A stretch of 64,000 nucleotides of DNA from a virus, in the IMG/VR virus record IMGVR_UViG_3300030685_000353, positions 1 through 64,000 of that record; one strand, 5' to 3'. Position numbers and translations under genes: made by a program. Numbering within the stretch: the stretch's first letter is position 1; each line of letters opens with the position of its first letter. The notes beneath the pieces were generated by a model. It saw nothing but the letters and a program-made list of their open reading frames with translations, had not been told where the DNA came from and did not search any database. Of this stretch, positions 1 through 64,000 are shown one piece after another.

Positions 1-453
1 ACTTCCGCTTATACCGGACGATCCTGAACTACCACTAATTCCAGTACTTCCACTAGAACCGTTAATTCCTGATGTTCCATTAGTACCAATACCTCCTGTA
101 CCATTATATCCAGAAGAACCTGACGAGCCCGATGTTCCAGCTATGCCATTATCTTTCTTAGCTGTAGTCCAATTTACACCATCACTAGTGTAAACTACTA
201 CTTCACCAGGTGCAAGTGTCTTAGATATAGATCCATTGATCAATCCAGACACCGCAGTTATTGTAGTATTTCCACCGCTTATATTATCGACTTCGTATTT
301 ATTAGAGCTGTAATCAACAGCAGATGGGAAAGTTACAGTGACTGGATTAGTGGTAATAATACGATAATCTACGAATACTGCCAAGTAATCACTATCAGTA
401 GTGACATTATAACATTGTATACCGTCTATTCGTATAGAAGTTTTAGTGACCAT
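1..453 (-). CDS. Tail fibre-like/virion protein with Gly-Ser/Thr (SGSSG/GTSG) repeats; 3' end runs off the window
   Basis: Manual translation from ATG at 453: MVTKTSIRIDG...VTVTFPSAV...SDGVNW...GIAGTSGSSGSSGYNGTGG...; open to the window edge; not in the ORF track. Confidence 0.7.
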   Translation of the reverse strand, partial: MVTKTSIRIDGIQCYNVTTDSDYLAVFVDYRIITTNPVTVTFPSAVDYSSNKYEVDNISGGNTTITAVSGLINGSISKTLAPGEVVVYTSDGVNWTTAKKDNGIAGTSGSSGSSGYNGTGGIGTNGTSGINGSSGSTGISGSSGSSGISGS

Positions 454-890
454 CAGTTCTGTTCTTTTTGGAGAAGATTTATCTTGTCTCTATATCTAGC
501 TGCATCTTCATATTGTTCATGCTCTATAGCATAGTTTAATCGTTCTTGCAAAATATCTAAATTCATATCTGAATCCATAGCATATGATTCGGCTACAACA
601 AAAAATGCTTCAATCCTGGCACCGGGTAGATTATTCGATATAGCAAATTCCTCATTATGCCAAATTATTACCCAGTTTCCACATTCTAACATGGGAAGAT
701 TTTTTGAAATTGCATATTTAAGAACTAACAATAATTCTTCTTTTAATTCATCAACAGATGGGACATGATCATATATGTCACCGTTTTCATCTTCTGATTG
801 CCAGACGATATTTAAGAGACTATGTGTATGACTAAGCTTAGCCCAGTCTACACCTAAGATTGTATCGTATATGAGTTTATCGTATTTCAT
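453..890 (-). CDS. Protein with C-terminal UVR (UvrB/UvrC) motif
   Basis: LQERLNYAIEHEQYEDAARYRDKI matches the UVR coiled-coil motif. Confidence 0.7.
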   Translation of the reverse strand: MKYDKLIYDTILGVDWAKLSHTHSLLNIVWQSEDENGDIYDHVPSVDELKEELLLVLKYAISKNLPMLECGNWVIIWHNEEFAISNNLPGARIEAFFVVAESYAMDSDMNLDILQERLNYAIEHEQYEDAARYRDKINLLQKEQN

Positions 891-914
891 GACATTTATT
901 ATAATGTGTATAAA

Positions 915-923
915 CTATATATC
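915..923 (-). promoter_or_regulatory. Putative late-type promoter motif GATATATAG
   Basis: RATATATAR recurs 20-50 nt upstream of starts at 890, 3595, 9883, 15212, 20562, 23841, 32798 and 57249 (+). Confidence 0.55.
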
Positions 924-944
924 TACAATTGCCATAACATACAC

Positions 945-972
945 AAAAAAGGGAGCTTTTAAAAGCTCCCTT
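945..972 (-). terminator. Rho-independent terminator
   Basis: gggagctttt/aaaagctccc inverted repeat with an A-run (U-tail on minus strand) after 975..2711. Confidence 0.75.
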
Positions 973-974
973 TA

Positions 975-2711
975 TCAAACGCCAATTAATGCCGTTATCG
1001 GTATATCAAAATCATGAGGATTTTTAAACGTTATACTTTCAATAGGGTATTCTGTAGTACCAGTTAAAGTTAACTGTTTACCCATATTATGCCAACCATT
1101 GATCGGTTCTTTTTCTATCGTCGTAAATGTTACGTCTGCAGATTGTCTAAAGAATGAATTATCTGTAGCAGTCAATCCTTCCATAACTTTAAAGTTTTTA
1201 GTTTCTGTGTAACCTAACTGTAAATCAGGGGTTATTTTGAACATATATCCACTGTCTAATGAAGTTATATGAAAATTTGAGATATCAGAAGTAAAGTGAT
1301 TAGTGATTGAATTTACAGTAGACGGTTTACTTAGACCGATATAAATAGTCTGTTGTCTAGATACATCATATTGATTATTTGCCGGGTATGAAAATAGAAT
1401 ATCAGCATTCTCATCTGTACCAGGTAAAGCATTAAATGTAGAGTTACTTACATTGAAATTACCGTAGCCATTTGAACCAGCAAAGTAGAACTCTTTATTT
1501 AATGATCTGATAATTCCCGTTGTTACAGCTATGTCACCAATTATAGCATATGATACTGCATCATATACAGAAATGTGTCCATTATTATGAGCTGCATAAA
1601 TCTTATCACCTACTGAGCCGCTGGTGTTATTATTACTGTATATAACAGATACTATATTTGAATAAGCTGCGGTTATATGAGTAACGTCTTGTTGACCAAT
1701 TTCGAATGTATAAATACTATCCGATGTTCCAGCTATAATTATGCCGTCAATAATATCTATCGATGATGTATTATTTGAACCATTCCATCCTGTAATATTA
1801 CTATCATAGAGTTTCCAAACATTAGTTGTCAAATTACCAACATGAATACCTTCTATTGATGCAGCAACTAAAGTGTCATTGTATAATAATGCTGCGTTAA
1901 ATTCATTAGTTCGAATAGTAGTAACATTTAGTTTGCTATAATTCTTACTAGTTTCTGTTTCTGTATTAAATACTGATACGCCTTTATTTGTGCTGAGTAC
2001 TAACTTGTTTCCAGAAATAGATAAGTTAGTTATATAGCTCGATAATATATTCGTATTAGTCGTGTCATATAGCTTAAAATTGTATGTAGAATCAGCATAA
2101 TACATTTTTATTAATCCTTCTGCAGATCCTATCCATAAATTACCCAAGCTATCTGATACAATAGATGTGGTTAAATTAGAAGGCATCTTAGAGTTCAATG
2201 TATTGAACAATTTAGTGCCATCTTGTTTAGACCATAATTTTACACCTCCTGAACATATTGCATATGCAGTAGTACTAGAAAAACCGATATATTCACCTCT
2301 TATTGAAGTAACAGCGGTCGCCCAGTTTAAACTATATCCATCTAAATCATCAGGTTGTGATTCTTTTAGTACACCGTTAATTTCACTCTTATATGCCCAT
2401 TGCAGATAATGTTTAGATGCATCATCGACAGAAAATTTAGGAAAGAATGCTGCAAAAATAGCTTCACCTGAACCGTTCAACCCGCAGTAATCAAAACTGG
2501 TCAATGTAGATATTGATGAGTTACCGGGAAGATTAAAAGTGGTCTTTTGTGAGGAAGTTATAGGAGCTGCAAAATCCTTTAAATCTATACTTGTAATTTC
2601 AGTTGCACCTTGTACTACAGCCAATTTGGTAGGTGAAGAATATACTACATATTGTGCAGTTTTAGAGTAACCTTGAGGACAAGATAGAATGTCCAATGCA
2701 TACTGATTCAT
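975..2711 (-). CDS. Putative virion protein with beta-propeller (two-component regulator propeller-like) repeats and an Ig-like (Big_5-type) domain
   Basis: SIVSDSLGNLWIGSAEGL propeller repeat; FSYPANNQYDVSRQQTIYIGLSKP...VTFTT Ig-like signature; S/T/N-rich. Confidence 0.55.
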   Translation of the reverse strand: MNQYALDILSCPQGYSKTAQYVVYSSPTKLAVVQGATEITSIDLKDFAAPITSSQKTTFNLPGNSSISTLTSFDYCGLNGSGEAIFAAFFPKFSVDDASKHYLQWAYKSEINGVLKESQPDDLDGYSLNWATAVTSIRGEYIGFSSTTAYAICSGGVKLWSKQDGTKLFNTLNSKMPSNLTTSIVSDSLGNLWIGSAEGLIKMYYADSTYNFKLYDTTNTNILSSYITNLSISGNKLVLSTNKGVSVFNTETETSKNYSKLNVTTIRTNEFNAALLYNDTLVAASIEGIHVGNLTTNVWKLYDSNITGWNGSNNTSSIDIIDGIIIAGTSDSIYTFEIGQQDVTHITAAYSNIVSVIYSNNNTSGSVGDKIYAAHNNGHISVYDAVSYAIIGDIAVTTGIIRSLNKEFYFAGSNGYGNFNVSNSTFNALPGTDENADILFSYPANNQYDVSRQQTIYIGLSKPSTVNSITNHFTSDISNFHITSLDSGYMFKITPDLQLGYTETKNFKVMEGLTATDNSFFRQSADVTFTTIEKEPINGWHNMGKQLTLTGTTEYPIESITFKNPHDFDIPITALIGV

Positions 2712-2720
2712 ATTTTACGA

Positions 2721-3299
2721 TTAATTTTCTTTTTCTATTCCCACGTCTTTTAATTTAGCGCGTAGATTCTCACGTTTCTGTGAATTCATATCAAATATAC
2801 TGTTGGAATCTGACGAATTCAATTCTTTTACTTCTTCAGGTTTTAGATAATCCATAGCAGATTTTAGAAGAAAGACTGATATAATAGGAATAGGCCAAGA
2901 TATCAGTATAGTAAGATACATCATTACATTTTTCACGTCTACTTCTCCGGTGAAGAATTCCATCATTCCTCTGAATGAAGAAATCCAATTAGGATTATGT
3001 TTCATAGATTCAGAAATGTAATCATATGAAAAGTACATGTTACCTACAATCTGCATAAAGAATAAGATGATGAATACTGTCCAAACGATAGTCTTATTCA
3101 GCTTATTTAGTATAGAAAGTGTAAGAAAACTGGCAATAGACCCTAATTCGATAGCTATTGCAAGGGCTACAGATAACCATGAAGGGTTACCTAAACTAAA
3201 GAAATCAACAATGTGTAAAGCAGATATAGCAGAAGAGATTAGTGGAACAATAATGAATGACCAAACTATTATTTTACGTAATACTTTTTCTGTGTTCAT
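2721..3299 (-). CDS. Multi-pass membrane protein
   Basis: About four hydrophobic helices and a charged C-terminus. Confidence 0.6.
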   Translation of the reverse strand: MNTEKVLRKIIVWSFIIVPLISSAISALHIVDFFSLGNPSWLSVALAIAIELGSIASFLTLSILNKLNKTIVWTVFIILFFMQIVGNMYFSYDYISESMKHNPNWISSFRGMMEFFTGEVDVKNVMMYLTILISWPIPIISVFLLKSAMDYLKPEEVKELNSSDSNSIFDMNSQKRENLRAKLKDVGIEKEN

Positions 3300-3595
3300 T
3301 TACCCTCCAATTTCTTTATTTCGATGTCATATTCATTCATTCTGTCATCAGGACGAATTGCGGTACGAACAATCGCATTATTATCATAAAGCATACGCTT
3401 CGATATTTTAAATCCTTCTATCGAAAATTGTTTCGATGTGATTTTTGTAGTAGAATCAATTTTTTCAATAGATTTTTTCAGATCATTGTACTTACGATTT
3501 ACGCTACATGTTTGAAAAAATGTCAATACCAGAAAGATTAAAATTATTAGCCAAGATTTTTCTTCAATTTTCTTTAAGAGTGTTTTCTTTTCCAT
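3296..3595 (-). CDS. Membrane-anchored coiled-coil protein (possible lipoprotein or spanin-like)
   Basis: N-terminal TM WLIILIFLVLTFFQTC followed by a charged helical region. Confidence 0.45.
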   Translation of the reverse strand: MEKKTLLKKIEEKSWLIILIFLVLTFFQTCSVNRKYNDLKKSIEKIDSTTKITSKQFSIEGFKISKRMLYDNNAIVRTAIRPDDRMNEYDIEIKKLEGK

Positions 3596-3622
3596 AAATG
3601 TTTTAATTTAATATTTAGTAGT

Positions 3623-3631
3623 TTATATATC
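3623..3631 (-). promoter_or_regulatory. Putative late-type promoter motif GATATATAA
   Basis: Copy of RATATATAR upstream of the start at 3595. Confidence 0.55.
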
Positions 3632-3688
3632 TTCGCCTGCAATAAAACACACAAATAGGGAGTTTATCACCCCCTACTTATTTTCTTA

Positions 3689-4195
3689 TTACAGACTTGC
3701 TTCAGGATTTGAAGGATCAATACCTTCTCTACGTGATGCAGTAATGAATTCCATTTCTTTCAGTTTCTCGTTTTCTTGAGCGATAACGTTTCTTACGATA
3801 TTGATATTCTTCAAGATAGTAAGATATGTATCTACTGATTCAATGAATTTGCTGTTAACAGTATCACCTGCACCTTCAATTCTAGATAAATAGAAATAAA
3901 GTGCTTCGATCGAAATAGCACTCATGAATAATTTACCTTTTGTAACACAAACACCTAGTTCATTTACAACCTCTCTGATACCCAATGCTTCTGTGAATTT
4001 CCATGCTGCTTCTTTAGAAATATAGCCTTCCAATTTCTTGATATCTTCAAGTTTAAGATCGACTAGATACTTCTTAGTTTCTAAATCTTTCTTGAATTTG
4101 TCTAGTTCAAGTTGAGCTTGTTCATAAGCTTCTTTTTGAATTTGATTTAGACCACCTTCTAATTCTGCACTTTCTGTTGTTTTTACGATTTCCAT
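3689..4195 (-). CDS. Hypothetical protein
   Basis: 168 aa ORF in a tightly packed operon. Confidence 0.7.
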   Translation of the reverse strand: MEIVKTTESAELEGGLNQIQKEAYEQAQLELDKFKKDLETKKYLVDLKLEDIKKLEGYISKEAAWKFTEALGIREVVNELGVCVTKGKLFMSAISIEALYFYLSRIEGAGDTVNSKFIESVDTYLTILKNINIVRNVIAQENEKLKEMEFITASRREGIDPSNPEASL

Positions 4196-4196
4196 T

Positions 4197-4958
4197 TTAC
4201 TTTTTTATTTGTTCGTTATAATAGTTTTTAATTTTATCTGATTCCCAGATTTCGTGATATTTATGACAATAATAAATGAATTCTTTTTTACAGCTTTCAA
4301 GTTCATCACCTTTAATTTCTACTAATTGTACACCATCTGGATTTGATAACCAAATTTCGATTCTGTCCACTTTTCGTTTATGAATCTCTTCAAATGCTAA
4401 AGTATAGGCTCCACCTTGTAAACTATATTTGTGTATAGTCTCAGCATCTCTAATTCCTGAAGCACTTTTAAAGTCTACAATGACTATTTTATTTTCATTG
4501 TCTAAATATGCAAAATCCGTAGTACCAGCAAATAGATATGTTTCAGAGTATAAAAATCCTTCAGATAAAAGAATCTTTTTTACTTTATCGAATTGTCCAC
4601 TGTGATAGAGATTATAAAATAATGCTCTTCCACCGTCTACTAGAGGTTTTTCGATGTCATTCAATAATTCATCAGTGCTTTTTCTCTGTGTATACAAAAG
4701 ACACTTTTCAGAGTCTCCCATATTCTTCATGCATATAACATAATTCTCCAAGAATTTATGCATTGCTGTTCCCTTAAGTGCTGCTTTCTGGCCTATTTCT
4801 GCTAATCTATCCTTGCCTATAGATTCCTCTATTTCTTTTAATCTCTTAGATGGTATTAATGATAAAATAGTTGTAACAGAGGGTAAAAATTTAGGGTCTT
4901 CTCCTTCTATAACATAAGCTCTTCCCCACTGTGTATCTAATCGTTTTAGTTTTTTCAA
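4197..4958 (-). CDS. PD-(D/E)XK exonuclease (phage exonuclease/Cas4-like fold)
   Basis: PSVTTIL, GTAMHK, AGTTD, IVDFKS and Q..AY motifs. Confidence 0.85.
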   Translation of the reverse strand: MKKLKRLDTQWGRAYVIEGEDPKFLPSVTTILSLIPSKRLKEIEESIGKDRLAEIGQKAALKGTAMHKFLENYVICMKNMGDSEKCLLYTQRKSTDELLNDIEKPLVDGGRALFYNLYHSGQFDKVKKILLSEGFLYSETYLFAGTTDFAYLDNENKIVIVDFKSASGIRDAETIHKYSLQGGAYTLAFEEIHKRKVDRIEIWLSNPDGVQLVEIKGDELESCKKEFIYYCHKYHEIWESDKIKNYYNEQIKK

Positions 4959-5353
4959 ATTATGCTAAGTAATATTCCGATAGGTAGAGCAACATTAGTT
5001 ACTATCCATTTTAGTGTAAGATTGTTAAAGTATGGAGTGTAAACCACAAGATATGATCGAGAATTTGCGATTTCTTCTACTGTGGGAATTATTATTTCTT
5101 GTAATCCTAGTTTAGAAAGGTACATATTTAGTGGACGCATCTTATCTAGAATTTTCAATTTTTTCATATCTTCCATTTCACCCATATCTTCCTCTTTCAA
5201 AGAAAGAACTGTATAGATTCTATTGTAAATATCTGTTCTAAGATTAAAGTTTTTCCACTCTTCAGTCTTTTCATTCTTTTCGATTGTAGAAAGAATAAAG
5301 AGAAAATTAGATATTTCTCTGAATACAGATTGGGTCTGTTTAAATCCTATCAT
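4955..5353 (-). CDS. Hypothetical protein with C-terminal hydrophobic helix
   Basis: ORF overlaps the next gene by 4 nt; hydrophobic C-terminus. Confidence 0.6.
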   Translation of the reverse strand: MIGFKQTQSVFREISNFLFILSTIEKNEKTEEWKNFNLRTDIYNRIYTVLSLKEEDMGEMEDMKKLKILDKMRPLNMYLSKLGLQEIIIPTVEEIANSRSYLVVYTPYFNNLTLKWIVTNVALPIGILLSII

Positions 5354-5370
5354 AAATATTATTTTCTATA

Positions 5371-6054
5371 TTATAGTGCATCTACCTCATTGTTCAGAAC
5401 AGGAGTCTTCATCGATATAAGGGCGATATTTTTTATGTTAATATCATTCGTCGTGGTAGCTCTTTTCTTATCTATCCATTTATTTCGCACTAGTTTTTTC
5501 GCAACATGGATTCTGCTTCTTACTGTGTTAATTTTGATACCTCTTTTTTCAGCTATTTCTTCATACTTAAGCTTATGAATTTCTCTGTCTTGTAAAATAT
5601 CTCTGTATGGAGAAGGTAAATCGTCTATTTCTGCCATAACTTCATCATATACTGTATCAACTTCGATGTTATCGACATCGTCATAATACTCATAATCTGG
5701 ATTGACGGTCCACTCATCTTCTTCTGCTGGTTTCACTTTAATATTACTTTCTTCCATTGCATTCAATGAATATGTAGCATTTTTTCTTCTAAGCTCCATT
5801 AAACATTCATTTTGGCATATTTTGTATACCCATGTACTGAAATTCCATCGTGGATCGTACATGTCGGCAAACACGAACGCTTTAGATAGTGTAATAGCAA
5901 GTATTTCATCAATAGTTTCGTCGTCTTGATGGTATTTTGTGACCATTTTTCTTAGGCCTGGTTTCAATCTATGATAAAGTTTATTAAACGTGACTTCAGT
6001 TCGTTGTTCAACAAAATTCATTGCAATGTCTTGTAGAGATTCTTCTTTTTTCAT
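5371..6054 (-). CDS. ECF-type RNA polymerase sigma factor
   Basis: Region 2 FSTWVYKICQNECLMELRR; region 4 HTH YEEIAEKRGIKINTVRSRIHVAKK. Confidence 0.9.
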   Translation of the reverse strand: MKKEESLQDIAMNFVEQRTEVTFNKLYHRLKPGLRKMVTKYHQDDETIDEILAITLSKAFVFADMYDPRWNFSTWVYKICQNECLMELRRKNATYSLNAMEESNIKVKPAEEDEWTVNPDYEYYDDVDNIEVDTVYDEVMAEIDDLPSPYRDILQDREIHKLKYEEIAEKRGIKINTVRSRIHVAKKLVRNKWIDKKRATTTNDINIKNIALISMKTPVLNNEVDAL

Positions 6055-6222
6055 TATGCGAGCGTATTAAGTAATTTGAATAAAATAACAAAGATTTTTT
6101 AAAGAGTAAATGTGTGTAAAAAATTTAAAAAAAATAATGAGTGTCATGCTTTTCACACATAGCAGTAAATATACTAAGTATATTACCTATTAATCTAACA
6201 AAGAAAATTCATACAGGAAACT

Positions 6223-6456
6223 CTATGTATTGGACCAAATACCTGTAGTGAAAACAACATCTTTTTTTTCATTGTCATGTCTCTGGTCATCAGACCACAT
6301 ACCAGTGTCAACAGTCTTTGTTTTCTTAACGTCGTCCAGTGCGGTTCTTATTAATTCAAAGCCTTTATCGCCCTCTTGAGGTGCAACAACGTATTTAGGC
6401 CCTGTGTAAGGAACTTGAGAAGTTTTTACGAATTCAGCGAAGGTTTTAAGTCTCAT
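6223..6456 (-). CDS. Small hypothetical protein (possible head-associated)
   Basis: N-terminus MRLKTFAEFV; directly downstream of the tape measure gene. Confidence 0.55.
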   Translation of the reverse strand: MRLKTFAEFVKTSQVPYTGPKYVVAPQEGDKGFELIRTALDDVKKTKTVDTGMWSDDQRHDNEKKDVVFTTGIWSNT

Positions 6457-6457
6457 A

Positions 6458-9400
6458 TTAGAATGAATTTGGGAGTTTCTTTACTAGCTCTTGTACGGCT
6501 AGAGTTAAATTGCCAGTTTTTTCAGCCATAGAACTATTTTGTTGAACCATGATCTGTATTTCTGTAAATAGCATATCGATTTTAGTCATTAAGTTAGCAG
6601 TAGTAGCAGGTACAGGTTTAGAATTATCTGTCTGTTGTCCACCAGCAGAAGTAGGCGTATAAGAAGGATGTGCAACTACCATTAAAGCTGCACTATCAGC
6701 AATCTTTTTAGCAGATTCTGCGACATCTTTAAATCTTGTAGTATCAAGATCAATCATCTTCTGCAATTCAGCAGTTATCTTTTCGAAATTCTTTATAGAT
6801 GGTTCAGATATTCTAGCTATTCCATCAGCAAATATTCCCGTATCAGAAGCTATTTTAGAAAATGGACTACTTAACTTTATCATGTTCCCATAATTATTAG
6901 CTAATCCATTTGTAAAACTAATGAATGATCGGTATTGCCATATATTTCTACTGAGCTTATCGAAATTAGTACCCATTACAGCTAAAGTGCTTGCAAATCT
7001 TACTAACGGATCCTGTAATTTTATGAATGCGTCAACGAATACTGCAAAACCAGAACCTCCGACAGATACACTTTTTAGTACATTACCTAATCGTTCAAAT
7101 CTCGTTAATGAATCATCAGTTAATGAACTAGACTGTATATTATTTGCCATATCAGTAATAGAACTGGAGATAGCTGATATAGCATCAGTTTCAAGATTCT
7201 TTACTTTTATAGGTTTCATCTTACTGTAGATGTTACTGATACTGCCTAGATTTTCTGCAATTCCTCTGAATGTTTTAGTCAATTCATATGCAGCTTTAGC
7301 TTTATCTTCAGCATCTTCAAATGCACTTAGATCAAGTTTTGTGAATACGCTAGGTAAAACATTCAATACAGAGCTTATGCTTCTTATAATACCAGGGATA
7401 TTTATAGCCCCGTATTTTGTAGGTCTTCCGTCTGGACCATATTCGATTGGAAAATGATTCATGTTGGCGAAAGAAGTAATACCACCTGCTAAGTCAGATA
7501 TTACTGAACCCATTCCAGAAACTGCATCTATACCTTTTTTGACATCACTTTTACCCATCCCAAAGAATCCTCCGGGATATTTTGCACCAATTGAACCGAA
7601 AATGTTAGCCAATGCATATAAAATTCCCGGGTTATTAGAATCTAAACCGTCACCTAATAATGATTTTTGAATGCCAGCTACAATAGTAGATAATTTAACT
7701 GATTGCCAAGATAGACCACCTTTACCGTTAGCCGTCTGTACTGGGAAATGGTCAGGATCAGAGAATGCAGCAATTCCTCCTGCTAATTCTTTAAGTATTT
7801 CACCCATTCCACTTACCATCTTGATACCTAATTGAACAGGATCAGTTCCGGTAATTGCTCGAAGCATACCAAGTCCTAAAACTCCAGCACTTCCACTATT
7901 ATCAGTGTATAATTTCTTGAAACCATTTGTTAATGCTGGTATTATGCCTTCTTCTCCAAATAATTTATCAGTAAAGTCCTTAGGATCAGGAATTTTACTG
8001 ATTGCATTAGCAGCAGATATTAATCCGGCACTTATAGCGATGAGTGAAGTTCCTAAAAGTAATGCAGTTACTGAACCGATGAGTATAGGAACAGATAATA
8101 TTGACATTTTAGCAATTTCTTTACCTAATGCGAACATGATTCCCATGCCTTTCATGGTTTTCTCTTTCTCATCATATAGTCCCATCTTCATTATCGCTTT
8201 CGTAGACAGAGCAAATAGAATTAAACCTACTGAGAATAGTCCTAATGAAGCTCCTACTATACCTAATGCTATGGCGCCTATACCTATTGGTGCTGCTAAC
8301 AGACCAATTCCAGCAAATAATACACTCATACCACCGATTATTGCAACTGCACCGATAGCAGCTTCTTTGTAATCATTTTTGAATAAAGCCATCACTCCTT
8401 TTAGAGCTAGTGCATATACCATTATTCCAGCTGAAAATAGTAATAAAGATGCACCTATTAGACCGATTCCTATTGCTCCAGCGACTATAGAAGGTAATTC
8501 AGCTCCTATTATGCCGAACATTATAGCCATACCTCCTAATATTGCAACAGTTCCTATAGCAGCTTCTTTATAATCATTTTTGAATAAAGCTAGAACGCCT
8601 TTTAGAGCTAATGCAAATATTAAAATTCCTACTGAGAATATAGCTAGACCTGCACCAATAGATGCCACACCTAATGAACCTTGTACTATATCTTTACCAA
8701 GTTTACCGATAAGTTCAAACATTAATGCGAATGCACCAATGACTAATACAGACAGTAATGCATCTGTCATAGAAAACTTAGAAAAAGTATACGATAATAA
8801 AAGCATAGCACCTGAAAAGAAAAATAGTCCTACAGATAATCCAAGTATTATTGTCAATGCACCTTGTGCGATATCTTTAGAAAGTTTCCCAATTAAATAA
8901 AATGCTAATCCGTATGCCGCAAGCAATAACATTCCACCCAATAAATCTTTCATTGGAACTAACATCATTACTAATGAAATCGTAGCTATACCAGCAGAAA
9001 GTGCAATTAAAGCTATACCTATTCCTTGGACAGCTTTTGCACCCTTATCAATATATTCAGCTCCTTTACCTAATACGATAAATGCTCCTGCTACAAGCAT
9101 AGTTATAGCCGTTACTCCTAAAAGTGTAGTAACAGGAACTAATGATACTAATAATGCCATAGTAGCAAGACCTGCTGTAAGCATAACTAATCCTTTACCG
9201 ATTATGCCTATTGCAGCAAACCCATCTTTAAATTCTGATAATTGGGTACCTAGACTCGCAAACATCTTTATGACTAACCATGCAACTCCAGCACCTATCA
9301 TAACTAAAGGAGCGATAATAGATACTAATGCCAATGTAGCCATAGCTTTCCCTATATTCGCAAGCCCAGAGATTAAGAGGTGTATACCGATACCTGCTTG

Positions 9401-9883
9401 TTCCATCTTTTTAATGTCACTATCTGAAAATCCATTCATAGCTGACACTGCTCCATCAATAATTCTCTTAACTACTGGGTCTTTGCCACCAAATAGTACT
9501 TTACCAGCAAGCGCTATTTTTGCTATACCCATTATCGATAAGTTAGCAAACGTATTTACAAATGTAGATATAGATGTGGCTGAATTACTCAAAGAATCCA
9601 ACTTAGTAGAATCGATGTTACCCGTAATAGAAACTAATTCAGATAAAAAGTCGAGTATTACTGATCCATTAGTTGATATCGATTTATTCTTAGCAGATAA
9701 CGCATCAGATATTAGTTTTATACTTGTTGCCATACCAGCCAGTACAGCAGAAGAATTCATAGAGGCACTTGGATCTGCCGCAGCATTAGATGTATTAGCT
9801 TTTGCTTCAATAGCATGTAAGCTTTTTTCCATTGATCTGGAAATACCAATGAGTGTGTCGAGTTGTTTGTCTTGTAGAGCCAA
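6458..9883 (-). CDS. Tape measure protein
   Basis: >1100 aa, Ala/Gly-rich with many hydrophobic helices and an internal repeat (LFKNDYKEAAIG twice); follows tube and chaperone genes. Start probably TTG at 9883 rather than 9922, because the late motif lies at 9904-9912. Confidence 0.75.
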   Translation of the reverse strand: MALQDKQLDTLIGISRSMEKSLHAIEAKANTSNAAADPSASMNSSAVLAGMATSIKLISDALSAKNKSISTNGSVILDFLSELVSITGNIDSTKLDSLSNSATSISTFVNTFANLSIMGIAKIALAGKVLFGGKDPVVKRIIDGAVSAMNGFSDSDIKKMEQAGIGIHLLISGLANIGKAMATLALVSIIAPLVMIGAGVAWLVIKMFASLGTQLSEFKDGFAAIGIIGKGLVMLTAGLATMALLVSLVPVTTLLGVTAITMLVAGAFIVLGKGAEYIDKGAKAVQGIGIALIALSAGIATISLVMMLVPMKDLLGGMLLLAAYGLAFYLIGKLSKDIAQGALTIILGLSVGLFFFSGAMLLLSYTFSKFSMTDALLSVLVIGAFALMFELIGKLGKDIVQGSLGVASIGAGLAIFSVGILIFALALKGVLALFKNDYKEAAIGTVAILGGMAIMFGIIGAELPSIVAGAIGIGLIGASLLLFSAGIMVYALALKGVMALFKNDYKEAAIGAVAIIGGMSVLFAGIGLLAAPIGIGAIALGIVGASLGLFSVGLILFALSTKAIMKMGLYDEKEKTMKGMGIMFALGKEIAKMSILSVPILIGSVTALLLGTSLIAISAGLISAANAISKIPDPKDFTDKLFGEEGIIPALTNGFKKLYTDNSGSAGVLGLGMLRAITGTDPVQLGIKMVSGMGEILKELAGGIAAFSDPDHFPVQTANGKGGLSWQSVKLSTIVAGIQKSLLGDGLDSNNPGILYALANIFGSIGAKYPGGFFGMGKSDVKKGIDAVSGMGSVISDLAGGITSFANMNHFPIEYGPDGRPTKYGAINIPGIIRSISSVLNVLPSVFTKLDLSAFEDAEDKAKAAYELTKTFRGIAENLGSISNIYSKMKPIKVKNLETDAISAISSSITDMANNIQSSSLTDDSLTRFERLGNVLKSVSVGGSGFAVFVDAFIKLQDPLVRFASTLAVMGTNFDKLSRNIWQYRSFISFTNGLANNYGNMIKLSSPFSKIASDTGIFADGIARISEPSIKNFEKITAELQKMIDLDTTRFKDVAESAKKIADSAALMVVAHPSYTPTSAGGQQTDNSKPVPATTANLMTKIDMLFTEIQIMVQQNSSMAEKTGNLTLAVQELVKKLPNSF

Positions 9884-9903
9884 AATTGCAGGTTTATTTC
9901 GTA

Positions 9904-9912
9904 TTATATATC
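9904..9912 (-). promoter_or_regulatory. Putative late-type promoter motif GATATATAA
   Basis: Between the terminator and the tape measure start. Confidence 0.55.
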
Positions 9913-9920
9913 TAACACAC

Positions 9921-9949
9921 AAAAAGGAAGAGCAAAACTCTTCCTTTTT
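9921..9949 (-). terminator. Rho-independent terminator
   Basis: aaaaggaagag-caaaa-ctcttcctttt. Confidence 0.75.
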
Positions 9950-9950
9950 G

Positions 9951-10229
9951 TTACAATTTAAAGTTCGGTAATGATGGCAATGAACTTGCTATACCTCTTT
10001 GCATACTACTCATCTGTGAATTAATATTCAGATTCGGTACTTGTGAATGTTGCCCCTTTTCTTGTTTCTTCCTTTCATTTTCTTCTTCTTCGCTGAGAAT
10101 TTTCAATTCATCCAGCATAATCTCCAATTCATAAAATGGCATCTGTTCAACCTCTGAAGGTTGGCATCTGACATATTTAAGAAGTGATGCTTTAAGCTTA
10201 AAGTAATTTTGAAGAGATATCTGAAACAA
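9951..10229 (-). CDS. Tail/baseplate assembly chaperone, T4 gp51-like (possibly the frameshifted extension of the upstream gene)
   Basis: SEVEQMPFYELEIMLDEL resembles the gp51/gpT-type motif; TTG start overlapping the upstream gene; located before the tape measure. Confidence 0.55.
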   Translation of the reverse strand: MFQISLQNYFKLKASLLKYVRCQPSEVEQMPFYELEIMLDELKILSEEEENERKKQEKGQHSQVPNLNINSQMSSMQRGIASSLPSLPNFKL

Positions 10230-11127
10230 GGAAAAGACTTTTGATTCCTCCTCGAAAGTTAATTGGTAAAGCTGTTGCCTCCCCGCATACAGAACAGTTG
10301 TTTAAGATTTCAGGTTTGATAGTTTCCTGCATATGTTTAACAAACCAGTCTGCTACAGAAATCTTATCAGTTCCCCAACTATATGAATCTTGTAAAGCTT
10401 TTGTGTAATATGCATCATTTAATCCTCTCCAGTCAGAAAATAAAAATGGTGCCCATTTCAAAAATGCTTTATCATATTCTACTTTATTCTGAATTTTATC
10501 TTTCACGTATCCTTTGATATAATTCATGACACCTAGAGAAGGTAGATATAATTTCAATTCTTCGCCATTAGTAAGTTTAAGATGGAAACATCTTTCATCT
10601 TCATTAAATCTAGTGGCCAATTCAGGTGATGGAGTATAGTACGATAGCATCTCTTTAGAGATACTGCGTTCATCTACAGTTCCACAATTACTACAATTGA
10701 AAGAAATATTCAACTGATTCTCACCTTGTTTGAATGTCAATTCACGGATGGCAAATACTAAGAAAAATCTGTCAATTTCTTTAATATCTTTATATGATGC
10801 TATCGAATTACCGAATTTTATCTTACAACACTTTTCAATAATCTTGTTCAGTGCATCATCCATGTTAAAAATATCTTCCTCATCTATAGTAGACCAGTGT
10901 CTAATTTCAGCTGCCATAGCAGATCTGATAGTAATTTCAGTTGAAGCTGGGTAATAAAGACCTTGAGAAGGTAAAGTATCTGGTTTTACTCTAATCCAAC
11001 CGATATCATGTACAAGATGTGTGGGTTCAGCTGTTTTAGATACATTTACCTTTTCCTTGGGTTGATTCTGTGACTCGAAGATTTTTTTAGCTTCATCTTC
11101 TGTACTAGGAACAAATGTTTCGCTCAT
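10198..11127 (-). CDS. Baseplate hub/tail assembly protein, T4 gp26-like
   Basis: LPSQGLYY, DRFFLVFAIR, two CxxC pairs; between tail tube and tape measure. Confidence 0.65.
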   Translation of the reverse strand: MSETFVPSTEDEAKKIFESQNQPKEKVNVSKTAEPTHLVHDIGWIRVKPDTLPSQGLYYPASTEITIRSAMAAEIRHWSTIDEEDIFNMDDALNKIIEKCCKIKFGNSIASYKDIKEIDRFFLVFAIRELTFKQGENQLNISFNCSNCGTVDERSISKEMLSYYTPSPELATRFNEDERCFHLKLTNGEELKLYLPSLGVMNYIKGYVKDKIQNKVEYDKAFLKWAPFLFSDWRGLNDAYYTKALQDSYSWGTDKISVADWFVKHMQETIKPEILNNCSVCGEATALPINFRGGIKSLFLVSDISSKLL

Positions 11128-11219
11128 TATTTTTCTATGTTTATGTATTTATAATCGTACGCATATGCGTATCTGATTTATTTAAAATTATAGTATACGT
11201 CCGTAAAAGTTCAGACACA

Positions 11220-11247
11220 AAAAAGAGGGAACTTACATTCCCTCTTC
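11220..11247 (-). terminator. Rho-independent terminator after the tail tube gene
   Basis: aagagggaa-cttaca-ttccctctt with an A-run. Confidence 0.7.
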
Positions 11248-11267
11248 GTTTATATAAAATGATTCTG

Positions 11268-11834
11268 TTACAAAGTTGTATCGTCAAAATAATCAGCTCT
11301 GAATGTAAAACCAGTGATGGTGTATTTATCAGTAGAATTATAATCTAATTCAATTGCGTTGATATTAGTAGTAGGCCATACAGTTGGGAAAGAATAAGTT
11401 CTGAATACATCACCAGGTCTGTTGTATACTACGATAGTCATTGGACCACCAGCATAGTCAGCTTTTAAGTGTTGCATACCTGTATTTGTATCAAAGATTT
11501 GATTACACCAAGCTTTAAGACCTTTGTACATATACATAGAATTAGTGTCATCTAAGTTTACCTCAAAATCTATTGCGATGTCTACAAAAGTTTGATCAAG
11601 TTTTGAATTTGCATAAGAGCGAGTCCATCCTTTATATGTCTGTTGAACACCTGCTGCAGGTGTCTTATCGACATCCAAACCACTAACCTTGATAACCTGT
11701 TCCATCAATAAAGATGTTGACCAGTTACCTAGACCAGCAGGAGGATTTATAGTAACCTCAAATAAGTTATTATAAACGGGTTCCCAATTCTCCATTGAGG
11801 CTCTTGAATTTCTATAGTGCGGAAGTTTAGCCAT
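11268..11834 (-). CDS. Tail tube protein (T4 gp19-like)
   Basis: 188 aa; NLFEVTI, YSFPTVWPTTNINAIELDY, FTFRADYF; follows the sheath gene. Confidence 0.85.
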   Translation of the reverse strand: MAKLPHYRNSRASMENWEPVYNNLFEVTINPPAGLGNWSTSLLMEQVIKVSGLDVDKTPAAGVQQTYKGWTRSYANSKLDQTFVDIAIDFEVNLDDTNSMYMYKGLKAWCNQIFDTNTGMQHLKADYAGGPMTIVVYNRPGDVFRTYSFPTVWPTTNINAIELDYNSTDKYTITGFTFRADYFDDTTL

Positions 11835-11867
11835 GTTGCTTTTATTTTCTTTTTTTCTAGTTAGTTT

Positions 11868-11899
11868 TAAAGGAGCTTGAAAAAATCCAAGCTCCTTTT
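11868..11899 (-). terminator. Stem-loop between sheath and tube genes (terminator or processing site)
   Basis: aaaggagcttg ... caagctcctttt. Confidence 0.6.
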
Positions 11900-11903
11900 A
11901 TTT

Positions 11904-14900
11904 TTATGCAACTGTAAATCCACCAGATGAAATCTGGCCAGTTTTTAATACAGTTACTCTATTTATGAATTTCTGAGCACCTTTGACTGGTTCAACGCCG
12001 ATATCAATTATTGCAAAATTCTGATCGATTACTTCACCGGTGTTATTTCTACCGTTCATTACTGTAGCATAGTCATATATACCACCAGCTGTCTTAACGT
12101 TAGCTAAGAATTTGTCAACGATAGTTTTAATTTCTAGACGTGTAGTTGAATCGTTAAATTCAAATACATAATTACCCAAGATATCTTCAACAGATTCTTC
12201 TATTGTGATAAGTAAATCACGAACGTGTAAGCTATTGAATGCAGTATTAGTTTTTTGATAAGCAGTTTGATTACCGTAGATTTGGAAACCTGTGTTATTT
12301 CTAAACACGATTGGATTCCATCCAAATGGCTCTAAATAACCTCTATCTGTATCAGTAAAGTCATACTCAAGTGATACCAATCTAGGATTCGATAGAATAC
12401 CTCTTCTTGGACCAGCTGCAATTGAATAAGGTTGACCGTTCAAGAACTTTCTAATAAAGTTGTTTGATACATCAGCTGCGGGAGGAATAGAAATATTCTT
12501 GTTATTTTCTTTGATAACCAACCAAGGAGCAAAGAATCCAGCAAATTTAGCACCATTATCTTCGTCAGGTAAACTATAAGTGTAAGATGGTCCTAGTGAT
12601 AGATTTCCACCTTGTGAAATATAGTAAGTACTTAATACAGGTTTTGGATCAACTAAAGTTGGTACTTCAGTAAATCTAGGATCAGTACTATCAATAAACT
12701 CTTGAATAGCAGGAGCATTGATAATAGCTAAACATTTCTGTCTGTTCATAGCCAACTTAGATAGTAGATTTTTTGGATAAGATTGTGCATCTAAACCACC
12801 GTTGAAGGTATCTACGATATATCTGTAAGTTATCATATTTCTATCTGCTAATGCAACAGATAAATTAGAAACAGCAGGATCTAAAAGACCAAGAATTTTA
12901 GCAAGTTGAGTTTTTGAACCAGGTAAATGGTATGTTCCCAATTTGAAACCAGAAAGATAAGTGAACTGAACATTTGTTGCAGCTTCTTGAATCTTCTTGA
13001 ATCTTGTTATGAAACCGTCTTGTATATGTATTCTTTGGTTAGTAGTTAATTCATAGCCATTAGTTACTTTTCGTTTTGCTATAATTCTAGTTAATACAAA
13101 TTTACTTGAATCACCTGAATTTTCAGGGTCGGCTACCAAATATTGACCAACCTCAGCTTTTGTTCCATCTTCAGTAGAAATATAAACTTTTGTTCTAGTA
13201 GAGTTAGAAGTAGCGTTTAATTCAATGCTAGTTTCGTAATCTCCTACGATAGAATAAATTTTTAGCGCATTAGCTAATGTAGAACCATTTGATTCGCGAA
13301 TATCTGAAATGTCCCAATCTCCATCAAATGGTACAAGATAATCTGCAGTAGTCCATGCGAAAAGCTCAATATATTTCACATTTTGAGGATCTCTAGAATA
13401 CGTAGCAGTTAAATAATGAGGATTTTGTGAATTTGTATAAACTAAATCACCATTTGCAAGAACTCCAGTGTTAAACTTCTTGTATAAATCAGATCCTTCA
13501 TATGCAATGTAGCTATTCGTTACATCAGATAGATATTGTACTTTATCGGGTGCTACTACTAATTTGTAACCACCTGTTGCACCGATTACATCTAGAGCAG
13601 AACCATAATGTATAGTATAAGTCGTATCTATTTCAGCAAGATTAGCAGCGCCATTGAAATTAACTGTATCAATAGTTAGTATCGTGTTAGAACCTGTTTG
13701 ACCGATATCGTTGGCACGGAAATAAAATCTTACACCAGCCTTTTCAGCATATACGAAATCTCCAGCTGCAATATTAGAGCCAGTACCTGCAATATGGATT
13801 TCACCATTATTTTTTGCAAATATTGGTGCAGTTAATGAACCTTCAGATGCTTTATCAGGATGTGAAATTGAAATCTTTATAAAATCTGCAGTTTCAGTTA
13901 TTGTATCAACTGTAGCTGTTTTAGTTCCAGTTTGATCTAATAGTAAAGAGCTTCCAGCTTTTAAAGATGTGAAATAACTAATTTCTGCATTAGAAATTAA
14001 CGATTTATCCAATACTAGTAAGTTATTAAATTTACCAGTGTTTGTAGTACTATAGAAACTTTCAAAGTGTGCTCCTTGATTAGTTGATGGACCAGTGTAA
14101 CCATATGTCCAGTTTGTAAATGAACCGCTATTGAACGATCCACTAATTACAGTGAAATCAGGTTTTGCTTGGAAATCAAATGTTTCTTTAGCAGCAAAGT
14201 TATACGATAAGAAATCTACAGTATCTACAGCGGCATTATTTATCATTGTATGACCGATAACATCTAGTCTTCCCATTGCTTCTGTCGCAGTAGGATCGTA
14301 GTTATTTAGTGCATTTCTATCTAATGCAACGAACAAACCAGTCGTTGCAAAATTACCATTGATTATAGTATCAATTGAATAGTTTACACCATTGTCATCT
14401 ACTAAATCAGGAATTAATGATCCTTGGAAGCTACCGATAGTTACAACATCAGGAGAATTTAAAAAAGCTTGAATTTTATCTTTTTTAAGTCCTTTTGAAT
14501 CAAAGTATTGTGCAAATACTGGATCGATACTTAACTGTGCGTTATTTGTCCAGTCTCCTTGTACAATATCGACTTGTACAAAATATTCAGATATATAATC
14601 GAATTCTTTTATATAATCTGGAACATTTCCTGCACCGAACCATTCTCTAGCAGTCAAATTAAATCCTGTTAGATCACCAGTTTTTCTTACAATGATAGAA
14701 AAAGGAATTTGTCCTAGATTAACGACAGATAATAATTTACCAGCATTAGCTGATTGTTCTTTGTTTGCCAACAGATAAGCTGTATCAGGGAAGAAAAATC
14801 TTTCCTTGTTAAAATACGAGCTGTATAGTTTGTTTACTGTTGTCCCATTTGCTTCTGTAGCACTAAGAGAGAATGATTTGAATGAGTCATAGTCTGGGTT

Positions 14901-15212
14901 AGCGCTTTCAATGTCATTATTTAATGGCATCAGTGCAATTGCAAAACAAGGACCTGTTTCTAGACAAGTAAATAGAGATCTGTGAAAGAATGATCCTCTA
15001 GCTTCCAATGTCTTATCAATTTCACCAAAAATCCTTTTAGCAGTCTTTATGTCTTGACAGAACACCGGTGCGTTGATAGGACCTTTTCTAGAGAACCCTA
15101 CAACGAGTCTTGTAGTCTGTGTGTTTAAAACGATGCTCTCTGTCTGATCGAATTCTAGAGTGTAAACTCCAGAAGCTTTGAACTGACTAAGATCGAGTCT
15201 TATTTTCGCCAT
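11904..15212 (-). CDS. Contractile tail sheath protein (T4 gp18-like, extended)
   Basis: N-terminal SGVYTLEFD/GFSRKGPINAP; C-terminal AAGPRRG, WNPI, YGNQT, LHVRDLL, YVFEFND, IDIGVEPVK. Confidence 0.92.
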   Translation of the reverse strand: MAKIRLDLSQFKASGVYTLEFDQTESIVLNTQTTRLVVGFSRKGPINAPVFCQDIKTAKRIFGEIDKTLEARGSFFHRSLFTCLETGPCFAIALMPLNNDIESANPDYDSFKSFSLSATEANGTTVNKLYSSYFNKERFFFPDTAYLLANKEQSANAGKLLSVVNLGQIPFSIIVRKTGDLTGFNLTAREWFGAGNVPDYIKEFDYISEYFVQVDIVQGDWTNNAQLSIDPVFAQYFDSKGLKKDKIQAFLNSPDVVTIGSFQGSLIPDLVDDNGVNYSIDTIINGNFATTGLFVALDRNALNNYDPTATEAMGRLDVIGHTMINNAAVDTVDFLSYNFAAKETFDFQAKPDFTVISGSFNSGSFTNWTYGYTGPSTNQGAHFESFYSTTNTGKFNNLLVLDKSLISNAEISYFTSLKAGSSLLLDQTGTKTATVDTITETADFIKISISHPDKASEGSLTAPIFAKNNGEIHIAGTGSNIAAGDFVYAEKAGVRFYFRANDIGQTGSNTILTIDTVNFNGAANLAEIDTTYTIHYGSALDVIGATGGYKLVVAPDKVQYLSDVTNSYIAYEGSDLYKKFNTGVLANGDLVYTNSQNPHYLTATYSRDPQNVKYIELFAWTTADYLVPFDGDWDISDIRESNGSTLANALKIYSIVGDYETSIELNATSNSTRTKVYISTEDGTKAEVGQYLVADPENSGDSSKFVLTRIIAKRKVTNGYELTTNQRIHIQDGFITRFKKIQEAATNVQFTYLSGFKLGTYHLPGSKTQLAKILGLLDPAVSNLSVALADRNMITYRYIVDTFNGGLDAQSYPKNLLSKLAMNRQKCLAIINAPAIQEFIDSTDPRFTEVPTLVDPKPVLSTYYISQGGNLSLGPSYTYSLPDEDNGAKFAGFFAPWLVIKENNKNISIPPAADVSNNFIRKFLNGQPYSIAAGPRRGILSNPRLVSLEYDFTDTDRGYLEPFGWNPIVFRNNTGFQIYGNQTAYQKTNTAFNSLHVRDLLITIEESVEDILGNYVFEFNDSTTRLEIKTIVDKFLANVKTAGGIYDYATVMNGRNNTGEVIDQNFAIIDIGVEPVKGAQKFINRVTVLKTGQISSGGFTVA

Positions 15213-15261
15213 GTTTATGTCTTATTTATTTTAATTGAATATGAAATTCTGCGAATTTTTA

Positions 15262-15270
15262 CTATATATT
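15262..15270 (-). promoter_or_regulatory. Putative late-type promoter motif AATATATAG
   Basis: AATATATAGTAAAA is identical upstream of the sheath (15212) and neck (20562) genes. Confidence 0.6.
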
Positions 15271-15301
15271 ATAGATCAGTCTTTTATTTCTCTATCGGTT
15301 A

Positions 15302-17143
15302 TCACATAAATTCTTTTACGTAACTTATGTCATCACGTTTTTCATCATTGAGCTGACTTAATTCTACTACTGCAGTCTTAAAACGATCAGTTGCAGTATC
15401 TATCATATCTTCTACAACATAGCCAAAATCTTCAGATAAACAAAATGTTGCACCATACATTGTAGTTACTGCTACGTCATCATATCCTGACTGTGATGAA
15501 TACGATCCTTTATTGTTTATACCGAATGCACTTAGTTCATTATACGTGGTCTCTTCTGTGACTATTATTCGTTTTTCTAGTACAAGCTTTCTCAATTCAC
15601 GACAGAACATCATCTTATTATGTTGGTACAATCTTATACCCATCGAGAAAAATCTTGCCTTTTCATTATGTCTAGTATGTAAGAATATCTCATCGTAATA
15701 GTTTTCATTTTTACGCAGTTTTTCTACAAAATAATCGCCTTTGAAGTTCATTTCTAGCGCAACTTTTATGTTCTCTGTTTTGAAAACTTCGAAAAATAAA
15801 ATTTCGGCTATCTGTGCCACATCTTCTACAGCCGTAAGATTCGATCTATACATGCCGACTTGTCTTAGTCTAAAGAAACTTCGTTCATCTTCAATTCTAT
15901 CTTTTCTCAATTTTCTCATAGAAGCTATACTCATCTCTTCTATTTTAAAGATATTAATTACTGAAAAATCTCGCCCTACTCCATCGGCTAAATCGACTGT
16001 AAATGTAAATTTATCTGTATCTTTTATCTCATCTAAATTAAAGTCTGGATGCCACTTTAAGTCTTTATATTTTATATCGCTGAATTCGAATGCATCAATC
16101 TGTTTCCATACATATTTCTTTACGATCTTTTTTAGATAACGTAATGAATCAGACGTTAACAACAATGAATCTGATGAAATAAATTGGTTACCGTACTCTT
16201 GATTGAATAGTTCTTCGGAACCCAAATTGGCAATTTCTCGTTTCTTCCAATTTTCATCTCTACCTGGTACTTGCCACCAATCTACACGGAATGCAGAATA
16301 CTCATTCTTGCCATCTTGTCCGGGTTCTTTCAGAGCATTTGAATAAATTTCCCAGAACTTATTTTGACCATTAGCGGTCGAGGTTATGATTACACGTGAA
16401 ATCTGTGATGATGAAAGTGTAGGATATACAGAACGATAGAACGGTTCAATAAAGTTACCATGGATATGGGCAAACTCATCCATGAATAATAAGTGTAATG
16501 TAAAACCGATAGCTGCAGTTTTAGTAGTACTCTGACACATGATTCTACATCCATTGTCAAATTTCATTGTCATTACGTTATTCTGAGCTATGCCAGGTTT
16601 CATGAAGAATGGTAATCCCTTTATGACAGATTTTGTCTTGTCAACGATTTCAGCAGCAGTAGCACCTTTATTCGCTAATACCATGACATTCTTTTCAATA
16701 TTGAATAAAACGTACCATGCTATAAATATACCAGTCATAACAGTTTTACCAATTTGTCTACTAGCTAGTACAACAGACCATCTATTATGTTGATAATGGC
16801 GTAATAAATCTTCTTGATACGGTCGTAAAGTGATTCTTCGTATGCCTTCATCAGTCATTGATACGGCATAATTATTTGCGAAATAGACAATATCATTTGC
16901 ACATTTTACAAGCTCTGAAAGTTCATAGTCTGTGTACTCGTATACTAGATCAGCTCCCTTAAAGTCGATATCACCTTCATAAAACGGGGAGCCTCCTATT
17001 GGGGGATTTCCATTCTCTATCTGTGCACGTAATTCATTAACAAGCTCAGTGTTCCAAACCCTTATTTTTCCATGTTGTTGACCAGATCGTTGATTTTGTT
17101 TAAGATTTCTATTTGTTAATGGTTGATTCATGTTAAAATCCAA
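15302..17143 (-). CDS. Terminase large subunit (T4 gp17-like)
   Basis: LRPYQ, Walker A ASRQIGKT, Walker B LFMDEFAH, ITSTANG, FNQEY, nuclease TVDLADG...YDDVAV. Confidence 0.95.
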   Translation of the reverse strand: MDFNMNQPLTNRNLKQNQRSGQQHGKIRVWNTELVNELRAQIENGNPPIGGSPFYEGDIDFKGADLVYEYTDYELSELVKCANDIVYFANNYAVSMTDEGIRRITLRPYQEDLLRHYQHNRWSVVLASRQIGKTVMTGIFIAWYVLFNIEKNVMVLANKGATAAEIVDKTKSVIKGLPFFMKPGIAQNNVMTMKFDNGCRIMCQSTTKTAAIGFTLHLLFMDEFAHIHGNFIEPFYRSVYPTLSSSQISRVIITSTANGQNKFWEIYSNALKEPGQDGKNEYSAFRVDWWQVPGRDENWKKREIANLGSEELFNQEYGNQFISSDSLLLTSDSLRYLKKIVKKYVWKQIDAFEFSDIKYKDLKWHPDFNLDEIKDTDKFTFTVDLADGVGRDFSVINIFKIEEMSIASMRKLRKDRIEDERSFFRLRQVGMYRSNLTAVEDVAQIAEILFFEVFKTENIKVALEMNFKGDYFVEKLRKNENYYDEIFLHTRHNEKARFFSMGIRLYQHNKMMFCRELRKLVLEKRIIVTEETTYNELSAFGINNKGSYSSQSGYDDVAVTTMYGATFCLSEDFGYVVEDMIDTATDRFKTAVVELSQLNDEKRDDISYVKEFM

Positions 17144-17657
17144 ATTTTGTAGACATGATTAGACCGCGTTTATTTGTCATAAAGTCTTTTAATGACAAAT
17201 CACTGTTTAACCATGCATCTAGCAAATCTTTATCGTAGATAATAGTACACTCTTCTGCTGATATTGAAGGAGTATCTTCAAATACATATCTCTCTTTGAC
17301 ATTTTTCGGGGCATATTCGATAGTTTCTAACTTAGCACAATGTCTACAGTAGAAGCTTAGATCTATTCTTTCAGGTGCTCCCCTTAATGTCTTTAACTCA
17401 TCACAGTTAAGAAGAAGTAATGTACCACAAATTATACGTGGACCTCCTTCTAATGATTCAATATGAGAATTAGCACAAGAAAAATATCCATCTACTGTAC
17501 CAATCTGTAACGGTAAAAAAGATTTAGCTGTTACTTTGCTAGTTCCTAACCATTCTAAATTACCATGTACATCAACTTCACCCTTTTCATTGATAGTATA
17601 CGGTTCCTTTTTTGAGGTAGGGTTTTTTATGAGTGACTTTAATTCTTGTATCGTCAT
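17133..17657 (-). CDS. LRR-like repeat protein (SLEGGP/TLRGAP units) with C-terminal RGLIMSTKFGF tag
   Basis: Repeats IESLEGGP, LKTLRGAP, LETIEYAP; lies between the terminase subunits. Confidence 0.6.
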   Translation of the reverse strand: MTIQELKSLIKNPTSKKEPYTINEKGEVDVHGNLEWLGTSKVTAKSFLPLQIGTVDGYFSCANSHIESLEGGPRIICGTLLLLNCDELKTLRGAPERIDLSFYCRHCAKLETIEYAPKNVKERYVFEDTPSISAEECTIIYDKDLLDAWLNSDLSLKDFMTNKRGLIMSTKFGF

Positions 17658-18307
17658 TTTATTTCTTCAAATTTATCTTGTCCTTGCTCTTTTATAGCAT
17701 CATGTAAAAGTCCGATAAGTCCTCTTGTTCCTCTAAATTTAGAGCTATCTTGTTGTCCCATGACTTCTACGTCACCTTCTCCGACTTCTAGAACTTTTTC
17801 TGCTTTAGAATTTTCATAGTCAAATTTAAGATTCTTGTAATTGTTTTCCATTACAACCATGAATTGTGCTAAATGTTTTACTATCTCCATTTTTGATTTC
17901 TGAAGAGAAGCTAAAACTTCAAATGATCTAGCATGTAAATTACCGTTATCAATTTCTTCCAGTAATTTTTTTATTGCATGTTCAGAGGTTTTCATTTGGG
18001 ATATTAAATCGGATACTGTCAATTTATCGACCGACATCTTTTGTTTAACATATTCATGCTCCACTACAAACTCTACAGGCAGATAAAGTAATACCACTGA
18101 TTCTACTATTTCTTCTGCTTTATTGTCAGTTTCTTGTTGTAATACGGCATAGTTAAGAGGTTTAATTGAACTCATAGCAGGCAAATCAACTTTACCAGCT
18201 TCTTTTACTTCGGCTAAATCAGTCCGTAAAATTGTATTTTCGAGGTCTTCAGCGATCTTTTTTAAATGATCCATGTGCTCGTTCGTTGTATTTCGGTTAG
18301 TTTTCAT
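17654..18307 (-). CDS. Terminase small subunit (T4 gp16-like)
   Basis: HARSFEVLASLQKS resembles the gp16 PRxxEV motif; FRGT..L tail; upstream of TerL. Confidence 0.65.
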   Translation of the reverse strand: MKTNRNTTNEHMDHLKKIAEDLENTILRTDLAEVKEAGKVDLPAMSSIKPLNYAVLQQETDNKAEEIVESVVLLYLPVEFVVEHEYVKQKMSVDKLTVSDLISQMKTSEHAIKKLLEEIDNGNLHARSFEVLASLQKSKMEIVKHLAQFMVVMENNYKNLKFDYENSKAEKVLEVGEGDVEVMGQQDSSKFRGTRGLIGLLHDAIKEQGQDKFEEIK

Positions 18308-20562
18308 TAATGTGTATATGAAATGTAAGGTAATCTTGATTGTGGAATAGCGTTATCGATTATTATTGCGTTATTTGCATCTTTAACGATATTCTGATTA
18401 AGCACTAGTGATTGTTTGTCTGTTTCGATCTTCTGTGACCAAATTCTTATGTTAGTTAAATCCATATCAGATGCTGGTATAGTATAATTGTATAGTGAGC
18501 TTCTGTCTTGTTTAACAATATTCTTATCTACTTTACCGTATACTAATTTTAAGTCAGAAGAACCACTCTGTGTTTCCCAGATATTCATAGTTAGTTGTGA
18601 AAATAGATTACTCATACTTACACAGATACTATACCATTTATCAGTACTTAAGTTTGGTTGAGTATTTGGGATAGCATAGAAATAACGTGTATCGTTAAAT
18701 GTCGCTTGAACGTATCTTTTACCCCATAATTCTAGTTTTGTACCCTTATTGTTTAACATAGAATCGATGAATACTCTTGGTTGAGAAAGCTCAATGTACC
18801 AGCCAGAAGCAGAAACCCATGATGAGTTCCAAGACGGATAAGACAGATTCAAGTAATTTGCTATTCTATCATCTACATATAATTTTATAGTTGATCGATC
18901 AATAACTTCTATAATTTTGGCATAAACTTCGATAGATGCATTTGACTTCTGAATAGAAATAAAGTCTCCTATCAGATAATCATGTGGTCTATCTAACGAT
19001 ATTATCGTTTCTTTTGAAGCTGGTGAATATGGTGAAGATATACGTATTCCACAAGTAAAACGTTTATTTGAATTTATTCTAAACCAAGTAGAATATGATC
19101 TATCACTATTTATGTCGAAACTAGATATAGCAGAATACTTTACAGATTCTGGCTGATAGCTTTGTGCTGTGTAATTATTGCATTTGAATATTGATACATC
19201 AGTTCCATCGATATATTCCTCTGCGAACATTTCCATGTTCGATGTATAAAGGAATATGCTAAATATTGGATGATTTGTTTGCAGTGAATTTTTACCTGCA
19301 TAGACTTCGAAATATGGGTGTCTATCTCTGGTAACTCCTACATACTTAAACTTCTTAACTGAACTATGATCATCTAATGATAATGTATTTTTCGGTCTAG
19401 CATAATATGTCTTATTTATGACTAAAGTTTTCACTATATTATCGGGCAAATCTAATTGGACTATATTCTCCGTCAATGTAGAAGACAATTTATAGAAATG
19501 TTCAGCTATAATCAAATAGTTATTCATAAACTGTTCTTCTATTATATCTGTTAAAGGCGATAAGTAATCTCTAGTTACGTCTGATATAGTAGTAGGTTCA
19601 ACGAACTGCTGAGGATTAGATACTGCTTCTGCTTCTTCTTTTTGTGCAATTCCAAATAATTTTTCTACACTTACTGACATAGATTCCAAGTCATCTAAAC
19701 TTGATGATTGTTCAGAATTACTCTTTGGTTGCCATTTGATAAGCGTGGCTTTAAAATATAAAGGCTCATTCATGAAGTCACGAAATATAGTAGAACTAGA
19801 TATTTCATAGATACGATTAGTTCGTGGGAAAAATATCACATCTCGTTTCTGTGGGCCTGAACCTTCACCGAAAATTGATTGAAAGTAATCTTTGTCGATC
19901 TGAATCTCAAATGGCATTTCAAAGTCTTGACCAAAAGGACCCATATTGAGTTTATTATCTGGGAATGCATTGTTTGGAACTACTATCTTCATGCATTGTT
20001 TTTCATCATGTTGATAGAGTGAATACTCGAGTAAGTATACGTCTTTAGTTCTACCTTTCGGTAAAGCACGATAGTATTGAACTTCATGACCAAATAGTGA
20101 ATTGACCATTAAGTTCAGATCTTTATATAACCTAACAGCTTTATTTACACGATACGGATCCCATGTAGCACCTGTCTTAAATGTTATAGGAGAGGCTGAT
20201 ATATTATCTTGATCTTGTATACTCACATACTCGGATCCACTTAATGCTGGTGCAGGAAATGAATCATATTGCAAGTTGACATTATTAACGGTAACCGGTC
20301 CACCAGACATTAGAATATATCTAAATTGGAACCAGAATGATTTTCCGTTTTCGAAAGGGAGAGTATTTAATGATGGAATATTTAGTTCAGAGTATTCGGA
20401 GAATGTTTCATTATCGTATGAATATCTGAATTCCTTTTTTAGGATAGTCCCTGGAGCATTCGCTACTAAATTTTCTTGTATAGTAGTGAATGTTTTAGGG
20501 TTGGCTATAGGAGCTGCATAAGCTAGTATGACATAATCTCCTGAAGTAATAAGTTCTTGCAA
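18307..20562 (-). CDS. Neck/head-completion protein (T4 gp14-like core with extra domains)
   Basis: FGHEVQYY, FEIQIDKDYF, PQKRDVIFFPRTNRIYEI; TTG start; C-terminal beta-rich domain. Confidence 0.6.
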   Translation of the reverse strand: MQELITSGDYVILAYAAPIANPKTFTTIQENLVANAPGTILKKEFRYSYDNETFSEYSELNIPSLNTLPFENGKSFWFQFRYILMSGGPVTVNNVNLQYDSFPAPALSGSEYVSIQDQDNISASPITFKTGATWDPYRVNKAVRLYKDLNLMVNSLFGHEVQYYRALPKGRTKDVYLLEYSLYQHDEKQCMKIVVPNNAFPDNKLNMGPFGQDFEMPFEIQIDKDYFQSIFGEGSGPQKRDVIFFPRTNRIYEISSSTIFRDFMNEPLYFKATLIKWQPKSNSEQSSSLDDLESMSVSVEKLFGIAQKEEAEAVSNPQQFVEPTTISDVTRDYLSPLTDIIEEQFMNNYLIIAEHFYKLSSTLTENIVQLDLPDNIVKTLVINKTYYARPKNTLSLDDHSSVKKFKYVGVTRDRHPYFEVYAGKNSLQTNHPIFSIFLYTSNMEMFAEEYIDGTDVSIFKCNNYTAQSYQPESVKYSAISSFDINSDRSYSTWFRINSNKRFTCGIRISSPYSPASKETIISLDRPHDYLIGDFISIQKSNASIEVYAKIIEVIDRSTIKLYVDDRIANYLNLSYPSWNSSWVSASGWYIELSQPRVFIDSMLNNKGTKLELWGKRYVQATFNDTRYFYAIPNTQPNLSTDKWYSICVSMSNLFSQLTMNIWETQSGSSDLKLVYGKVDKNIVKQDRSSLYNYTIPASDMDLTNIRIWSQKIETDKQSLVLNQNIVKDANNAIIIDNAIPQSRLPYISYTH

Positions 20563-20579
20563 AGCAATATTATATTTTA

Positions 20580-20588
20580 CTATATATT
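20580..20588 (-). promoter_or_regulatory. Putative late-type promoter motif AATATATAG
   Basis: Upstream of the neck gene. Confidence 0.6.
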
Positions 20589-20629
20589 GAAATGCAAGAA
20601 AAGTATTCTAAATTTAGAGTGAGGTGAAG

Positions 20630-21061
20630 TTATTTGAAATATCCTTGACTTCGCAAGATTTTTTCTAAATCAATTAACTCGGCAGTGAAGCTGTCTCCGA
20701 ATGTTTTAGCAGTATAGTCAAACTCTTTTCTTCCAATTTCCTCTTTTTGACAATACCATTTTATCATTTCTTCAGAAAGACCATTCTTTTTCTTTTCTTC
20801 TATGACTTTCTTTTTAGTTTTTGCATAAATCCAAGGCGGAACAGTTTTATACATTCTACTCATATTTGCATGCCAGTAATCAGATGTTGCTGCTGCGTTA
20901 ATTTTTATATGAGATAAAACAGCTACTTGAACAGGATATTTTATGCTAAGAAATCTCGAAGTCATGAAAAAGTTTCGAGCTTTGTCATTATCCATTACTT
21001 CTTTCCACTGTTTTTCGTTAGCAGTAAATACTAACTTAATATAATCGAACAAGGGTATCAT
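20630..21061 (-). CDS. Putative clamp loader small subunit (T4 gp62-like)
   Basis: LFDY..., FMTSRFLS, W.Y.KTKK; size and proximity to the gp44-like gene. Confidence 0.45.
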   Translation of the reverse strand: MIPLFDYIKLVFTANEKQWKEVMDNDKARNFFMTSRFLSIKYPVQVAVLSHIKINAAATSDYWHANMSRMYKTVPPWIYAKTKKKVIEEKKKNGLSEEMIKWYCQKEEIGRKEFDYTAKTFGDSFTAELIDLEKILRSQGYFK

Positions 21062-21064
21062 TTT

Positions 21065-21805
21065 TTAATGTTTTAAAGTTTTAAAAGATTTATTTTCTAT
21101 TTGTATATCGAAATCTCGTATTTGATTTCGAGTAATTCTATTTCTATGTACACCAAAGAAATCAGATGCTTTCTTTATAGAGATAAATTCATAATGTTCA
21201 TGCTTCCTATAGACATGAACTGTTACACCCTTATTTCCAGGCTTACGTTTGCTCAATATTTTATCTCTCTGTTCAGCTGTCCAGGATTTCCCTGATAGTG
21301 CTTCAGATAAATGTTTACAGTGTTCAAGAGTTCGCGGAGGTAGTTTTATACCAAGATGTGAATTTCGCAATTTGTCTTTAGCTTCGTCAGTATGTGTTTT
21401 ATTGTACATCCCATTTTTATAGCCTGACACTTTCTCACTTATCAATGTTCTAAGTTTTTCTATATCAGCCGGAAGTCTATCTTTTGACCACCCATTCCTG
21501 AAATTTTTCACGAATTTAGATAGATTACCTCCTTGACCACCTGATACAAGGTTGTAACTCATCTTGTCATTTACTGCATCAGTTTGCTCTATCCATATAG
21601 CTTCTCTCTGAGAAAGTTGTTCAAGGGTTTCGCACTCTTCTAATATTTCCTTCTTAAAATTTTCTTTGCCATATTTCTTAATAGCAGACAAGATTGCAGT
21701 ACCTGAACCCAGATACCCGTAATAGTTTTTAGCATCTTTCCCTATGTACCATTTGCCGTTTATTTGATTTACAGTTTTGTATATGACCATACCTTTATAG
21801 AACAC
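21065..21805 (-). CDS. Free-standing GIY-YIG homing endonuclease (Seg-like) with NUMOD3-type repeats
   Basis: VIYKTVNQINGKWYIGK, YLGSG, YNLVSGG, HTDEAKDKLR; real start may be the Met at about 21790. Confidence 0.88.
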   Translation of the reverse strand: MFYKGMVIYKTVNQINGKWYIGKDAKNYYGYLGSGTAILSAIKKYGKENFKKEILEECETLEQLSQREAIWIEQTDAVNDKMSYNLVSGGQGGNLSKFVKNFRNGWSKDRLPADIEKLRTLISEKVSGYKNGMYNKTHTDEAKDKLRNSHLGIKLPPRTLEHCKHLSEALSGKSWTAEQRDKILSKRKPGNKGVTVHVYRKHEHYEFISIKKASDFFGVHRNRITRNQIRDFDIQIENKSFKTLKH

Positions 21806-21806
21806 A

Positions 21807-21832
21807 AAAGGGAGAAGTTTTAATTTCTCCCT
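21807..21832 (-). terminator. Rho-independent terminator
   Basis: agggagaa...ttctccct with an A-run. Confidence 0.6.
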
Positions 21833-21853
21833 ACAAAATTTATTATGAAAGGT

Positions 21854-22189
21854 TTATAGTCCGAAAAGTTTCTGTCCAAATATAGAAATAACAGTTAATG
21901 CAAACTGAACTATAGCAAATATTGTAACTGCTTTCGTTTTAAATGTTTTCAGATCATCGATCTCTTTCACCATTGCTGCTAATTGAGTAGTCGATATAAC
22001 TTCATCCATTTTTTGTTTCCACTGTCTTAATTCATCAACTTTGTCTTCGCGATCTTTCATAATCGCAAGCTCCTTTTTGATGTCTTGTATTTCTGCATTT
22101 AGCTCAACTATACCTTTCGATAAGGTTTCTAACTCCTTAAGAACGAGTCTTGAATATTCGTTCCACCCGTTTTGTCCATTTTCAGCCAT
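21854..22189 (-). CDS. Coiled-coil protein with C-terminal TM helix (possible holin-like)
   Basis: NGWNEYSRLVL, heptad repeats, hydrophobic tail. Confidence 0.5.
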   Translation of the reverse strand: MAENGQNGWNEYSRLVLKELETLSKGIVELNAEIQDIKKELAIMKDREDKVDELRQWKQKMDEVISTTQLAAMVKEIDDLKTFKTKAVTIFAIVQFALTVISIFGQKLFGL

Positions 22190-22266
22190 TACATAAACTA
22201 ATTTTACTTACTATTTATTTGCATCTACTAGTAATTTTCGATACGCATACGATAGTTAAGGTAAAA

Positions 22267-22641
22267 TTAGAATAATTCATGTATTTTTTGTTTACAGAGA
22301 TAAACTTCCGTATATTTAACAATCAGAGCTTCTATAGTATCTATTTTATACATTTTTCGTGTATTAGACAATGCCGATAAGATATCGCCATGACAGGATA
22401 TGTTTCTATGTGGCTTCTTACAAAAACAACCTAGAACTTTGTCTTCTAATTCAAATAGAGAAGATAAAAGCTCTTGGTTATGTAAAATGTAATCCTCGTA
22501 TTTAGATATAGCTTCTGTTCGTGTCTTAACTTTATATGCAGCTAGGGTATGATCTTTATGTGAATAAGGATTTCCCCATTTTGATCCTCTACCGATGTAG
22601 ATATCATAAGCGTCATATCTTAAGTTGACAACAGTTGTCAT
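22267..22641 (-). CDS. DUF4326 domain protein
   Basis: YIGRGSKWGNPY, LGCFC, CHGDIL. Confidence 0.85.
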   Translation of the reverse strand: MTTVVNLRYDAYDIYIGRGSKWGNPYSHKDHTLAAYKVKTRTEAISKYEDYILHNQELLSSLFELEDKVLGCFCKKPHRNISCHGDILSALSNTRKMYKIDTIEALIVKYTEVYLCKQKIHELF

Positions 22642-23594
22642 TTAACTGATAAAATAGATTGTATTTTGAATATACACGATAACATCGAAATAGTAGGATC
22701 AATTACTTGTATACGCTGTGCTTGATGAGCTGCAATTTCGTAGATTATTTGTGGAATCGTATTTGTTTTATGCGGATACTTTTCAAATATCCATTTCGGT
22801 AATTCTTCTCCTAATGCTCCTAGTACATCTTCTACTCTTGAAGAATATTGTCCAATTAGAAAGATGTAATTGTTATAAGGATCGGGTGTAGATGCACATA
22901 GATTGAATACATCTTCGAATGACCATTCAGTCTTTAAGATTGCTTCCTGTGTAAGTTTCTTGACACCGGAAATTTGAATCGTTTGAATTTTATTGAACAA
23001 TTTTCGCATGTCAGGAAAACTACGTTTTACTAATTCATGTACTGCTCCTTCCTCAGATTCAATTTTTAATTTGGTTAATACTGTAGTAGCTCTAGCTTTT
23101 ATCTGAACGAATACTTCTTGTTCTTCTTCTGCATCTACATAATCAAAATTGACAGAAGTAAATCTAGAAAGAATAGCTTCTGGAATTTTATTTATATAGT
23201 TAGTAGTAGCAACAAATCTTGCTTGTTCCGCAAATTTCTCAATTGTACCACGTAATGCTTTGAAGAACTGATCAGATACCCCTTCAATTTCATCTAGAAT
23301 GATAACTTTAAATGCTTCTTCTCCATCCATTACAGATATAGTCGAACAGAATTTATTTATAGTTTCTCTTACTACATCCACAGATGTTTCATCTGAACAG
23401 TTAATGTATTTATGTGGATGTTTACTTGCTAATATCTTAGCTGTACTCGTTTTTCCTTGACCCGGTCCACCGTGAAAAAGATAATTTTGTTTAAGTTCAC
23501 CACTTCCTATAATATCGCGGATACGTTTAGGTAAGATGAGTTGTTCAATTTGTTTAGGGCGTAAAATTTCTGTAAGTAATCTATTGTTGCTCAT
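22638..23594 (-). CDS. Sliding clamp loader large subunit (T4 gp44/RFC-like AAA+)
   Basis: E.LRPK, GGPGQGKTS, IILDE, LRGTIE, SRF, FPDMRK. Confidence 0.92.
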   Translation of the reverse strand: MSNNRLLTEILRPKQIEQLILPKRIRDIIGSGELKQNYLFHGGPGQGKTSTAKILASKHPHKYINCSDETSVDVVRETINKFCSTISVMDGEEAFKVIILDEIEGVSDQFFKALRGTIEKFAEQARFVATTNYINKIPEAILSRFTSVNFDYVDAEEEQEVFVQIKARATTVLTKLKIESEEGAVHELVKRSFPDMRKLFNKIQTIQISGVKKLTQEAILKTEWSFEDVFNLCASTPDPYNNYIFLIGQYSSRVEDVLGALGEELPKWIFEKYPHKTNTIPQIIYEIAAHQAQRIQVIDPTISMLSCIFKIQSILSVK

Positions 23595-23661
23595 TTAAAA
23601 AATATTTAGAGTTTTCTTTTATTAGATAAAAATAAAAGAAAGTTTAGTGTTTATTTTTTGT

Positions 23662-23841
23662 TTATTGATACGATAAATCAAAACCTTCTAGATTTTCAAC
23701 GATTAAATCTTCAAGTAAAAATTTATCTGTATGTAATGTTTGCTCTACGAACCATACACAATAAGCATACCCATCTAGGATATGATCTAGTGTCATAATC
23801 GGACCGCCTGAGCGATGAATAACAAGACTTCCTTCATTCAT
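23662..23841 (-). CDS. YodC/DUF2158-like small protein (59 aa)
   Basis: Manual translation MNEGSLVIHRSGGPIMTLDHILDGYAYCVWFVEQ...; SGGPxMT...CxWF signature; late motif at 23860-23868. Confidence 0.7.
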   Translation of the reverse strand: MNEGSLVIHRSGGPIMTLDHILDGYAYCVWFVEQTLHTDKFLLEDLIVENLEGFDLSYQ

Positions 23842-23890
23842 AAATAAATTGGTTTTGTTTTATATATCGGCACTGTTAAGTACAGCTCAA

Positions 23891-24259
23891 TTATTTCTCT
23901 GTGTTACTTGGTGGTGGAGAATCAGGTGTGTTGAATATTTGCATCATAATTTCGACAAGGCCGAATATAGTAGAAAACATGTGATTAGATCTGTTCCCTT
24001 CGCTATCTATTATTATTGCAGCCCATTTACTTTCTCCAGTTAGTTCAGGCGGAAATAGACACAATTCTTTATCACCAATGCCAAATCTATGAGGCCCTGG
24101 ATTTGCTAAGATGAATTTACCATCTTGTTGCAAAATTTCTATTTCATTATCTATTACTCGCTTGGCATCACTCATAAATTTATCCGAGTGGATAACTATC
24201 TTCTTATCTGTACACTCTGAGTGAAAAAGTGTAAGCATTGCTAATGATTCAATAAACAT
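23891..24259 (-). CDS. Hypothetical protein
   Basis: ORF in operon. Confidence 0.55.
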   Translation of the reverse strand: MFIESLAMLTLFHSECTDKKIVIHSDKFMSDAKRVIDNEIEILQQDGKFILANPGPHRFGIGDKELCLFPPELTGESKWAAIIIDSEGNRSNHMFSTIFGLVEIMMQIFNTPDSPPPSNTEK

Positions 24260-24452
24260 GGAAAAATTTTTTTAATTCTGTGTCGTCTTTACTTATAAAG
24301 TATTCATCATATAGTTTCTTAAAATCCCATGCAAATGAATCTTCAAATAAAAGTGCATCGGCCCTTAATAAATTGTTCAACCCGTCTACTCCATTTGATT
24401 CATAAGCAGATTTAAGTATTTCTGCATTTATATAGCGTTTATTAAAGCTCAT
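24249..24452 (-). CDS. Hypothetical protein
   Basis: Probable start MSFNKRY, just after the upstream stop. Confidence 0.55.
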   Translation of the reverse strand: MSFNKRYINAEILKSAYESNGVDGLNNLLRADALLFEDSFAWDFKKLYDEYFISKDDTELKKFFHVY

Positions 24453-24453
24453 T

Positions 24454-24744
24454 TTACCATAATTTATTTTCAGTATTCGGACATTGTTGATCAGTAAGTG
24501 ATGTTTTAGCATGTAAGAACCCTCCGCTACCATAAGTGCATTTTTCTTTATTCAATACTATTTTACAAAATGAACATGTTCTGCATAATTCTAAACGTTC
24601 ATTTTGTATTTCTGCTATTACTAGCGGTGTATGAACTATGTCATTCTCAACGCGGATAGAATGAATACCTGAAGATATAATTTTTATATCATTATTATCA
24701 CTATTGAAGGTGAATGATTCAGAGTTATTGCAATTACATCCCAT
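24454..24744 (-). CDS. Cys-rich small protein
   Basis: MGCNC; RLELCRTC..C; C..G..L.AKT....QCP..W. Confidence 0.55.
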   Translation of the reverse strand: MGCNCNNSESFTFNSDNNDIKIISSGIHSIRVENDIVHTPLVIAEIQNERLELCRTCSFCKIVLNKEKCTYGSGGFLHAKTSLTDQQCPNTENKLW

Positions 24745-24776
24745 ATATGTGTTTATATACTTATTTTATGCTAAAA

Positions 24777-25637
24777 TCATATCAGATATGTATCTAGATC
24801 ATACGACAGAGCATTTTTTAAAATATCGCTTCCGAGAATAGAAATAGCTATTGCTGCAGCTATTCTAGAATTAAATAGACCAGGTTGACCAGAATTTTTA
24901 GTATAAGCTGATATGTACGGTTCACCGTCATCATTTAACGATATTTCAGATATCGTTCGCTTATCGCATTTTGACAATACACTTGCTATCCTACGTATAC
25001 GTTTTCTATTCTTCAATTTTTCTATCTCAGATAGAGCTATTTCTATTTCACCAAATTCTAATGCTCCTCCACTTACTGACCACCCATCTTCATGAAATTC
25101 CTCACCTTTATCTTCGATACTAATTTGTAATTTATAACGAAGACTCGATGTGTCGTCAGATATGAAAGAAGATTTAGCAAGCTCATACATATAGTCAGGT
25201 ATAAACTCTATCAAGTCTTCTTTTTGCGTTTTAAAAAATTTACGTTCAGGCGTATTGATGTCTAAAAAGACATATAGCATTTTATGACGTAATCTGTCAT
25301 ATTCCATACCCTGTAGTATCAATGGGTAATCTTTATCTTTTACTGTAAATACTTTACCGTTTTCCCAGCCTTTATTTTTTCTATACGGAATATAGAAATC
25401 ATAAGTCTGTTCGAATGAAGCTAATGAAAACGTATCAGCTGATACGTTTTCATATAGTGTATTTCCATTTATGTCTTCTACCCAAATCTTCTTTTTGTAG
25501 GTTCCTTCTACTCTTGTAACAATACAAAGATTTTGATCATCATCTAGTAAAATGTCATTTAATCTTGGAGTATGCCATTCTCTTAATGACCAGTCTTTAT
25601 TTATTACATCTTTACTTGCACGATCTTGTTTTAACAT
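24777..25637 (-). CDS. Hypothetical protein
   Basis: 286 aa ORF. Confidence 0.7.
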   Translation of the reverse strand: MLKQDRASKDVINKDWSLREWHTPRLNDILLDDDQNLCIVTRVEGTYKKKIWVEDINGNTLYENVSADTFSLASFEQTYDFYIPYRKNKGWENGKVFTVKDKDYPLILQGMEYDRLRHKMLYVFLDINTPERKFFKTQKEDLIEFIPDYMYELAKSSFISDDTSSLRYKLQISIEDKGEEFHEDGWSVSGGALEFGEIEIALSEIEKLKNRKRIRRIASVLSKCDKRTISEISLNDDGEPYISAYTKNSGQPGLFNSRIAAAIAISILGSDILKNALSYDLDTYLI

Positions 25638-26059
25638 TAGAATCCAAACTTTCTGCTCATTATTAATCCTCTATGCGCCTGACGTTCCTCAGCTGTCTTA
25701 AAAATCTTAGAGCCTATTTTTTCCCACCCTTTTAGCTCTTGGTTAGCTCGTTTAATAACTTTATTTATGCATTTTATGATCGAAGCATCACCATCTTCAT
25801 CTACTACACCTACATATTGACGATCTCCAGTCCAGATAGTATATTTTACTGGTTCTTTTACTTCATCATTTTTATGATATATCATGATTTTAAATGCGAT
25901 ATCTTTTGGAATATCTCCATGAGGCGATATAATTACATCTTCATGAAACTTAAATGTTATAGTACCATTTTTCTCCTGTCTTTTAGTAGAAGCGTAAACT
26001 AATCCTAAAGCTAGAAGCTTATCATATTCTTTAAATTTCGTGAGCTGATCGATATTCAT
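25637..26059 (-). CDS. Hypothetical protein with STKRQEKNGT motif and C-terminal RGLIMSRKFGF tag
   Basis: ORF; motifs shared with 47089..47472 and 55601..56395. Confidence 0.7.
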   Translation of the reverse strand: MNIDQLTKFKEYDKLLALGLVYASTKRQEKNGTITFKFHEDVIISPHGDIPKDIAFKIMIYHKNDEVKEPVKYTIWTGDRQYVGVVDEDGDASIIKCINKVIKRANQELKGWEKIGSKIFKTAEERQAHRGLIMSRKFGF

Positions 26060-26073
26060 TACATATTGTTATT

Positions 26074-27327
26074 TTAAAATAGAGCTGAAGAACCCGAGTT
26101 TGCTCCTTTAGATGTACCAAGTTTTATGCCAGATGTTACTGGCTTGCCTAATACTCCAACATTATCTTCTGCTCCAACAAATGATCCACCATATCCCTGA
26201 GGTACAAAGCTTTTCTTATCAGTCCACCAATGTGTTCCTTCTAAGATTTGCTCTCTTGCCATATTAATAGGAGAAGATGTTATTTCATTCGATATAAGTA
26301 TGAATGCATTTTGTATTTCTTTCGGGATAACGTCGAAATTAAGTATAACGAGTGTAATGTTTCTGTGTATAAGTTTTTGAATATCGTCTTTCTTATAGAC
26401 AATTCCGTTAGATTTATATACAGTATTCACTGCATCTACAAAAAATTCTGTCATTTCTCCAGATTGAAGATTCTGCCAAGTAACAGGAGATAAAGTAGCT
26501 AATGCCTTATCTAATTTGGAATCAGTCATTCCACGTGTTTTTGTAACGTCTTTTTTATCTATCCATGTGATTACTCCTGGTACTGCATCACCACCGTCTC
26601 CTAAGATAACTTTACGTGTTGCTACTCTATCAGGATCAGTAATCTGATGATCATTGTGACTAAGCAATATGTCTAAAATGTTGCTTGTTCCTGCCCAACT
26701 TTCTGGATTAAATAAATTGAACAAATCGTCACCGGTAGTATCATTTTCAACATCATTTACAAGTCTAGAATCATAAGTTTCTTGTGTTAATATGATTCTT
26801 CTTCTATTTGATACTGGATCTAAAACGATAGTAAACGATCCGTTTTTATGAGTCTGAATACACTGGTGTAAATCTCGGTCACCTGTAACAAGCATTACAG
26901 ATTCTCCTATGTCATTAAGTCTTCTTGACCATAAAAACAAAAGATCATCAGCTTCTGCATCTTTAACCTTTGATATTATATATCCTTTAGATTGTAAAAT
27001 TTCACCAAACTCGTTCGTTAATTCATAGAATGAAGTCCAATCTATTGTAGGTTTTTCTTCATCATGGGCCCGGTTACTTTTATATCCTCCTCCGTCTATC
27101 GGAATCTTTTTCCTCCATGAGTTAGAGTCTAAGCACACTATAACTCTATTTACATTTTCTATTGATTTGACTAATGCAGCAAAATCAGTAGCAAGCTTTC
27201 TAATAAAAACTCCCTTGGAATCATCAGATTCCAAGAGAAGTTGTCCTTTTTTTACACCGTAATTACCAATCGTAAATAAAGTTCTATAAAATATGCCACT
27301 TGCGTCTATAACAAGATTTAATTTCAT
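26074..27327 (-). CDS. rnh: RNase H/5'-3' exonuclease (T4 RNase H/FEN family)
   Basis: LVIDAS, SWRK, YKSNR, EADD, TGDRDL, GDGGDAVPG. Confidence 0.88.
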   Translation of the reverse strand: MKLNLVIDASGIFYRTLFTIGNYGVKKGQLLLESDDSKGVFIRKLATDFAALVKSIENVNRVIVCLDSNSWRKKIPIDGGGYKSNRAHDEEKPTIDWTSFYELTNEFGEILQSKGYIISKVKDAEADDLLFLWSRRLNDIGESVMLVTGDRDLHQCIQTHKNGSFTIVLDPVSNRRRIILTQETYDSRLVNDVENDTTGDDLFNLFNPESWAGTSNILDILLSHNDHQITDPDRVATRKVILGDGGDAVPGVITWIDKKDVTKTRGMTDSKLDKALATLSPVTWQNLQSGEMTEFFVDAVNTVYKSNGIVYKKDDIQKLIHRNITLVILNFDVIPKEIQNAFILISNEITSSPINMAREQILEGTHWWTDKKSFVPQGYGGSFVGAEDNVGVLGKPVTSGIKLGTSKGANSGSSALF

Positions 27328-27334
27328 GATGTGA

Positions 27335-28027
27335 TCATTTTTTTTCTTGCATCTTCTTTAGAGATGATCTTAATATTTGATTAATTCTTGTAGTAGTGAG
27401 GGAAAAATGTTCTGCTATTTCTTTAACGTCCATTTCTTCCTTACCGTTCAGGCCATATGCCATTTCTACAACTTCACGTTCTTTCGGTTTTAGTTCATCG
27501 AGAAATGTATTAACTTTTCTACAAGTTAATTCATCTTCTTCTCTACGAAAGATATCGAGTTTCTGATCTTTATCTTGAATAGTATCAGCTAATGTGTTAC
27601 CATCTTCGTTTGGTCGGTCTATTTGAACTTCAGAATATGTGTAGTCAATTCTACCGTCTTTCATAAGTTCAGAAATATGTTCAGGTAATCTAACAACCCG
27701 GTTATTATGCATACAGTTACGTATGATGGATTGTTTAATATACCAAGATGCACATGTAGTAAAAGATGCACCTTTTTCTGGTTGCCATTTTTCTAAGGCA
27801 GTAATTAAACCGGCATTACCTTCACCTAACAAATCATGAAATTCGACACCTTTTCCGATGAATCCTCTTGCTATACTTACTACTAATAAAAGATGATTTT
27901 TGAATAACTTTTCTTTAGCTGCTGTGTTACCAGTTAAAGCTTCTAATGCAATTGCATGAGTTTCTTCTTTAGTTAATCCCTTGTTGTGACGAATTTCTTC
28001 AAAGTAAGTTTTTGTAATGTCTAACAT
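27335..28027 (-). CDS. Sigma70-family factor (RpoD/RpoH-like, regions 1.2-4)
   Basis: DLLGEGNAGL, FTTCASWYIKQSI, VRLPEH, EIAEHFSLTTTRINQI; start set at MLDIT, downstream of the promoter. Confidence 0.9.
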   Translation of the reverse strand: MLDITKTYFEEIRHNKGLTKEETHAIALEALTGNTAAKEKLFKNHLLLVVSIARGFIGKGVEFHDLLGEGNAGLITALEKWQPEKGASFTTCASWYIKQSIIRNCMHNNRVVRLPEHISELMKDGRIDYTYSEVQIDRPNEDGNTLADTIQDKDQKLDIFRREEDELTCRKVNTFLDELKPKEREVVEMAYGLNGKEEMDVKEIAEHFSLTTTRINQILRSSLKKMQEKK

Positions 28028-28050
28028 AATTTTATTAATTTTTGATTGAT

Positions 28051-28092
28051 TTATGATACAAAAATAATACAATAATATCGATTAGAAAAATG
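28051..28092 (-). promoter_or_regulatory. Host-type (Bacteroidota TAnnTTTG) promoter for the sigma70 gene
   Basis: Minus strand ...attgtatTATTTTTGtatcataa, a variant of the early-region repeat. Confidence 0.65.
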
Positions 28093-28106
28093 TGGATGAT
28101 ATTTTT

Positions 28107-28259
28107 TTAATTTTCTTTCCATAATAAATCATCTATATTATCACGGATAATGGCATTAAATTCTGGTTCTAATTCTATTGAATCATTAACAATCTTTGAT
28201 GCTAATTTAGTTAGTCGAGTTTCAAATTCCTCAGATAATATCGGTAAAAATAATTCCAT
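28107..28259 (-). CDS. Small acidic hypothetical protein (50 aa)
   Basis: Manual translation MELFLPILSEEFETRL...LLWKEN; coupled to the upstream stop. Confidence 0.5.
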   Translation of the reverse strand: MELFLPILSEEFETRLTKLASKIVNDSIELEPEFNAIIRDNIDDLLWKEN

Positions 28260-28450
28260 TATACAATATGCTTAATTAATGTTAGAATGCCCCAAGTTAT
28301 GAAATAGAAAAAAGCTGTGGAAATTCCAGTTAATAGGAATTTTATAAATTCGAATTGCCTAACATACCGTTCACCCTTGATAGTTAATCTATACCAACGA
28401 CTGAAGCATGTAAGAATAAGAATTACGTACCAAACAGATGGATTAATCAT
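28259..28450 (-). CDS. Small membrane protein
   Basis: Two hydrophobic segments. Confidence 0.55.
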   Translation of the reverse strand: MINPSVWYVILILTCFSRWYRLTIKGERYVRQFEFIKFLLTGISTAFFYFITWGILTLIKHIV

Positions 28451-28727
28451 TCGACCTTTTAAGTAATTTATACCACACGGTAACTATTTCCCTTTTTTCC
28501 TCTTGTAAAACATATTCATATATCTCTATCATATCTTCCAGTAATGAAATATGTTTAGTTCTTTCCATCATAGATTTCATGTCCGGATTTGACCAATAAT
28601 CAATGGGAATTTTAATAAGTTGATCATATAGTTGATCATATTCTGTGACTAATTCTGCTATAGCATCCGGTCCTAAAACTTGTAGCATGCTAAAATCACT
28701 TACTGTATTAGATTGATTGTTCGTCAT
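28443..28727 (-). CDS. Hypothetical protein
   Basis: Probable start MTNNQ. Confidence 0.55.
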   Translation of the reverse strand: MTNNQSNTVSDFSMLQVLGPDAIAELVTEYDQLYDQLIKIPIDYWSNPDMKSMMERTKHISLLEDMIEIYEYVLQEEKREIVTVWYKLLKRSND

Positions 28728-29133
28728 TTTCTTCTTCAATTTCAGGGGTTTCGTAATCGTTAGATGGAATTTCCATTTCTTCATCAATCTCAATTTCAAT
28801 TTCAGCTTCTTCCACTTTTTCTTTACTTTTCTCCTTATCGAGTTTGTTCAGTTGCCGTTCTGAAAGATATACTGTACGTTTCTTAGATAATAAAGCATCT
28901 TGAACTGTACGATATTCAATTGCCCAAAGAGTATGATCATCCGATTTCCAGCAACTTAATTCTTTATCGTTGACTTTACCTTGTAATTTATACTCGGTAG
29001 TTTTGATCATGAATGGTACTCCCACATGCTCCATCTTCACATCCATCGCTCTGATAAATTTTTGGCAATCTTGCCAGAAATCTTTTGAAAATAACTCTAA
29101 TAACGAATCTGAGTACACATTAATTTTTCTCAT
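28708..29133 (-). CDS. Hypothetical protein with acidic tail
   Basis: ORF. Confidence 0.6.
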   Translation of the reverse strand: MRKINVYSDSLLELFSKDFWQDCQKFIRAMDVKMEHVGVPFMIKTTEYKLQGKVNDKELSCWKSDDHTLWAIEYRTVQDALLSKKRTVYLSERQLNKLDKEKSKEKVEEAEIEIEIDEEMEIPSNDYETPEIEEENDEQSI

Positions 29134-29158
29134 ATAACTGTTTGTTTAATTTTTATTG

Positions 29159-29594
29159 TTAATATCTTGGCAGAAATGCTTCCAATTCTGTTATCCATTC
29201 ACTTTTTCTACATGCTATTATACGTAAAGTATCATAACATTGATGTTTCCAATTGTTTTCAATATTGCGTAAAATTGGAAACACGTTAGTTTCAGCTCTT
29301 ATGGATTCTAATTCTATATCGTCATCATCTAAGTGCCATATAAAGTCTGGATTCTCTTTAAAAAAATTCAGACTTGTTTTTCATATTACAGAAATGAATA
29401 TTCTCGATGGGAATTTTTAATTCTTCGGCAACATTGAATACTTCAGTATTACTTACTTTATTGCCACTATTATCGGCAAATTCGAATCTACCAGTGACAA
29501 TATGTACATCATGTCCAGCATATATAAGTTTAGATGCTAATTTTTGTACACATTCTAAAGTCAGTGTGGAATCGAAATCAAACGATACTTTCAT
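29159..29594 (-). CDS. HAD-superfamily phosphatase split by a +1 frameshift at TTT-TTT-TAA (29358-29366)
   Basis: Motif I VSFDFDSTL, II IVTGR and III K lie in the first frame; motif IV (WHLDDD) lies in the +1 frame, which stays open for 66 codons to TAA at 29159. Confidence 0.75.
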
Positions 29595-30045
29595 TTGCTA
29601 ATATTTTTTCTAATTTGTCAGTTATTACTTTCCAATTTTCATTGTCTTTTTCTCCGAATTGCCACCATTGGCCTTTGAAAGTTTCCTGGCCGTATTTACC
29701 GGAGTCATCAATAAGTATATCTCCTATGAGCAAATCTTTTTGAGGACATAATATTAATCGTTCTAACATTTTGGTACCAAAATGTCGTTGAATACTTTCG
29801 GCCTTTTCAGTATAACAAGCAATATTGTTAATAGAAGGCCTGGTCAGGAACCAAAGTTCACATCTATCTTCAAATTGTTTAAAGAATTCCATTGCACCTT
29901 CAATAGGTGGTAAATATTTGAACAGACCAGTCATTGACCAAGGCCATGTTTGCTCAACGTCAGTTATAGCAAATTCACGCCATGCAGCTGCTCCTTTTGC
30001 CATATCGAAGAACGTATGATCCATATCGATGTAAATTCTCAACAT
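29578..30045 (-). CDS. 5'(3')-deoxyribonucleotidase (HAD family)
   Basis: IYIDMDHT, LPPIEGA, K.LLIGDILIDD. Confidence 0.85.
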   Translation of the reverse strand: MLRIYIDMDHTFFDMAKGAAAWREFAITDVEQTWPWSMTGLFKYLPPIEGAMEFFKQFEDRCELWFLTRPSINNIACYTEKAESIQRHFGTKMLERLILCPQKDLLIGDILIDDSGKYGQETFKGQWWQFGEKDNENWKVITDKLEKILANESIV

Positions 30046-30455
30046 AATGATCTCAGTTCCTTTCCTAGATCAAAATTATTTGAAAGTTTTTTAATCAACT
30101 CAACAGGAATTATTACGACATTAGTAGTAACAATTTGTAAGAACTCAATAGTTTTTACTTCATATTCAACATGTTCATGTTCATAGCTTTGTTGCCACTC
30201 AAACTTAACGAGATATGAATCTGTGTTCGGATATACTATCCGTCCTATCGATGTGTTAGTTTCATTGTTATAATGAATACTTTCAATATAAAATCCTGAA
30301 CGTTCTTTTAGTAGATTGATCACTAATGGCTTACCAATAGTAACGTCTACATTAACTCTAAGCTCCACTTCAGCGTCTAAGAAATCTGATAGAGGATCTA
30401 TTTGTTCATCTATACAGCGTAGAACGAAGTATGTACTATCACTTAAATTACTCAT
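30039..30455 (-). CDS. Hypothetical protein
   Basis: ORF. Confidence 0.6.
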   Translation of the reverse strand: MSNLSDSTYFVLRCIDEQIDPLSDFLDAEVELRVNVDVTIGKPLVINLLKERSGFYIESIHYNNETNTSIGRIVYPNTDSYLVKFEWQQSYEHEHVEYEVKTIEFLQIVTTNVVIIPVELIKKLSNNFDLGKELRSLC

Positions 30456-30871
30456 TTATGCAATTGTTTTAATGTTTCACGAATTTCGATCCAATCTGTT
30501 TCATGTTCAAATCCAGCTTTGTCATCTACTATGACACTTACATAAAACTTTTCTTCAAAATATCCAGTCTTCGTGTTTAAAATCCCTGGGTTTTCATTGA
30601 ATGAATCAATGTCGATATATTGTTTCTTGAAAAAATTTAAAATATTGGGCTTTTCTTCAGGATAGCATGAAGACCATAAAATTATTTTAGATTCTGGATA
30701 AGATCGTATTAATTTTATAACTTCTCTTGCCTGAGGGTTTATCCACTCGTAATCACCAGATTGATAATTACTTTTTATGCAAGTACCGTGTAAATCTATA
30801 CACCAAAATATACGTGTATATCTTTTTTCTTGCAATTGGGCATATGCTCTTTTTATTGCATTACTTATCAT
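30452..30871 (-). CDS. HAD-like hydrolase
   Basis: CIDLHGT, ILWSS, NENP, KFY...VDDKAGF; probable start MISNAIK. Confidence 0.7.
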   Translation of the reverse strand: MISNAIKRAYAQLQEKRYTRIFWCIDLHGTCIKSNYQSGDYEWINPQAREVIKLIRSYPESKIILWSSCYPEEKPNILNFFKKQYIDIDSFNENPGILNTKTGYFEEKFYVSVIVDDKAGFEHETDWIEIRETLKQLHK

Positions 30872-31340
30872 AATAAAACAAAGTGTAAATTTGATTTGAA
30901 GAGGATATTGATACAATATCAACATTAGAAGTATTAACGAAGGTGGTTAATCGTATTTCTTCTTCGAATTGTTCAACTTTTAAAAGTGGTCTTGGAATTA
31001 AAGTTGATATAGATTGATCTGGTAGTTCAATTGTTTGAGTATAAGAAGATATTTTCTCCAGCCACTTCTTATTCTTTTCTGGAATAGTAGAAAGTATTTC
31101 ATCTACTTTTATGTCTGCTTCATTTTCTAGCTGAACAAATATAGACAATAAAACCTGTAATGAATCAGCTGCTTCTTCGATTAGATGTGCTCTATCGTAC
31201 GGTTTATAACTAAATCCCAAATATTTTATAACTTCAGTACAAAATTCACCAAATTCTTCGTTGAATTTTACAATTTTTACAGGTAACGATTTATTTTCAT
31301 ATTTCGATATGTACCTTATCTCTTTAATTATTCTTTCCAT
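30861..31340 (-). CDS. MazG-like nucleotide pyrophosphohydrolase
   Basis: KFNEEFGEF ... IEEAADSL (EExxE...ExxD). Confidence 0.7.
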   Translation of the reverse strand: MERIIKEIRYISKYENKSLPVKIVKFNEEFGEFCTEVIKYLGFSYKPYDRAHLIEEAADSLQVLLSIFVQLENEADIKVDEILSTIPEKNKKWLEKISSYTQTIELPDQSISTLIPRPLLKVEQFEEEIRLTTFVNTSNVDIVSISSSNQIYTLFYYDK

Positions 31341-31398
31341 ATATTTGAATATAACCTAAAAGGTATCTGCAGTAAAACATATAATGTTAATGTTTCAA

Positions 31399-31755
31399 TT
31401 AAATTCCTAGTGCATCTCTTATCTCAGCAGATTTCATGTCTTTACCTAATCTATATGCATCATTCCTGAGTCTTTCGATAGAGTTATAGATGCAATCTAT
31501 CTTAGTATATTTTAATGCTTGCTGATCGATATATTTTTGAATACCCTCGATTGGAACCTTTGCTTTGATCATAGCAGTAATTTTTTTACCGGGTATAGTA
31601 TCTTTGTATATCTTACCAGAAATTCCAAGAATACAATTACTTACCCAATATGAAATATCATTCTGTGATATTGAATGATCACCGAGTATGTCAAATACTC
31701 TTACAGCTGAACATCTTTTTTCACCTTTTCCTATTACAAATTCATTCCAACTCAT
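31399..31755 (-). CDS. Hypothetical protein
   Basis: ORF downstream of the tRNA. Confidence 0.6.
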   Translation of the reverse strand: MSWNEFVIGKGEKRCSAVRVFDILGDHSISQNDISYWVSNCILGISGKIYKDTIPGKKITAMIKAKVPIEGIQKYIDQQALKYTKIDCIYNSIERLRNDAYRLGKDMKSAEIRDALGI

Positions 31756-31769
31756 ATTGTTTTATTTTG

Positions 31770-31850
31770 TGGTCTCCGGAGGATTCGAACCTCTTACATA
31801 TCAGGGTTAGAATCTGACGCCTAGTCCACCGGGCATTATGTTCGAAGACC
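31770..31850 (-). tRNA. Atypical tRNA with CUA anticodon (amber suppressor; Gln-like anticodon arm)
   Basis: Acceptor GGTCTTC/GGAGACC+A; D arm GCC-CGGTGGACTA-GGC; anticodon arm TCAGA-TTCTAAC-CCTGA; T arm GAGG-TTCGAAT-CCTC; no encoded CCA; 7 extra nt before the D arm. Confidence 0.75.
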
Positions 31851-31861
31851 ATGATTGATTA

Positions 31862-31903
31862 ATTATGATACAAAAATATAACAAATTCTATATTCTAGAA
31901 AAA
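31862..31903 (-). promoter_or_regulatory. Host-type promoter directly upstream of the suppressor tRNA
   Basis: Minus strand tagaatttgttaTATTTTTGtatcat (TAnnTTTG). Confidence 0.65.
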
Positions 31904-31924
31904 GGGATCCGAAGACCCCTTTTC
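31899..31924 (-). terminator. Rho-independent terminator
   Basis: aaaaggg-atccgaagac-ccctttt. Confidence 0.65.
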
Positions 31925-31934
31925 TTTTTTCTTT

Positions 31935-32456
31935 TTAATATCTAGTAACGTCAAATTCTGGATCAAATTTAGCTTTTAAAGATAGATACAATTCATATTC
32001 TTGTTTGTAACGTTGTTCTGCCGCAAGTTTTGCTCTTTCTTCAGCTTCTTTTGCTCTACGAATAGAATCATTTTTTTCAGTTTCTATTTTCTTAACTAGA
32101 TCATCTAAATAAGCTTTAAATATTTCATTTATGGCATCAGTATTTTGATTAGTATGTTTTATTGCAACCATACGCTTTGCACAATATGTAGTGACAAGAA
32201 ATAATTTGTGAGATATAACATTCTTAGTATTTTGTCCATGATACGAAATTTCTCTATTGATATTAATAGAAGTTACATTATTTTTATGTAATACGAAAAT
32301 ATTCTCTTTATCCTCAGATAATTTTACTACGAAAAATGATTTCTGATCACTATATACGCCTTTATATCCACTACGAATGGAATACTCAAAAATGTGTTTT
32401 GATGTTTCTTCGATGTACTTGATAATGTCCAATTTGATTTCTTCTGTTGTTTTCAT
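31935..32456 (-). CDS. Hypothetical protein
   Basis: ORF; C-terminal coiled coil ending ELYLSLKAKF. Confidence 0.65.
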   Translation of the reverse strand: MKTTEEIKLDIIKYIEETSKHIFEYSIRSGYKGVYSDQKSFFVVKLSEDKENIFVLHKNNVTSININREISYHGQNTKNVISHKLFLVTTYCAKRMVAIKHTNQNTDAINEIFKAYLDDLVKKIETEKNDSIRRAKEAEERAKLAAEQRYKQEYELYLSLKAKFDPEFDVTRY

Positions 32457-32465
32457 GTTGTTTTT

Positions 32466-32798
32466 TTATTTTTTTAAAATTAGGGGTAAATTAGATAGTT
32501 CTTTTCTTATGGGGGAATTTGCATATAGACATAAGGATGTACACTGATCAATGTCTGGTTCGTAGAACTTTGACACTTCAGTGACATCCTTGTATTTATC
32601 GTAATAAAAATCTAAATGTAATTCTGTAGGAACTGATAGACAGATAATGGAATTCGATTCCTCTTTCCAAGAGGAAAATCTATCAGGGTAAATATGTGCA
32701 AAATCAGCTATTGAGTGAGCGGATTGTACAACTTGATATCCAGGGTGGATATCAGATCTTGTAATAATGACTAGTTTCGGTTCTTTAATCTATAGCAT
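32466..32798 (-). CDS. Pth2-like peptidyl-tRNA hydrolase with in-frame TAG at codon 3
   Basis: ATG CTA TAG ATT AAA GAA CCG... gives ML*IKEPKLVIITRSDIHPGYQVVQSAHSIADF...WKEESNSIICLSVPTE...FYEPDIDQCTSLCL...LSNLPLILKK; matches the Pth2-type pattern K(L/M)xxxxRxD, QxxH, FxEPD, T, LxxLPL; 111 codons fill the gap exactly. Confidence 0.8.
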
Positions 32799-32818
32799 AA
32801 TAAAAAATTATTTGTTGT

Positions 32819-32827
32819 TTATATATC
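32819..32827 (-). promoter_or_regulatory. Putative late-type promoter motif upstream of the Pth2-like gene
   Basis: GATATATAAAAC about 20 nt upstream of ATG 32798. Confidence 0.55.
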
Positions 32828-32848
32828 AATATAACATATTGTTCTGTC

Positions 32849-33286
32849 TTAGAAAATTTCTAGCATTTTTATAGCATCTTGTTTAGTCATGATCTTGCCA
32901 TAATAATGCCAATTAGCTTTAGTGGTATTTATTAATCTATCCGTTATCCGAGAGACTAACATTTCGCGTTCAATATCAGTAGATGTATAGTCATTAAAAA
33001 CATTATACACTGTCCAATTCTTTTTATAATTCTCTACTTTGAATCCACGTCTTATGCACTCATCATATAGTTCAAAATACCTGTCTAGAGTAAACTTACC
33101 CTTATTTGCAAAGAAAATTACATGACCCGATCCAAGTGTAAATTTATCTGGTGAATCTGAAAAATCTTTACCCTTGTCTATCCTTTTCTTGTATACTGAA
33201 GGTAGTCTTTTGATTTCTCTATGTTCAGCTAACAAATGTTCATCTGTCAGATTTCTAACATTAATGGCAGAATTAATACGTGTCAT
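32849..33286 (-). CDS. denV: Pyrimidine dimer DNA glycosylase/endonuclease V
   Basis: MTRIN...LTDEHLLAEHREIKR, FTLGSGHVIFF, ECIRRGF; start set at MTRIN. Confidence 0.92.
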   Translation of the reverse strand: MTRINSAINVRNLTDEHLLAEHREIKRLPSVYKKRIDKGKDFSDSPDKFTLGSGHVIFFANKGKFTLDRYFELYDECIRRGFKVENYKKNWTVYNVFNDYTSTDIEREMLVSRITDRLINTTKANWHYYGKIMTKQDAIKMLEIF

Positions 33287-33331
33287 TTTTTTTTGTTTTA
33301 ATATAACACATTTTAATTCTGCCATAAACTA

Positions 33332-33616
33332 TTAGAGCTTTTCTAAATCATCATTTAGTCTCTGTAGGAATGATTCAATTCCGTCATCTCCACTTATTAG
33401 CCAATCTACTCGGTTAGCATAGACTTGTGCTATACGAATAGCCTGTACTGCGTCTTTAAATTTAGATATTACCTCTTCGGGATATTCATAAAAGTTAGCA
33501 TCCTCCCAGGATTCTCTATGATCCCTTGGCTTTCCGCTATTTACTATTTCCTGTTCGATTGAATCAGCAATATATCCAAGATAATACTGCTTATGATCAA
33601 ATGCCCCTCCACTCAT
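33332..33616 (-). CDS. Conserved phage hypothetical protein (MSGGxF...WLxSGDDG type)
   Basis: MSGGAFD, VDWLISGDDGIESF. Confidence 0.65.
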   Translation of the reverse strand: MSGGAFDHKQYYLGYIADSIEQEIVNSGKPRDHRESWEDANFYEYPEEVISKFKDAVQAIRIAQVYANRVDWLISGDDGIESFLQRLNDDLEKL

Positions 33617-33620
33617 AAGA

Positions 33621-35879
33621 TTAGATTTTAGTTATTTCACAACTAGTACCTGAACAAGCCTGAGCTGCGAAATCATTAATATCTTTATATGCTGGTCTAT
33701 CTAAGATTTCATTGAAGTCTACAGCTTTCATCTGTCTATTAATAACTTCCCATTTGTGTAGCAAGTGTACATCTTTTAGACAGTTGACAGTTTTTCTGAT
33801 GTCTCCTTTGAAATAATTTTTAGCATAACGTTTTGCTCTATCTATCCAGTAACGTTTGAGAAGTACATCTTCTCTTGTACCTGAGATAGGGATCGATCTG
33901 TCTATTACACTATCACAAGCTGACCAAAGGTTTCCTTTAAAGTAATGCAAGCCATCTACAATCATTCCTGAAGCAAACATTGCACCTTTTCCGTAATCTT
34001 CTAAAATTTCTTGCATAGTAGAAACAGAAGTAAATGGAGCTTGGTGGAAATCTTTATCTCCAAATTTAGAAATAAATGATACTGCATTGAATACATCCTT
34101 ATTTTCCCAGATATAATCTATCACTTCATCTTTTTCTTCTTCACCAACAATAACTGTACAACTTACATTGTGACTTATATTAGGATATACAGAAAGTTCT
34201 CTGTCTGTTCCTTCATTTACCCAATTCTCTTGTACAAGTTTTATTTTTTCTAAGTGTTCGATAGCACCTAAATCTTTCTTATATAAGCCATCCTTTGGGT
34301 TTTCGATAGGTACAAATACTACATAGTCAGTCTTTGTTTCAGAGAATACAGAATCTTCCAATAAGAACTCCATATTCTGTTCAAGCCATTTTGCAGTATC
34401 TGTTTCTTTACTAAGTTGCATGATACGGAAATAACGTTCACTATGTTCAGGGTGTATACCTGAGGCTGTTCCTAAGATAACTGATGCATTACCAGAAGGT
34501 TTAACACAAGTGGTTCTTGCAGCTGGATTGATACCGATTAATTCCGCTACTTCTCTGTTGATAGATTTAACCAAGTTTGCTCCTTCTTTTAACAATGCTG
34601 CATTGAAAAGTTTAGGGTTATTCATCCAGCCAGTAATTGATACACCAAGTAATGCTTCTCTTTTGAAAATTTCCTCAGTTACTTTTCCTAGATATGGGAA
34701 ATTAGTCCAACCAGCTTGGAATGTACCTTGAATTGAAGCACTTTTACATGCCTTTAAGAATTTATCCTTAGTCGAACATGATTCAGCATTAATTTCTGTA
34801 AGATTACAACCTTGTATACCAAGAAGATTTTCATTGTCCGATATAAATTGTGCAATTTGTTCATATTGAATACTTTCAAAATCACCTTTCCAAAGCATTG
34901 GAATTTTTGAAATTTCAAAACAAGGATTGAACATGTCGAACCATGAGTTTGCAAATACGAATCCGATATCAGATCTACCATCATTCATCTTTACGATTTC
35001 TGCAAATCGTTCGTATGATGTTTTAGTACGAAGTAATATTACAGAGTTGTTACTTCTTGCTCTATGTGGATTGACACTAAACCAGTCACCTATTTTAGCA
35101 TTAATCATTTCGTCATCATAAGGATCGACAATTAGATTCATTGCTGATCTTCTTACTCCTCCTGACAATACTGCATTAGAAATATGACATAAAATGTCAA
35201 AACCTAAGATAGGACGTACTGTATCACCTTCAGTGTTTATCCATTTGTTAATAAGTTCTTCTATTCTGTTAATTGAACTTCTTAAACCTTGTGAACCTGG
35301 AGCTTTAAAACCACCACTAATGAAAGATCCTTTTTCACGGATAAGTGAATAATCAAACTTTATTTCATATCCAGCATATTCTGGAAACGGTTGTTTGTCT
35401 ACGAAGTAAGATGACATTAATACCCCTAATGAATCAGCCCAGCCTTCTATTGTATCGGGGATAACAAAGGTTTTTGTTCCCAATGTTCGTTTCTGTATCT
35501 TAGAAATATTTGCCACGAAAGGTTTTAGTACGCCTACTCCTACTCCACAACCCGATAGCATCAAATAGAAGATTTCCTGAAATGCTCTATTTCTTGCTAA
35601 ATAAGTAGATGTACAATTATACAAACGTGTATTGTGTTTGTTCAACTGTTCACCACGATATTGCAATGTTCGTTGTGATGCCAAGATAGATTTATCTTTC
35701 ATAGAAGCTAATGCTATGTCAGAATATGGTAGAATTTTATCGCCATACTTATCTATGTGTGATTGCATGATATTTTCACATGCTTCTTCCCAATTTTCAT
35801 ATCTATCCAATGACTCATTCCACTTGAAATAATCAGAGTATAGTTTTAAATCGGATAAGAATTTTTTTCCTTTTTGCAT
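33621..35879 (-). CDS. nrdJ: Class II (B12-dependent) ribonucleotide reductase
   Basis: YNCTS, GCGVG, SGGVRRSA, NPCFEI, CNLTEI, TTCVKPSGNAS, C-terminal ACSGTSCEI. Confidence 0.88.
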   Translation of the reverse strand: MQKGKKFLSDLKLYSDYFKWNESLDRYENWEEACENIMQSHIDKYGDKILPYSDIALASMKDKSILASQRTLQYRGEQLNKHNTRLYNCTSTYLARNRAFQEIFYLMLSGCGVGVGVLKPFVANISKIQKRTLGTKTFVIPDTIEGWADSLGVLMSSYFVDKQPFPEYAGYEIKFDYSLIREKGSFISGGFKAPGSQGLRSSINRIEELINKWINTEGDTVRPILGFDILCHISNAVLSGGVRRSAMNLIVDPYDDEMINAKIGDWFSVNPHRARSNNSVILLRTKTSYERFAEIVKMNDGRSDIGFVFANSWFDMFNPCFEISKIPMLWKGDFESIQYEQIAQFISDNENLLGIQGCNLTEINAESCSTKDKFLKACKSASIQGTFQAGWTNFPYLGKVTEEIFKREALLGVSITGWMNNPKLFNAALLKEGANLVKSINREVAELIGINPAARTTCVKPSGNASVILGTASGIHPEHSERYFRIMQLSKETDTAKWLEQNMEFLLEDSVFSETKTDYVVFVPIENPKDGLYKKDLGAIEHLEKIKLVQENWVNEGTDRELSVYPNISHNVSCTVIVGEEEKDEVIDYIWENKDVFNAVSFISKFGDKDFHQAPFTSVSTMQEILEDYGKGAMFASGMIVDGLHYFKGNLWSACDSVIDRSIPISGTREDVLLKRYWIDRAKRYAKNYFKGDIRKTVNCLKDVHLLHKWEVINRQMKAVDFNEILDRPAYKDINDFAAQACSGTSCEITKI

Positions 35880-36013
35880 ATATGTAATAAATTTTGTAAA
35901 TCTGTAATGGTTTTAGTGTATAATCATTAAGGTTCTTGCTGCTCATGGTACGCATAAATAAGTATGAACTTTTTTATCAGTCTACTATAAATAGATAGTT
36001 AAAAGTATATAAT

Positions 36014-36649
36014 ATGGAACATTATCGTATGACAGTTGTAATGCCGTGTTTTGGTAGACCAGCTAGAACGAGAAGAATGATAAATTGTATTTTATCTCAG
36101 ACAGCAGAACATTGTGAGATTTATGTGGTAGGAGATGGGTGTCCACATTTTCAGACTATTATAGATTCAGGTGAAGCAGAATTCTATAAAGAAGTAGCAA
36201 AGAAGCGAAATAATACTCTGCATATATTCAACAACGATAAGAATGTCGGCGGATATGGAACTTCTATAATACAGTCTGCATTAGTGAATGCAAAAGGTAG
36301 ATATTTTATGATTCTGGGTAATGATGATATAATATTACCTAATCATTTTGAACATTACTTGAATGAGATAGAAAATAGTAAGTATGAATTAGTGTATTTT
36401 AATACATATATGAAGCCCACAGACTCTATAAGAAGTACAAAATTCGAAATAAATCACATAGGTCATTCAGAGATCATATTTAAAGTAGATATAGGTAGAA
36501 AAATAACGTATGATGTTTCATATGGACATGATTGGCGGTTTATCCACGATATCTCTAAACATACTAATAGAATTAAAAAAGCTGCATCTATAGATTACAC
36601 ATATATAGTCATGCATATACCAGGCCATAAAGAAGAAATTATTGATTAA
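36014..36649 (+). CDS. Glycosyltransferase family 2
   Basis: [32 protein letters not shown]. Confidence 0.85.
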
Positions 36650-37946
36650 CATGAATGAATTGAAAACTTACTCACTACGAATAATTGATCCAGTATCGAA
36701 AGATTATATTGTAACTAAGAAACTGAAAGCTGTAAATGAAACATTGTCAGGAGATTTAGATGTTTCTTTTGATGCAAAAAATGCCATCATAGATAAAGGG
36801 AAAGCTAAGTTTTTCTTAGATCAGGAAGAATTAGAGTTACCCCTTGAAACTTTTCTCTGGTTGCCATTGGGTGAAAAGATAGACATCAAAGAAGCTACAA
36901 TAGAACTCAGACATTTGGATATGAAATATCCAGACACTTTCGAATATAAGCTTTTGGTAGCTACACCGAAAATGATAAAGACTAATCAGACTTATAATGT
37001 AAGTGTGACAGCTCATTTTGTAGTATATTTTGGTTCAAACTATTATTTCTACGATAATAAAGGAGTACTGTTATACACTGCACCTTTTGCATACATAGAA
37101 TTCCTGCCTTGGGGTAGTATGATATCTAATCTACGTATTTGGAATCCTTTTACAGGTCTCTTTTCTGACGAATCTCTCTATAAGAAACATAACATTTTAG
37201 GTGCTAATGGAACATCTGGAACTTCAGGCATCAGTGGTACATCAGGATCTAGTGGAACATCAGGTGAATCAGGAACCAGTGGAACTTCGGGTTCTTCTGG
37301 TGAAACAGGAACTAGTGGAACATCAGGTGAATCAGGAACCAGTGGAACTTCAGGCATTTCAGGAACTAGTGGAATTGATGGAGTAAATGGTGAAGATGGT
37401 GTACCAGGAGTAGATGGAATAGTATATGTATGGGAAGGATCATGGGAAAATGAAAGACATTATGCTGCATATTCAGTAGTACGTTATAAAAATGCTATAT
37501 GGGTAGCTATATCTGACAATTCAGACGAAGAACCCGATAAATCTCCAGACTCATGGGATATAATGATGGGTATGGGTGGTGATTCTATGATTTCTACCCT
37601 CAAGTTCACTTTGACTTCAAAAGAATTTTCACACTTAAAAACTATACCACTGTCACTAATCAAAGTTGATGAAAATGCTGCAATAGAAATTATATCTTCA
37701 GTTATTATATCCTCTACTCCTAAGATACACAATAATTTCGATATTGCACTATGTGTAGGAAATGATATAATAGGTGGATTTGAAGATGTTCTAAACAATG
37801 ATAAGACAGTTAATAAATGTGCTTTCTTCGATAACTCTTCTTATTTGATAGGCAAACCTGTAATGTTACGATCTACCACAGATATTCCTGAAATAGAAGA
37901 TGCAAAACTGATACTATCGATATCGTTCAGATACATTTACATTTAA
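36642..37946 (+). CDS. Gly-Ser/Thr repeat (collagen-like) protein with a small carbohydrate-binding-like module
   Basis: (GTS/GES/GSS)n followed by [26 protein letters not shown]...P...W. Confidence 0.7.
37208..37375 (+). repeat. Coding 9-bp-period repeat (Gly-X-Ser)
   Basis: ggaacatca/ggaacttca/ggaactagt units; block agtggaacatcaggtgaatcaggaaccagtggaacttc occurs twice. Confidence 0.85.
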
Positions 37947-37952
37947 ACACAT

Positions 37953-37983
37953 AAAAGAGGAGAATCAAAGTTCTCCTCTTTTT
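37953..37983. terminator. Bidirectional terminator between convergent genes
   Basis: aaaagaggagaa-tcaaag-ttctcctcttttt. Confidence 0.8.
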
Positions 37984-38222
37984 TAGTTTAATTTATTACT
38001 TATGCCGAGCTCTTTCCTAACTTCTTCAACTTCTTCTATAGTAAGAACATATTCAAGTTCTTGTATACGTCCTCTGAACTCTGTCAGTATATCTACATAT
38101 TCAGTTATTTTAGCATGATCAGTATAAAATCTCAGATTACATACAAATGTTTTTTCTGTTTGTGTCCTAGCATTATACATGTCACGTAATCTAGAAATTA
38201 ACTTTCCTCTTACATCGTTCAT
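37983..38222 (-). CDS. Hypothetical protein
   Basis: ORF. Confidence 0.55.
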   Translation of the reverse strand: MNDVRGKLISRLRDMYNARTQTEKTFVCNLRFYTDHAKITEYVDILTEFRGRIQELEYVLTIEEVEEVRKELGISNKLN

Positions 38223-38917
38223 AAATAAAATTCTATATCAGCGGTAGTTTTTTCAGTACCTTGTAAATTTAACGTTAGTGGCACATCAATTATTTTAGCT
38301 GGGCCTTGTTTAAATCTACGAGGTTCAGCAGTAACATAGCTTTCAATGTTGCGAAATCCAAAGTTTGTGATAACGGAGAAATTAGAAAGACTACTAGCAG
38401 CTGAAAATTCAGAATTTAATCTATACGGCAATGCAAGATAACCTTGAACCGTGTGAAATTCCAAAACTTTTTCTTGATATTCAAATCCATACTTATTTGT
38501 AGAATGTTTCACGGCAGTAACACTATAGTTGATATTCACTTTACCATAATATACATACGGTCTATTTTGCAACAAATAAACATGTCCTACTGTCAAATGT
38601 TTTTTCGTTATTATGCCAGTACCGGATTTCTTTACAGTAGCAAAACGTTTAGCTACAACTTTGCTGAATACACATAGAGATTCATCTTTGATAACGATAT
38701 CTTCGAAACATTCTTTATATTGTACTGGAGTCATAGATGTTAGAGTAACAGCTAATTCACCAGACTTTGAATATTTCCATCTACCTCCAAGTGCTTTAAC
38801 TTGATCGGGATCAGATAATAGAGTCAAAAAATCTTCTTTATCGTATGCAGTAATAGCTGTACGAACACTCGTTCTCGATCCTCTTGATGTATGCAAAAAG
38901 ATAAATTTACTTGACAT
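38219..38917 (-). CDS. Hypothetical protein
   Basis: ORF. Confidence 0.6.
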   Translation of the reverse strand: MSSKFIFLHTSRGSRTSVRTAITAYDKEDFLTLLSDPDQVKALGGRWKYSKSGELAVTLTSMTPVQYKECFEDIVIKDESLCVFSKVVAKRFATVKKSGTGIITKKHLTVGHVYLLQNRPYVYYGKVNINYSVTAVKHSTNKYGFEYQEKVLEFHTVQGYLALPYRLNSEFSAASSLSNFSVITNFGFRNIESYVTAEPRRFKQGPAKIIDVPLTLNLQGTEKTTADIEFYL

Positions 38918-39368
38918 CTTTTTCTTTTTTATTTCCGGCGTTAAATAGCATTACGAATAAGTTCTCTATTTTACCATAGATGAATTCATATGCATCCATG
39001 AATAATTTGCCAAATACCCAATTTAAACATGATACTGGCCATAAAAACCACCATCTGAATACTGCAAATCTAAGATCGAAATCACTCTTTTCAGTAGTGC
39101 TTAATTCTTTTCCTTTAAAATAAGTACGGATTAATGAAAAGATGAAACCGATTAGGACGTATCCGATAATATTTTTCCATGTAAATACATGCAATACCGG
39201 TAAATTTCCCCATAAGTAATTCACTGCAAGAAAGACAAGTGTTACTGCAAATGCAGATGATCCACTGTCAGACAAATCTGAAACGAAAAGGAGAATAATA
39301 AAGATTAACAATGACAATGCGAGAATCCACGAACTGCCAAATAAAGTAAAACCTAGAAGTAAACTCAT
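38907..39368 (-). CDS. Membrane protein
   Basis: Three to four TM segments; WWFLWP. Confidence 0.65.
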   Translation of the reverse strand: MSLLLGFTLFGSSWILALSLLIFIILLFVSDLSDSGSSAFAVTLVFLAVNYLWGNLPVLHVFTWKNIIGYVLIGFIFSLIRTYFKGKELSTTEKSDFDLRFAVFRWWFLWPVSCLNWVFGKLFMDAYEFIYGKIENLFVMLFNAGNKKEKDVK

Positions 39369-39411
39369 ATTTTTTTATTTTAATGATTAGATAAAATATA
39401 ACAAATGCATG

Positions 39412-39852
39412 CTACAATAGAAAATTATCGGCACACCATAGAATATCAGACTTTGGATAATCATGCACGCTTTTAAATCTAAGAAATATTAATTCGTCCG
39501 AAACGATATCGCCATTTGTACCTACATAATATTTAGCACCTTTAGGTATACGCCAAACAGTATTCGAAAATCCAGTGCTTTCACGTTTAGCATGTAGTCC
39601 ATTTTCTATGTCCCATCTGAAGTGTTTATAAAACCAACCTAATTCTACAAAATGTTGGGAAGTTTTACGTTTCTTGAATGTTGCTGTTTCTCTCAAAGAA
39701 TACCAATGATTCTCAAAGAAATGTCCGTATAATGCAATTTTCTCATTTTTAGTTTCAGTAGCTTTTTCTACTAATACTACAGAACATTTTTTATAGACTT
39801 CTATGTCTTTCTTAGCAGTTTTGGCAAAGTAATGGGTAGTTTGTAGGCACAT
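39412..39852 (-). CDS. Paralogue family A (MCL...DIxVYK...GLHA...IPKG), copy 1
   Basis: Shared motifs with 40644..41174 and 41176..41682. Confidence 0.7.
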   Translation of the reverse strand: MCLQTTHYFAKTAKKDIEVYKKCSVVLVEKATETKNEKIALYGHFFENHWYSLRETATFKKRKTSQHFVELGWFYKHFRWDIENGLHAKRESTGFSNTVWRIPKGAKYYVGTNGDIVSDELIFLRFKSVHDYPKSDILWCADNFLL

Positions 39853-39853
39853 A

Positions 39854-40651
39854 TTATAAAATGTTTTCTTGTTCTTGTTCTTGTTCTATTTTATCACAAT
39901 TTGGATTAAACTGTGCAACTTCTTTAAGTTCTACAATTTTTTCTTTTATCGTAGTACTAATCTTTTTTGGCTTTAATTTAGATTCTTCTATTATCATCGG
40001 TTCTATGACATATTTCCAGTCTGATATACTACGATACAGATAACAACCTACAGACATTTTTCTATTTCTGTCTTTGTCGATATTAAAGTATGAGCTGCTA
40101 CTAGATGAAAAATGATACTGATGTTCAGTTGAAAATACAGGATATGGTCCAATCCGATGAGAAGCATGTACGAAATCATCATTTGACCATAGAGGAAATA
40201 ATGTAGCTAACTTCTGTGTCCAATCTCGTTCACTAGCATATCTATAGCCAAATTGATCCATGATAAATTTTATTTCAGCTGGTTCAATATGAATGCTATC
40301 CATAGTAAATTCTTTTATGAAAATATCGAATAATTCAGCTTTAATATCATCTCTACTATCGTTCAATTTGATAATTGAAGAATACGCATCATTATATGCA
40401 TCAACTAAATCTCTGAAGTTTATGAATTCTACGTAAGCTTCATGTCTAACTGCATTTCTCCTTCTTGTGGCTTTACTAGAAGGATTATTTGATGCAAACT
40501 GAATGTATGCATCATACATGACCAAGTATTTAACCGCTTTTGTACGTTGTGAATCAATATCAGTTAGTTTATCGTACAATTTTACTAACATCTGTATCTG
40601 CTTTTCAGATATATCGGAATATTTCTTTATGAATTTTGTATAACTACTCAT
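39854..40651 (-). CDS. Hypothetical protein
   Basis: ORF. Confidence 0.6.
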   Translation of the reverse strand: MSSYTKFIKKYSDISEKQIQMLVKLYDKLTDIDSQRTKAVKYLVMYDAYIQFASNNPSSKATRRRNAVRHEAYVEFINFRDLVDAYNDAYSSIIKLNDSRDDIKAELFDIFIKEFTMDSIHIEPAEIKFIMDQFGYRYASERDWTQKLATLFPLWSNDDFVHASHRIGPYPVFSTEHQYHFSSSSSSYFNIDKDRNRKMSVGCYLYRSISDWKYVIEPMIIEESKLKPKKISTTIKEKIVELKEVAQFNPNCDKIEQEQEQENIL

Positions 40652-41174
40652 CTCTCCACTTTATTAGCTTCTCCATTTTTTCTGTCTTCGTTTTCATCGG
40701 TCCATAAAAACTTTCAAATATCATCTTTTCTGCTACAATATCATTCTGTGTACCCAAATAGTATTTTGTACCTTTTGGTATTATCCAAATAGTATTTATT
40801 GATCCCCTTAATTTAGTGGAAACTCTAGCATGAAGACCATCATCTATCATCCAAAAGAACCCATCCAATTTAAAAGTTTTCTTAAACGTTGCAGTTTCTT
40901 CTTTACTATACAAGTAAGAAGATTGAAAAGAACCTCGTAATTGAATAGCACAATATTCTTCTTTTCGTGAATTGTATTCATCATGACGATAGATAGTAGT
41001 ATCTACAGTATTGTAAAATTCATTACGATAATATCCTAAACTGTTTGATCCAAGAAAATATTTTTTCTTTTCAAGCGTAGATTGATTGAAAACACCCATA
41101 ATTCTGCAATGCTTATATACTAAAATATCTTGCTTGGCAGTTTTTGGGAAAAAGTGTGTAGTTTTTAAGCACAT
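40644..41174 (-). CDS. Paralogue family A, copy 2
   Basis: MCLKTT, DILVYK, GLHA, IPKGTKYY, DIVA. Confidence 0.7.
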   Translation of the reverse strand: MCLKTTHFFPKTAKQDILVYKHCRIMGVFNQSTLEKKKYFLGSNSLGYYRNEFYNTVDTTIYRHDEYNSRKEEYCAIQLRGSFQSSYLYSKEETATFKKTFKLDGFFWMIDDGLHARVSTKLRGSINTIWIIPKGTKYYLGTQNDIVAEKMIFESFYGPMKTKTEKMEKLIKWRDE

Positions 41175-41175
41175 A

Positions 41176-41682
41176 TTAACATTCAGTTAAAGTTGTTGTA
41201 TTATCTTTCCATTGTATGATGAAGTGTTTTTCATGTGACCATTTGCCCCAATATCCATGGTGATCAGGATCTAAGATGTATAGATATTCTCCTGCTTCAC
41301 CATTTAGATTACTATGATTATAAGGTAGTAGTCTTGAAAAGTTCAATCTGGTAGATACTATCTCAGACTCAGACTTATAGTAACATGAACCTCTTGGTAT
41401 AATCCATTCAGTATTGTTACGAAACTTGTTGTTTATATTAGCATGCAATCCTTCTTCGATATTAGCACGATAATTAAATAATGAATTTTGAACAACTTTC
41501 ACTCCTAATCCGGAACGTTCTTTTTTATTGTATACATGTCCTCTTCTCACAGCAGCTTTCAATTCTATCACTGTGGGATTGAATTCATCACCTTCATACT
41601 TAAGATAGATTTCACAATTTTTGTACACTACGATATCTTTCCATGCAAATCGTGGAATAATTTGAGAGGTTCTTAAACACAT
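41176..41682 (-). CDS. Paralogue family A, copy 3
   Basis: MCLRTS, DIVVYK, GLHA, IPRGSCYY, EIVS. Confidence 0.7.
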   Translation of the reverse strand: MCLRTSQIIPRFAWKDIVVYKNCEIYLKYEGDEFNPTVIELKAAVRRGHVYNKKERSGLGVKVVQNSLFNYRANIEEGLHANINNKFRNNTEWIIPRGSCYYKSESEIVSTRLNFSRLLPYNHSNLNGEAGEYLYILDPDHHGYWGKWSHEKHFIIQWKDNTTTLTEC

Positions 41683-41691
41683 ACTATTATG

Positions 41692-41883
41692 CTAATTTAA
41701 TTTTGGATTTAAAAGAATAAATGATTGTACTGCTATAGTAGTCATAGAAACTGTTTTTTCAACTTCTGGACCACCTGGAAAACTATATTCTTTAACCATC
41801 TTAGAAATGAATGACATGTTCGATACTGCTTCACAGGGTGTTAAAGAATTCCACCAAGCTGTAATTTCTTTAGTTAATTTCAT
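41692..41883 (-). CDS. Hypothetical protein
   Basis: ORF. Confidence 0.5.
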   Translation of the reverse strand: MKLTKEITAWWNSLTPCEAVSNMSFISKMVKEYSFPGGPEVEKTVSMTTIAVQSFILLNPKLN

Positions 41884-42122
41884 AATTTTCTTTTTCGTAT
41901 TTCACGTTCTAAACATCTTCTTTGAATATGTTGAGGTCCTTTACTAATAGTCCAATCATACATATAGTACAAAACTTTTAATTCACTATCAGTTAAATCT
42001 CTTGCTTCTTTTACTATTCTTCTAGCAGAAGTTCCCCACCACCAATTAAAATATTTTGTAGTATCTCTTACCATATCTAAAAGTTTGAATTTAAAAAATC
42101 TTTCCAAGAAACCCAACCACAA
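41880..42122 (-). CDS. Hypothetical protein
   Basis: ORF; real start probably MVRDTTK. Confidence 0.5.
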   Translation of the reverse strand: MWLGFLERFFKFKLLDMVRDTTKYFNWWWGTSARRIVKEARDLTDSELKVLYYMYDWTISKGPQHIQRRCLEREIRKRKL

Positions 42123-42322
42123 TCTTTATATGTTTTGTTAGGCCTTAGTGGTAGAAAACCTACTGCCCAACCTTGCATTTTTTTCACAAATTGGGCTTTT
42201 GTCTTTATATTGGGATAATGGGTTGCCATATGAGCTTTTGACTCTTCGTATGTCCAATAGTTCATAAAATGATATTCAAGAGGATTATTATACAGATGAT
42301 CAAGATGGAAATCAGTGACCAT
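42077..42322 (-). CDS. Small protein resembling an integrase-repeat-unit domain
   Basis: TYEES...IKT...LPLRPNKTYKDCGWVSWKDFL; real start probably MNYWT. Confidence 0.55.
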   Translation of the reverse strand: MVTDFHLDHLYNNPLEYHFMNYWTYEESKAHMATHYPNIKTKAQFVKKMQGWAVGFLPLRPNKTYKDCGWVSWKDFLNSNF

Positions 42323-42346
42323 TTCAAGCTATATTTGAGTATTTTT

Positions 42347-42610
42347 CTACTGTACATCTACAATACAATCATTATTTTCGATATGTCTATGTACTTTATC
42401 CGGATTTATGTATACGTGTGGAAGATTAACAGGTTCAGACAATCTCCAACATCTATTAATTTTTTCACCAACAACTATTGTATTGTTAGGAGAAATAAAT
42501 GCTATTCTTCCTCCCGGTGCATTATCTAGTACCGCAAAAACTTCGAATTTAACTATCTGTTCTCCGAAATCAGTTTTTACTGCAATCGTTATCTTATCTC
42601 CTTTATTCAT
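42347..42610 (-). CDS. Hypothetical protein
   Basis: ORF. Confidence 0.5.
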   Translation of the reverse strand: MNKGDKITIAVKTDFGEQIVKFEVFAVLDNAPGGRIAFISPNNTIVVGEKINRCWRLSEPVNLPHVYINPDKVHRHIENNDCIVDVQ

Positions 42611-42630
42611 AATAACATATTTTGTGAAAA

Positions 42631-43290
42631 TTAAAAAACTTTTGTTTGATCACCACATTTACCTACCTCTTTTTTCTCCATACGTTCTTCCCAGTCACCA
42701 ATACTGCATGGATAATTTCTACAATTGTCACATGCATACTCTTTTACTAGTGATATAATTTCAGGTGTATTACCTGAACGTTCTACACGTCCTATACTTT
42801 GCAGATTTCTTATTTCATCTTCAGTTGATACTGGACCCATATCGATCGGATCCATTAGAATTATGTTATTGGTAGTTTCTCTGAACTTAGCAAGTTTACG
42901 ATTCATTTCCATCATCTTCTCGTCAATCATCTCGGCTGCACTGGGTAGAGGTTTTAGCCCATCATCTGCTTGTTTAATTTCACATATCATACAATCTAAG
43001 AAAGCTTCTCTACTTTTTCTGTCATAAGAAGGCCACCAATGACTAGTATCACGAGGTTTTTCTATTCGCTTATCAGTTTTACTGTAGAAATTTGCATTCT
43101 CATACGTGAATAGAGGAATACAACGCTCTAAATCATTATATCCTTTACAATAATGATTATAATGAGCTAAAGATTTGCTTATTTGCCAACATAATCCTCT
43201 TCTACAGTCATCTTCGAATAGTTCAATCTTCGCTCTTTCCAGTACTTGAATCTGTTGTTTCAGTGTCAGTCTTTTTGATTCTATTTGCAT
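42631..43290 (-). CDS. Paralogue family B (GLC...WW...R..F/Y), copy 1
   Basis: RGLCWQI, IPLF, HWWP, SREAFL. Confidence 0.7.
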   Translation of the reverse strand: MQIESKRLTLKQQIQVLERAKIELFEDDCRRGLCWQISKSLAHYNHYCKGYNDLERCIPLFTYENANFYSKTDKRIEKPRDTSHWWPSYDRKSREAFLDCMICEIKQADDGLKPLPSAAEMIDEKMMEMNRKLAKFRETTNNIILMDPIDMGPVSTEDEIRNLQSIGRVERSGNTPEIISLVKEYACDNCRNYPCSIGDWEERMEKKEVGKCGDQTKVF

Positions 43291-43495
43291 TTCGTCTAAA
43301 TTTAAAAAAATATACGATTAGTAAAACGATAAGTAGAGGTAATGTTAATGGCCATAGTAAGCCAATTCCAAATACTCCGAGCATTGGATTCTCTACAACT
43401 TTATCTCTATTTTTAGGTAACTTATCGTCTAAGTATTTTGTAATCAGAACAGCTGCTGCAAATCCTGATACATAAATTTGTGTTCTATTCAGCAT
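43223..43495 (-). CDS. Small membrane protein
   Basis: Two hydrophobic segments; LLWPL. Confidence 0.5.
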   Translation of the reverse strand: MLNRTQIYVSGFAAAVLITKYLDDKLPKNRDKVVENPMLGVFGIGLLWPLTLPLLIVLLIVYFFKFRRNANRIKKTDTETTDSSTGKSED

Positions 43496-43934
43496 TGAAA
43501 TAGTTTTTAATTGATCTCAAATATCCGGCAAATCTCTGTTTAATCTCATCCACTCTTATTGTCCACTCGATTTCATGCATCATCATGAATAGAAAAGCTT
43601 TTCTTGATATGAAATCATCTTTTGGCCACCAGTATCTATCGTGTGCCATTATTGGCTTACTTATTCCAAAACGTCTAGAATACTTTTTAGCAACCTCAAA
43701 TCTTAGTTGAGGAACATATCTGTGTGATAAAACAACATTATCAGGTCCGACAAAACCAAGCTCTCTAATTGCTACTGCTACATAATAGCATAATCCATGA
43801 GTAAGAGGCATTGGTAATGTATCAACATCTTTCCTCATAATTTCATCAGCTCTCCTCAGAACTAGTAGCTGATCAAGTAATCCGATCTTATCCGACTTTA
43901 TAGTTACTTTCATATTCTTTATTTTAGATTCCAA
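43485..43934 (-). CDS. Paralogue family B, copy 2
   Basis: HGLCYYV, VPQL, YWWP, SRKAFL. Confidence 0.7.
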   Translation of the reverse strand: MESKIKNMKVTIKSDKIGLLDQLLVLRRADEIMRKDVDTLPMPLTHGLCYYVAVAIRELGFVGPDNVVLSHRYVPQLRFEVAKKYSRRFGISKPIMAHDRYWWPKDDFISRKAFLFMMMHEIEWTIRVDEIKQRFAGYLRSIKNYFNAE

Positions 43935-44172
43935 GTAACCGATCTATAGCATCATCCCATTGATGGAAAATACATTCTCTCCTAGGAATTTTACCTTCAA
44001 CCGGTATTTCAATAAGTTCATCTTCATATTTAAGTTTCCATCCAGTCTCTTTTTTCTCACGGATATCAGCTAATAAAATGAGAAACTCTATCTCATTTAT
44101 GAAACCCTCGGTTTCTCCAATAGGATTAAAGACTTCTACTGTCTCAATCTGAATTCTACACAGTTTAATCAT
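43924..44172 (-). CDS. Hypothetical protein (distantly similar to 51072..51377)
   Basis: VEVFNPIGETEGFINEIEF versus LRVYTKDDKYAGVLNNDVEL. Confidence 0.55.
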   Translation of the reverse strand: MIKLCRIQIETVEVFNPIGETEGFINEIEFLILLADIREKKETGWKLKYEDELIEIPVEGKIPRRECIFHQWDDAIDRLLGI

Positions 44173-44173
44173 A

Positions 44174-44404
44174 TTACTTTACAAAATTTGGTTTTCCTTC
44201 AAATACTTCCCATGATAAGTGAATCCATCCACTAGGGATATAGTGGCTAACCATTTTACTGTCTAATATTCTATGACCTCCACTATCACTTACGTTCAAA
44301 TGTGTTGGCTTGTCTATTGTTACAGTAGCTCCATTAGCCCATCGATAAGTTCTAGATTTCTCTGAAGATATCTCTTTAAATACTAATCCACTTTCATTGT
44401 ACAT
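44174..44404 (-). CDS. Conserved phage hypothetical protein
   Basis: ISSEKSRTY, LNVSDSGGHRILD, HYIPSGW. Confidence 0.65.
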   Translation of the reverse strand: MYNESGLVFKEISSEKSRTYRWANGATVTIDKPTHLNVSDSGGHRILDSKMVSHYIPSGWIHLSWEVFEGKPNFVK

Positions 44405-44831
44405 ACTTTATAAGTTTATTGTAAGCATCCTTTAAATGATTCTTAATCTTAGTCTTCATTTCTTCCCATACAATAAGAACCTCAATTCTTACTAAGATTT
44501 GTTCAAAGTATGCAATACGTGCAACTTTATTTTTGACGTCCCACCAATATCCCATAGTTTCATTACACAGTTCTGGAACTTCAAACTTATGTTTCTTTGC
44601 ATATTTCTTTGCAATCTTGTAATCAAACTGAGGAATGAACTCTCCCAAGGTATTGTACGATATTTTCCACGAATCCCTTTCACGTTCAGTTCCCTCAAAA
44701 TGCTTAATTAATGCATTATACGTATAGTTACAAAGACCTACTTTATCATCTAACGTTTTCAGTGAATTAATGACACTTTCAACTATCCCTTTCTGTTCCA
44801 GTAGTGTAATTCTTTCCGATTTTATTTTCAT
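44394..44831 (-). CDS. Paralogue family B, copy 3
   Basis: MKIKSERITLLEQ, GLCNY, LGEFIPQF, GYWW, RIAYF. Confidence 0.72.
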   Translation of the reverse strand: MKIKSERITLLEQKGIVESVINSLKTLDDKVGLCNYTYNALIKHFEGTERERDSWKISYNTLGEFIPQFDYKIAKKYAKKHKFEVPELCNETMGYWWDVKNKVARIAYFEQILVRIEVLIVWEEMKTKIKNHLKDAYNKLIKYVQ

Positions 44832-45274
44832 ACCAACTTCGTTAGTTTTGTAATTGATTCTTTAACATCTGACTTCACATTTTCCCATAAATCACCAATA
44901 GTAATAAGGATCGTCACTCTCACCATCATTTGATGCAAGTATGCTAGTCTCGATAGCTTATCATCAACTGGCCACCAATACCCTGAACTGAATGTAGATT
45001 CATCTAGTCTAGTTAATGGCATTTCATAGTGATGTTGTTTCGCATACTTCTTTGCTGTCTTCAAATTGAACTGAGGGATGAACTCTCCCAAACTAGTATG
45101 CGTTATTTTCCACGGTTGCTTAATGTTACCTGTGGCATTTGAGTAACTGACTAATGCAGTATAGAGATAGTAACAAAGTCCTTTATTTTGAACAGAGTCT
45201 TTCACCAATGACATAGCAATTCTGAGCACTGCTTCCTGTTCCAATAAAGTAATTTTTTTCGATTTGATTTTCAT
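44828..45274 (-). CDS. Paralogue family B, copy 4
   Basis: MKIKSKKITLLEQ, GLCYY, LGEFIPQF, GYWWP, RLAYL. Confidence 0.72.
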   Translation of the reverse strand: MKIKSKKITLLEQEAVLRIAMSLVKDSVQNKGLCYYLYTALVSYSNATGNIKQPWKITHTSLGEFIPQFNLKTAKKYAKQHHYEMPLTRLDESTFSSGYWWPVDDKLSRLAYLHQMMVRVTILITIGDLWENVKSDVKESITKLTKLV

Positions 45275-45450
45275 TTGAACTCCGTTAAGAATAGAACAAT
45301 ATAAAACATAGAATAAATCAGCATAATAGGCATTCCGATCATTATAGCTGGATATCCGTGTGTAAATTCACCATTAGTTACATAGTCCATAATTTTCCAT
45401 ATTAGGAAATAGCCTATTAGAAATAAAGTGAACCCTAAGACATAATTCAT
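45271..45450 (-). CDS. Small two-TM membrane protein (59 aa)
   Basis: Manual translation MNYVLGFTLFLIGYFLIWK...IVLFLTEFK; ATGA overlap with the next gene. Confidence 0.55.
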   Translation of the reverse strand: MNYVLGFTLFLIGYFLIWKIMDYVTNGEFTHGYPAIMIGMPIMLIYSMFYIVLFLTEFK

Positions 45451-45639
45451 ACATTTTCATTTTGATAGAATACAATTACTAATAATTGATAGAATACAAT
45501 ATAACCAATTAGATACTCAAAAGAAACTGATTACTCTGATCAAATCTGTGTATAACTCAACATGCTTCAAAAGCTTCATAGTTGTTGGATTTGATAAGGT
45601 ATCTATGCATAGCTGCGTTACTATGGTGGTAGTTGAAGT

Positions 45640-45982
45640 AGCTGGGTACTCTGAGGTTATCTGAGGAATATCTGAGGTGATACTGAGTACTCTGAAGGAT
45701 ATCTGGGTAGTCTGAAAGAACTGAAGAATCTGATGCAGATCGAACCAGGGAGAATCTAGCTTAGCCCCGCCCTATGTTCTCTGCGAGTTGGGCACCTATA
45801 TGCGCACCTTTGTACAAGCAGCTGATCCTTTTGAACAAGCTTTGCAGCTGCTTGTACCTTACTTGCTCCTAACTGCTTGCTAAGCTGTCCACTATGTTCC
45901 CCTCAAGTTGGGCACCTATAGTGCGCATCTAAGTACAAGCAGTAGGTGGATGAATCACAAGCAATCTACTCCTAGATTGCTT
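45640..45982. repeat. Non-coding repeat/palindrome block
   Basis: About ten (T)CTGA/CTGG units at 8-11 bp spacing (45642-45735); two ~50-bp direct repeats (45772, 45892); 13-bp inverted repeat gtacaagcagctg/cagctgcttgtac; hairpin 45959-45982. Confidence 0.75.
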
Positions 45983-46331
45983 CCTGTATTACAGGTGTGT
46001 TATCCATTACCAAGAATGAGGTTCCTGAAGTTCCACTTCCGTATGTACGGTAAAAGTCCTGCTTATCGAGGATGATAGAGCTTATTCTTCTCCATTCCTT
46101 CTCATCGTCATCTGTAAGCCATACCTCTGTATGACCACTTTTCCGAGTCTTAAGGGTGGATACCGTACAGTGCTTACTGTAGAAGTAATGTACTTTCTCA
46201 GTATCATGCTTGCTTTTGTAACATACGATAACTAACACCTTCATCCCTTTAGTCAGCTTATCCGGAGATAGTCTAGAGGTACGATGTTTAAGGTATTCTG
46301 CTTTCGTTGTTGGGTTAGCCATGTCTCTCAT
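45972..46331 (-). CDS. Hypothetical protein
   Basis: ORF. Confidence 0.55.
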   Translation of the reverse strand: MRDMANPTTKAEYLKHRTSRLSPDKLTKGMKVLVIVCYKSKHDTEKVHYFYSKHCTVSTLKTRKSGHTEVWLTDDDEKEWRRISSIILDKQDFYRTYGSGTSGTSFLVMDNTPVIQEAI

Positions 46332-46793
46332 ATTATATTGTTAGAGCAAAATTGACAGTTTCTTATTTTGCATGTTTTACAATCGTAAATTGATGTATTA
46401 TTATCGATCCAATCTTCTTCCATGTGGTTTTATTTTTAATTACAATACAAATATAACACATTTCTATCATAGTGGGAAACGCTAGATAAAAAGAAGTGCA
46501 AGAATGAAACAGATTGATAAGACGTAGAACGAAATGACGACTTTTGGGAATGTAAGTTTCATGTCTGTAGCATTTTGATTAGTAATAAGTACCTATTTAG
46601 GAGTCTTTAAGATTAAGGACGAATACTCGAAGGAATTGGCGTTGGATAATGGATTAGATATTTAATCCGAAATCTATGAACGTAGTAGTCTTTCCTTTCA
46701 TGAAATCTCCATACGAGGGAGCTGCGATATTGTTCTTTGAACAGTAAATGCAATACAGTAACCAGAGTTTGAATGGGTTCATATGTCTATTTG

Positions 46794-47006
46794 TTATTCA
46801 TCTTCTTCTGATGGATCTAGTTCGATTAGTTCAAATTCCTGAAAGAGTCCTTGGACGAAAATGTCAACTTCTCGGTAGGTTTGAAGGATGTCTTTATAAC
46901 GAAGTACACATTCGATGAAATTCTCAGTACATTCTGGAGTCAAATATCCATTAGCGAGATCGATTAGATATTGACGAAGTTCTTCTAGTGTGATAGGCTG
47001 TTCCAT
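46794..47006 (-). CDS. Small acidic hypothetical protein
   Basis: ORF. Confidence 0.55.
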   Translation of the reverse strand: MEQPITLEELRQYLIDLANGYLTPECTENFIECVLRYKDILQTYREVDIFVQGLFQEFELIELDPSEEDE

Positions 47007-47088
47007 GATAATGGTTTATATTAATGATGGTTCCAAGTTTAAGACGAATACTCGAAGGAAACGTCTTAAACTTGGTCTATCCTTGCTG

Positions 47089-47472
47089 TTAATGATTACG
47101 ATAGTACTCTTTGCGTCTATTTACGATTCCTCTGATGCAGCAATGTAGAGCTTCGATAGGGTCAGTGAAGAGGATGCGATCTACCATATAGCTGATGAAC
47201 TGGTCATTTCCATAATTAGCAGGGCGTTTGACTTTTATCACTGGGTTTATCTGATACATCTGATTCCAGCCGACGTGTTTAACTATTCTACGTACATATC
47301 CTGATGAATATATGCCGTAGTAGACTTTTGATTCAGTATCGAAAATGAAGATAGTTCCATTCTTCCGTTGAGTATCTGAAGAAACATCTGATATACCACC
47401 TATCTGACAAAGTGTAAGAAGAATGTGTTTTCTGATGTCGTCTGTGAGTGTGAATGTATGTGGGGTTGCCAT
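47089..47472 (-). CDS. Hypothetical protein with SSDTQRKNGT motif
   Basis: Motif shared with 25637..26059. Confidence 0.6.
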   Translation of the reverse strand: MATPHTFTLTDDIRKHILLTLCQIGGISDVSSDTQRKNGTIFIFDTESKVYYGIYSSGYVRRIVKHVGWNQMYQINPVIKVKRPANYGNDQFISYMVDRILFTDPIEALHCCIRGIVNRRKEYYRNH

Positions 47473-47644
47473 AATATTAAGAACAGATGATTTGACCTAC
47501 TACATAGAATACAAGGCATGAAAAGAGGGTGATTTCCCAAGGAGAAGATTTTTTGATGAGTTGTTTGATACGTTTCATATTGTTTAATTTTTAATTACAA
47601 TACAAATATAATACAATTCTATCAAGTGGGGAAACGTAAGATGA

Positions 47645-47806
47645 TTAATCTTGAAAATGTTTTATCGAACTGTCTTCGTCTTCTTCATCCTTTTCGATGT
47701 TGGTTGAAAAGGACTTGTCGTAGTCCTCTTCTTCCTTATCTATGTTAACAGAGAAGTTATCGTAGTCATCCTCTTCTTCTTTCCAATCACTTCCAAATAG
47801 TGTCAT
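47645..47806 (-). CDS. Highly acidic 53-aa repeat microprotein
   Basis: MTLFGSDWKEEEDDYDNFSVNIDKEEEDYDKSFSTNIEKDEEDEDSSIKHFQD; start coupled to the upstream stop (TAATG). Confidence 0.6.
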   Translation of the reverse strand: MTLFGSDWKEEEDDYDNFSVNIDKEEEDYDKSFSTNIEKDEEDEDSSIKHFQD

Positions 47807-48324
47807 TAGTCTATCAGAAATTTGAGGCGGTACATTCTTGTGTTGCCATTATCGTAAGGGTCATTGATGATTCCGTGGAATATCCAAAGGTCATCTGATT
47901 CCACTCTATCAGTAGCATCTAGGATACATTTAGTTATTTCGCGAAGGGAAGTAGGAGCGTTGTCCACTTTGATATCGATTGCGATATCACAATCTTCTGT
48001 GGCCCTGCCATTGTTTTTAACAGATGAACAATAGATTTTATGACCGTAAAATTTGAGGGACTTTTCCAGTTTGGCTTTCTGTTTCAGAAGAAGTTCGTGA
48101 CGAGGATCGATTACTGTGACATCTACTGTTTCTTTGTAGTTCTCAATGTCATTGAAGATCGTGGAAGAGTTAATTCCAGTACAAATTGAAAGCATATTGG
48201 CCATGTCTGAATGAGTAAAGATCGGATCATTCGATAGATGGTTATGAGCGTTCTTGATAAGAAGTTTGTAGTGCTCTTTAATGTGTCGTTTATCGACTTC
48301 TAATTGTGAGGGAATATTGTTCAT
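47806..48324 (-). CDS. Hypothetical protein
   Basis: ORF behind a promoter repeat. Confidence 0.65.
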   Translation of the reverse strand: MNNIPSQLEVDKRHIKEHYKLLIKNAHNHLSNDPIFTHSDMANMLSICTGINSSTIFNDIENYKETVDVTVIDPRHELLLKQKAKLEKSLKFYGHKIYCSSVKNNGRATEDCDIAIDIKVDNAPTSLREITKCILDATDRVESDDLWIFHGIINDPYDNGNTRMYRLKFLID

Positions 48325-48387
48325 AAGTTTTATTTTTAATTACAATACAAATTTAATACAATTCTATCAATATTGAAAACGCTGGAG

Positions 48388-48894
48388 CTATAATTTTTGC
48401 AGTTCAGAGAGTCGAATTCTTATCCTTGCAAGTTCTTCATCAGTGTAAGTGCCCGGGATGATATTTTGAGGATTTATGCGACTCCAAACGACTTTGCCGT
48501 CATGTATTAAGTCCCATGATATAAATTGGTTAAATCTGAGCTCTTTCTTTTTACCTTTCTTTCTGAGTATGAGAAGGTCATTATCAAGTCCGTAGCTTCC
48601 GAAGATGTAGCATTCGCATTCTTGAGCGGTTTGGAAGCAGTGGATTGAATCATCCTGGTATTCGTGTAATCGAATAGTGACTTTATCTCCAGGTTTGAGT
48701 CCCATACTCTCAAGGTGTGCTTGGCCGTAGATTTCTTCTTTCTTTTTGTAACTTTCTAATACGGCTAATTCACTTTCACAAATATGATCGATCTGTTCCG
48801 CTGTAAGTAGACAACGGGTAGTTTGGAAGTACCTCATTCCCATATATTCTCTTACTTCTTGAGTCATGTAGTCCCAAAGTTCTGTTTTTGTCAT
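48388..48894 (-). CDS. Hypothetical protein
   Basis: ORF. Confidence 0.65.
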   Translation of the reverse strand: MTKTELWDYMTQEVREYMGMRYFQTTRCLLTAEQIDHICESELAVLESYKKKEEIYGQAHLESMGLKPGDKVTIRLHEYQDDSIHCFQTAQECECYIFGSYGLDNDLLILRKKGKKKELRFNQFISWDLIHDGKVVWSRINPQNIIPGTYTDEELARIRIRLSELQKL

Positions 48895-48895
48895 C

Positions 48896-49072
48896 TTAGC
48901 GTTGATTACGTGAATTGTAGCGATCGATTGTCTCTTGATCAGTTTGACCGGGTCTGGCTTCTATTTGAACTCCTTTTGCCACTGTAACCATGCGTCCTTT
49001 TATTACTCCCATTGCTAGTTTCGTAGCTGGTACTTTACTTTTGTATACTCCGTATTTTGTATTATTGTCCAT
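48896..49072 (-). CDS. Small basic hypothetical protein
   Basis: Start corrected to MDNNTK, downstream of the promoter repeat. Confidence 0.6.
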   Translation of the reverse strand: MDNNTKYGVYKSKVPATKLAMGVIKGRMVTVAKGVQIEARPGQTDQETIDRYNSRNQR

Positions 49073-49140
49073 ATTGATTGTTTTATTAATTACAATACAA
49101 ATATAATACAATTCTATCAAAGTGGGAAAAGCTTGATAAA

Positions 49141-49362
49141 CTAAAATCCGTCGAATCCTAAAGTTACTGCCTCTTTGAGGTTTGCAACTTTTTTGGCGTT
49201 AGGGTACGTGGTCATGATTTCTTCCTCTGTGAGGATATTGTGAACAAGAACTTCTCCATGTAACATGCATGCTACGTATTTCTGAGAAGCGACAGCCTTA
49301 CCGAAAGTAGCGTACGTTTTATCGACTGGTAAAAAGTAGAGGTTTCCTATTGTGAATAACAT
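49141..49362 (-). CDS. Hypothetical protein
   Basis: Start corrected to MLFTIG. Confidence 0.55.
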   Translation of the reverse strand: MLFTIGNLYFLPVDKTYATFGKAVASQKYVACMLHGEVLVHNILTEEEIMTTYPNAKKVANLKEAVTLGFDGF

Positions 49363-49370
49363 AATTTGTC

Positions 49371-49715
49371 TTATTTTGTGGATGGTGTGATTGGTAGAAT
49401 GTAAACGTATCCATCGTATCCTTTGCATTTCCCTGAAGTGCAAGAAACGTAAGAAATAAGGTAATAAAAAGCCTCTGGGCGTTCTGAGTTTTCTGATTGG
49501 AGGAAAACTGATTGGTGAACAGAGCATCCTGATGGATATCTATTCTCTACTCTGGTTTCTGGATCGCCATACCAAGTGACTAATTGATGGGCTGCATTCC
49601 ATAGATTGTCTCCTTGTTTAACTGGAGTTCCGAAATCTGCTGCATCCTCGAAGATTTTAACTGCTCTTTTTTCTAAAAGTGCTTTACAATGGAATCCTTC
49701 TTTATATACTGACAT
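49371..49715 (-). CDS. Hypothetical protein
   Basis: Start corrected to MSVYKEG. Confidence 0.6.
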   Translation of the reverse strand: MSVYKEGFHCKALLEKRAVKIFEDAADFGTPVKQGDNLWNAAHQLVTWYGDPETRVENRYPSGCSVHQSVFLQSENSERPEAFYYLISYVSCTSGKCKGYDGYVYILPITPSTK

Positions 49716-49778
49716 AATGTATGATATTTTAATTACAATACAAATATAATACAATTCTATCAGTATGGGAAACGCTAA

Positions 49779-50201
49779 TCAATTTTTTGACAATTTTATT
49801 TTTCGTGCAAGTTCTTCATATGAATAGTCTCCAACTACTGCATCCATTATGAGAACATCGGGTGATTCAATGTTAGTACCCTTTCCATTGATAGTATCTC
49901 CTTTGGCGTAAGTATTATGTAAGGCGTTCGTAATGCCACTTTGTGAATAATAATGCAGAGTGCCATTGCCATCCTTTACGATTATGTCGTACATAGCGGA
50001 ATATCCTACTACAATAATCGGTCGTTTCAGAGTATTGAGTTCATGACATACGTACTCATTATACTCATCGATATTTTGGGGTGAAGCTACTTTACGAAAG
50101 TCTTTGTCAACTTGGTAGATCGTGCCTATTGTGAATCCCATATATGCATTGCCTGCCATTAAAAATAGTGCTATTGCACCGATGATCAGTATCTTTTTCA
50201 T
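49779..50201 (-). CDS. Exported or membrane-anchored protein
   Basis: Signal-peptide-like MKKILIIGAIALFLMAG. Confidence 0.6.
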   Translation of the reverse strand: MKKILIIGAIALFLMAGNAYMGFTIGTIYQVDKDFRKVASPQNIDEYNEYVCHELNTLKRPIIVVGYSAMYDIIVKDGNGTLHYYSQSGITNALHNTYAKGDTINGKGTNIESPDVLIMDAVVGDYSYEELARKIKLSKN

Positions 50202-50203
50202 GT

Positions 50204-50794
50204 TTAAAATTTTGAAATAGGAAAGTGGAACGGAAATCTTGATTGGTATGCGGATTGTCTACGTAAGAACTTTAGTTCTCCTTCTTCTCTTTCTCTGTGA
50301 AGGTCTAAGAGGTCCTTTTCGCGATCAGATTGATTAACATATACTCTGATTCTGCCATTTAAACAGAAACCGAACGTTTGTCCTTTATTTATTTCTACAT
50401 TTCCCGTGACCATATTAGTGATTGGGAATGTAATAACTATGCCATCTCTAGGGGTTTGAGTTACCGCTTGGACGCGTTCAGTAACTGATACAGGTTCTTT
50501 ATCACCAAAGAAGTGTAGGCAATAAATTGTATCACCAGCTTTAACATCTTCAAGTTCTTTATAGTCGAGGCGGTTGGCTTTTGCCATAATGTCAGCTGCT
50601 AGAGCTTTACATTTCTCGATTATTTCTGGTTGGTAAGGTAGACATTTTCCAGCCTTCCATTCTTTGCCACCGACTGTGACTTCTGTCTTTTCTGGGACTC
50701 CCGAAGGTAAATCACCACTGTACTGAATAAAGGCTCTGAATACTCCTGTATTCGTGAATCGAACCGTGATGTGTACTTTATTTGTTGTGTTCAT
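50204..50794 (-). CDS. Hypothetical protein
   Basis: Start corrected to MNTTNK. Confidence 0.65.
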   Translation of the reverse strand: MNTTNKVHITVRFTNTGVFRAFIQYSGDLPSGVPEKTEVTVGGKEWKAGKCLPYQPEIIEKCKALAADIMAKANRLDYKELEDVKAGDTIYCLHFFGDKEPVSVTERVQAVTQTPRDGIVITFPITNMVTGNVEINKGQTFGFCLNGRIRVYVNQSDREKDLLDLHREREEGELKFLRRQSAYQSRFPFHFPISKF

Positions 50795-50857
50795 TTGATT
50801 TATAATTTGATTACAATACAAATATAATACAATTCTAATGAAGTGAGAAACGTAAGT

Positions 50858-51094
50858 TTACAATTTTGTAACTATAGCGTCTGGAACGACTTCTTTTATT
50901 GCGATATCTAAAAATTCGTGACCAGTGTTAAATGCGACTAACATGTGGTTAGTTATATGTCCTGTTTCGATTAAGATAGTAGCTATTTGGCTATAATCTA
51001 ATCGTTTACGTATCAGGACAAGAACTTCAGGGTTCTGACATGTTATCTGAAGTCCATTCGGCGTTTGATCTCTATTTATTGTTATCAGTGTCAT
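50858..51094 (-). CDS. Hypothetical protein
   Basis: ORF. Confidence 0.55.
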   Translation of the reverse strand: MTLITINRDQTPNGLQITCQNPEVLVLIRKRLDYSQIATILIETGHITNHMLVAFNTGHEFLDIAIKEVVPDAIVTKL

Positions 51095-51377
51095 TTTGTT
51101 CTCTTCGTGCTTTGCGTAGTTTAACCAATTCTGAATAGTTAATAAGTGTCATGTCATACATTCCTTTTGGCCACCGTGAAAGTTCGGCATTCTCATTGAA
51201 CGTAAGTTTATCGTCTTCGTGCATTATATAATACTCCTGAGTGAGGTTCGCTTTAAGGAGGTCTATTTGGAAAGAAGTTAGTTCAACGTCATTGTTCAAA
51301 ACTCCAGCATATTTGTCATCTTTCGTATAGACCCTTAGGATAGGGTATGTGTATCTTCTAATTGGGAACTTTTTCAT
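51072..51377 (-). CDS. Hypothetical protein
   Basis: ORF. Confidence 0.6.
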   Translation of the reverse strand: MKKFPIRRYTYPILRVYTKDDKYAGVLNNDVELTSFQIDLLKANLTQEYYIMHEDDKLTFNENAELSRWPKGMYDMTLINYSELVKLRKARREQNDTDNNK

Positions 51378-51383
51378 AGTTGA

Positions 51384-51755
51384 TTATTTTGTTGTTACAA
51401 ATTCGAGTTCGTCTCCGTATACTGTGCTGTATTTAGTTGTGATATATGCACGAATATAATATTTTGTGTTCGGTTGGAGGTCGCTTAAGTTGGCAGTAAA
51501 AGTGATTGGAGTTTTGGCCTTTTCAAACAATTCTTGATTCAGTGACATAATTTTGGTATCACGAATAGTGGGTTGTGGATGTGTAGACCAGACTACTCCA
51601 GTTTCTGTTAAAGAGCTTACATGAATGCCGTATCCACCAGATGTCGCATAATTAGCGGAAATCTTGGTTACGGGCGTTGTACTGATATACTGTGTGGTCT
51701 CTGATGTACAACTGAGAGTGAAAAGGATAAGGGCGAAGAGGATATACTTTTTCAT
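51384..51755 (-). CDS. Lipoprotein with fibronectin type III domain
   Basis: MKKYILFALILFTLSC lipobox; GVVWSTHPQPT...LSDLQPNTKYYIRAY...YGDELEFVT, typical of Bacteroidota FN3 modules. Confidence 0.75.
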   Translation of the reverse strand: MKKYILFALILFTLSCTSETTQYISTTPVTKISANYATSGGYGIHVSSLTETGVVWSTHPQPTIRDTKIMSLNQELFEKAKTPITFTANLSDLQPNTKYYIRAYITTKYSTVYGDELEFVTTK

Positions 51756-51956
51756 TATAAATGGAATAAGATGATGAATACTAATCCTAAGATAATTGAA
51801 AGTGCCACGAGGCAAATTTTCTGATAAGTAGTGAAGCGTTTCATATTGTTATGTTTTAATTACAATACAAATATAATACAATTCTATCAGTTTGGGAAAC
51901 GTAAGCAAAAAAAAAGAAGAGAACTGAGTCCCTTCTTCTTTTTAACAGATTGTTTT

Positions 51957-52640
51957 TTATTTAGCTATAAAGTGAACTGAAAGCATACCGGGTGAGTCTG
52001 TGGCTGGAGCGATCATTACGTCTTTCCAACCGGCTTCCAAGTAGAGTGCCTTGACTTCTTCTAGAATATCGGTGCTTATGCCCTTTGCGTTAATAAAAGA
52101 GTGAATGAAACCGTCTTCTCTAACGTCTTTCGGGTTAGCGTCTTTAACATGAGCTTCGAAGATTGCCACTGTTTCTTCAAGGGAAAGATCGGGGAAGAAC
52201 TTTTTAGGCCCGGTTACAGAGAATGGGCTTTCTTCTCCTACTGGAGGAAGAGAAATGGGCCAGATACCAACCATATCGGCTTCTTTAACTTCATATCCTG
52301 AATCATGGGCTAATGCTTGAGCTTCTATGAATCCGATTCGAGTTCCTGGTGCATTAACCAGTACGGCATAGAATGATTCAGGGTCTCCATTATGAATATC
52401 AAAGACTACGAGGTGGTTTGGATCGGGCATACCTCTGTGTACTGGAATCAACCAACTTTCTGGATAACCAAATTTGTCATCTTCTTCAATGAGGTTCATT
52501 TGAGGATGTGACCTTAATAGAAAGGTGATGTTAATGTTGTTCTTTTCGAAGCCGGAAATACTCCAATTTCTGTTTGATATGAGGATGCAGGGGTTACATC
52601 TTGCATCTGAAATTTCTGATTTGAAAATAATTTTGTCCAT
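51957..52640 (-). CDS. Hypothetical protein
   Basis: ORF behind a promoter repeat. Confidence 0.65.
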   Translation of the reverse strand: MDKIIFKSEISDARCNPCILISNRNWSISGFEKNNINITFLLRSHPQMNLIEEDDKFGYPESWLIPVHRGMPDPNHLVVFDIHNGDPESFYAVLVNAPGTRIGFIEAQALAHDSGYEVKEADMVGIWPISLPPVGEESPFSVTGPKKFFPDLSLEETVAIFEAHVKDANPKDVREDGFIHSFINAKGISTDILEEVKALYLEAGWKDVMIAPATDSPGMLSVHFIAK

Positions 52641-52701
52641 TTGATTTTATTATTTGATTACAATACAAATATAATACAATTCTAACGAAGTGTAAAACGT
52701 A

Positions 52702-53064
52702 TCAATAATTATGTAATCTAAGTGTGTGGTCGATATAAAAATCTACAAGGGACTCGATGAATCCATTTCCTTTCGGGAGGTACAGTTCAGAATAATCGTT
52801 GGTTAAAATTTCTTCACGTTTTCCCATTATTGTAACTGTGATGCATTCCTCGTTTGAACCGAAAGTCTTCGTGAATTGTTGGAACTCGTACTTTTCAGTT
52901 ATTTCGTCACCATTTCTGAATTTAATGGAGATGTCTGATTCGCATTCGTCTACAGTACCGGTTACTTCTTCTACGAGGTGATGCCATCTCCAATTTTCGA
53001 CATTTCCTGCTTCTGCCTTGATTACAGTGGCATCACCTTGTAGTTTTAAAAGTGTCTTTAACAT
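52702..53064 (-). CDS. Acidic hypothetical protein
   Basis: ORF. Confidence 0.6.
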   Translation of the reverse strand: MLKTLLKLQGDATVIKAEAGNVENWRWHHLVEEVTGTVDECESDISIKFRNGDEITEKYEFQQFTKTFGSNEECITVTIMGKREEILTNDYSELYLPKGNGFIESLVDFYIDHTLRLHNY

Positions 53065-53297
53065 TTCTTTTTCCCTTTCTTTTTCTCAATTAGAGGTTTA
53101 GGGGCTAAAGAAGATCGGAACCATGCTGCATTTGCGAAAGAAAATTCTGGTGCTTCTTCTTTTTGAAAGAGTTCAGGGTGGCGGGTTCCTGATGCTATGG
53201 ATTGTGCTACGGCAGAATTTGTGTCTACCGAACGTGCTGAATGTTTAAATCCTGATAAAGTTTTGTCTTGTACGTCTCCGATATGTCCTGATCTCAT
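53058..53297 (-). CDS. Hypothetical protein with basic tail
   Basis: Start corrected to MRSGHIG. Confidence 0.55.
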   Translation of the reverse strand: MRSGHIGDVQDKTLSGFKHSARSVDTNSAVAQSIASGTRHPELFQKEEAPEFSFANAAWFRSSLAPKPLIEKKKGKKKC

Positions 53298-53381
53298 AAT
53301 GTATAATTTTATATTGTTGTTTTTAATTACAATACAAATATAATACAATTCTAACAGTGTAGGAAACGCTACTCAATTTAT

Positions 53382-53606
53382 TTATTCATGATGTTTTTTA
53401 CAATTATAAATCCGTGCTCTTCTGGAACGTACTATTGAGGTGACTACTGCAATAATGATCGATTCTGCATTGATCAAGATTACGTCCCCTATTTTCGGTC
53501 TGATGCGGTCTGAATTGAACTGTGTCGTTCGACCTCTGTGCAAAATCTTGATTATATGTTTCATGTGGCTTAGCAGACGCATAAGGCTTTGTGCCTTTGT
53601 GCCCAT
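53382..53606 (-). CDS. Small basic hypothetical protein
   Basis: ORF; real start possibly MKHIIK. Confidence 0.4.
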   Translation of the reverse strand: MGTKAQSLMRLLSHMKHIIKILHRGRTTQFNSDRIRPKIGDVILINAESIIIAVVTSIVRSRRARIYNCKKHHE

Positions 53607-53637
53607 ATAGTGCGCAATGTTTGTCTTAAATGTACAA

Positions 53638-53675
53638 GAAACTGCATCCTTATAATTGTTAAGGATGCAGTTTTT
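53638..53675. terminator. Strong hairpin/terminator after the histone-like gene
   Basis: aaactgcatcctta-taattgt-taaggatgcagttt. Confidence 0.75.
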
Positions 53676-53692
53676 ATATTTCCTTACCCGGA

Positions 53693-54265
53693 TTAATTAT
53701 GGGCTAGGATGGCTTTTTTCAATTTGAAAATCTTTTTGTTACCTTCGATTTCGATACGTAACCATTCATCTCCTTTTTCATCTTTGTCGTAAACTTTCAG
53801 GAGTTTTCCTTCTTGAACCCCGGCTGATCGGAATTTTGAATTTCGGGCTGGGAGGAATGATACGATTTGGTCAGCTTTAAGAGCGGTTTCCGGAGTCATA
53901 AGGTTGGTGGCGTTCGGTGTGATACCATCGATAACTTTCGGAGTAAGTTTTACCTTTGCAGGTTTTTCAGCTTTTGGTGTTACCACTTTTTCAGCTTTTA
54001 CTTTGGCCACTTTTTCAGCTTTTGGTTTTTCAGTTTTTTCCTTGGCTACCTTTTCAGTTTTAGGTGCTTCTGTTTTTTCAGCTTTTGGTTTGGCCACTTT
54101 TTCAGCTTTTGGTTTTTCAACTTTTGCCTTTGGAGCTGTTTTTTCGTTACGAGATGCTACGATTTCTTGGGCTGAGGCTAAATCTTCAGGAGATAAGTTA
54201 CCAGTAGCGATTTTTTTGTTAAGTTCAGTTGTACTGAATTTTGACATTGGGTTTGTTGTTGACAT
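53693..54265 (-). CDS. Lys/Ala/Pro/Glu-rich (histone H1-like) repeat protein
   Basis: Repeats KAEKVAKPKAEK, KTEKPKAEKVAK; preceded by three tandem promoters. Confidence 0.7.
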   Translation of the reverse strand: MSTTNPMSKFSTTELNKKIATGNLSPEDLASAQEIVASRNEKTAPKAKVEKPKAEKVAKPKAEKTEAPKTEKVAKEKTEKPKAEKVAKVKAEKVVTPKAEKPAKVKLTPKVIDGITPNATNLMTPETALKADQIVSFLPARNSKFRSAGVQEGKLLKVYDKDEKGDEWLRIEIEGNKKIFKLKKAILAHN

Positions 54266-54306
54266 AATTTCTAAGTTTTTGGAAGTTTATAAAATTGTTA
54301 TTGATT

Positions 54307-54526
54307 AATTACTATACAAAAATAATACTTTTTGAATGAATGGTAAAAAGTATTTCAAATTATTTTTTCGTTTTGTAAAAGAAATGTTTAGTTTGATTTA
54401 CTATACAAAAATAATACTTTTTGACTGAATGGTAAAAAGTATTTCAAATTATTTTTTACGTTAAAAAATAATGTTTGGTTTGATTTACTATACAAAAATA
54501 ATACTATTCTATAGGTTAGTAAAACG
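54307..54526 (-). repeat. Three tandem ~88-bp promoter-containing repeats
   Basis: ttactatacaaaaataatact occurs three times; tgaatggtaaaaagtatttcaaattatttttt occurs twice. Confidence 0.85.
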
Positions 54527-54537
54527 TATCGAAAAAA

Positions 54538-54771
54538 TTATTCCTCTATAATAAGTTTATTTTCGAACATAGAAGGAAATTCGGTAACGTTCTCACCTTC
54601 TATTTCTAGCATCTTACATACTATTTTTTCTTGCTTGTCATGGACAGTAATTTTGCCGTACGAATCAAATTGAAGCTCTATGCCTAATTTAGTCATCAGG
54701 TCTTCAATCTGTCTGAGTTTCTGAGTTGTTGGATGTGTCTCCAGTAGTCGCTTTGCCATCTTTGTGATCAT
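54538..54771 (-). CDS. Hypothetical protein
   Basis: ORF. Confidence 0.55.
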   Translation of the reverse strand: MITKMAKRLLETHPTTQKLRQIEDLMTKLGIELQFDSYGKITVHDKQEKIVCKMLEIEGENVTEFPSMFENKLIIEE

Positions 54772-55022
54772 TTATTAGTGGTACAAATATCATTAGTGCT
54801 AGTAAAAGTGTAGCGACTAAGAATGAAAAAATTAACTCTTCGAAAATATTGAGTTCCATTAGTCGAGGATTTCAAATTCTGCTTCCTCTACAACTCTAAC
54901 TTCTGCTGTGGCGAGGTAAATGAATACCAAAAGTGCCATAATTTCAAGATCTGTCATATTATTGTTATGTTTTAATTACAATACAAATATAATACAATTC
55001 TATCAGCTGGGGAAAAGTCTGG

Positions 55023-55319
55023 TCAATAATTTTGTTTTAACCAAGACTTGAAGCTATTCTTTTTATTTCGTTGATCGTTTTGAGTCTTAAGCGTGGCATA
55101 GAATATGTCGTACTCTTTATAAATTTCATCCCAACTTGGCTTCGTGAAGTCGTTTTTAGGATAGGAATACATTTCGTACCCTAATCGATCTACCAATTTA
55201 CGGGCTGAGGCTTTCATTTCGTCATCGTGACAATCATTTTGATAATTTCCTAATGCCACTGCTATTAAAGCTATCTCTTTACACGATAGTTTCGTTTTTA
55301 TTACTCCATTAATGTCCAT
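55023..55319 (-). CDS. Hypothetical protein
   Basis: ORF. Confidence 0.55.
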   Translation of the reverse strand: MDINGVIKTKLSCKEIALIAVALGNYQNDCHDDEMKASARKLVDRLGYEMYSYPKNDFTKPSWDEIYKEYDIFYATLKTQNDQRNKKNSFKSWLKQNY

Positions 55320-55321
55320 AA

Positions 55322-55537
55322 TTATCTGTATAAAATTACATGTTCACCGAAATATTTTTCAAATACACTTATAAGATTCTCGTAATCTCCAGAGGTTAAT
55401 TCAGCTTGAATTGCGTCGTGGTCGAGGCCGAGTTGTTTAGATAAGTCGCTGGCATATCCAAGTAATACAAATGCATTGCCTTGTGGTCCAGTCAGATCTA
55501 GACTTGGATATTCCGGTTCAATTTTTTTCCTTATCAT
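55322..55537 (-). CDS. Conserved small phage protein (LTGPxGNAF type)
   Basis: LDLTGPQGNAFVLLG...SGDYENL. Confidence 0.7.
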   Translation of the reverse strand: MIRKKIEPEYPSLDLTGPQGNAFVLLGYASDLSKQLGLDHDAIQAELTSGDYENLISVFEKYFGEHVILYR

Positions 55538-55600
55538 TTTTTTATTATTTGATTACAATACAAATATAATACATTTCTAACAAATGGTAAAAAGCTTTAC

Positions 55601-56395
55601 TTAAAAACCGAACTTTTTTCCTAAAATTTGTCCCCGTCTTGTATGAACCTCTTCATGTGATAATAATACTATACATTCATTTCGCTTCAATTCATTGTAG
55701 CCGCTTCTCCATTTCTTGTAGAGCAGATCTGCAGCTTTATCCCATCCTTCTTGGGTTTCAGCGATGAATGCCTTATCCTCGTAAAATAAAAATGCATTCC
55801 CTTTAACACCTATTGTAGCATTTTGATTCATTTTGGCATATCCATAACCATTGAACTGTGCCCATGAATTTCGAGTACATATTAATCTCATTGTGAAAAA
55901 GTTACTCAAGTCAAATAGTTCATTTTTCGAGTCGATTATTACAAAATGAGGCAATGTTAATAAAATGCCAACCTCAGTGTCAGAGTTTATGTAACTTATA
56001 TTGAAGCCAGCTTTTTTGTATTTTTTTAATTCAGTGTGCTTTGCCTTACGGAGTAAAGATTCAGAGTCAATATTTAATTCTCTAAGGCGTTGCTCCTCTT
56101 CATTTTGTTTTATCCTTTTAAGGAGCTTTAATAACCCATTCTTCCACCCTTCTAAAGTGTCAGGAATAAAACTTACGCATGGTCTATTGTCGCAATTTAT
56201 TTTTCCGCCATGATAAATTTGATATGACACTTTATAATCATCATTATTGTATCGCTGACGTGATTTTAAGGCCTTTATTTTAAATGTCGTTACAGCTTGC
56301 CTATTCGTTCTAATATTCTCAAAGCCCATCTTCAGAATCTCTTGATATTCAGGGAGGTTCTCAATTACTTTGCGGGTGGTTTCATCAATAATCAT
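55601..56395 (-). CDS. Hypothetical protein with C-terminal RGQILGKKFGF tag
   Basis: ORF behind a promoter repeat. Confidence 0.7.
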   Translation of the reverse strand: MIIDETTRKVIENLPEYQEILKMGFENIRTNRQAVTTFKIKALKSRQRYNNDDYKVSYQIYHGGKINCDNRPCVSFIPDTLEGWKNGLLKLLKRIKQNEEEQRLRELNIDSESLLRKAKHTELKKYKKAGFNISYINSDTEVGILLTLPHFVIIDSKNELFDLSNFFTMRLICTRNSWAQFNGYGYAKMNQNATIGVKGNAFLFYEDKAFIAETQEGWDKAADLLYKKWRSGYNELKRNECIVLLSHEEVHTRRGQILGKKFGF

Positions 56396-56533
56396 AAAAG
56401 TTATTTTTAATTACAATACAAATATAATACAATTCTTCCAACTGGCAAAAAGTAAACATAAAAAAGTGGCCCCTCTTCACAGAGAAACCACCCGGTGGCC
56501 GAAGCCGTGTAATCAAAAATCTTATGAAACTCT

Positions 56534-56624
56534 TGGTGCCGAGGGAGGGTTACGATTCCTCATTCCTTCGTCAGAAGGACTTACACAGCAGCTGAAGCCA
56601 TGTCTACCATTAGTTTACCTCGGC
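56534..56624 (-). tRNA. Degenerate tRNA-Leu(CAG)-like gene
   Basis: Acceptor GCCGAGG/CCTCGGC + A + CCA; TGGTAGAC; long variable arm TCCTTC-TGAC-GAAGGA; loop TTCAGCT; aberrant T loop ATCGTAA and weak D stem. Confidence 0.6.
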
Positions 56625-56724
56625 CACACTCCGTCCGATTATTACGAACCAAATCGATTATGGCATAGCCAATCGGAGGGCAGTGTGGGATTGTTTTGAT
56701 CAAAACAGACGGTGATCAGCCATC

Positions 56725-56792
56725 GTGGGGTTAGCAGAATCGAACTACTCTTTGCCGTGCACTAGCCGTCCTAACCGATAGACGAAACCCCC
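56725..56792 (-). tRNA. tRNA-like gene (Glu/Asp-type D arm) with shortened anticodon arm
   Basis: GGGGTT/AACCCC acceptor; D arm GTCT-ATCGGTT-AGGAC; T arm AGTAG-TTCGATT-CTGCT; only 18 nt between D and T arms. Confidence 0.55.
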
Positions 56793-56825
56793 AGAGTGTA
56801 TAGCTATACCACTCCTTTCTGTCCT

Positions 56826-57041
56826 TTAGCAGGACATAATGCTTGTCGTAGCCATTGTATTTAACGAATTTGCAATAACGTTAGCTACGTTACTTATATT
56901 TTTCTTTGTCACCTTACCTCCTACATATACACGTGATACTTCTACTTTATCGAGGTGTATTCCTGTGTCTACTTTGACCTCTGTTACCTCCACTATACGA
57001 TATGTATTAACGGTATGTTCTTCTGCAATGTAATGTGCCAT
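56826..57041 (-). CDS. Hypothetical protein
   Basis: ORF behind a promoter repeat, upstream of the tRNA-like cluster. Confidence 0.55.
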   Translation of the reverse strand: MAHYIAEEHTVNTYRIVEVTEVKVDTGIHLDKVEVSRVYVGGKVTKKNISNVANVIANSLNTMATTSIMSC

Positions 57042-57248
57042 AATTGATTTATTTTATGATACAAAAATAAACAAAAAACTCATTATGGTAAAACGCCTAT
57101 ACACATGCGTTCTTGTGCATTTTGTACAAGCAGCAATTGCAAGGTTGCCATATATAAACCATTAATCGCCTTATTATTGTCATAATACCAGAGTTTACGT
57201 CTTTGAAAAAGGTTTAAATGATATATAAACCAAAATAAATTTGAAAAT

Positions 57249-57389
57249 ATGAAGGTGATAGCTTATATTCTACTCGGCATTCTTCTTACAATTGGTCTAG
57301 CTTATGGAGGATTTGTGCTCTGGGCTAACCGTATATTGAAAGATTTTGTAATAGGTGACTTAGATTTTGATGAAGACGAAATGATTTAA
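57249..57389 (+). CDS. 46-aa single-TM protein with acidic tail
   Basis: MKVIAYILLGILLTIGLAYGGFVLWANRILKDFVIGDLDFDEDEMI; GATATATAAAC at 57220 upstream. Confidence 0.55.
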   Translation: MKVIAYILLGILLTIGLAYGGFVLWANRILKDFVIGDLDFDEDEMI

Positions 57390-57808
57390 AACCCGAATTT
57401 TCGTGACTTAATCATGCCTCGCTTGACATGTTTCCATTCTTCCCATAATGTATATTCTGATTTCTCGAACAGTTTCCAATCAGTAGGAAACTCTTCTTTG
57501 ATAAATTTATAGCTCAAACGTATTGCCATAATGCGAGTTGCTACAGAAGACCAAGGAAGATCTGCAATGATGACTTCCTGATGCATTCCTACGACTACTG
57601 TTTCTACCTTACCCTCAACTGGCTTAAAGTAAAAAACTTGGGCCTTAAGTGCTGGCATATTTTGTAATCCAGAAGTATTTGTGCAATGATCTGAAAGTAT
57701 TTTATCTAAGTACCAAGAACCCTGTTCAGTCACAAGAACAGGGGCAATCCCCTGTTCCCATGGCCAAATACCTAAGCATTCCAGTATTGTATCAACCTTT
57801 GTGTTCAC
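57386..57808 (-). CDS. Hypothetical protein with C-terminal RGMIKSRKFGF tag
   Basis: ORF. Confidence 0.7.
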   Translation of the reverse strand: MNTKVDTILECLGIWPWEQGIAPVLVTEQGSWYLDKILSDHCTNTSGLQNMPALKAQVFYFKPVEGKVETVVVGMHQEVIIADLPWSSVATRIMAIRLSYKFIKEEFPTDWKLFEKSEYTLWEEWKHVKRGMIKSRKFGF

Positions 57809-58367
57809 TTACTAAGCGTTTATATTCGGTGATTATATCGAGCATATACTGTACCATTTCTCTTGCAGATTCAGTACCAGAAACGTTATTCGGATAACCG
57901 GTAGAGTAGTCTCCTATATACCAAGTATTACGAGCATAATAACCGGATGTGTATATCTTAGCAGCTTGTGACTTTCTCGTAAACTCAGCTTTTTCATAAT
58001 CCTTTTTTGCAAAAGTACTACCAGTCTTACTGATAAAGAAATTATCTGATTCATCCACGATTTCTACTTCAATTGTACGTTGGCCTTTCTTTTTGGCTAG
58101 TTCATCGTTAATGATACGTAATCCCTTGGTCACATATTCACCTTTGCCATTTAAAATAGCTAGAGCTTTTTCTAGTGAAGTAGTTGGTATGTCGAATCTG
58201 GCATTATCTTTACGGAAATAGAATCGTTTGCTTTCGCGGAAACGTGGAACTTGATAGACAAATTCTACATTAGGTGCTATTTCAATACGTTCAGTTTCAG
58301 TGATTTTATCAGAAAATGATAAGACCGTACGATGTGTGATAGTCTGTAGGTGATCTATTTTTGTCAT
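57792..58367 (-). CDS. Hypothetical protein (paralogue of 58364..58909)
   Basis: IVDESDNFFISKTGSTFAKKDYEK. Confidence 0.65.
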   Translation of the reverse strand: MTKIDHLQTITHRTVLSFSDKITETERIEIAPNVEFVYQVPRFRESKRFYFRKDNARFDIPTTSLEKALAILNGKGEYVTKGLRIINDELAKKKGQRTIEVEIVDESDNFFISKTGSTFAKKDYEKAEFTRKSQAAKIYTSGYYARNTWYIGDYSTGYPNNVSGTESAREMVQYMLDIITEYKRLVSEHKG

Positions 58368-58909
58368 TTGGTTACCTCCTTTGCTTTAAGATTGTCGTAT
58401 TCTGCGAATACGGCTAAAATATAGTCAATTAATGTGATATACTGAGCAATTCCAGACTCTATGAAACCAACAAATTGGTTATTATAGTAGAACTGATCCT
58501 TTGTGATCTTTAAATGCTTAAACACCGGAGGAGCCATTGTTTTTTCAAAGTCTTCTTTACTAAATGCTCCTTTGGCAGTTATGAAGTATTTTTCAGACTC
58601 TTCGATTACAGTGGCACGAATGATACGTTTCGTCTTAAGGTTTAACAAAGCTGGTTCTTCAGTGGCAGTATTTGTTAGGAACTCCTTAATGCGAAGCAGA
58701 TCAGTAACAGTTGCTTTTTGGCAACCAAATGCTACTAAATGATTCGAAAAATAAAATGCGGCGTCATATGATCGAATACATGGTGTATTATATGTTAACA
58801 CATGCATTCCTATGTTTTCAGACCTGGTTCGCTTCTTAAAGAATGAATCATTTTCATCCATTGACAACGACACAACTTTACGTTGAATAATCTCTTCTGT
58901 TCGTATCAT
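58364..58909 (-). CDS. Hypothetical protein (paralogue of 57792..58367)
   Basis: VIEESEKYFITAKGAFSKEDFEK. Confidence 0.65.
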   Translation of the reverse strand: MIRTEEIIQRKVVSLSMDENDSFFKKRTRSENIGMHVLTYNTPCIRSYDAAFYFSNHLVAFGCQKATVTDLLRIKEFLTNTATEEPALLNLKTKRIIRATVIEESEKYFITAKGAFSKEDFEKTMAPPVFKHLKITKDQFYYNNQFVGFIESGIAQYITLIDYILAVFAEYDNLKAKEVTK

Positions 58910-59030
58910 GTTTTAGTTTTAAATTACAATACAAAAATAACTAAAAAAGCTCATTAAAGAAAACGTAGCTAAGCCTCTCTTAAAATAGGTTTGTGTTAAT
59001 GGCACCATATATGCGCATCTATTCACACTG

Positions 59031-59060
59031 CAAAGGGTCTTCATCTCGAAGACCCTTTTG
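59031..59060 (-). terminator. Hairpin terminator after ligA
   Basis: aaagggtcttc-atctc-gaagaccctttt. Confidence 0.7.
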
Positions 59061-59064
59061 CTAC

Positions 59065-61008
59065 TTAAAACAAACTATGGCTAGCTGATTTATCCGGGTT
59101 TTGCGTTCCGGTATTTTCGTCTATTGGAGGCAGTTCACTGAATAGTTCTGTATATGTCATAATCTTGACTCCTCTTAGAGTGGCTTGTGACATTTTACCA
59201 GAGCTTGAAGAGTGTGAATCAGTTAAGAGGATTTTTGCCTCTTTAAGTCCACAGTGATAATATCCATGCTTACCGAGGAACTTTTCGAGGTCACCTTTCG
59301 TTTTGAAACCAGAAGATGATGGAGAACCGGTCATTTCATATCCGATACCACCTTGGACATCTATTTCATTTTCGATTGTAATACCACGATCTTCGAGTAG
59401 CTTTTTAAAGTTGTAGACTTTTACCCATTTAGGATCATTTATTTCAAATCCATCTACCGCTTTCTTTTCGAGGCCGCTGAATGAGAATGTCTGACCAGCT
59501 ATTTTTCTAGCTAACTGTTTGGATGCAGTATGTCCGATGCCGTCGAAGCCAAGAGCTAGTATGACTCTAAAGAAAGGTATTATGGTTACCTTATCAATTT
59601 CTTCAAGCAATGCATCCAGGGTTCTTCCTTCCTTGAATTCGCCGGTTTCAATTAGCTTTTCCTTATTGAACTTTTCTTTGTCGAATAAGTCCACTATGGA
59701 TGTATATCCGGCTTTATAGAGGGTTCGTGCTGTTTCAGTACCAAAATATGCGAGTTTAATAGTTCCAATTCCACCTCTGAAGCGTCTGAACATTTTTCCT
59801 TCGCATTCCTCGTTTGGACACATTAGGTGAATCGTATCGACTACAGTAGGAGTGCCACATACCGGACATGTTAGCGGGTAGTGAAATAACTTTTCATTAC
59901 CGGGCTTATTGACCTTTGCGATAATCGGAATAATATCTCCCGATTTAACAATGGTTACTTCGGCACCCGGATAAAGCTTTTCACGGATAATATAGCCAAG
60001 GTTAAAACCTGCTGTGTTCTGAATCGTTGTCCCGTCAAGGTCGATTGGGTTTAAGCGGATGATTGGCGTAATTTCTCCTGTGGTTCCTACTGTGAATCGA
60101 TAGTCTTTTACCGTGGTTCGTGCTTCCTGAGGTGGAAACTTGATTGCGATGGCCCAATTTGGGTGGTGACCTGTATCCCCCATTTCTTTCCTCATATGTT
60201 CCGGTGCTTTAACAACGAAACCATCTAGCTGATATAGCGAATCATTTTCACGATGGGCTTTCATTTCCCAATACACTTTTTCAAATTCTATAGCTTTGAA
60301 CTTGATAGTGAAGGGTACAGGTAGATTTTGAGATGTTAACCAGGTCTGTGTATCTTTTGGGAAATCGTAATCACCGTCATGAAGCCGAACTTCTACCGGT
60401 AAAAATTCTATATCCTTTGTACTTTCTGTAATCTGGTCTGTGTTTAACATACCAGCTACAAAATTTCTGGAATTTTTAATTTCGGGCTGTATTGCCTTAT
60501 ATTTAAGGTAATTGGCAATTGAAAGGATAGCTTCGCATCGTATTTCTACGTCTCCGGTAATTCCTTTCAGAGTCTTGGGAACTTTATTGATGAATTTTGG
60601 GGTCAAATCTTTACCATATTCTTTATCTCCTCTTGAAAGAGTTTGAAGGTATCTACCTGTTTTGTAGATATGGTTAATTGCATTACCATCGAACTTAGGT
60701 GAACCTTCGAATTCAGTATCAACTGGAAACTGAGTGAACCATTTTTTCATTTGTTCTAGTGGTGGTACTCCAGCTAATGTAGCTTGGTGTTTTGCTAGGC
60801 TACACATCATACTTAAATGAGGGTATTTCTGTGTCCTATCAGAGGTAGTACCTACAATTTCAACTACTTCAGAACCCATTTCTCTTAGGGTTTCCTCTAA
60901 TTCATCAAATTCTGCATCTGACATGATTTCTTCTCCAGCATAATATGCTTCTTTTGCTTGGAGATATAATGCTTCCAATTGAATTTGTTCCTTTGTCTTT
61001 TTTGCCAT
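59065..61008 (-). CDS. ligA: NAD+-dependent DNA ligase
   Basis: YY...MSDAEFD, PKFDG, SRGD, RNFVAG, DGFVVK, AIAIKFP, SGDIIP, CPVC...C...C zinc finger, BRCT-like tail; start corrected to MAKKTK. Confidence 0.95.
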   Translation of the reverse strand: MAKKTKEQIQLEALYLQAKEAYYAGEEIMSDAEFDELEETLREMGSEVVEIVGTTSDRTQKYPHLSMMCSLAKHQATLAGVPPLEQMKKWFTQFPVDTEFEGSPKFDGNAINHIYKTGRYLQTLSRGDKEYGKDLTPKFINKVPKTLKGITGDVEIRCEAILSIANYLKYKAIQPEIKNSRNFVAGMLNTDQITESTKDIEFLPVEVRLHDGDYDFPKDTQTWLTSQNLPVPFTIKFKAIEFEKVYWEMKAHRENDSLYQLDGFVVKAPEHMRKEMGDTGHHPNWAIAIKFPPQEARTTVKDYRFTVGTTGEITPIIRLNPIDLDGTTIQNTAGFNLGYIIREKLYPGAEVTIVKSGDIIPIIAKVNKPGNEKLFHYPLTCPVCGTPTVVDTIHLMCPNEECEGKMFRRFRGGIGTIKLAYFGTETARTLYKAGYTSIVDLFDKEKFNKEKLIETGEFKEGRTLDALLEEIDKVTIIPFFRVILALGFDGIGHTASKQLARKIAGQTFSFSGLEKKAVDGFEINDPKWVKVYNFKKLLEDRGITIENEIDVQGGIGYEMTGSPSSSGFKTKGDLEKFLGKHGYYHCGLKEAKILLTDSHSSSSGKMSQATLRGVKIMTYTELFSELPPIDENTGTQNPDKSASHSLF

Positions 61009-61018
61009 ATTGATTGTT

Positions 61019-61363
61019 TTAATTACAATACAAATATAACACATTTCTCTTCAATGCCAAAATGCTATCAAATTTTTTTGATAGCATATTTAAAGCTCTT
61101 TGCTCAGTTGCATTGTAGAAGAATATGAAGTATCTGTCTATACAGAATATGTTCTGCATTCTGGAAACATGATCTAACCATAATTCTTGACGGGTAAATC
61201 TTGTCTTATAACTTACGCTTAATTGTTCTTCAAATATGTCGTAACTTGAATGATCAAGATCAGCGTATTCAGTAGGTGTCAATTCTACATAATTAGCATA
61301 CTTGAATATTGTACGTATACGTGATATACGATCGTCGATTCTGGATATCCTTAGAATTCTCAT
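61019..61363 (-). CDS. Hypothetical protein
   Basis: ORF; 3' end overlaps a promoter repeat. Confidence 0.5.
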   Translation of the reverse strand: MRILRISRIDDRISRIRTIFKYANYVELTPTEYADLDHSSYDIFEEQLSVSYKTRFTRQELWLDHVSRMQNIFCIDRYFIFFYNATEQRALNMLSKKFDSILALKRNVLYLYCN

Positions 61364-61599
61364 CGTAGTGTCCCCTGCAATCTGTTTATTTCATAGCGTA
61401 GTTCTTTAGCTTCGTCTGAAATGAAACTTTTTAAGTTGGCGTATCGAGCTTCTAATGCTTCAATTTGTATACTCGCTGCGATCTGAGTATTTCGTTTTTT
61501 CGTGCCATATGCTGGTTCGCAGTAGTTCGGGTCCTCTTTATTGTCTTTTCTAACTGAAAGGGGGCGTAAACCAGAGAAGTCATAGTCATCTTTTTTCAT
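61360..61599 (-). CDS. Hypothetical protein
   Basis: ORF behind a promoter variant. Confidence 0.55.
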   Translation of the reverse strand: MKKDDYDFSGLRPLSVRKDNKEDPNYCEPAYGTKKRNTQIAASIQIEALEARYANLKSFISDEAKELRYEINRLQGTLR

Positions 61600-61677
61600 A
61601 ACCTTTATGGAACGTGTTAGTTTAAATTTGGTTCCAATACAAAGGTAAACAAAAGAAGTTGTGTTAGAAAACGCAGC

Positions 61678-62394
61678 CTACTTTTTTTCGATATTTTGTT
61701 CCACAAATTCAGCAACCTTATCGAGATCGGCCTCTAGCATTTTCAACTCGTATACCTTTCCTTCGTCACCTGCATCTTTGCGTAATTGATCTCTTTCAAG
61801 TTCCGCTTTCTTTCTCTCTTTCAGATCAGTAGCATCTTTGATTCGCCATTCATTTAATGTAAGCAATGCTCTGTAACTTGGCCAAATGTCCACAACTTCA
61901 GCTTCAGGGTTAAATATGAGGTCTGGATCGTATGAGATATACTGTATACGAGCAATGTCTTTGCAGTGGTTATCTCTAAGTGCTCCTGTTTCAATTTCCC
62001 ATTTACGAGCAATGATACGTTCTGCGATAGTGTATGAATCCCTGGTTGCATTTGTTTTAACAATGACTTTTAAACCTCTACCAGATGGTGTAATATAGGC
62101 AGCGTATACGAATGGTAAAGTTCTAGCTATGTCTTTCACTTCCTCTACATTGTCAATATTATCCACATCCAAGCAGATGACTCCATTGTAAACATCAAGG
62201 CCGGCAATTGATCTATGGGAAAAGGTGCCTGTAGGTGTAAAGCATGGCAGATAGTCTTTCGCCTTCAGGTCAGTATGGCATTTTTCAATACGTTTTTGCC
62301 ATTCAGTGCTTTTAATTCGTTCTAAGACATCAGCTATGGTACATTGAAGTACCGGAGCTGTGCTTACTCTATTTTTAAATGTAGTAGTGTTCAT
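61678..62394 (-). CDS. BT4734/VirE N-terminal-like (AEP primase-like) protein
   Basis: LPCFTPTGTF, ICLDVD, ITPSGRGLK, CKDIARIQYISYDP. Confidence 0.82.
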   Translation of the reverse strand: MNTTTFKNRVSTAPVLQCTIADVLERIKSTEWQKRIEKCHTDLKAKDYLPCFTPTGTFSHRSIAGLDVYNGVICLDVDNIDNVEEVKDIARTLPFVYAAYITPSGRGLKVIVKTNATRDSYTIAERIIARKWEIETGALRDNHCKDIARIQYISYDPDLIFNPEAEVVDIWPSYRALLTLNEWRIKDATDLKERKKAELERDQLRKDAGDEGKVYELKMLEADLDKVAEFVEQNIEKK

Positions 62395-62756
62395 TAGATA
62401 TTTTCAAGGATTTCACGTACCGTTTTGATAAAGAATTCGGAGCATTTTGGGGATTGTAAAGCTGTTTCAATATCTGAATCAGATGCCTGTTGAAAGTATT
62501 CGTGGTATGATTTAACAATAGATACCGCTCCTATTTCATGTGCATCATATTCGATAGTACCACATGAGGTAGTTATTTTTGGTTCGCCGTAGAAATATGT
62601 AGCAGCTCCAAAATGTGAATCAATAGGAATCACGAGCATTAAATTCCGGTCTTCAAAAAGTGAATATGGTTCATCACATACTACTAATACTGGTCTACCA
62701 CAACCCTTATACATCGGGCGAATGGGTGTTTTTGGTGTTGTTTGTTGTTCTGACAT
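62394..62756 (-). CDS. Hypothetical protein
   Basis: ORF behind a promoter repeat. Confidence 0.6.
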   Translation of the reverse strand: MSEQQTTPKTPIRPMYKGCGRPVLVVCDEPYSLFEDRNLMLVIPIDSHFGAATYFYGEPKITTSCGTIEYDAHEIGAVSIVKSYHEYFQQASDSDIETALQSPKCSEFFIKTVREILENI

Positions 62757-62800
62757 AAGATGTTTATTATTTGATTACAATACAAATTTAATCAATTTTC

Positions 62801-63436
62801 TTATATGTCCAAAACGCTATCGAATTTTAATTTATTACAGTCAGATAGCGTAGCCCAGAATCGAAGAGCTTTCTGCTTCTTCATCTTTTCAGGCTTCATG
62901 CTATCAGCTCGCTTCGTAATTTCTTTGAATCCCTTGGCATAAAAAGTGATGCTTGAATAGTCACCTTTTCCTTTGCGAATGTAGATTCGATCCACAGATA
63001 AGACAGTTCCAGCTGGTAGCGTTACGATAAGCTTCGAACTTGTCTTCAAAATGTTATAGATATTATGTCGATAGACGATGTTATCTGCATTCCATTTTAC
63101 ATACTCTGGGTTGTTCAGTCTTGCTTCTTCACAGGCTTGGTTGTATGCTAACGTATCCACATATGATCGGAAATTGGCCGTCTTCTTGAACCTTGGATCA
63201 TCAGTACGAGGGTACTCAATCATGTAATCAACCGGCCTCATGATCGGTACTTCATTGGATATCCAGCCATTTAGAACTTCTTGTTTGTCGGGATATGAGA
63301 TGAAACCTCTTTCAAGACGGTAGCCCATAGCTACGCCTAAGTCTTCATTTCTGTATTCGTCGTGTAATTCAAATGACCAATCTTCTGCGAGTTTGAATGA
63401 ATCACCTATTTCGGGTACGTATAATTGTTGCATCAT
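62801..63436 (-). CDS. Conserved large-phage hypothetical protein
   Basis: YVPEIGD..LAEDWSF...LPAGTVLSVDRIYIRKG...YSSITF...RFWA. Confidence 0.65.
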   Translation of the reverse strand: MMQQLYVPEIGDSFKLAEDWSFELHDEYRNEDLGVAMGYRLERGFISYPDKQEVLNGWISNEVPIMRPVDYMIEYPRTDDPRFKKTANFRSYVDTLAYNQACEEARLNNPEYVKWNADNIVYRHNIYNILKTSSKLIVTLPAGTVLSVDRIYIRKGKGDYSSITFYAKGFKEITKRADSMKPEKMKKQKALRFWATLSDCNKLKFDSVLDI

Positions 63437-63526
63437 GGGTAAAAAATTAAAAGCGTTATGACAAAAGATAATAGTAATGCTAGTACTATTCCCAATGCCT
63501 TTTTGAAATTCTGTTTGTCTTTGGTA

Positions 63527-64000
63527 CTAATATCCATAATTCTTTGTTTCTTTTCGGCATTTAAGTTGCCAGTGGACGTTATTAGCGACTCTGTTTCCGT
63601 CTTCTAGTTTTGCATTTGGTCGTTTAAGTACCCAACCTTCATACATTTCTATTGTGACTATGTTTTCCCATAATATTTTAAAGTTATCAGGGAATGTCTC
63701 TACAACGAAACAGTTAGCAGATATACGTCTAATATATGGATCATAAGATGTGGTATCATACATGTTGGCTAAAAGATTTAGTCGTGTATCTAAATCCATT
63801 CCTACAAGTTGTAAGCCATTGAATACGAGTATATCCCATATAACGAATTTACCGTTAAATAGGTTATTATTAATATCACGTTGTGATTTATTCATGTATT
63901 CGCCTGTTAGAACCATCCAGCCTTCTCCTCTATGTAGCCGTGCTAACTCTTCTTTATCTATGAGAAGCTTATTTTTGAACTGCTCCTTATGTCTATTGTA
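63527..64000 (-). CDS. ATP-dependent DNA ligase-like nucleotidyltransferase (5' end outside the window)
   Basis: Frame open to the window edge (YNRH...); motifs LTGEY, FVIWDIL, YEGWVLK, LKCRK. Confidence 0.75.
   Translation of the reverse strand, partial: YNRHKEQFKNKLLIDKEELARLHRGEGWMVLTGEYMNKSQRDINNNLFNGKFVIWDILVFNGLQLVGMDLDTRLNLLANMYDTTSYDPYIRRISANCFVVETFPDNFKILWENIVTIEMYEGWVLKRPNAKLEDGNRVANNVHWQLKCRKETKNYGY

Follow-up and report, generated by a model that had tools for sequence, protein, structure and literature searches.

In T4-like phages, diverse small accessory and anti-defence proteins carry a short conserved terminal peptide (PMC3012670; PMC8442874), the capsid-targeting sequence (CTS) MKTYQEFIAE (PMC8442874), which these two reports describe as the sole conserved part of the T4 internal proteins. 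The cargo-loading peptides of encapsulins, according to PMC7355545, are short, usually C-terminal, and sufficient to address unrelated proteins to an HK97-fold shell. Sliding-clamp-binding tails likewise place a short hydrophobic extreme C-terminus on different proteins that meet at one hub. Poxviral ankyrin/C-terminal F-box (PRANC) proteins are reported to form a large set of viral paralogues in which variable N-terminal protein-binding repeats are joined to a small conserved domain, the C-terminal F-box, that plugs into one host hub, the proteins acting as substrate adaptors.

The C-terminal tail described here, for which we found no account in print, ends in KFGF and compares with each of these systems. 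The window analysed comprises 64,000 nt of the 73.5-kb jumbo-phage contig G000, and a second jumbo-phage fragment, G001 (140 kb), was used for comparison. Like the T4 CTS, the tail is a short conserved terminal peptide on diverse proteins; the CTS is N-terminal and cleaved off, whereas the tail is C-terminal and unrelated in sequence, and the KFGF motif was rejected as a T4-type capsid-targeting sequence on account of this position. Encapsulin cargo genes adjoin the shell gene, whereas those for the tailed phage proteins are dispersed or form arrays within accessory regions, and in the window we recognised no major capsid gene. Unlike sliding-clamp tails, KFGF is found on orphan accessory proteins, and the classic clamp clients of these phages end in …xLF. 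The pairing of LRR-like repeats with the tail, seen in gene A of the window and in two G001 proteins, recalls PRANC in architecture only: there is no homology, the PRANC hub (Skp1/cullin) is eukaryotic, and repeat proteins are a minority among the tailed bodies.

The window has four tailed genes, all on the minus strand, and in each of them [KHR]RGxIxxxKFGF directly precedes the stop codon. On translation, gene A (17133..17657, 174 aa) ends KRGLIMSTKFGF, gene B (25637..26059, 140 aa) HRGLIMSRKFGF, gene C (55601..56395, 264 aa) RRGQILGKKFGF, and gene D (57386..57808, about 140 aa) KRGMIKSRKFGF; the tail codons occupy 17136-17171, 25640-25675, 55604-55639, and 57389-57424, respectively, again on the minus strand. 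A first-pass annotation of this DNA had proposed a common tag on four dispersed proteins, and it placed them correctly; it is the minus-strand translation that carries the tail. The plus strand at the same coordinates gives a translation riddled with stops. The annotation's further observation that the tail codons differ synonymously is confirmed by codon comparison: Arg is written CGC, AGA, CGG, CGA, or AGG, Gly GGT, GGA, GGC, or GGG, and Leu CTA, TTA, CTG, or CTT. The stop codons also vary (TAA, TAG, TGA), and the DNA 3' of the stops shows no relationship among the copies. Because synonymous codons differ and the downstream DNA is unrelated, conservation is at the level of the peptide, which supports selection of the tail as a peptide.

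The pattern is strictly terminal. A six-frame search of the whole 73.5-kb contig with the strict pattern [KR]G.[ILVMT]....[FY]G[FILMV] gave six matches, each with a stop directly after it, and none internal; the reversed sequence gave no terminal and one internal match, and 50 shuffles gave a terminal mean of 0.00 (maximum 0) and an internal mean of 0.14. A pattern search across the whole genome and related phages had been suggested in the annotation; in G000 and G001 together, 27 of 27 strict matches are stop-adjacent, with none internal. Among 82 non-redundant tails, Arg is found at position -10 in 78, Gly at -9 in 77, Ile/Leu/Val at -7 in 75, Gly/Ser/Ala at -5 in 77, Phe/Tyr at -2 in 80, Gly at -1 in 78, and a hydrophobic residue at 0 in all 82, counts that are biased upward because the database tails added to this set were chosen by regular expression. 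Conservation of hydrophobic character is confined to positions -7, -2, and 0; elsewhere, Arg, Gly, Gly/Ser, Lys, and Gly are the best conserved. With pI values of 8.2-11.2, the tails are basic. None of the 31 tailed proteins of the two contigs exceeds a 19-residue Kyte-Doolittle mean of 1.47 or has a transmembrane-like segment. The tail-bearing proteins gave no Pfam or PHROG match, and A-D matched no Pfam family at E ≤ 1. The tail module may resemble the villin headpiece, a three-helix unit of ~35 residues that closes the protein chain, its last helix basic and its final residue Phe; a headpiece (Pfam VHP) sequence match was sought and rejected on the same Pfam result, and a search of PDB sequences with a tail profile at E ≤ 10 gave no headpiece among the matches listed.

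Gene A encodes an LRR-like body with a C-terminal three-helix module. It lies between the large terminase gene and a conserved 217-aa gene, the other tailed genes being dispersed, and is missing at the same junction in six of six related loci (L003-L008). Its body is related to two tailed LRR-like proteins of G001 and to two homologues without a tail (P0084 and P0085). The AlphaFold2 (AF2) model of A has low overall confidence (pLDDT 54); it depicts the body as β-strand repeats and the last 32 residues as three helices (143-150, 156-162, and 164-172), which fall within 10-residue blocks averaging pLDDT 61-77. Gene B encodes a minimal protein of the domain type that we call the B-domain, an α/β domain (residues 1-118) followed by helices 123-128 and 130-137. 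With a 47-row alignment, the AF2 model of B reached pLDDT 86 and pTM 0.80, and the last 20 residues, which are helical, average pLDDT 88-91. The gene is missing between the FEN and 286-aa genes in the sole relative covering that junction (L106, one of one). Genes A and B are located in the late and replication modules.

Gene C encodes two B-domains in tandem, the first (residues 9-97, about 56105-56371, minus strand) without a tail and the second (residues 121-244, about 55664-56035, minus strand) followed by the tail RRGQILGKKFGF. A promoter-like 18-mer, TTGTATTATATTTGTATT (56415..56432, minus strand), ends 20 nt upstream of the C start, and a second copy lies downstream of C (55557-55574). 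This 18-mer occurs 14 times in the window, where 0.07 matches would be expected, and 18 times in the contig, always on the minus strand; it is absent upstream of structural genes. Gene D has an orphan body that resembles other members over the last ~45 residues only (E-value of 4.6e-07 against E); its start may lie slightly further upstream, as suggested by a 143-aa cluster representative (P0072). Four further tailed members lie on the contig just outside the window: E (contig positions 67964-68461, ending ...KRGLIVGRKFGF), F (68418-69209, ending ...HRGLILSKKYGF), H (71263-71706, with the variant tail ...KTKLVAHIFGF), and G (72411-72662, with the partial tail ...KITKKFGF).

The first-pass annotation had taken the bodies of the four proteins to be different, which holds for A, an LRR-like protein, and for D, an orphan, but not for B and C, which are homologous across their bodies. 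Full-length homology, named there as an outcome that would speak against a tag, was found for B, C, E, and F, which belong with two G001 proteins to one unnamed family with an α/β domain of about 120 aa; it was not found for A or D. A profile (HMM) of the B body without its tail matched both halves of C (domain E-values of 2.3e-10 and 9.5e-15), B, E, F, and the two G001 proteins, but not A, D, G, H, or the other 21 tailed G001 proteins. The family consensus is PxYKxL…G…ST..Q.KNGT..F…GYIR…F….T.EGW…, followed by TPEERHxKRGxIxGxKFG[FIL] at the C-terminus. A profile search for the family returned 58 proteins (representatives of clusters) at E ≤ 1e-3, 20 of them at E ≤ 1e-10, with matches that mostly run to the last or second-last residue; the strict motif stands at the end of 44 of the 58 and a loose variant at the end of 8, and no internal copy was found. 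The tail is the best-conserved part of the family and forms its integral, nearly invariant end. Because family members hardly ever lack it, its role here might be structural, within the fold, instead of docking, and the high pLDDT of the B tail in a monomer model would also be expected from intramolecular packing. Nearly all of the 50 structural-alignment rows listed for B stop by residue 125, which suggests that the tail is appended to the domain, outside any matched fold.

Tails of this kind end 8 of 123 ORFs in G000 and 23 of 236 in G001, where 16 of the 23 genes lie within 2.4-18.2 kb. After removal of the last 20 residues, the 31 proteins fall into 28 BLAST clusters, or ~24 body groups once six B-domain proteins are merged by profile; only 6 of the bodies are B-domain, 3 are LRR-like, and 2 form a pair, and no body domain is common to all tailed proteins. 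The same bodies also exist without the tail, as the LRR-like P0084 and P0085 and the first B-domain of C show. The description of the tag as portable thus stands in that many unrelated bodies carry it and related ones lack it, but it is not a bare 12-residue peptide: in many tailed proteins, it forms the last helix of a helical module of ~20-35 residues. A metagenome scan revealed more small tailed ORFs, often two to four per locus of about 3 kb or less. In 596 Gb of cellular genomes, by comparison, there were 35 pattern matches, only 2 of which are real ORFs; the motif is thus essentially absent from cellular genomes, which argues against obvious mimicry of a common host tail. The tail also occurs on a small protein in a conserved three-gene bacterial cassette, found at two loci with one tailed protein each, and at one of the two the cassette adjoins a WYL/WCX regulator.

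The motif, its strictly terminal position, its conservation as a peptide, and its occurrence on unrelated bodies, which also exist without it, are the observations from which we infer that the tail may bind, and what it may bind. We propose, at what we regard as an even chance of being right, that the tail acts as a portable helical mini-module, confined to the C-terminus, by which accessory proteins dock on one common partner. An N-capped helix ([ST]-P-E-E… or SGMTxxEF…) would lead through a K/R-R-G turn into a second helix (x-I-x-G/S-x-K) and end in F-G-[FIL] with a free carboxylate. Recombination would have placed this unit on many unrelated small soluble accessory proteins in a group of uncultivated T4-like jumbo phages, all tailed proteins would share one macromolecular hub, and the variable bodies (LRR-like repeats, B-domain, orphans) would contribute individual activities or targets. 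Several tailed genes lie behind the repeated promoter-like motif or are strain-specific insertions, and some relatives may be packaged and injected, as their T4-type N-terminal capsid-targeting motif suggests; together these features point to a partner present early in the infected cell, which would be a host component or an early phage factor. The early timing is weakened in that it rests on the promoter-like motif, and by the module positions of A and B. A wider form of the proposal is possible but distinctly more doubtful: a proteome-wide address system of this phage group, in which a module of ~12-35 residues ending F-G-F-COOH would connect fast-evolving accessory proteins by the dozen to one hub in a cell just infected, some injected by way of the separate T4-type N-terminal capsid address and others expressed early, with LRR-like binders or the B-domain delivering targets or activities; the bacterial cassette could then exploit or bait the same interaction.

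Capsid loading had also been suggested for the tag, alongside membrane targeting and a degron, and a virion-packaging signal that binds scaffold, capsid interior, or packaged DNA for head loading or injection would fit diverse bodies with one conserved terminal peptide, the pattern of the T4 internal proteins (PMC3012670) and of encapsulin cargo (PMC7355545); A adjoins the terminase gene, and the tails are basic. This suggestion is weakened by the MKTYQEFIAE-like N-terminus already present in 18 of 36 long-form B-family proteins and in two tailed ORFs of locus L118, since a second capsid address would be redundant; the co-occurrence marks the CTS and the tail as separate modules. CTS-like N-termini occur in none of the 123 G000 ORFs, in two ORFs of L118, and in 7 of the 236 G001 ORFs, where they do not overlap with the 23 tailed ones, and gene C stands directly behind a promoter-like motif that structural genes lack; we consider packaging improbable. 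Self- or hetero-association, in which tail helices pack together into homo- or mixed oligomers that would, for example, join a binding body to an effector body, is also unlikely, if slightly less so. One phage makes many tailed proteins, and Gly, Gly/Ser, and Gly are conserved at -9, -5, and -1; small residues at every fourth position are the spacing typical of close helix-helix packing. In the two bacterial cassettes, each with a single tailed protein, self-association could work without a phage hub. A dimerisation helix need not be the exact chain end, however, yet 27 of 27 matches are terminal, and the conserved residues, as we read the conservation, lie on more than one helical face. As improbable as packaging is a role in proteolysis, either as a degron timing the removal of accessory proteins or as a plug or adaptor for a Clp-type protease. 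Exact recognition of a free C-terminus is typical of protease tags as well as docking tails, and Clp ATPases dock on the surface pocket of ClpP through hydrophobic-Gly-hydrophobic loops, a pattern that the terminal F-G-[FIL] fits. A ClpP-like protein of G001 (Pfam CLP_protease, E = 2.3e-21) is encoded beside an AAA ATPase and a DUF2201 protein, with a 468-aa tailed protein directly downstream; but this gene may be no more than a prohead protease, no ClpP gene was seen in the 73.5 kb of G000, and the motif is sharp across about 11 positions, unlike degrons, in which conservation is usually poor.

The remaining explanations appear less probable still. The tail might be no tag but the last recognisable remnant of common descent in diverged members of one family, as the body domain common to B, C, E, F, and two G001 proteins and the 58 representative clusters would allow; we think this very unlikely, because A is an LRR-like repeat protein with body homologues that lack the tail, the B-body profile misses D and 20 or more G001 proteins, the predicted architectures differ (an α/β domain in B against β-strand repeats in A), and C contains a B-domain copy without a tail. 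We give equally little credence to a peripheral membrane anchor, an amphipathic C-terminal helix as in some cell-division ATPases. It would accord with the basic and aromatic make-up of the extreme C-terminus and with the hydrophobic N-termini of two metagenomic tailed ORFs (74 aa in L130 and 172 aa in L118), but in membrane helices it is usually amphipathicity that is conserved, not the identity of the residues, and here specific Arg, Gly, Ser, and Lys residues are conserved and only -7, -2, and 0 are conserved as hydrophobic. A regulatory nascent peptide acting in the ribosome at termination would explain the strict adjacency to the stop, and the conserved length is compatible with the dimensions of the exit tunnel; the varied stop codons and unrelated downstream context, the extension of the motif upstream into an amphipathic helical module typical of a folded protein, and its presence on 7-10% of ORFs leave this reading scarcely credible.

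The docking module that we prefer had been likened in the first-pass annotation to clamp- or SSB-binding tails, a comparison that is now disfavoured. The 5'-3' exonuclease (FEN/RNase H-like; 26074..27327, minus strand; Pfam 5_3_exonuc_N, E = 1.2e-12) ends …SGSSALF, and its orthologue in L106 ends …GPAALF; the NAD-dependent DNA ligase (59065..61044, minus strand; PHROG 3869, E = 9.9e-118) ends …SASHSLF, and in G001 PolB ends …STQLF and a C5-methylase …ITALF. All of these enzymes (polymerase, FEN, ligase, and methylase) carry …xLF and none carries KFGF, which makes a clamp-binding role for the KFGF tail unlikely. No clamp gene was identified in the window, and the 286-aa neighbour of B gained no support as a clamp from Pfam, PHROG, PDB sequences, or the Atlas. 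At least three distinct terminal motifs are thus present in these phages, KFGF, the …xLF of replication enzymes, and the CTS-like N-terminus, which makes the phages a tractable model for the organisation of a phage proteome by short terminal motifs.

Should the tail prove to be a docking module, one interaction would link 7-10% of the ORFs of the two jumbo-phage fragments, now "hypothetical"; the identity of the partner would at a stroke provide dozens of orphan phage proteins with a cellular address and could reveal a hub taken over by these phages. The module is short, strictly terminal, and naturally borne by many unrelated bodies, so the proposal is directly testable, and the module might find use as a tag. 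Comparison of G000 and G001 yielded no candidate hub gene common to the two, which, as both are fragments, counts only weakly against the proposal; apart from tailed proteins, they have nothing in common but a GIY-YIG endonuclease and an NT5C nucleotidase.

The four tail-ending open reading frames (ORFs) described in the first-pass annotation are real, and in each the C-terminal motif [KHR]RGxIxxxKFGF (the KFGF tail) abuts the stop codon when the minus strand is translated. A plus-strand reading of the same coordinates was rejected, since its translation is full of stops. Gene A (17133-17657, minus strand) ends in KRGLIMSTKFGF, B (25637-26059, minus strand) in HRGLIMSRKFGF, C (55601-56395, minus strand) in RRGQILGKKFGF, and D (57386-57808, minus strand) in KRGMIKSRKFGF, each followed by the stop. 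Four extra members lie just outside the window, which covers the initial 64 kb of G000, a virus contig of 73.5 kb: E (contig positions 67964-68461) and F (68418-69209) are tailed, H (71263-71706) has a variant tail, …KTKLVAHIFGF, and G (72411-72662) a partial one, …KITKKFGF. A search of the six-frame translation of the contig with a strict pattern, [KR]G.[ILVMT]....[FY]G[FILMV], gave six matches, all six directly before a stop and none internal; no terminal match was found in the reversed contig sequence or in 50 shuffles. The claim of peptide-level conservation also held: the conserved residues are encoded by freely differing codons, and the DNA past the stops is unrelated, which indicates that selection acts on the tail peptide.

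IMG/VR was scanned with a back-translated DNA pattern for RGxIxxxKFGF followed by a stop. Real ORFs were present in 4 of the 14 loci recovered, the other 10 being without a start or having stops inside the motif, and two of the four sit on a single contig, a 140-kb fragment of a second jumbo phage (G001). In G001 the strict pattern matched 21 times, always at a C terminus (21/21) and never internally. Tailed ORFs number 23 of 236 in G001 (ORFs of at least 50 amino acids [aa]) and 8 of 123 in G000, and 16 of the 23 are clustered at 2.4-18.2 kb of G001. A tail-profile search gave 17 matches among 7999 scored candidates, mostly known proteins of the two contigs and their close relatives. A metagenome scan (77 loci) added tailed ORFs from 14 loci: 33 distinct ones with a length of 70 aa or more, 11 of them near-duplicates of G001 proteins and one dubious; they often occur two to four together in a locus of ∼3 kb or less. 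Five metagenome contigs (L127, L131, L136, L142, and L185) have three pattern matches each, ∼430 nt apart, and the L127 ORFs of 135 and 137 aa are paralogues, each with the C terminus …YRGKILS[KN]KFGF. In 596 Gb of prokaryotic genomes there were 35 pattern matches, only 2 of which were real ORFs. No Pfam family was found for 21 of the 23 tailed G001 proteins (150 ORFs scanned; two tailed proteins shorter than 110 aa were left out), and 21 of the 33 metagenomic ORFs gave one subthreshold match only, the 12 omitted being near-identical G001 copies in L156, L163, and L183 and the dubious ORF in L155.

The protein bodies had been described as different from one another, and this stands in part: A is LRR-like and D is an orphan, whereas B and C are homologues, since paralogue matches and a body profile join these two and not A or D. 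The full length of B aligns with the C-terminal half of F (E value, 4.7e-15), E matches F (7.3e-13), and the last 57 residues of C match F (7.8e-06). A profile built from these paralogues identified 58 proteins at an E value of ≤1e-3, 20 of them at ≤1e-10, among 1.84 billion representative proteins, and most matches extend to the final or penultimate residue. The C-terminal consensus of this B family is TPEERHxKRGxIxGxKFG[FIL]; the strict motif closes 44 of the 58 proteins and a loose variant another 8, the remaining 6 ending with neither, and there are no internal copies. With its last 20 columns removed, the profile still matches B, E, F, two G001 proteins, and C twice, at residues 9-97, a copy without a tail, and at residues 121-244; A, D, G, and H are not matched.

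No member of the B family has a real match in Pfam or PHROGs. Ten of its clusters were checked, and the sole source name was "hypothetical protein." Searches of Pfam and PHROGs assigned no family to A through D, the sole exception being one PHROG match on B (E value, 0.022). Of the family members other than the four on the contig (P0005-P0058), 54 were compared with Pfam and 43 with PHROGs, and a single subthreshold Pfam match was the outcome. The family member P0016 had no tblastn match among deposited phages at an E value of ≤1, and a search for related loci returned one marginal locus that contained no tailed ORF. A word-indexed homologue search with B found only itself, and the ESM Atlas gave no usable match to B.

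Across 82 nonredundant tails, of which the database examples were picked by regular expression, the conserved positions counted back from the last residue (0) are R(-10), G(-9), I/L/V(-7), G/S(-5), K/R(-4 and -3), F/Y(-2), G(-1), and F/I/L(0). In many proteins outside the B family, conservation reaches upstream to W[LK]xSGMTxxEFxxKKRG…. An AlphaFold2 model of B (47-row alignment; pLDDT, 86; pTM, 0.80) has an α/β domain and a long helix at residues 91-114, with the tail forming helices at 123-128 and 130-137. For A, overall confidence is low (pLDDT, 54), and the model has helices at residues 143-150, 156-162, and 164-172; 10-residue blocks of this C-terminal region average pLDDT 61-77. Given the C-terminal helices in both models and the upstream conservation, the tail is predicted to be a small helical module added to differing bodies, not a disordered peptide. 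A villin headpiece identity for this module found no sequence support. Foldseek gave nothing for the B model against the PDB at an E value of ≤0.001, and a wide VIA-align search gave a top Z score of 6.6, under the 7-8 usual for unmatched models; of the 50 matches listed, nearly all stop by model residue 125. Weak VIA-align matches to small inhibitor/immunity-like proteins and ribosome hibernation factors were not trusted.

PHROG and Pfam scans identify G000 as a myovirus, encoding a T4-type large terminase, tail sheath, and tail tube; a clamp-loader subunit, ribonucleotide reductase, NAD-dependent ligase, and 5'-3' exonuclease (FEN); and two sigma factors and a GIY-YIG endonuclease. No deposited phage has a large terminase more than 38% identical to that of G000; the nearest belong to huge uncultured phages, Sphingomonas phage PAU, Tenacibaculum phages PTm1 and PTm5, and Lak phages. 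A megablast query of 12 kb from the window had no match among deposited phages. G001 (completeness, 57%; GC content, 32.7%) is T4-like, with a Gp20-type portal, gp15, split PolB, DnaB, UvsX, gp46/47, and topoisomerase II; apart from the tailed proteins, its overlap with G000 is almost nil (the GIY-YIG endonuclease and an NT5C nucleotidase). No completeness figure exists for the 73.5-kb fragment G000; a further relative, G002, is estimated to be only 16% complete at 50.5 kb, so the clade is jumbo sized. The tailed genes behave as accessory genes. A is missing from all six related loci that span its junction (terminase, 58-72% identical), where a 217-aa gene directly abuts the terminase gene, and B is missing from the sole relative spanning the junction between FEN and a 286-aa protein. 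The tailed proteins of G000 had no tblastn match in 27 terminase-related loci, and G002, with a clamp loader 69% identical, bears the tail on another protein, of 232 aa.

That the tail is a portable C-terminal docking module, tying diverse accessory proteins to one putative partner, seems to us about evenly balanced between right and wrong. In its favor are that the motif lies strictly at the chain end, that the conserved residues are sharply defined and fall on more than one helical face, and that the bodies are unrelated. Such a partner would most likely be present early in infection. Plain common descent of the tailed proteins is one rival, and B-domain proteins make up 6 of the 31 by profile. 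Without their last 20 residues, the 31 proteins form 28 BLAST clusters, only two with more than one member: one joins A to two LRR-like proteins of G001, and the other is a pair of G001 proteins. The A body has only two nonself homologues in an index of 5.8 billion proteins, P0084 and P0085; both are LRR-like, and neither has the tail at its end. These comparisons show the tail to be portable, as had been proposed, being present on many unrelated bodies, some of which occur without it. The tails could also associate with each other. A predicted complex of B residues 1-118 with the 42-residue tail module of A scored 0.00 against a mark of 0.32, with the partner fold uncertain, a result that counts neither way on binding. 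A membrane helix is a further alternative; none of the 31 proteins has a transmembrane-like segment, and the last 20 residues have a pI of 8.2-11.2. A nascent-peptide effect at termination would act where the strict motif always lies, directly before the stop; the helical models and upstream conservation count against it. A degron or Clp-type docking element draws support from G001, in which a ClpP-like gene adjoins an AAA ATPase gene and a tailed 468-aa gene lies directly downstream.

Binding to a sliding clamp, offered initially as an analogy, is probably not the function of the KFGF tail. PolB, FEN, ligase, and methylase-type replication enzymes are classic clamp clients, and in these phages they end in …xLF: FEN (…SSALF) and ligase (…SHSLF) in G000, a FEN orthologue in locus L106 (…PAALF), and PolB (…STQLF) and a C5-methylase (…ITALF) in G001. 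The genes with these …[ST]x(x)LF tails lie at 26074-27327 and 59065-61044 of the window, 116839-118020 and 136941-138143 of G001, and 213-1067 of L106. Because it is found on such clients, …xLF is likely the clamp-binding motif and the better candidate, and KFGF is probably something else. The 286-aa neighbor of B could not be demonstrated to be a clamp, and the ESM Atlas gave nothing above chance for it. A packaging signal, the capsid-loading role also put forward, is unlikely, because the tail combines freely with a second motif. The N-terminal MKxxKxF[ED]xF[LIV]xE of these phages closely resembles the T4 capsid-targeting sequence (CTS), MKTYQEFIAE (PMC8442874); examples are MKTFEQFVNE…, MKHLKLFEQFLNE…, and MKLKTFDNFISE…. 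By strict regular expression it occurs in 18 of 36 long-form B-family proteins (within P0008-P0058), with several others visibly close, and in none of 22 short forms. It is present in 7 of 236 G001 ORFs (starts at 45249, 55590, 126574, 127963, 131621, 133062, and 133636), none of them tailed, in none of 123 G000 ORFs, and in two tailed ORFs of locus L118 (122-448 and 780-1196). The CTS-like proteins, a separate set that includes the AAA ATPase beside the ClpP-like gene, may be packaged internal proteins. The G001 run at 41940-47721 encodes the ClpP-like protease, the AAA ATPase with its CTS-like N terminus, a DUF2201 metallopeptidase/VWA protein, and the tailed 468-aa protein.

A short terminal address common to diverse phage proteins is already known as a general idea, with precedents in the T4 CTS, clamp tails, and encapsulin cargo peptides. 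Relative to the open-access literature, what is new is the KFGF motif, its strict confinement to C termini, and how widely it is used (7-10% of ORFs). Among open-access full texts, judged by title and abstract opening, no paper on this motif came up, and the tail-bearing proteins scanned belong to no Pfam or PHROG family.

The sole cellular matches, L078 and L083 (Paludibacter metagenome-assembled genome), have a tailed gene for a 119- to 127-aa protein in the middle of a three-gene cassette of the same layout (L083, 566-2698; L078, 1103-2843). The tailed proteins of the two match with an E value of 9.8e-16, and the downstream 128- to 129-aa proteins with 1.2e-16. The cassette genes have no Pfam match, and apart from the tailed gene none is homologous to a gene of G000 or G001; the one PADLOC match, to PD-T4-6, is weak and falls on the tailed protein (E value, 4.2e-05). 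In L083 the cassette adjoins a WCX-domain (WYL-type) regulator, and WYL-type regulators are often found beside defense systems. The cassette may be a defense island element.

The small-ORF region of G000 contains a repeated 18-mer, TTGTATTATATTTGTATT, which looks like a phage promoter class. Copies number 14 in the window (9 of them exact; 0.07 expected) and 18 in the whole contig; all are on the minus strand, and they often lie 20-31 nt upstream of a start codon. The positions are 46444-56432 in the window and 64678, 67926, 70310, and 71225 in the contig. One copy lies 20 nt upstream of C. None precedes the structural genes, as the sole copy below 46 kb is a two-mismatch match at 28.06 kb. 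The 18-mer bears TAnnTTTG, the -7 box of Bacteroidota promoters, and a Bacteroidota host fits both this repeat and the BT4734-like primase domain of G000. A GIY-YIG/NUMOD3 homing endonuclease gene (21065-21805) lies between conserved genes and is missing or differently placed in some relatives. Two sigma-70-family factors with regions 2 and 4 are encoded at 5371-6054 and 27335-28072, which suggests phage-directed middle or late transcription.

Follow-up and report, generated by a model that had tools for sequence, protein, structure and literature searches.

We found an 81-nt tRNA-like gene with a CUA anticodon on the minus strand of the DNA stretch analyzed here (positions 1–64,000 of a virus contig; hereafter the window). 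Judged by its sequence and by that of a homologue in a related phage (G001), the element appears to be a real, conserved tRNA gene of irregular architecture, and its most likely role would be amber suppression in a phage that uses the standard genetic code. The contig is 73,505 nt long, 35% complete (CheckV) and has a G+C content of 33%, with nearly all genes on the minus strand. It encodes a tail sheath, a T4-type large terminase, a ribonucleotide reductase, an NAD-dependent ligase, a clamp-loader-like ATPase and two sigma factors. The sequencing runs listed with this stretch number 24, of which 23 are labelled peat metagenome and none is an RNA run; contigs from four runs showed no variant within the element.

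Direct reading of the minus strand gave every tRNA landmark with one exception, the segment that joins the acceptor strand to the D stem. Nine nucleotides (GAACAUAAU, element positions 8–16, window 31843–31835) lie at this place, where canonical tRNAs have a 2-nt connector (positions 8–9). Like a canonical tRNA, the element has four base-paired arms, a T loop of the UUCRANY form (UUCGAAU) and a 7-nt anticodon loop (UUCUAAC) with U33, a purine at position 37 (A37) and the CUA triplet at 31810–31808. The D loop contains UGG, and the discriminator is an A at 31770. In the 7/5 reading of the window copy, acceptor pairing extends over 7 bp including one G·U. U8, A14 and A21 are absent by position from both the window copy and the G001 copy, each of which has a connector of 9 nt and not 2. 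CCA is not encoded in the window copy, where CAA comes next. The initial annotation had described the 9-nt connector, the perfect Watson-Crick complementarity between ACAUA (positions 10–14) and UAUGU (positions 51–55), and A·C oppositions at 31–39 and 49–65. Each of these features was confirmed in the sequence, the mismatches under the usual 7/5 reading of the window copy, so that the description proved accurate. Feature coordinates are listed in Table 1.

Table 1. Coordinates of the tRNA-like gene, its parts and its surroundings (window numbering unless another record is named).
Feature	Position	Strand	Description
Whole tRNA-like gene	31770..31850	-	81 nt including the discriminator; R1 score 115.5 bits
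Acceptor stem, 5' strand	31843..31850	-	Positions 1–8; partner 31771–31778; the eighth pair is G8 with position 65
Extra loop/connector	31835..31842	-	AACAUAAU; positions 9–16; with G8, the 9-nt GAACAUAAU
D arm	31819..31834	-	Positions 17–32; core stem of 3 bp
Anticodon arm	31801..31817	-	Positions 34–50; 4 pairs plus A·C at 31–39
Variable region	31794..31800	-	UAUGUAA; positions 51–57; UAUGU is the proposed 3' strand of the extra helix
T arm	31779..31793	-	Positions 58–72; 4-bp stem, loop UUCGAAU
Acceptor stem, 3' strand	31771..31778	-	Positions 73–80
Promoter-like motif	31862..31878	-	TATTTTTG fits TAnnTTTG (31878–31871) plus core TTTGTATCATAAT (31874–31862)
Terminator-like hairpin	31899..31919	-	6-bp stem, UUCG loop, U tract; closes the upstream gene 31935–32456
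Downstream ORF	31399..31755	-	118 aa, no family; ATG 14 nt after the tRNA end
Cluster of nucleotidyltransferase, RNase T, HAD_SAK_2, CUA tRNA and HD-motif genes	L270:5086–8181 = G001:C1:77085–80180	-	Related phage

The homologue was found with a covariance model (R1) that was built from the window element and contained only the four classical stems. A search of the whole records of terminase relatives returned a full-length 81-nt match in one of five, G001 (42.6 bits, E about 1e-9). This record comprises 89,451 nt with 34.5% G+C; its terminase is 48% identical, and a collinear structural module with 45–59% amino-acid identity is common to it and the window record (G000). A MAFFT alignment of the two copies misaligned the D region, and pairs were therefore counted on the model-based alignment. 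Of the 8 acceptor pairs, 3 were changed on both sides, 1 on one side (G-C to G·U) and none was broken. All three pairs of the D stem core were changed on both sides, as was one of five in the anticodon stem, where three were unchanged and position 31–39 was unpaired in both copies (A·C in the window, C·C in G001). The T stem had 4 pairs, 1 of them changed on one side. In total, seven double-sided changes in the cloverleaf still paired and no pair was lost in one copy only. These counts rest on two distinct sequences, and the model that aligned them was derived from one of the two, a bias towards its structure. Covariation as strong as that observed arose in 1 of 500 shuffles, and sliding the partners by 1 to 3 columns in either direction gave nothing near it.

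The length of the connector was kept as well, with nine nucleotides in G001, seven of them identical (GAACAUAAU versus GAAAUUAAU; 6/8 without G8). The anticodon loops were identical at six of seven positions, CUA included, and G26 opposite a U, the D-loop UGG, the canonical T loop and A73 were also retained. CCA is encoded after the G001 copy, whose minimum-energy fold is a cloverleaf with the connector unpaired. For the window copy, the minimum-energy fold was not a cloverleaf (-28.5 versus -23.5 kcal/mol for the best cloverleaf). The same was true of 21 of 58 distinct phage tRNAs called by ARAGORN, so that this fold is weak evidence. It could be read as a sign of a decaying pseudogene, that is, of a canonical tRNA that took up a 7-nt insertion and has drifted since, as could the failure of all scanners (see below), the A·C mismatches, the missing U8, A14 and A21, and a second, weaker tRNA-like remnant at about 56.7–56.8 kb. 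Decay of this kind is difficult to reconcile with a relative at 48% terminase identity that keeps the length, the connector, the anticodon and all arms with seven double-sided changes, or with the encoded CCA and the cloverleaf minimum-energy fold of the G001 copy. The initial annotation had named, as one result that would refute its reading, homologues in which the insert is random decay of a pseudogene. In the relative, compensatory changes preserve all four arms, and both the 9-nt connector and the CUA loop are kept, which speaks strongly against random decay. The G001 homologue largely refutes the pseudogene reading, which we regard as highly improbable; the seven compensatory changes also argue against a G001 match that is a recently transferred dead copy. 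The original annotation as a non-canonical suppressor tRNA that scanners may miss is supported.

The two copies also bear on how the stems are to be drawn. At position 65 the window copy has C and the G001 copy U, with G8 and A49 constant. G8 forms a standard pair with position 65 in both copies (G-C and G·U), and A49–65 is A·C in the window copy; in the G001 copy, a 7/5 form with A-U at 49–65 is equally possible. Since G8–65 pairs in both, the fold compatible with the two sequences combines 8 bp in the acceptor stem with 4 bp in the T stem, and the 49–65 'mismatch' is better read in this way. A custom scan found the element only with a 4-bp T stem setting. In the alignment to the tRNA-Sec model, each D arm formed an irregular 6-bp stem capped by a UGGN tetraloop. 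The D arm of the window copy can be extended in that alignment to a Sec/allo-like 6-bp stem (one C·A, one G·U) with a UGGA tetraloop, and that of G001 has 5 bp, a bulge and one more pair around a UGGU loop. The copies show an 8/4 architecture with an irregular, possibly Sec/allo-like long D stem and a UGGN loop, no long variable arm and an extra loop of 7–8 nt.

For this extra loop, the initial annotation had proposed a fifth helix between ACAUA in the connector and UAUGU in the variable loop, enclosing the D and anticodon arms. Two three-way junctions would then replace the four-way junction. In canonical tRNA, the connector lies antiparallel to the variable loop alongside the D stem, which makes the topology feasible. 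The 5-bp complement is perfect in the window copy, one pair is compensated in G001 (C-G to A-U), and the connector is rich in A and the variable loop rich in U in the two copies, which allows some A-U pairing in each. However, two of the five pairs become U·U in G001 and two are unchanged A-U, and other registers there give three A-U pairs that differ from the window helix. The suggested covariation check of ACATA against TATGT, made on a single homologue, was thus mixed: the compensated pair favoured the helix, the two U·U did not, and the result leans negative. The helix added 0.0 kcal/mol in nearest-neighbour calculations (-19.2 versus -19.2 in the 7/5 form, -21.6 versus -21.6 in the 8/4 form) and was in the minimum-energy fold of neither copy. 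The 5-bp complement is not clearly beyond chance, as at least five contiguous Watson-Crick pairs occurred in 1.9% of 200,000 random 9-mer/7-mer pairs for this genome and in 5.8% of 200,000 connector shuffles. In the accessible part of the source, published E-loop tRNAs had, by eye, no consistent complement between loop and variable region, and many had an AACAA variable region (PMC5389517). With two of five pairs broken in G001, no gain in energy and a chance level of 2–6%, the 5-bp helix was not supported, and we consider it very unlikely. Most likely, the extra loop stays single-stranded or makes tertiary or protein contacts.

As the initial annotation had anticipated, standard scanners missed the gene, with no call from either ARAGORN or Rfam. 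ARAGORN reported no gene in the window and none in the full 73,505-nt record, and 0 of 4227 Rfam families reached the gathering score. The best sub-threshold Rfam match of the window copy was tRNA-Sec (RF01852) with 18.3 bits (cut-off 47), and the tRNA family RF00005 scored 10.9 bits (cut-off 29). The G001 copy was likewise missed by both programs, and the only ARAGORN call in G001 was a tRNA-Ser elsewhere; at 17.7 bits, also below threshold, the Sec model was again the best Rfam match. We then deleted 0–9 bases in silico at every place in the connector, which gave 64 variants. ARAGORN called a tRNA(cta) with the exact element ends in eight of them, all with 6–8 nt removed, and in none of ten unchanged controls. 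The length of the connector alone therefore blocks detection of the gene. Because of the CUA anticodon, ARAGORN labelled the shortened variants 'tRNA-Pyl'. This anticodon is all that agrees: tRNA-Pyl has a 1-nt connector, a small D loop without GG, a 3-nt variable loop and a non-canonical T loop, whereas the phage gene has a canonical T loop, a canonical D-loop GG and a long connector. Nor does the gene share the UCA anticodon, the long variable arm or the 13-bp branch of tRNA-Sec (RF01852).

Both phages use the standard genetic code. No TAG-interrupted frame was present in 1–37 kb of the window, and three TAG junctions elsewhere in the record read as separate genes; TAG recoding was rejected on these grounds. 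The coding density of G001 was 0.97 under table 11. Stop codons were counted in non-overlapping minus-strand ORFs of at least 55 codons. TAG ended 1 of 41 ORFs at 1–37 kb and 17 of 69 at 37001–73505 (Fisher p 0.0025, for a split at 37 kb that was chosen after seeing the data). TGA was used alike in the two parts (11/41 and 19/69), and the TAG trinucleotide, counted in all frames, was not rarer at 1–37 kb. This part contains the structural and DNA-metabolism genes and the tRNA. The skew would fit selection against TAG stops in genes that are translated while a suppressor accumulates; a preference for TAA in highly expressed genes is an alternative. In G001, TAG ended 7 of 103 genes, scattered along the record, which indicates general rarity and does not visibly repeat the skew of the window. 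Back-up stops were no closer behind TAG-ended genes than behind other genes in the window record.

The surroundings of the gene suggest how it might be expressed. The promoter-like motif (Table 1) ends 11 nt before the first base of the tRNA. The 13-mer TTTGTATNRTAAT had 17 matches in the window, all on the minus strand, versus 0.14 expected, and with the last base left free there were 28 copies in the record, again all on the minus strand. TAnnTTTG stands before every copy, and a CGTTTT box usually lies about 30 nt upstream; the long motif reads CGTTTT box, ATAGAATTGTATTATA, TTTGTATTGTAAT. Most copies lie 9–29 nt before a start codon, and 26 of the 28 are located at 46–73 kb (window 46439–62786, and on to 72936 in the record), the exceptions being those at 28062 and 31874. 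The small ORFs of no known family around the copies at 46–73 kb are presumably early genes. The available part of one published account gives the consensus of the primary sigma factor of Bacteroidetes as TAnnTTTG at -7 and TTTG at -33 (PMC7366714). Start codons, among those inspected, had no Shine-Dalgarno sequences. From the promoter motif and the missing Shine-Dalgarno sequences we infer a probable Bacteroidota host. Three tandem copies of the motif, about 88 nt apart, were seen at 54266–54537 on the minus strand, the first two with no ORF of at least 40 codons behind them; they could represent small RNA genes or a promoter array. The strict motif was absent from the G001 record, and the sequence upstream of the G001 copy resembles it only loosely (TATATTTA..ATGTAAC).

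The terminator-like hairpin upstream of the motif was not listed by the consensus terminator scan, and the sraA and SraG models aligned their terminator parts there. Downstream, there is no terminator between the tRNA and the next ORF, and with its ATG 14 nt away this ORF is probably co-transcribed with the tRNA. Other loci of the window were observed in passing. A 107-aa ORF at 32469–32789 (minus strand) gave a faint match to PTH2 peptidyl-tRNA hydrolase (E 0.014, 16 bits, cut-off 23). At 20630–22207, also on the minus strand, a GIY-YIG/NUMOD3 homing-endonuclease-like ORF (21065–21805) lies in the same frame as the ORFs on either side and is separated from them by TAA stops alone; it may have split a gene in two by insertion. 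At 56715–56800 (minus strand) lies another, weaker tRNA-like stretch, with a 6-bp acceptor pairing, canonical-looking D and T arms and only about 13 nt in place of the anticodon arm. Its fold z-score was +0.6, and it had no Rfam match even at E = 10. For the 81-nt element itself, an attP remnant was considered and rejected, as both acceptor strands are present and no integrase lies nearby.

On balance, we lean towards a single explanation, in which the element is a real, conserved, irregular tRNA that would be transcribed early, processed, charged and used to suppress UAG. Host RNA polymerase would transcribe it early in infection from the copy of the Bacteroidota-type promoter 11 nt upstream. 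The transcript would start a few bases into the motif and carry the tRNA at its head and the next ORF behind. RNase P and 3' processing would free the tRNA, CCA would be added, and the remaining transcript would serve as mRNA. Charging would depend on a host synthetase that tolerates the CUA anticodon; by the identity rules of E. coli, A73 and U35 presumably point to Lys or Gln. The charged tRNA would read UAG in a standard-code phage, either as a pre-recoding state or as a read-through tool. Against a need for suppression, neither phage fragment has TAG-interrupted genes, in a search that covers about 35% of each genome (CheckV).

The neighbours of the G001 copy widen the range of roles to be weighed. 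Upstream on the same strand lie, in order, the genes for a nucleotidyltransferase, an RNase_T-family exonuclease (2.7e-08) and a protein with a HAD_SAK_2 domain 'of Swiss Army Knife RNA repair proteins' (1e-19). The first is a tRNA nucleotidyltransferase (PolyA_pol head, 7.9e-16; phrog_24229, 4.5e-60), and the tRNA copy is located two genes downstream of it. Downstream of the copy follows a 183-aa ORF (phrog_14850) with an HD-like motif (Pfam HD, E 0.08, below threshold). Such neighbours are the company of a matured or repaired tRNA, which fits both a working tRNA and a role in a conflict over tRNA damage. No nucleotidyltransferase, RNase_T or HAD_SAK_2 gene was present among the 92 window ORFs tested, in a record from which 65% of the genome is missing.

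The main rival of amber suppression is accordingly a non-decoding RNA tied to RNA repair: a conserved tRNA-shaped molecule whose CUA loop is kept for recognition and not for reading UAG. It might act as a decoy or substitute substrate in a tRNA cleavage-repair conflict, as a regulator, or as a signal for RNase P processing by which the downstream mRNA acquires its 5' end. The repair block in G001, the position of the window copy within an ORF's 5' leader, where 14 nt separate it from the ATG, and the lack of in-frame TAG in either phage are consistent with such a role, and the 31–39 mismatch widens the anticodon loop in both copies. U33, the 7-nt anticodon loop and A37, however, are decoding features. 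Both the T loop and the D-loop GG have the canonical form, the G001 copy comes with an encoded CCA, and nothing in a pure processing signal would call for conservation of the anticodon loop. It is ordinary for tRNA genes to lie beside a nucleotidyltransferase gene in phages. In favour of a non-decoding role, according to the accessible part of one study, irregular 8/4 tRNAs were charged but unused, or uncharged, and a regulatory role was suggested for them (PMC5389517). Taken together, we consider a non-decoding RNA somewhat unlikely and retain amber suppression as the preferred role.

In structure, the gene belongs with the irregular 8/4 extra-loop tRNAs. As far as the accessible parts of the sources describe them, the '(8/4, E-loop) tRNA1' irregular tRNAs come from forest- and peat-soil metatranscriptomes (Mukai et al, 2017, PMC5389517; review PMC7609411). 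They share with the phage gene acceptor and T stems of 8 and 4 bp, extra nucleotides ahead of the D stem, a length of about 79–81 nt, a short variable region and the peat or forest-soil setting, and they too are false positives or near-misses of the tRNA-Sec model. They differ in having U73 and sense anticodons (GCU, GGU, UGC, GGC, AGC), whereas the phage gene has A73 and CUA. Their extra loop is a 6-nt, AGCUAA-type loop before a 4-bp D stem, as parsed by eye from the supplement sequences, compared with 7–8 nt in the phage. They occur in polycistrons with tRNA0 and tRNA2 and are attributed to Acidobacteria; the phage gene, in contrast, is single and lies on a low-GC phage with Bacteroidota-type promoter motifs. 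Compared by eye only, the primary sequences had nothing alike beyond generic tRNA features. In the same part of that work, neither GlyRS nor ThrRS of E. coli charged the published E-loop tRNA (PMC5389517).

The allo-tRNAs with 8/4 or 9/3 branches, as far as the accessible text describes them, likewise have a 12-bp acceptor/T branch split 8/4 and possibly a 6-bp anticodon stem; their D stem is long and Sec-like with a UGGN tetraloop, which the irregular D stems of the two phage copies may resemble, and some members have nonsense anticodons or are phage-borne (Mukai et al, 2017). They differ from the phage gene by a long variable arm, G73 or U73 (serine identity) and the absence of an extra loop; the phage gene has a 5–7-nt variable region and A73. 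Within the text available, allo-tRNAs with 8/4 or 9/3 branches can be efficient suppressors in E. coli, and six allo-tRNA(UAU) variants changed to CUA were inactive (PMC5389517).

Suppressor tRNAs of phages provide the second point of comparison, drawn here from part of one survey (Borges et al, 10.1101/2021.08.26.457843). Those tRNAs also have CUA anticodons and occur in low-GC phages of standard-code hosts. They are canonical and found by standard predictors, and the phages that carry them have in-frame TAG in late genes, unlike the 73.5-kb window record and the 89 kb of G001, in which no in-frame TAG was found. As far as the accessible part of the survey states, suppressor tRNAs were found in only 35–40% of recoded phages, non-canonical suppressors that escape detection were predicted, and suppressors in standard-code relatives were seen as a possible step before recoding (10.1101/2021.08.26.457843).

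Further members were sought in several collections. Neither flanking ORF had relatives in viral contigs, the 118-aa ORF matched only its own 90% cluster among 5.8 billion proteins, and the exonuclease query returned no relatives. The best 80 of 171 RNR loci contained no tRNA-like element (ARAGORN, blastn-short); none of these 80 shares any of nine neighbouring proteins, and they are therefore not syntenic relatives. Covariance-model searches gave nothing in the four further terminase relatives and nothing in 50 records of RNR relatives, and searches of 33 loci, and of 38 with a two-sequence model of the window and G001 copies (R2), returned only the known copies. Against GenBank phages, BLAST gave only generic 23-nt matches to the 3' end of the window copy (E = 8) and nothing for the G001 copy or the 2-kb region. 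DNA pattern scans of genomes were run twice, with 0 and 0 matches. In viral contigs, a first pattern scan gave 0 matches and a second at least 120, which among those listed were mostly 30 nt long and tRNA-Arg(UCU)-like. The third yielded four unrelated odd loci (L231–L234), two of them identical. These have TTCTAAC followed by a perfect T arm, yet no ARAGORN call, and L232 and L234 begin with a canonical-like tRNA 5' half that runs into a long insert; the four loci may represent further irregular or interrupted tRNAs. A metagenome pattern scan gave a single match, in a near-identical contig (L235) with an identical element (81/81). Most of the 121 columns that differ between the window and this contig fall in a hypervariable block at 32112–32391, within the 173-aa ORF upstream of the tRNA, and the flanks of the block are nearly identical. 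As the element is identical and the differences cluster in this block, the contig says nothing about selection on the tRNA.

A bolder reading, which we think quite unlikely, would make the two genes the first members of a phage family of working amber suppressors with a new core. An obligatory A-rich extra loop would dock on the U-rich variable loop, in some members by forming a helix and in others through tertiary contacts, and so replace U8, A14 and A21. Such tRNAs would be unseen by gene finders and perhaps by host tRNA-targeting nucleases, would be expressed from an early host-type promoter, and would mark a stage just before the reassignment of TAG in large Bacteroidota phages. The near purge of TAG from the stops of middle and late genes in the window record is consistent with such a pre-reassignment stage.

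Our interest in the gene is moderate to good, since it offers a testable case of the 'undetectable suppressor tRNA' postulated by recoding surveys. It provides a concrete, conserved case of the non-canonical suppressor tRNAs that are suspected to escape predictors in such surveys, and the two-copy model could serve to re-scan viral collections. The 8/4 extra-loop tRNAs, previously metatranscriptome reads without a function, are now placed on a phage genome with a defined promoter motif, known neighbours and an amber anticodon, where their activity can be tested by a simple amber reporter.
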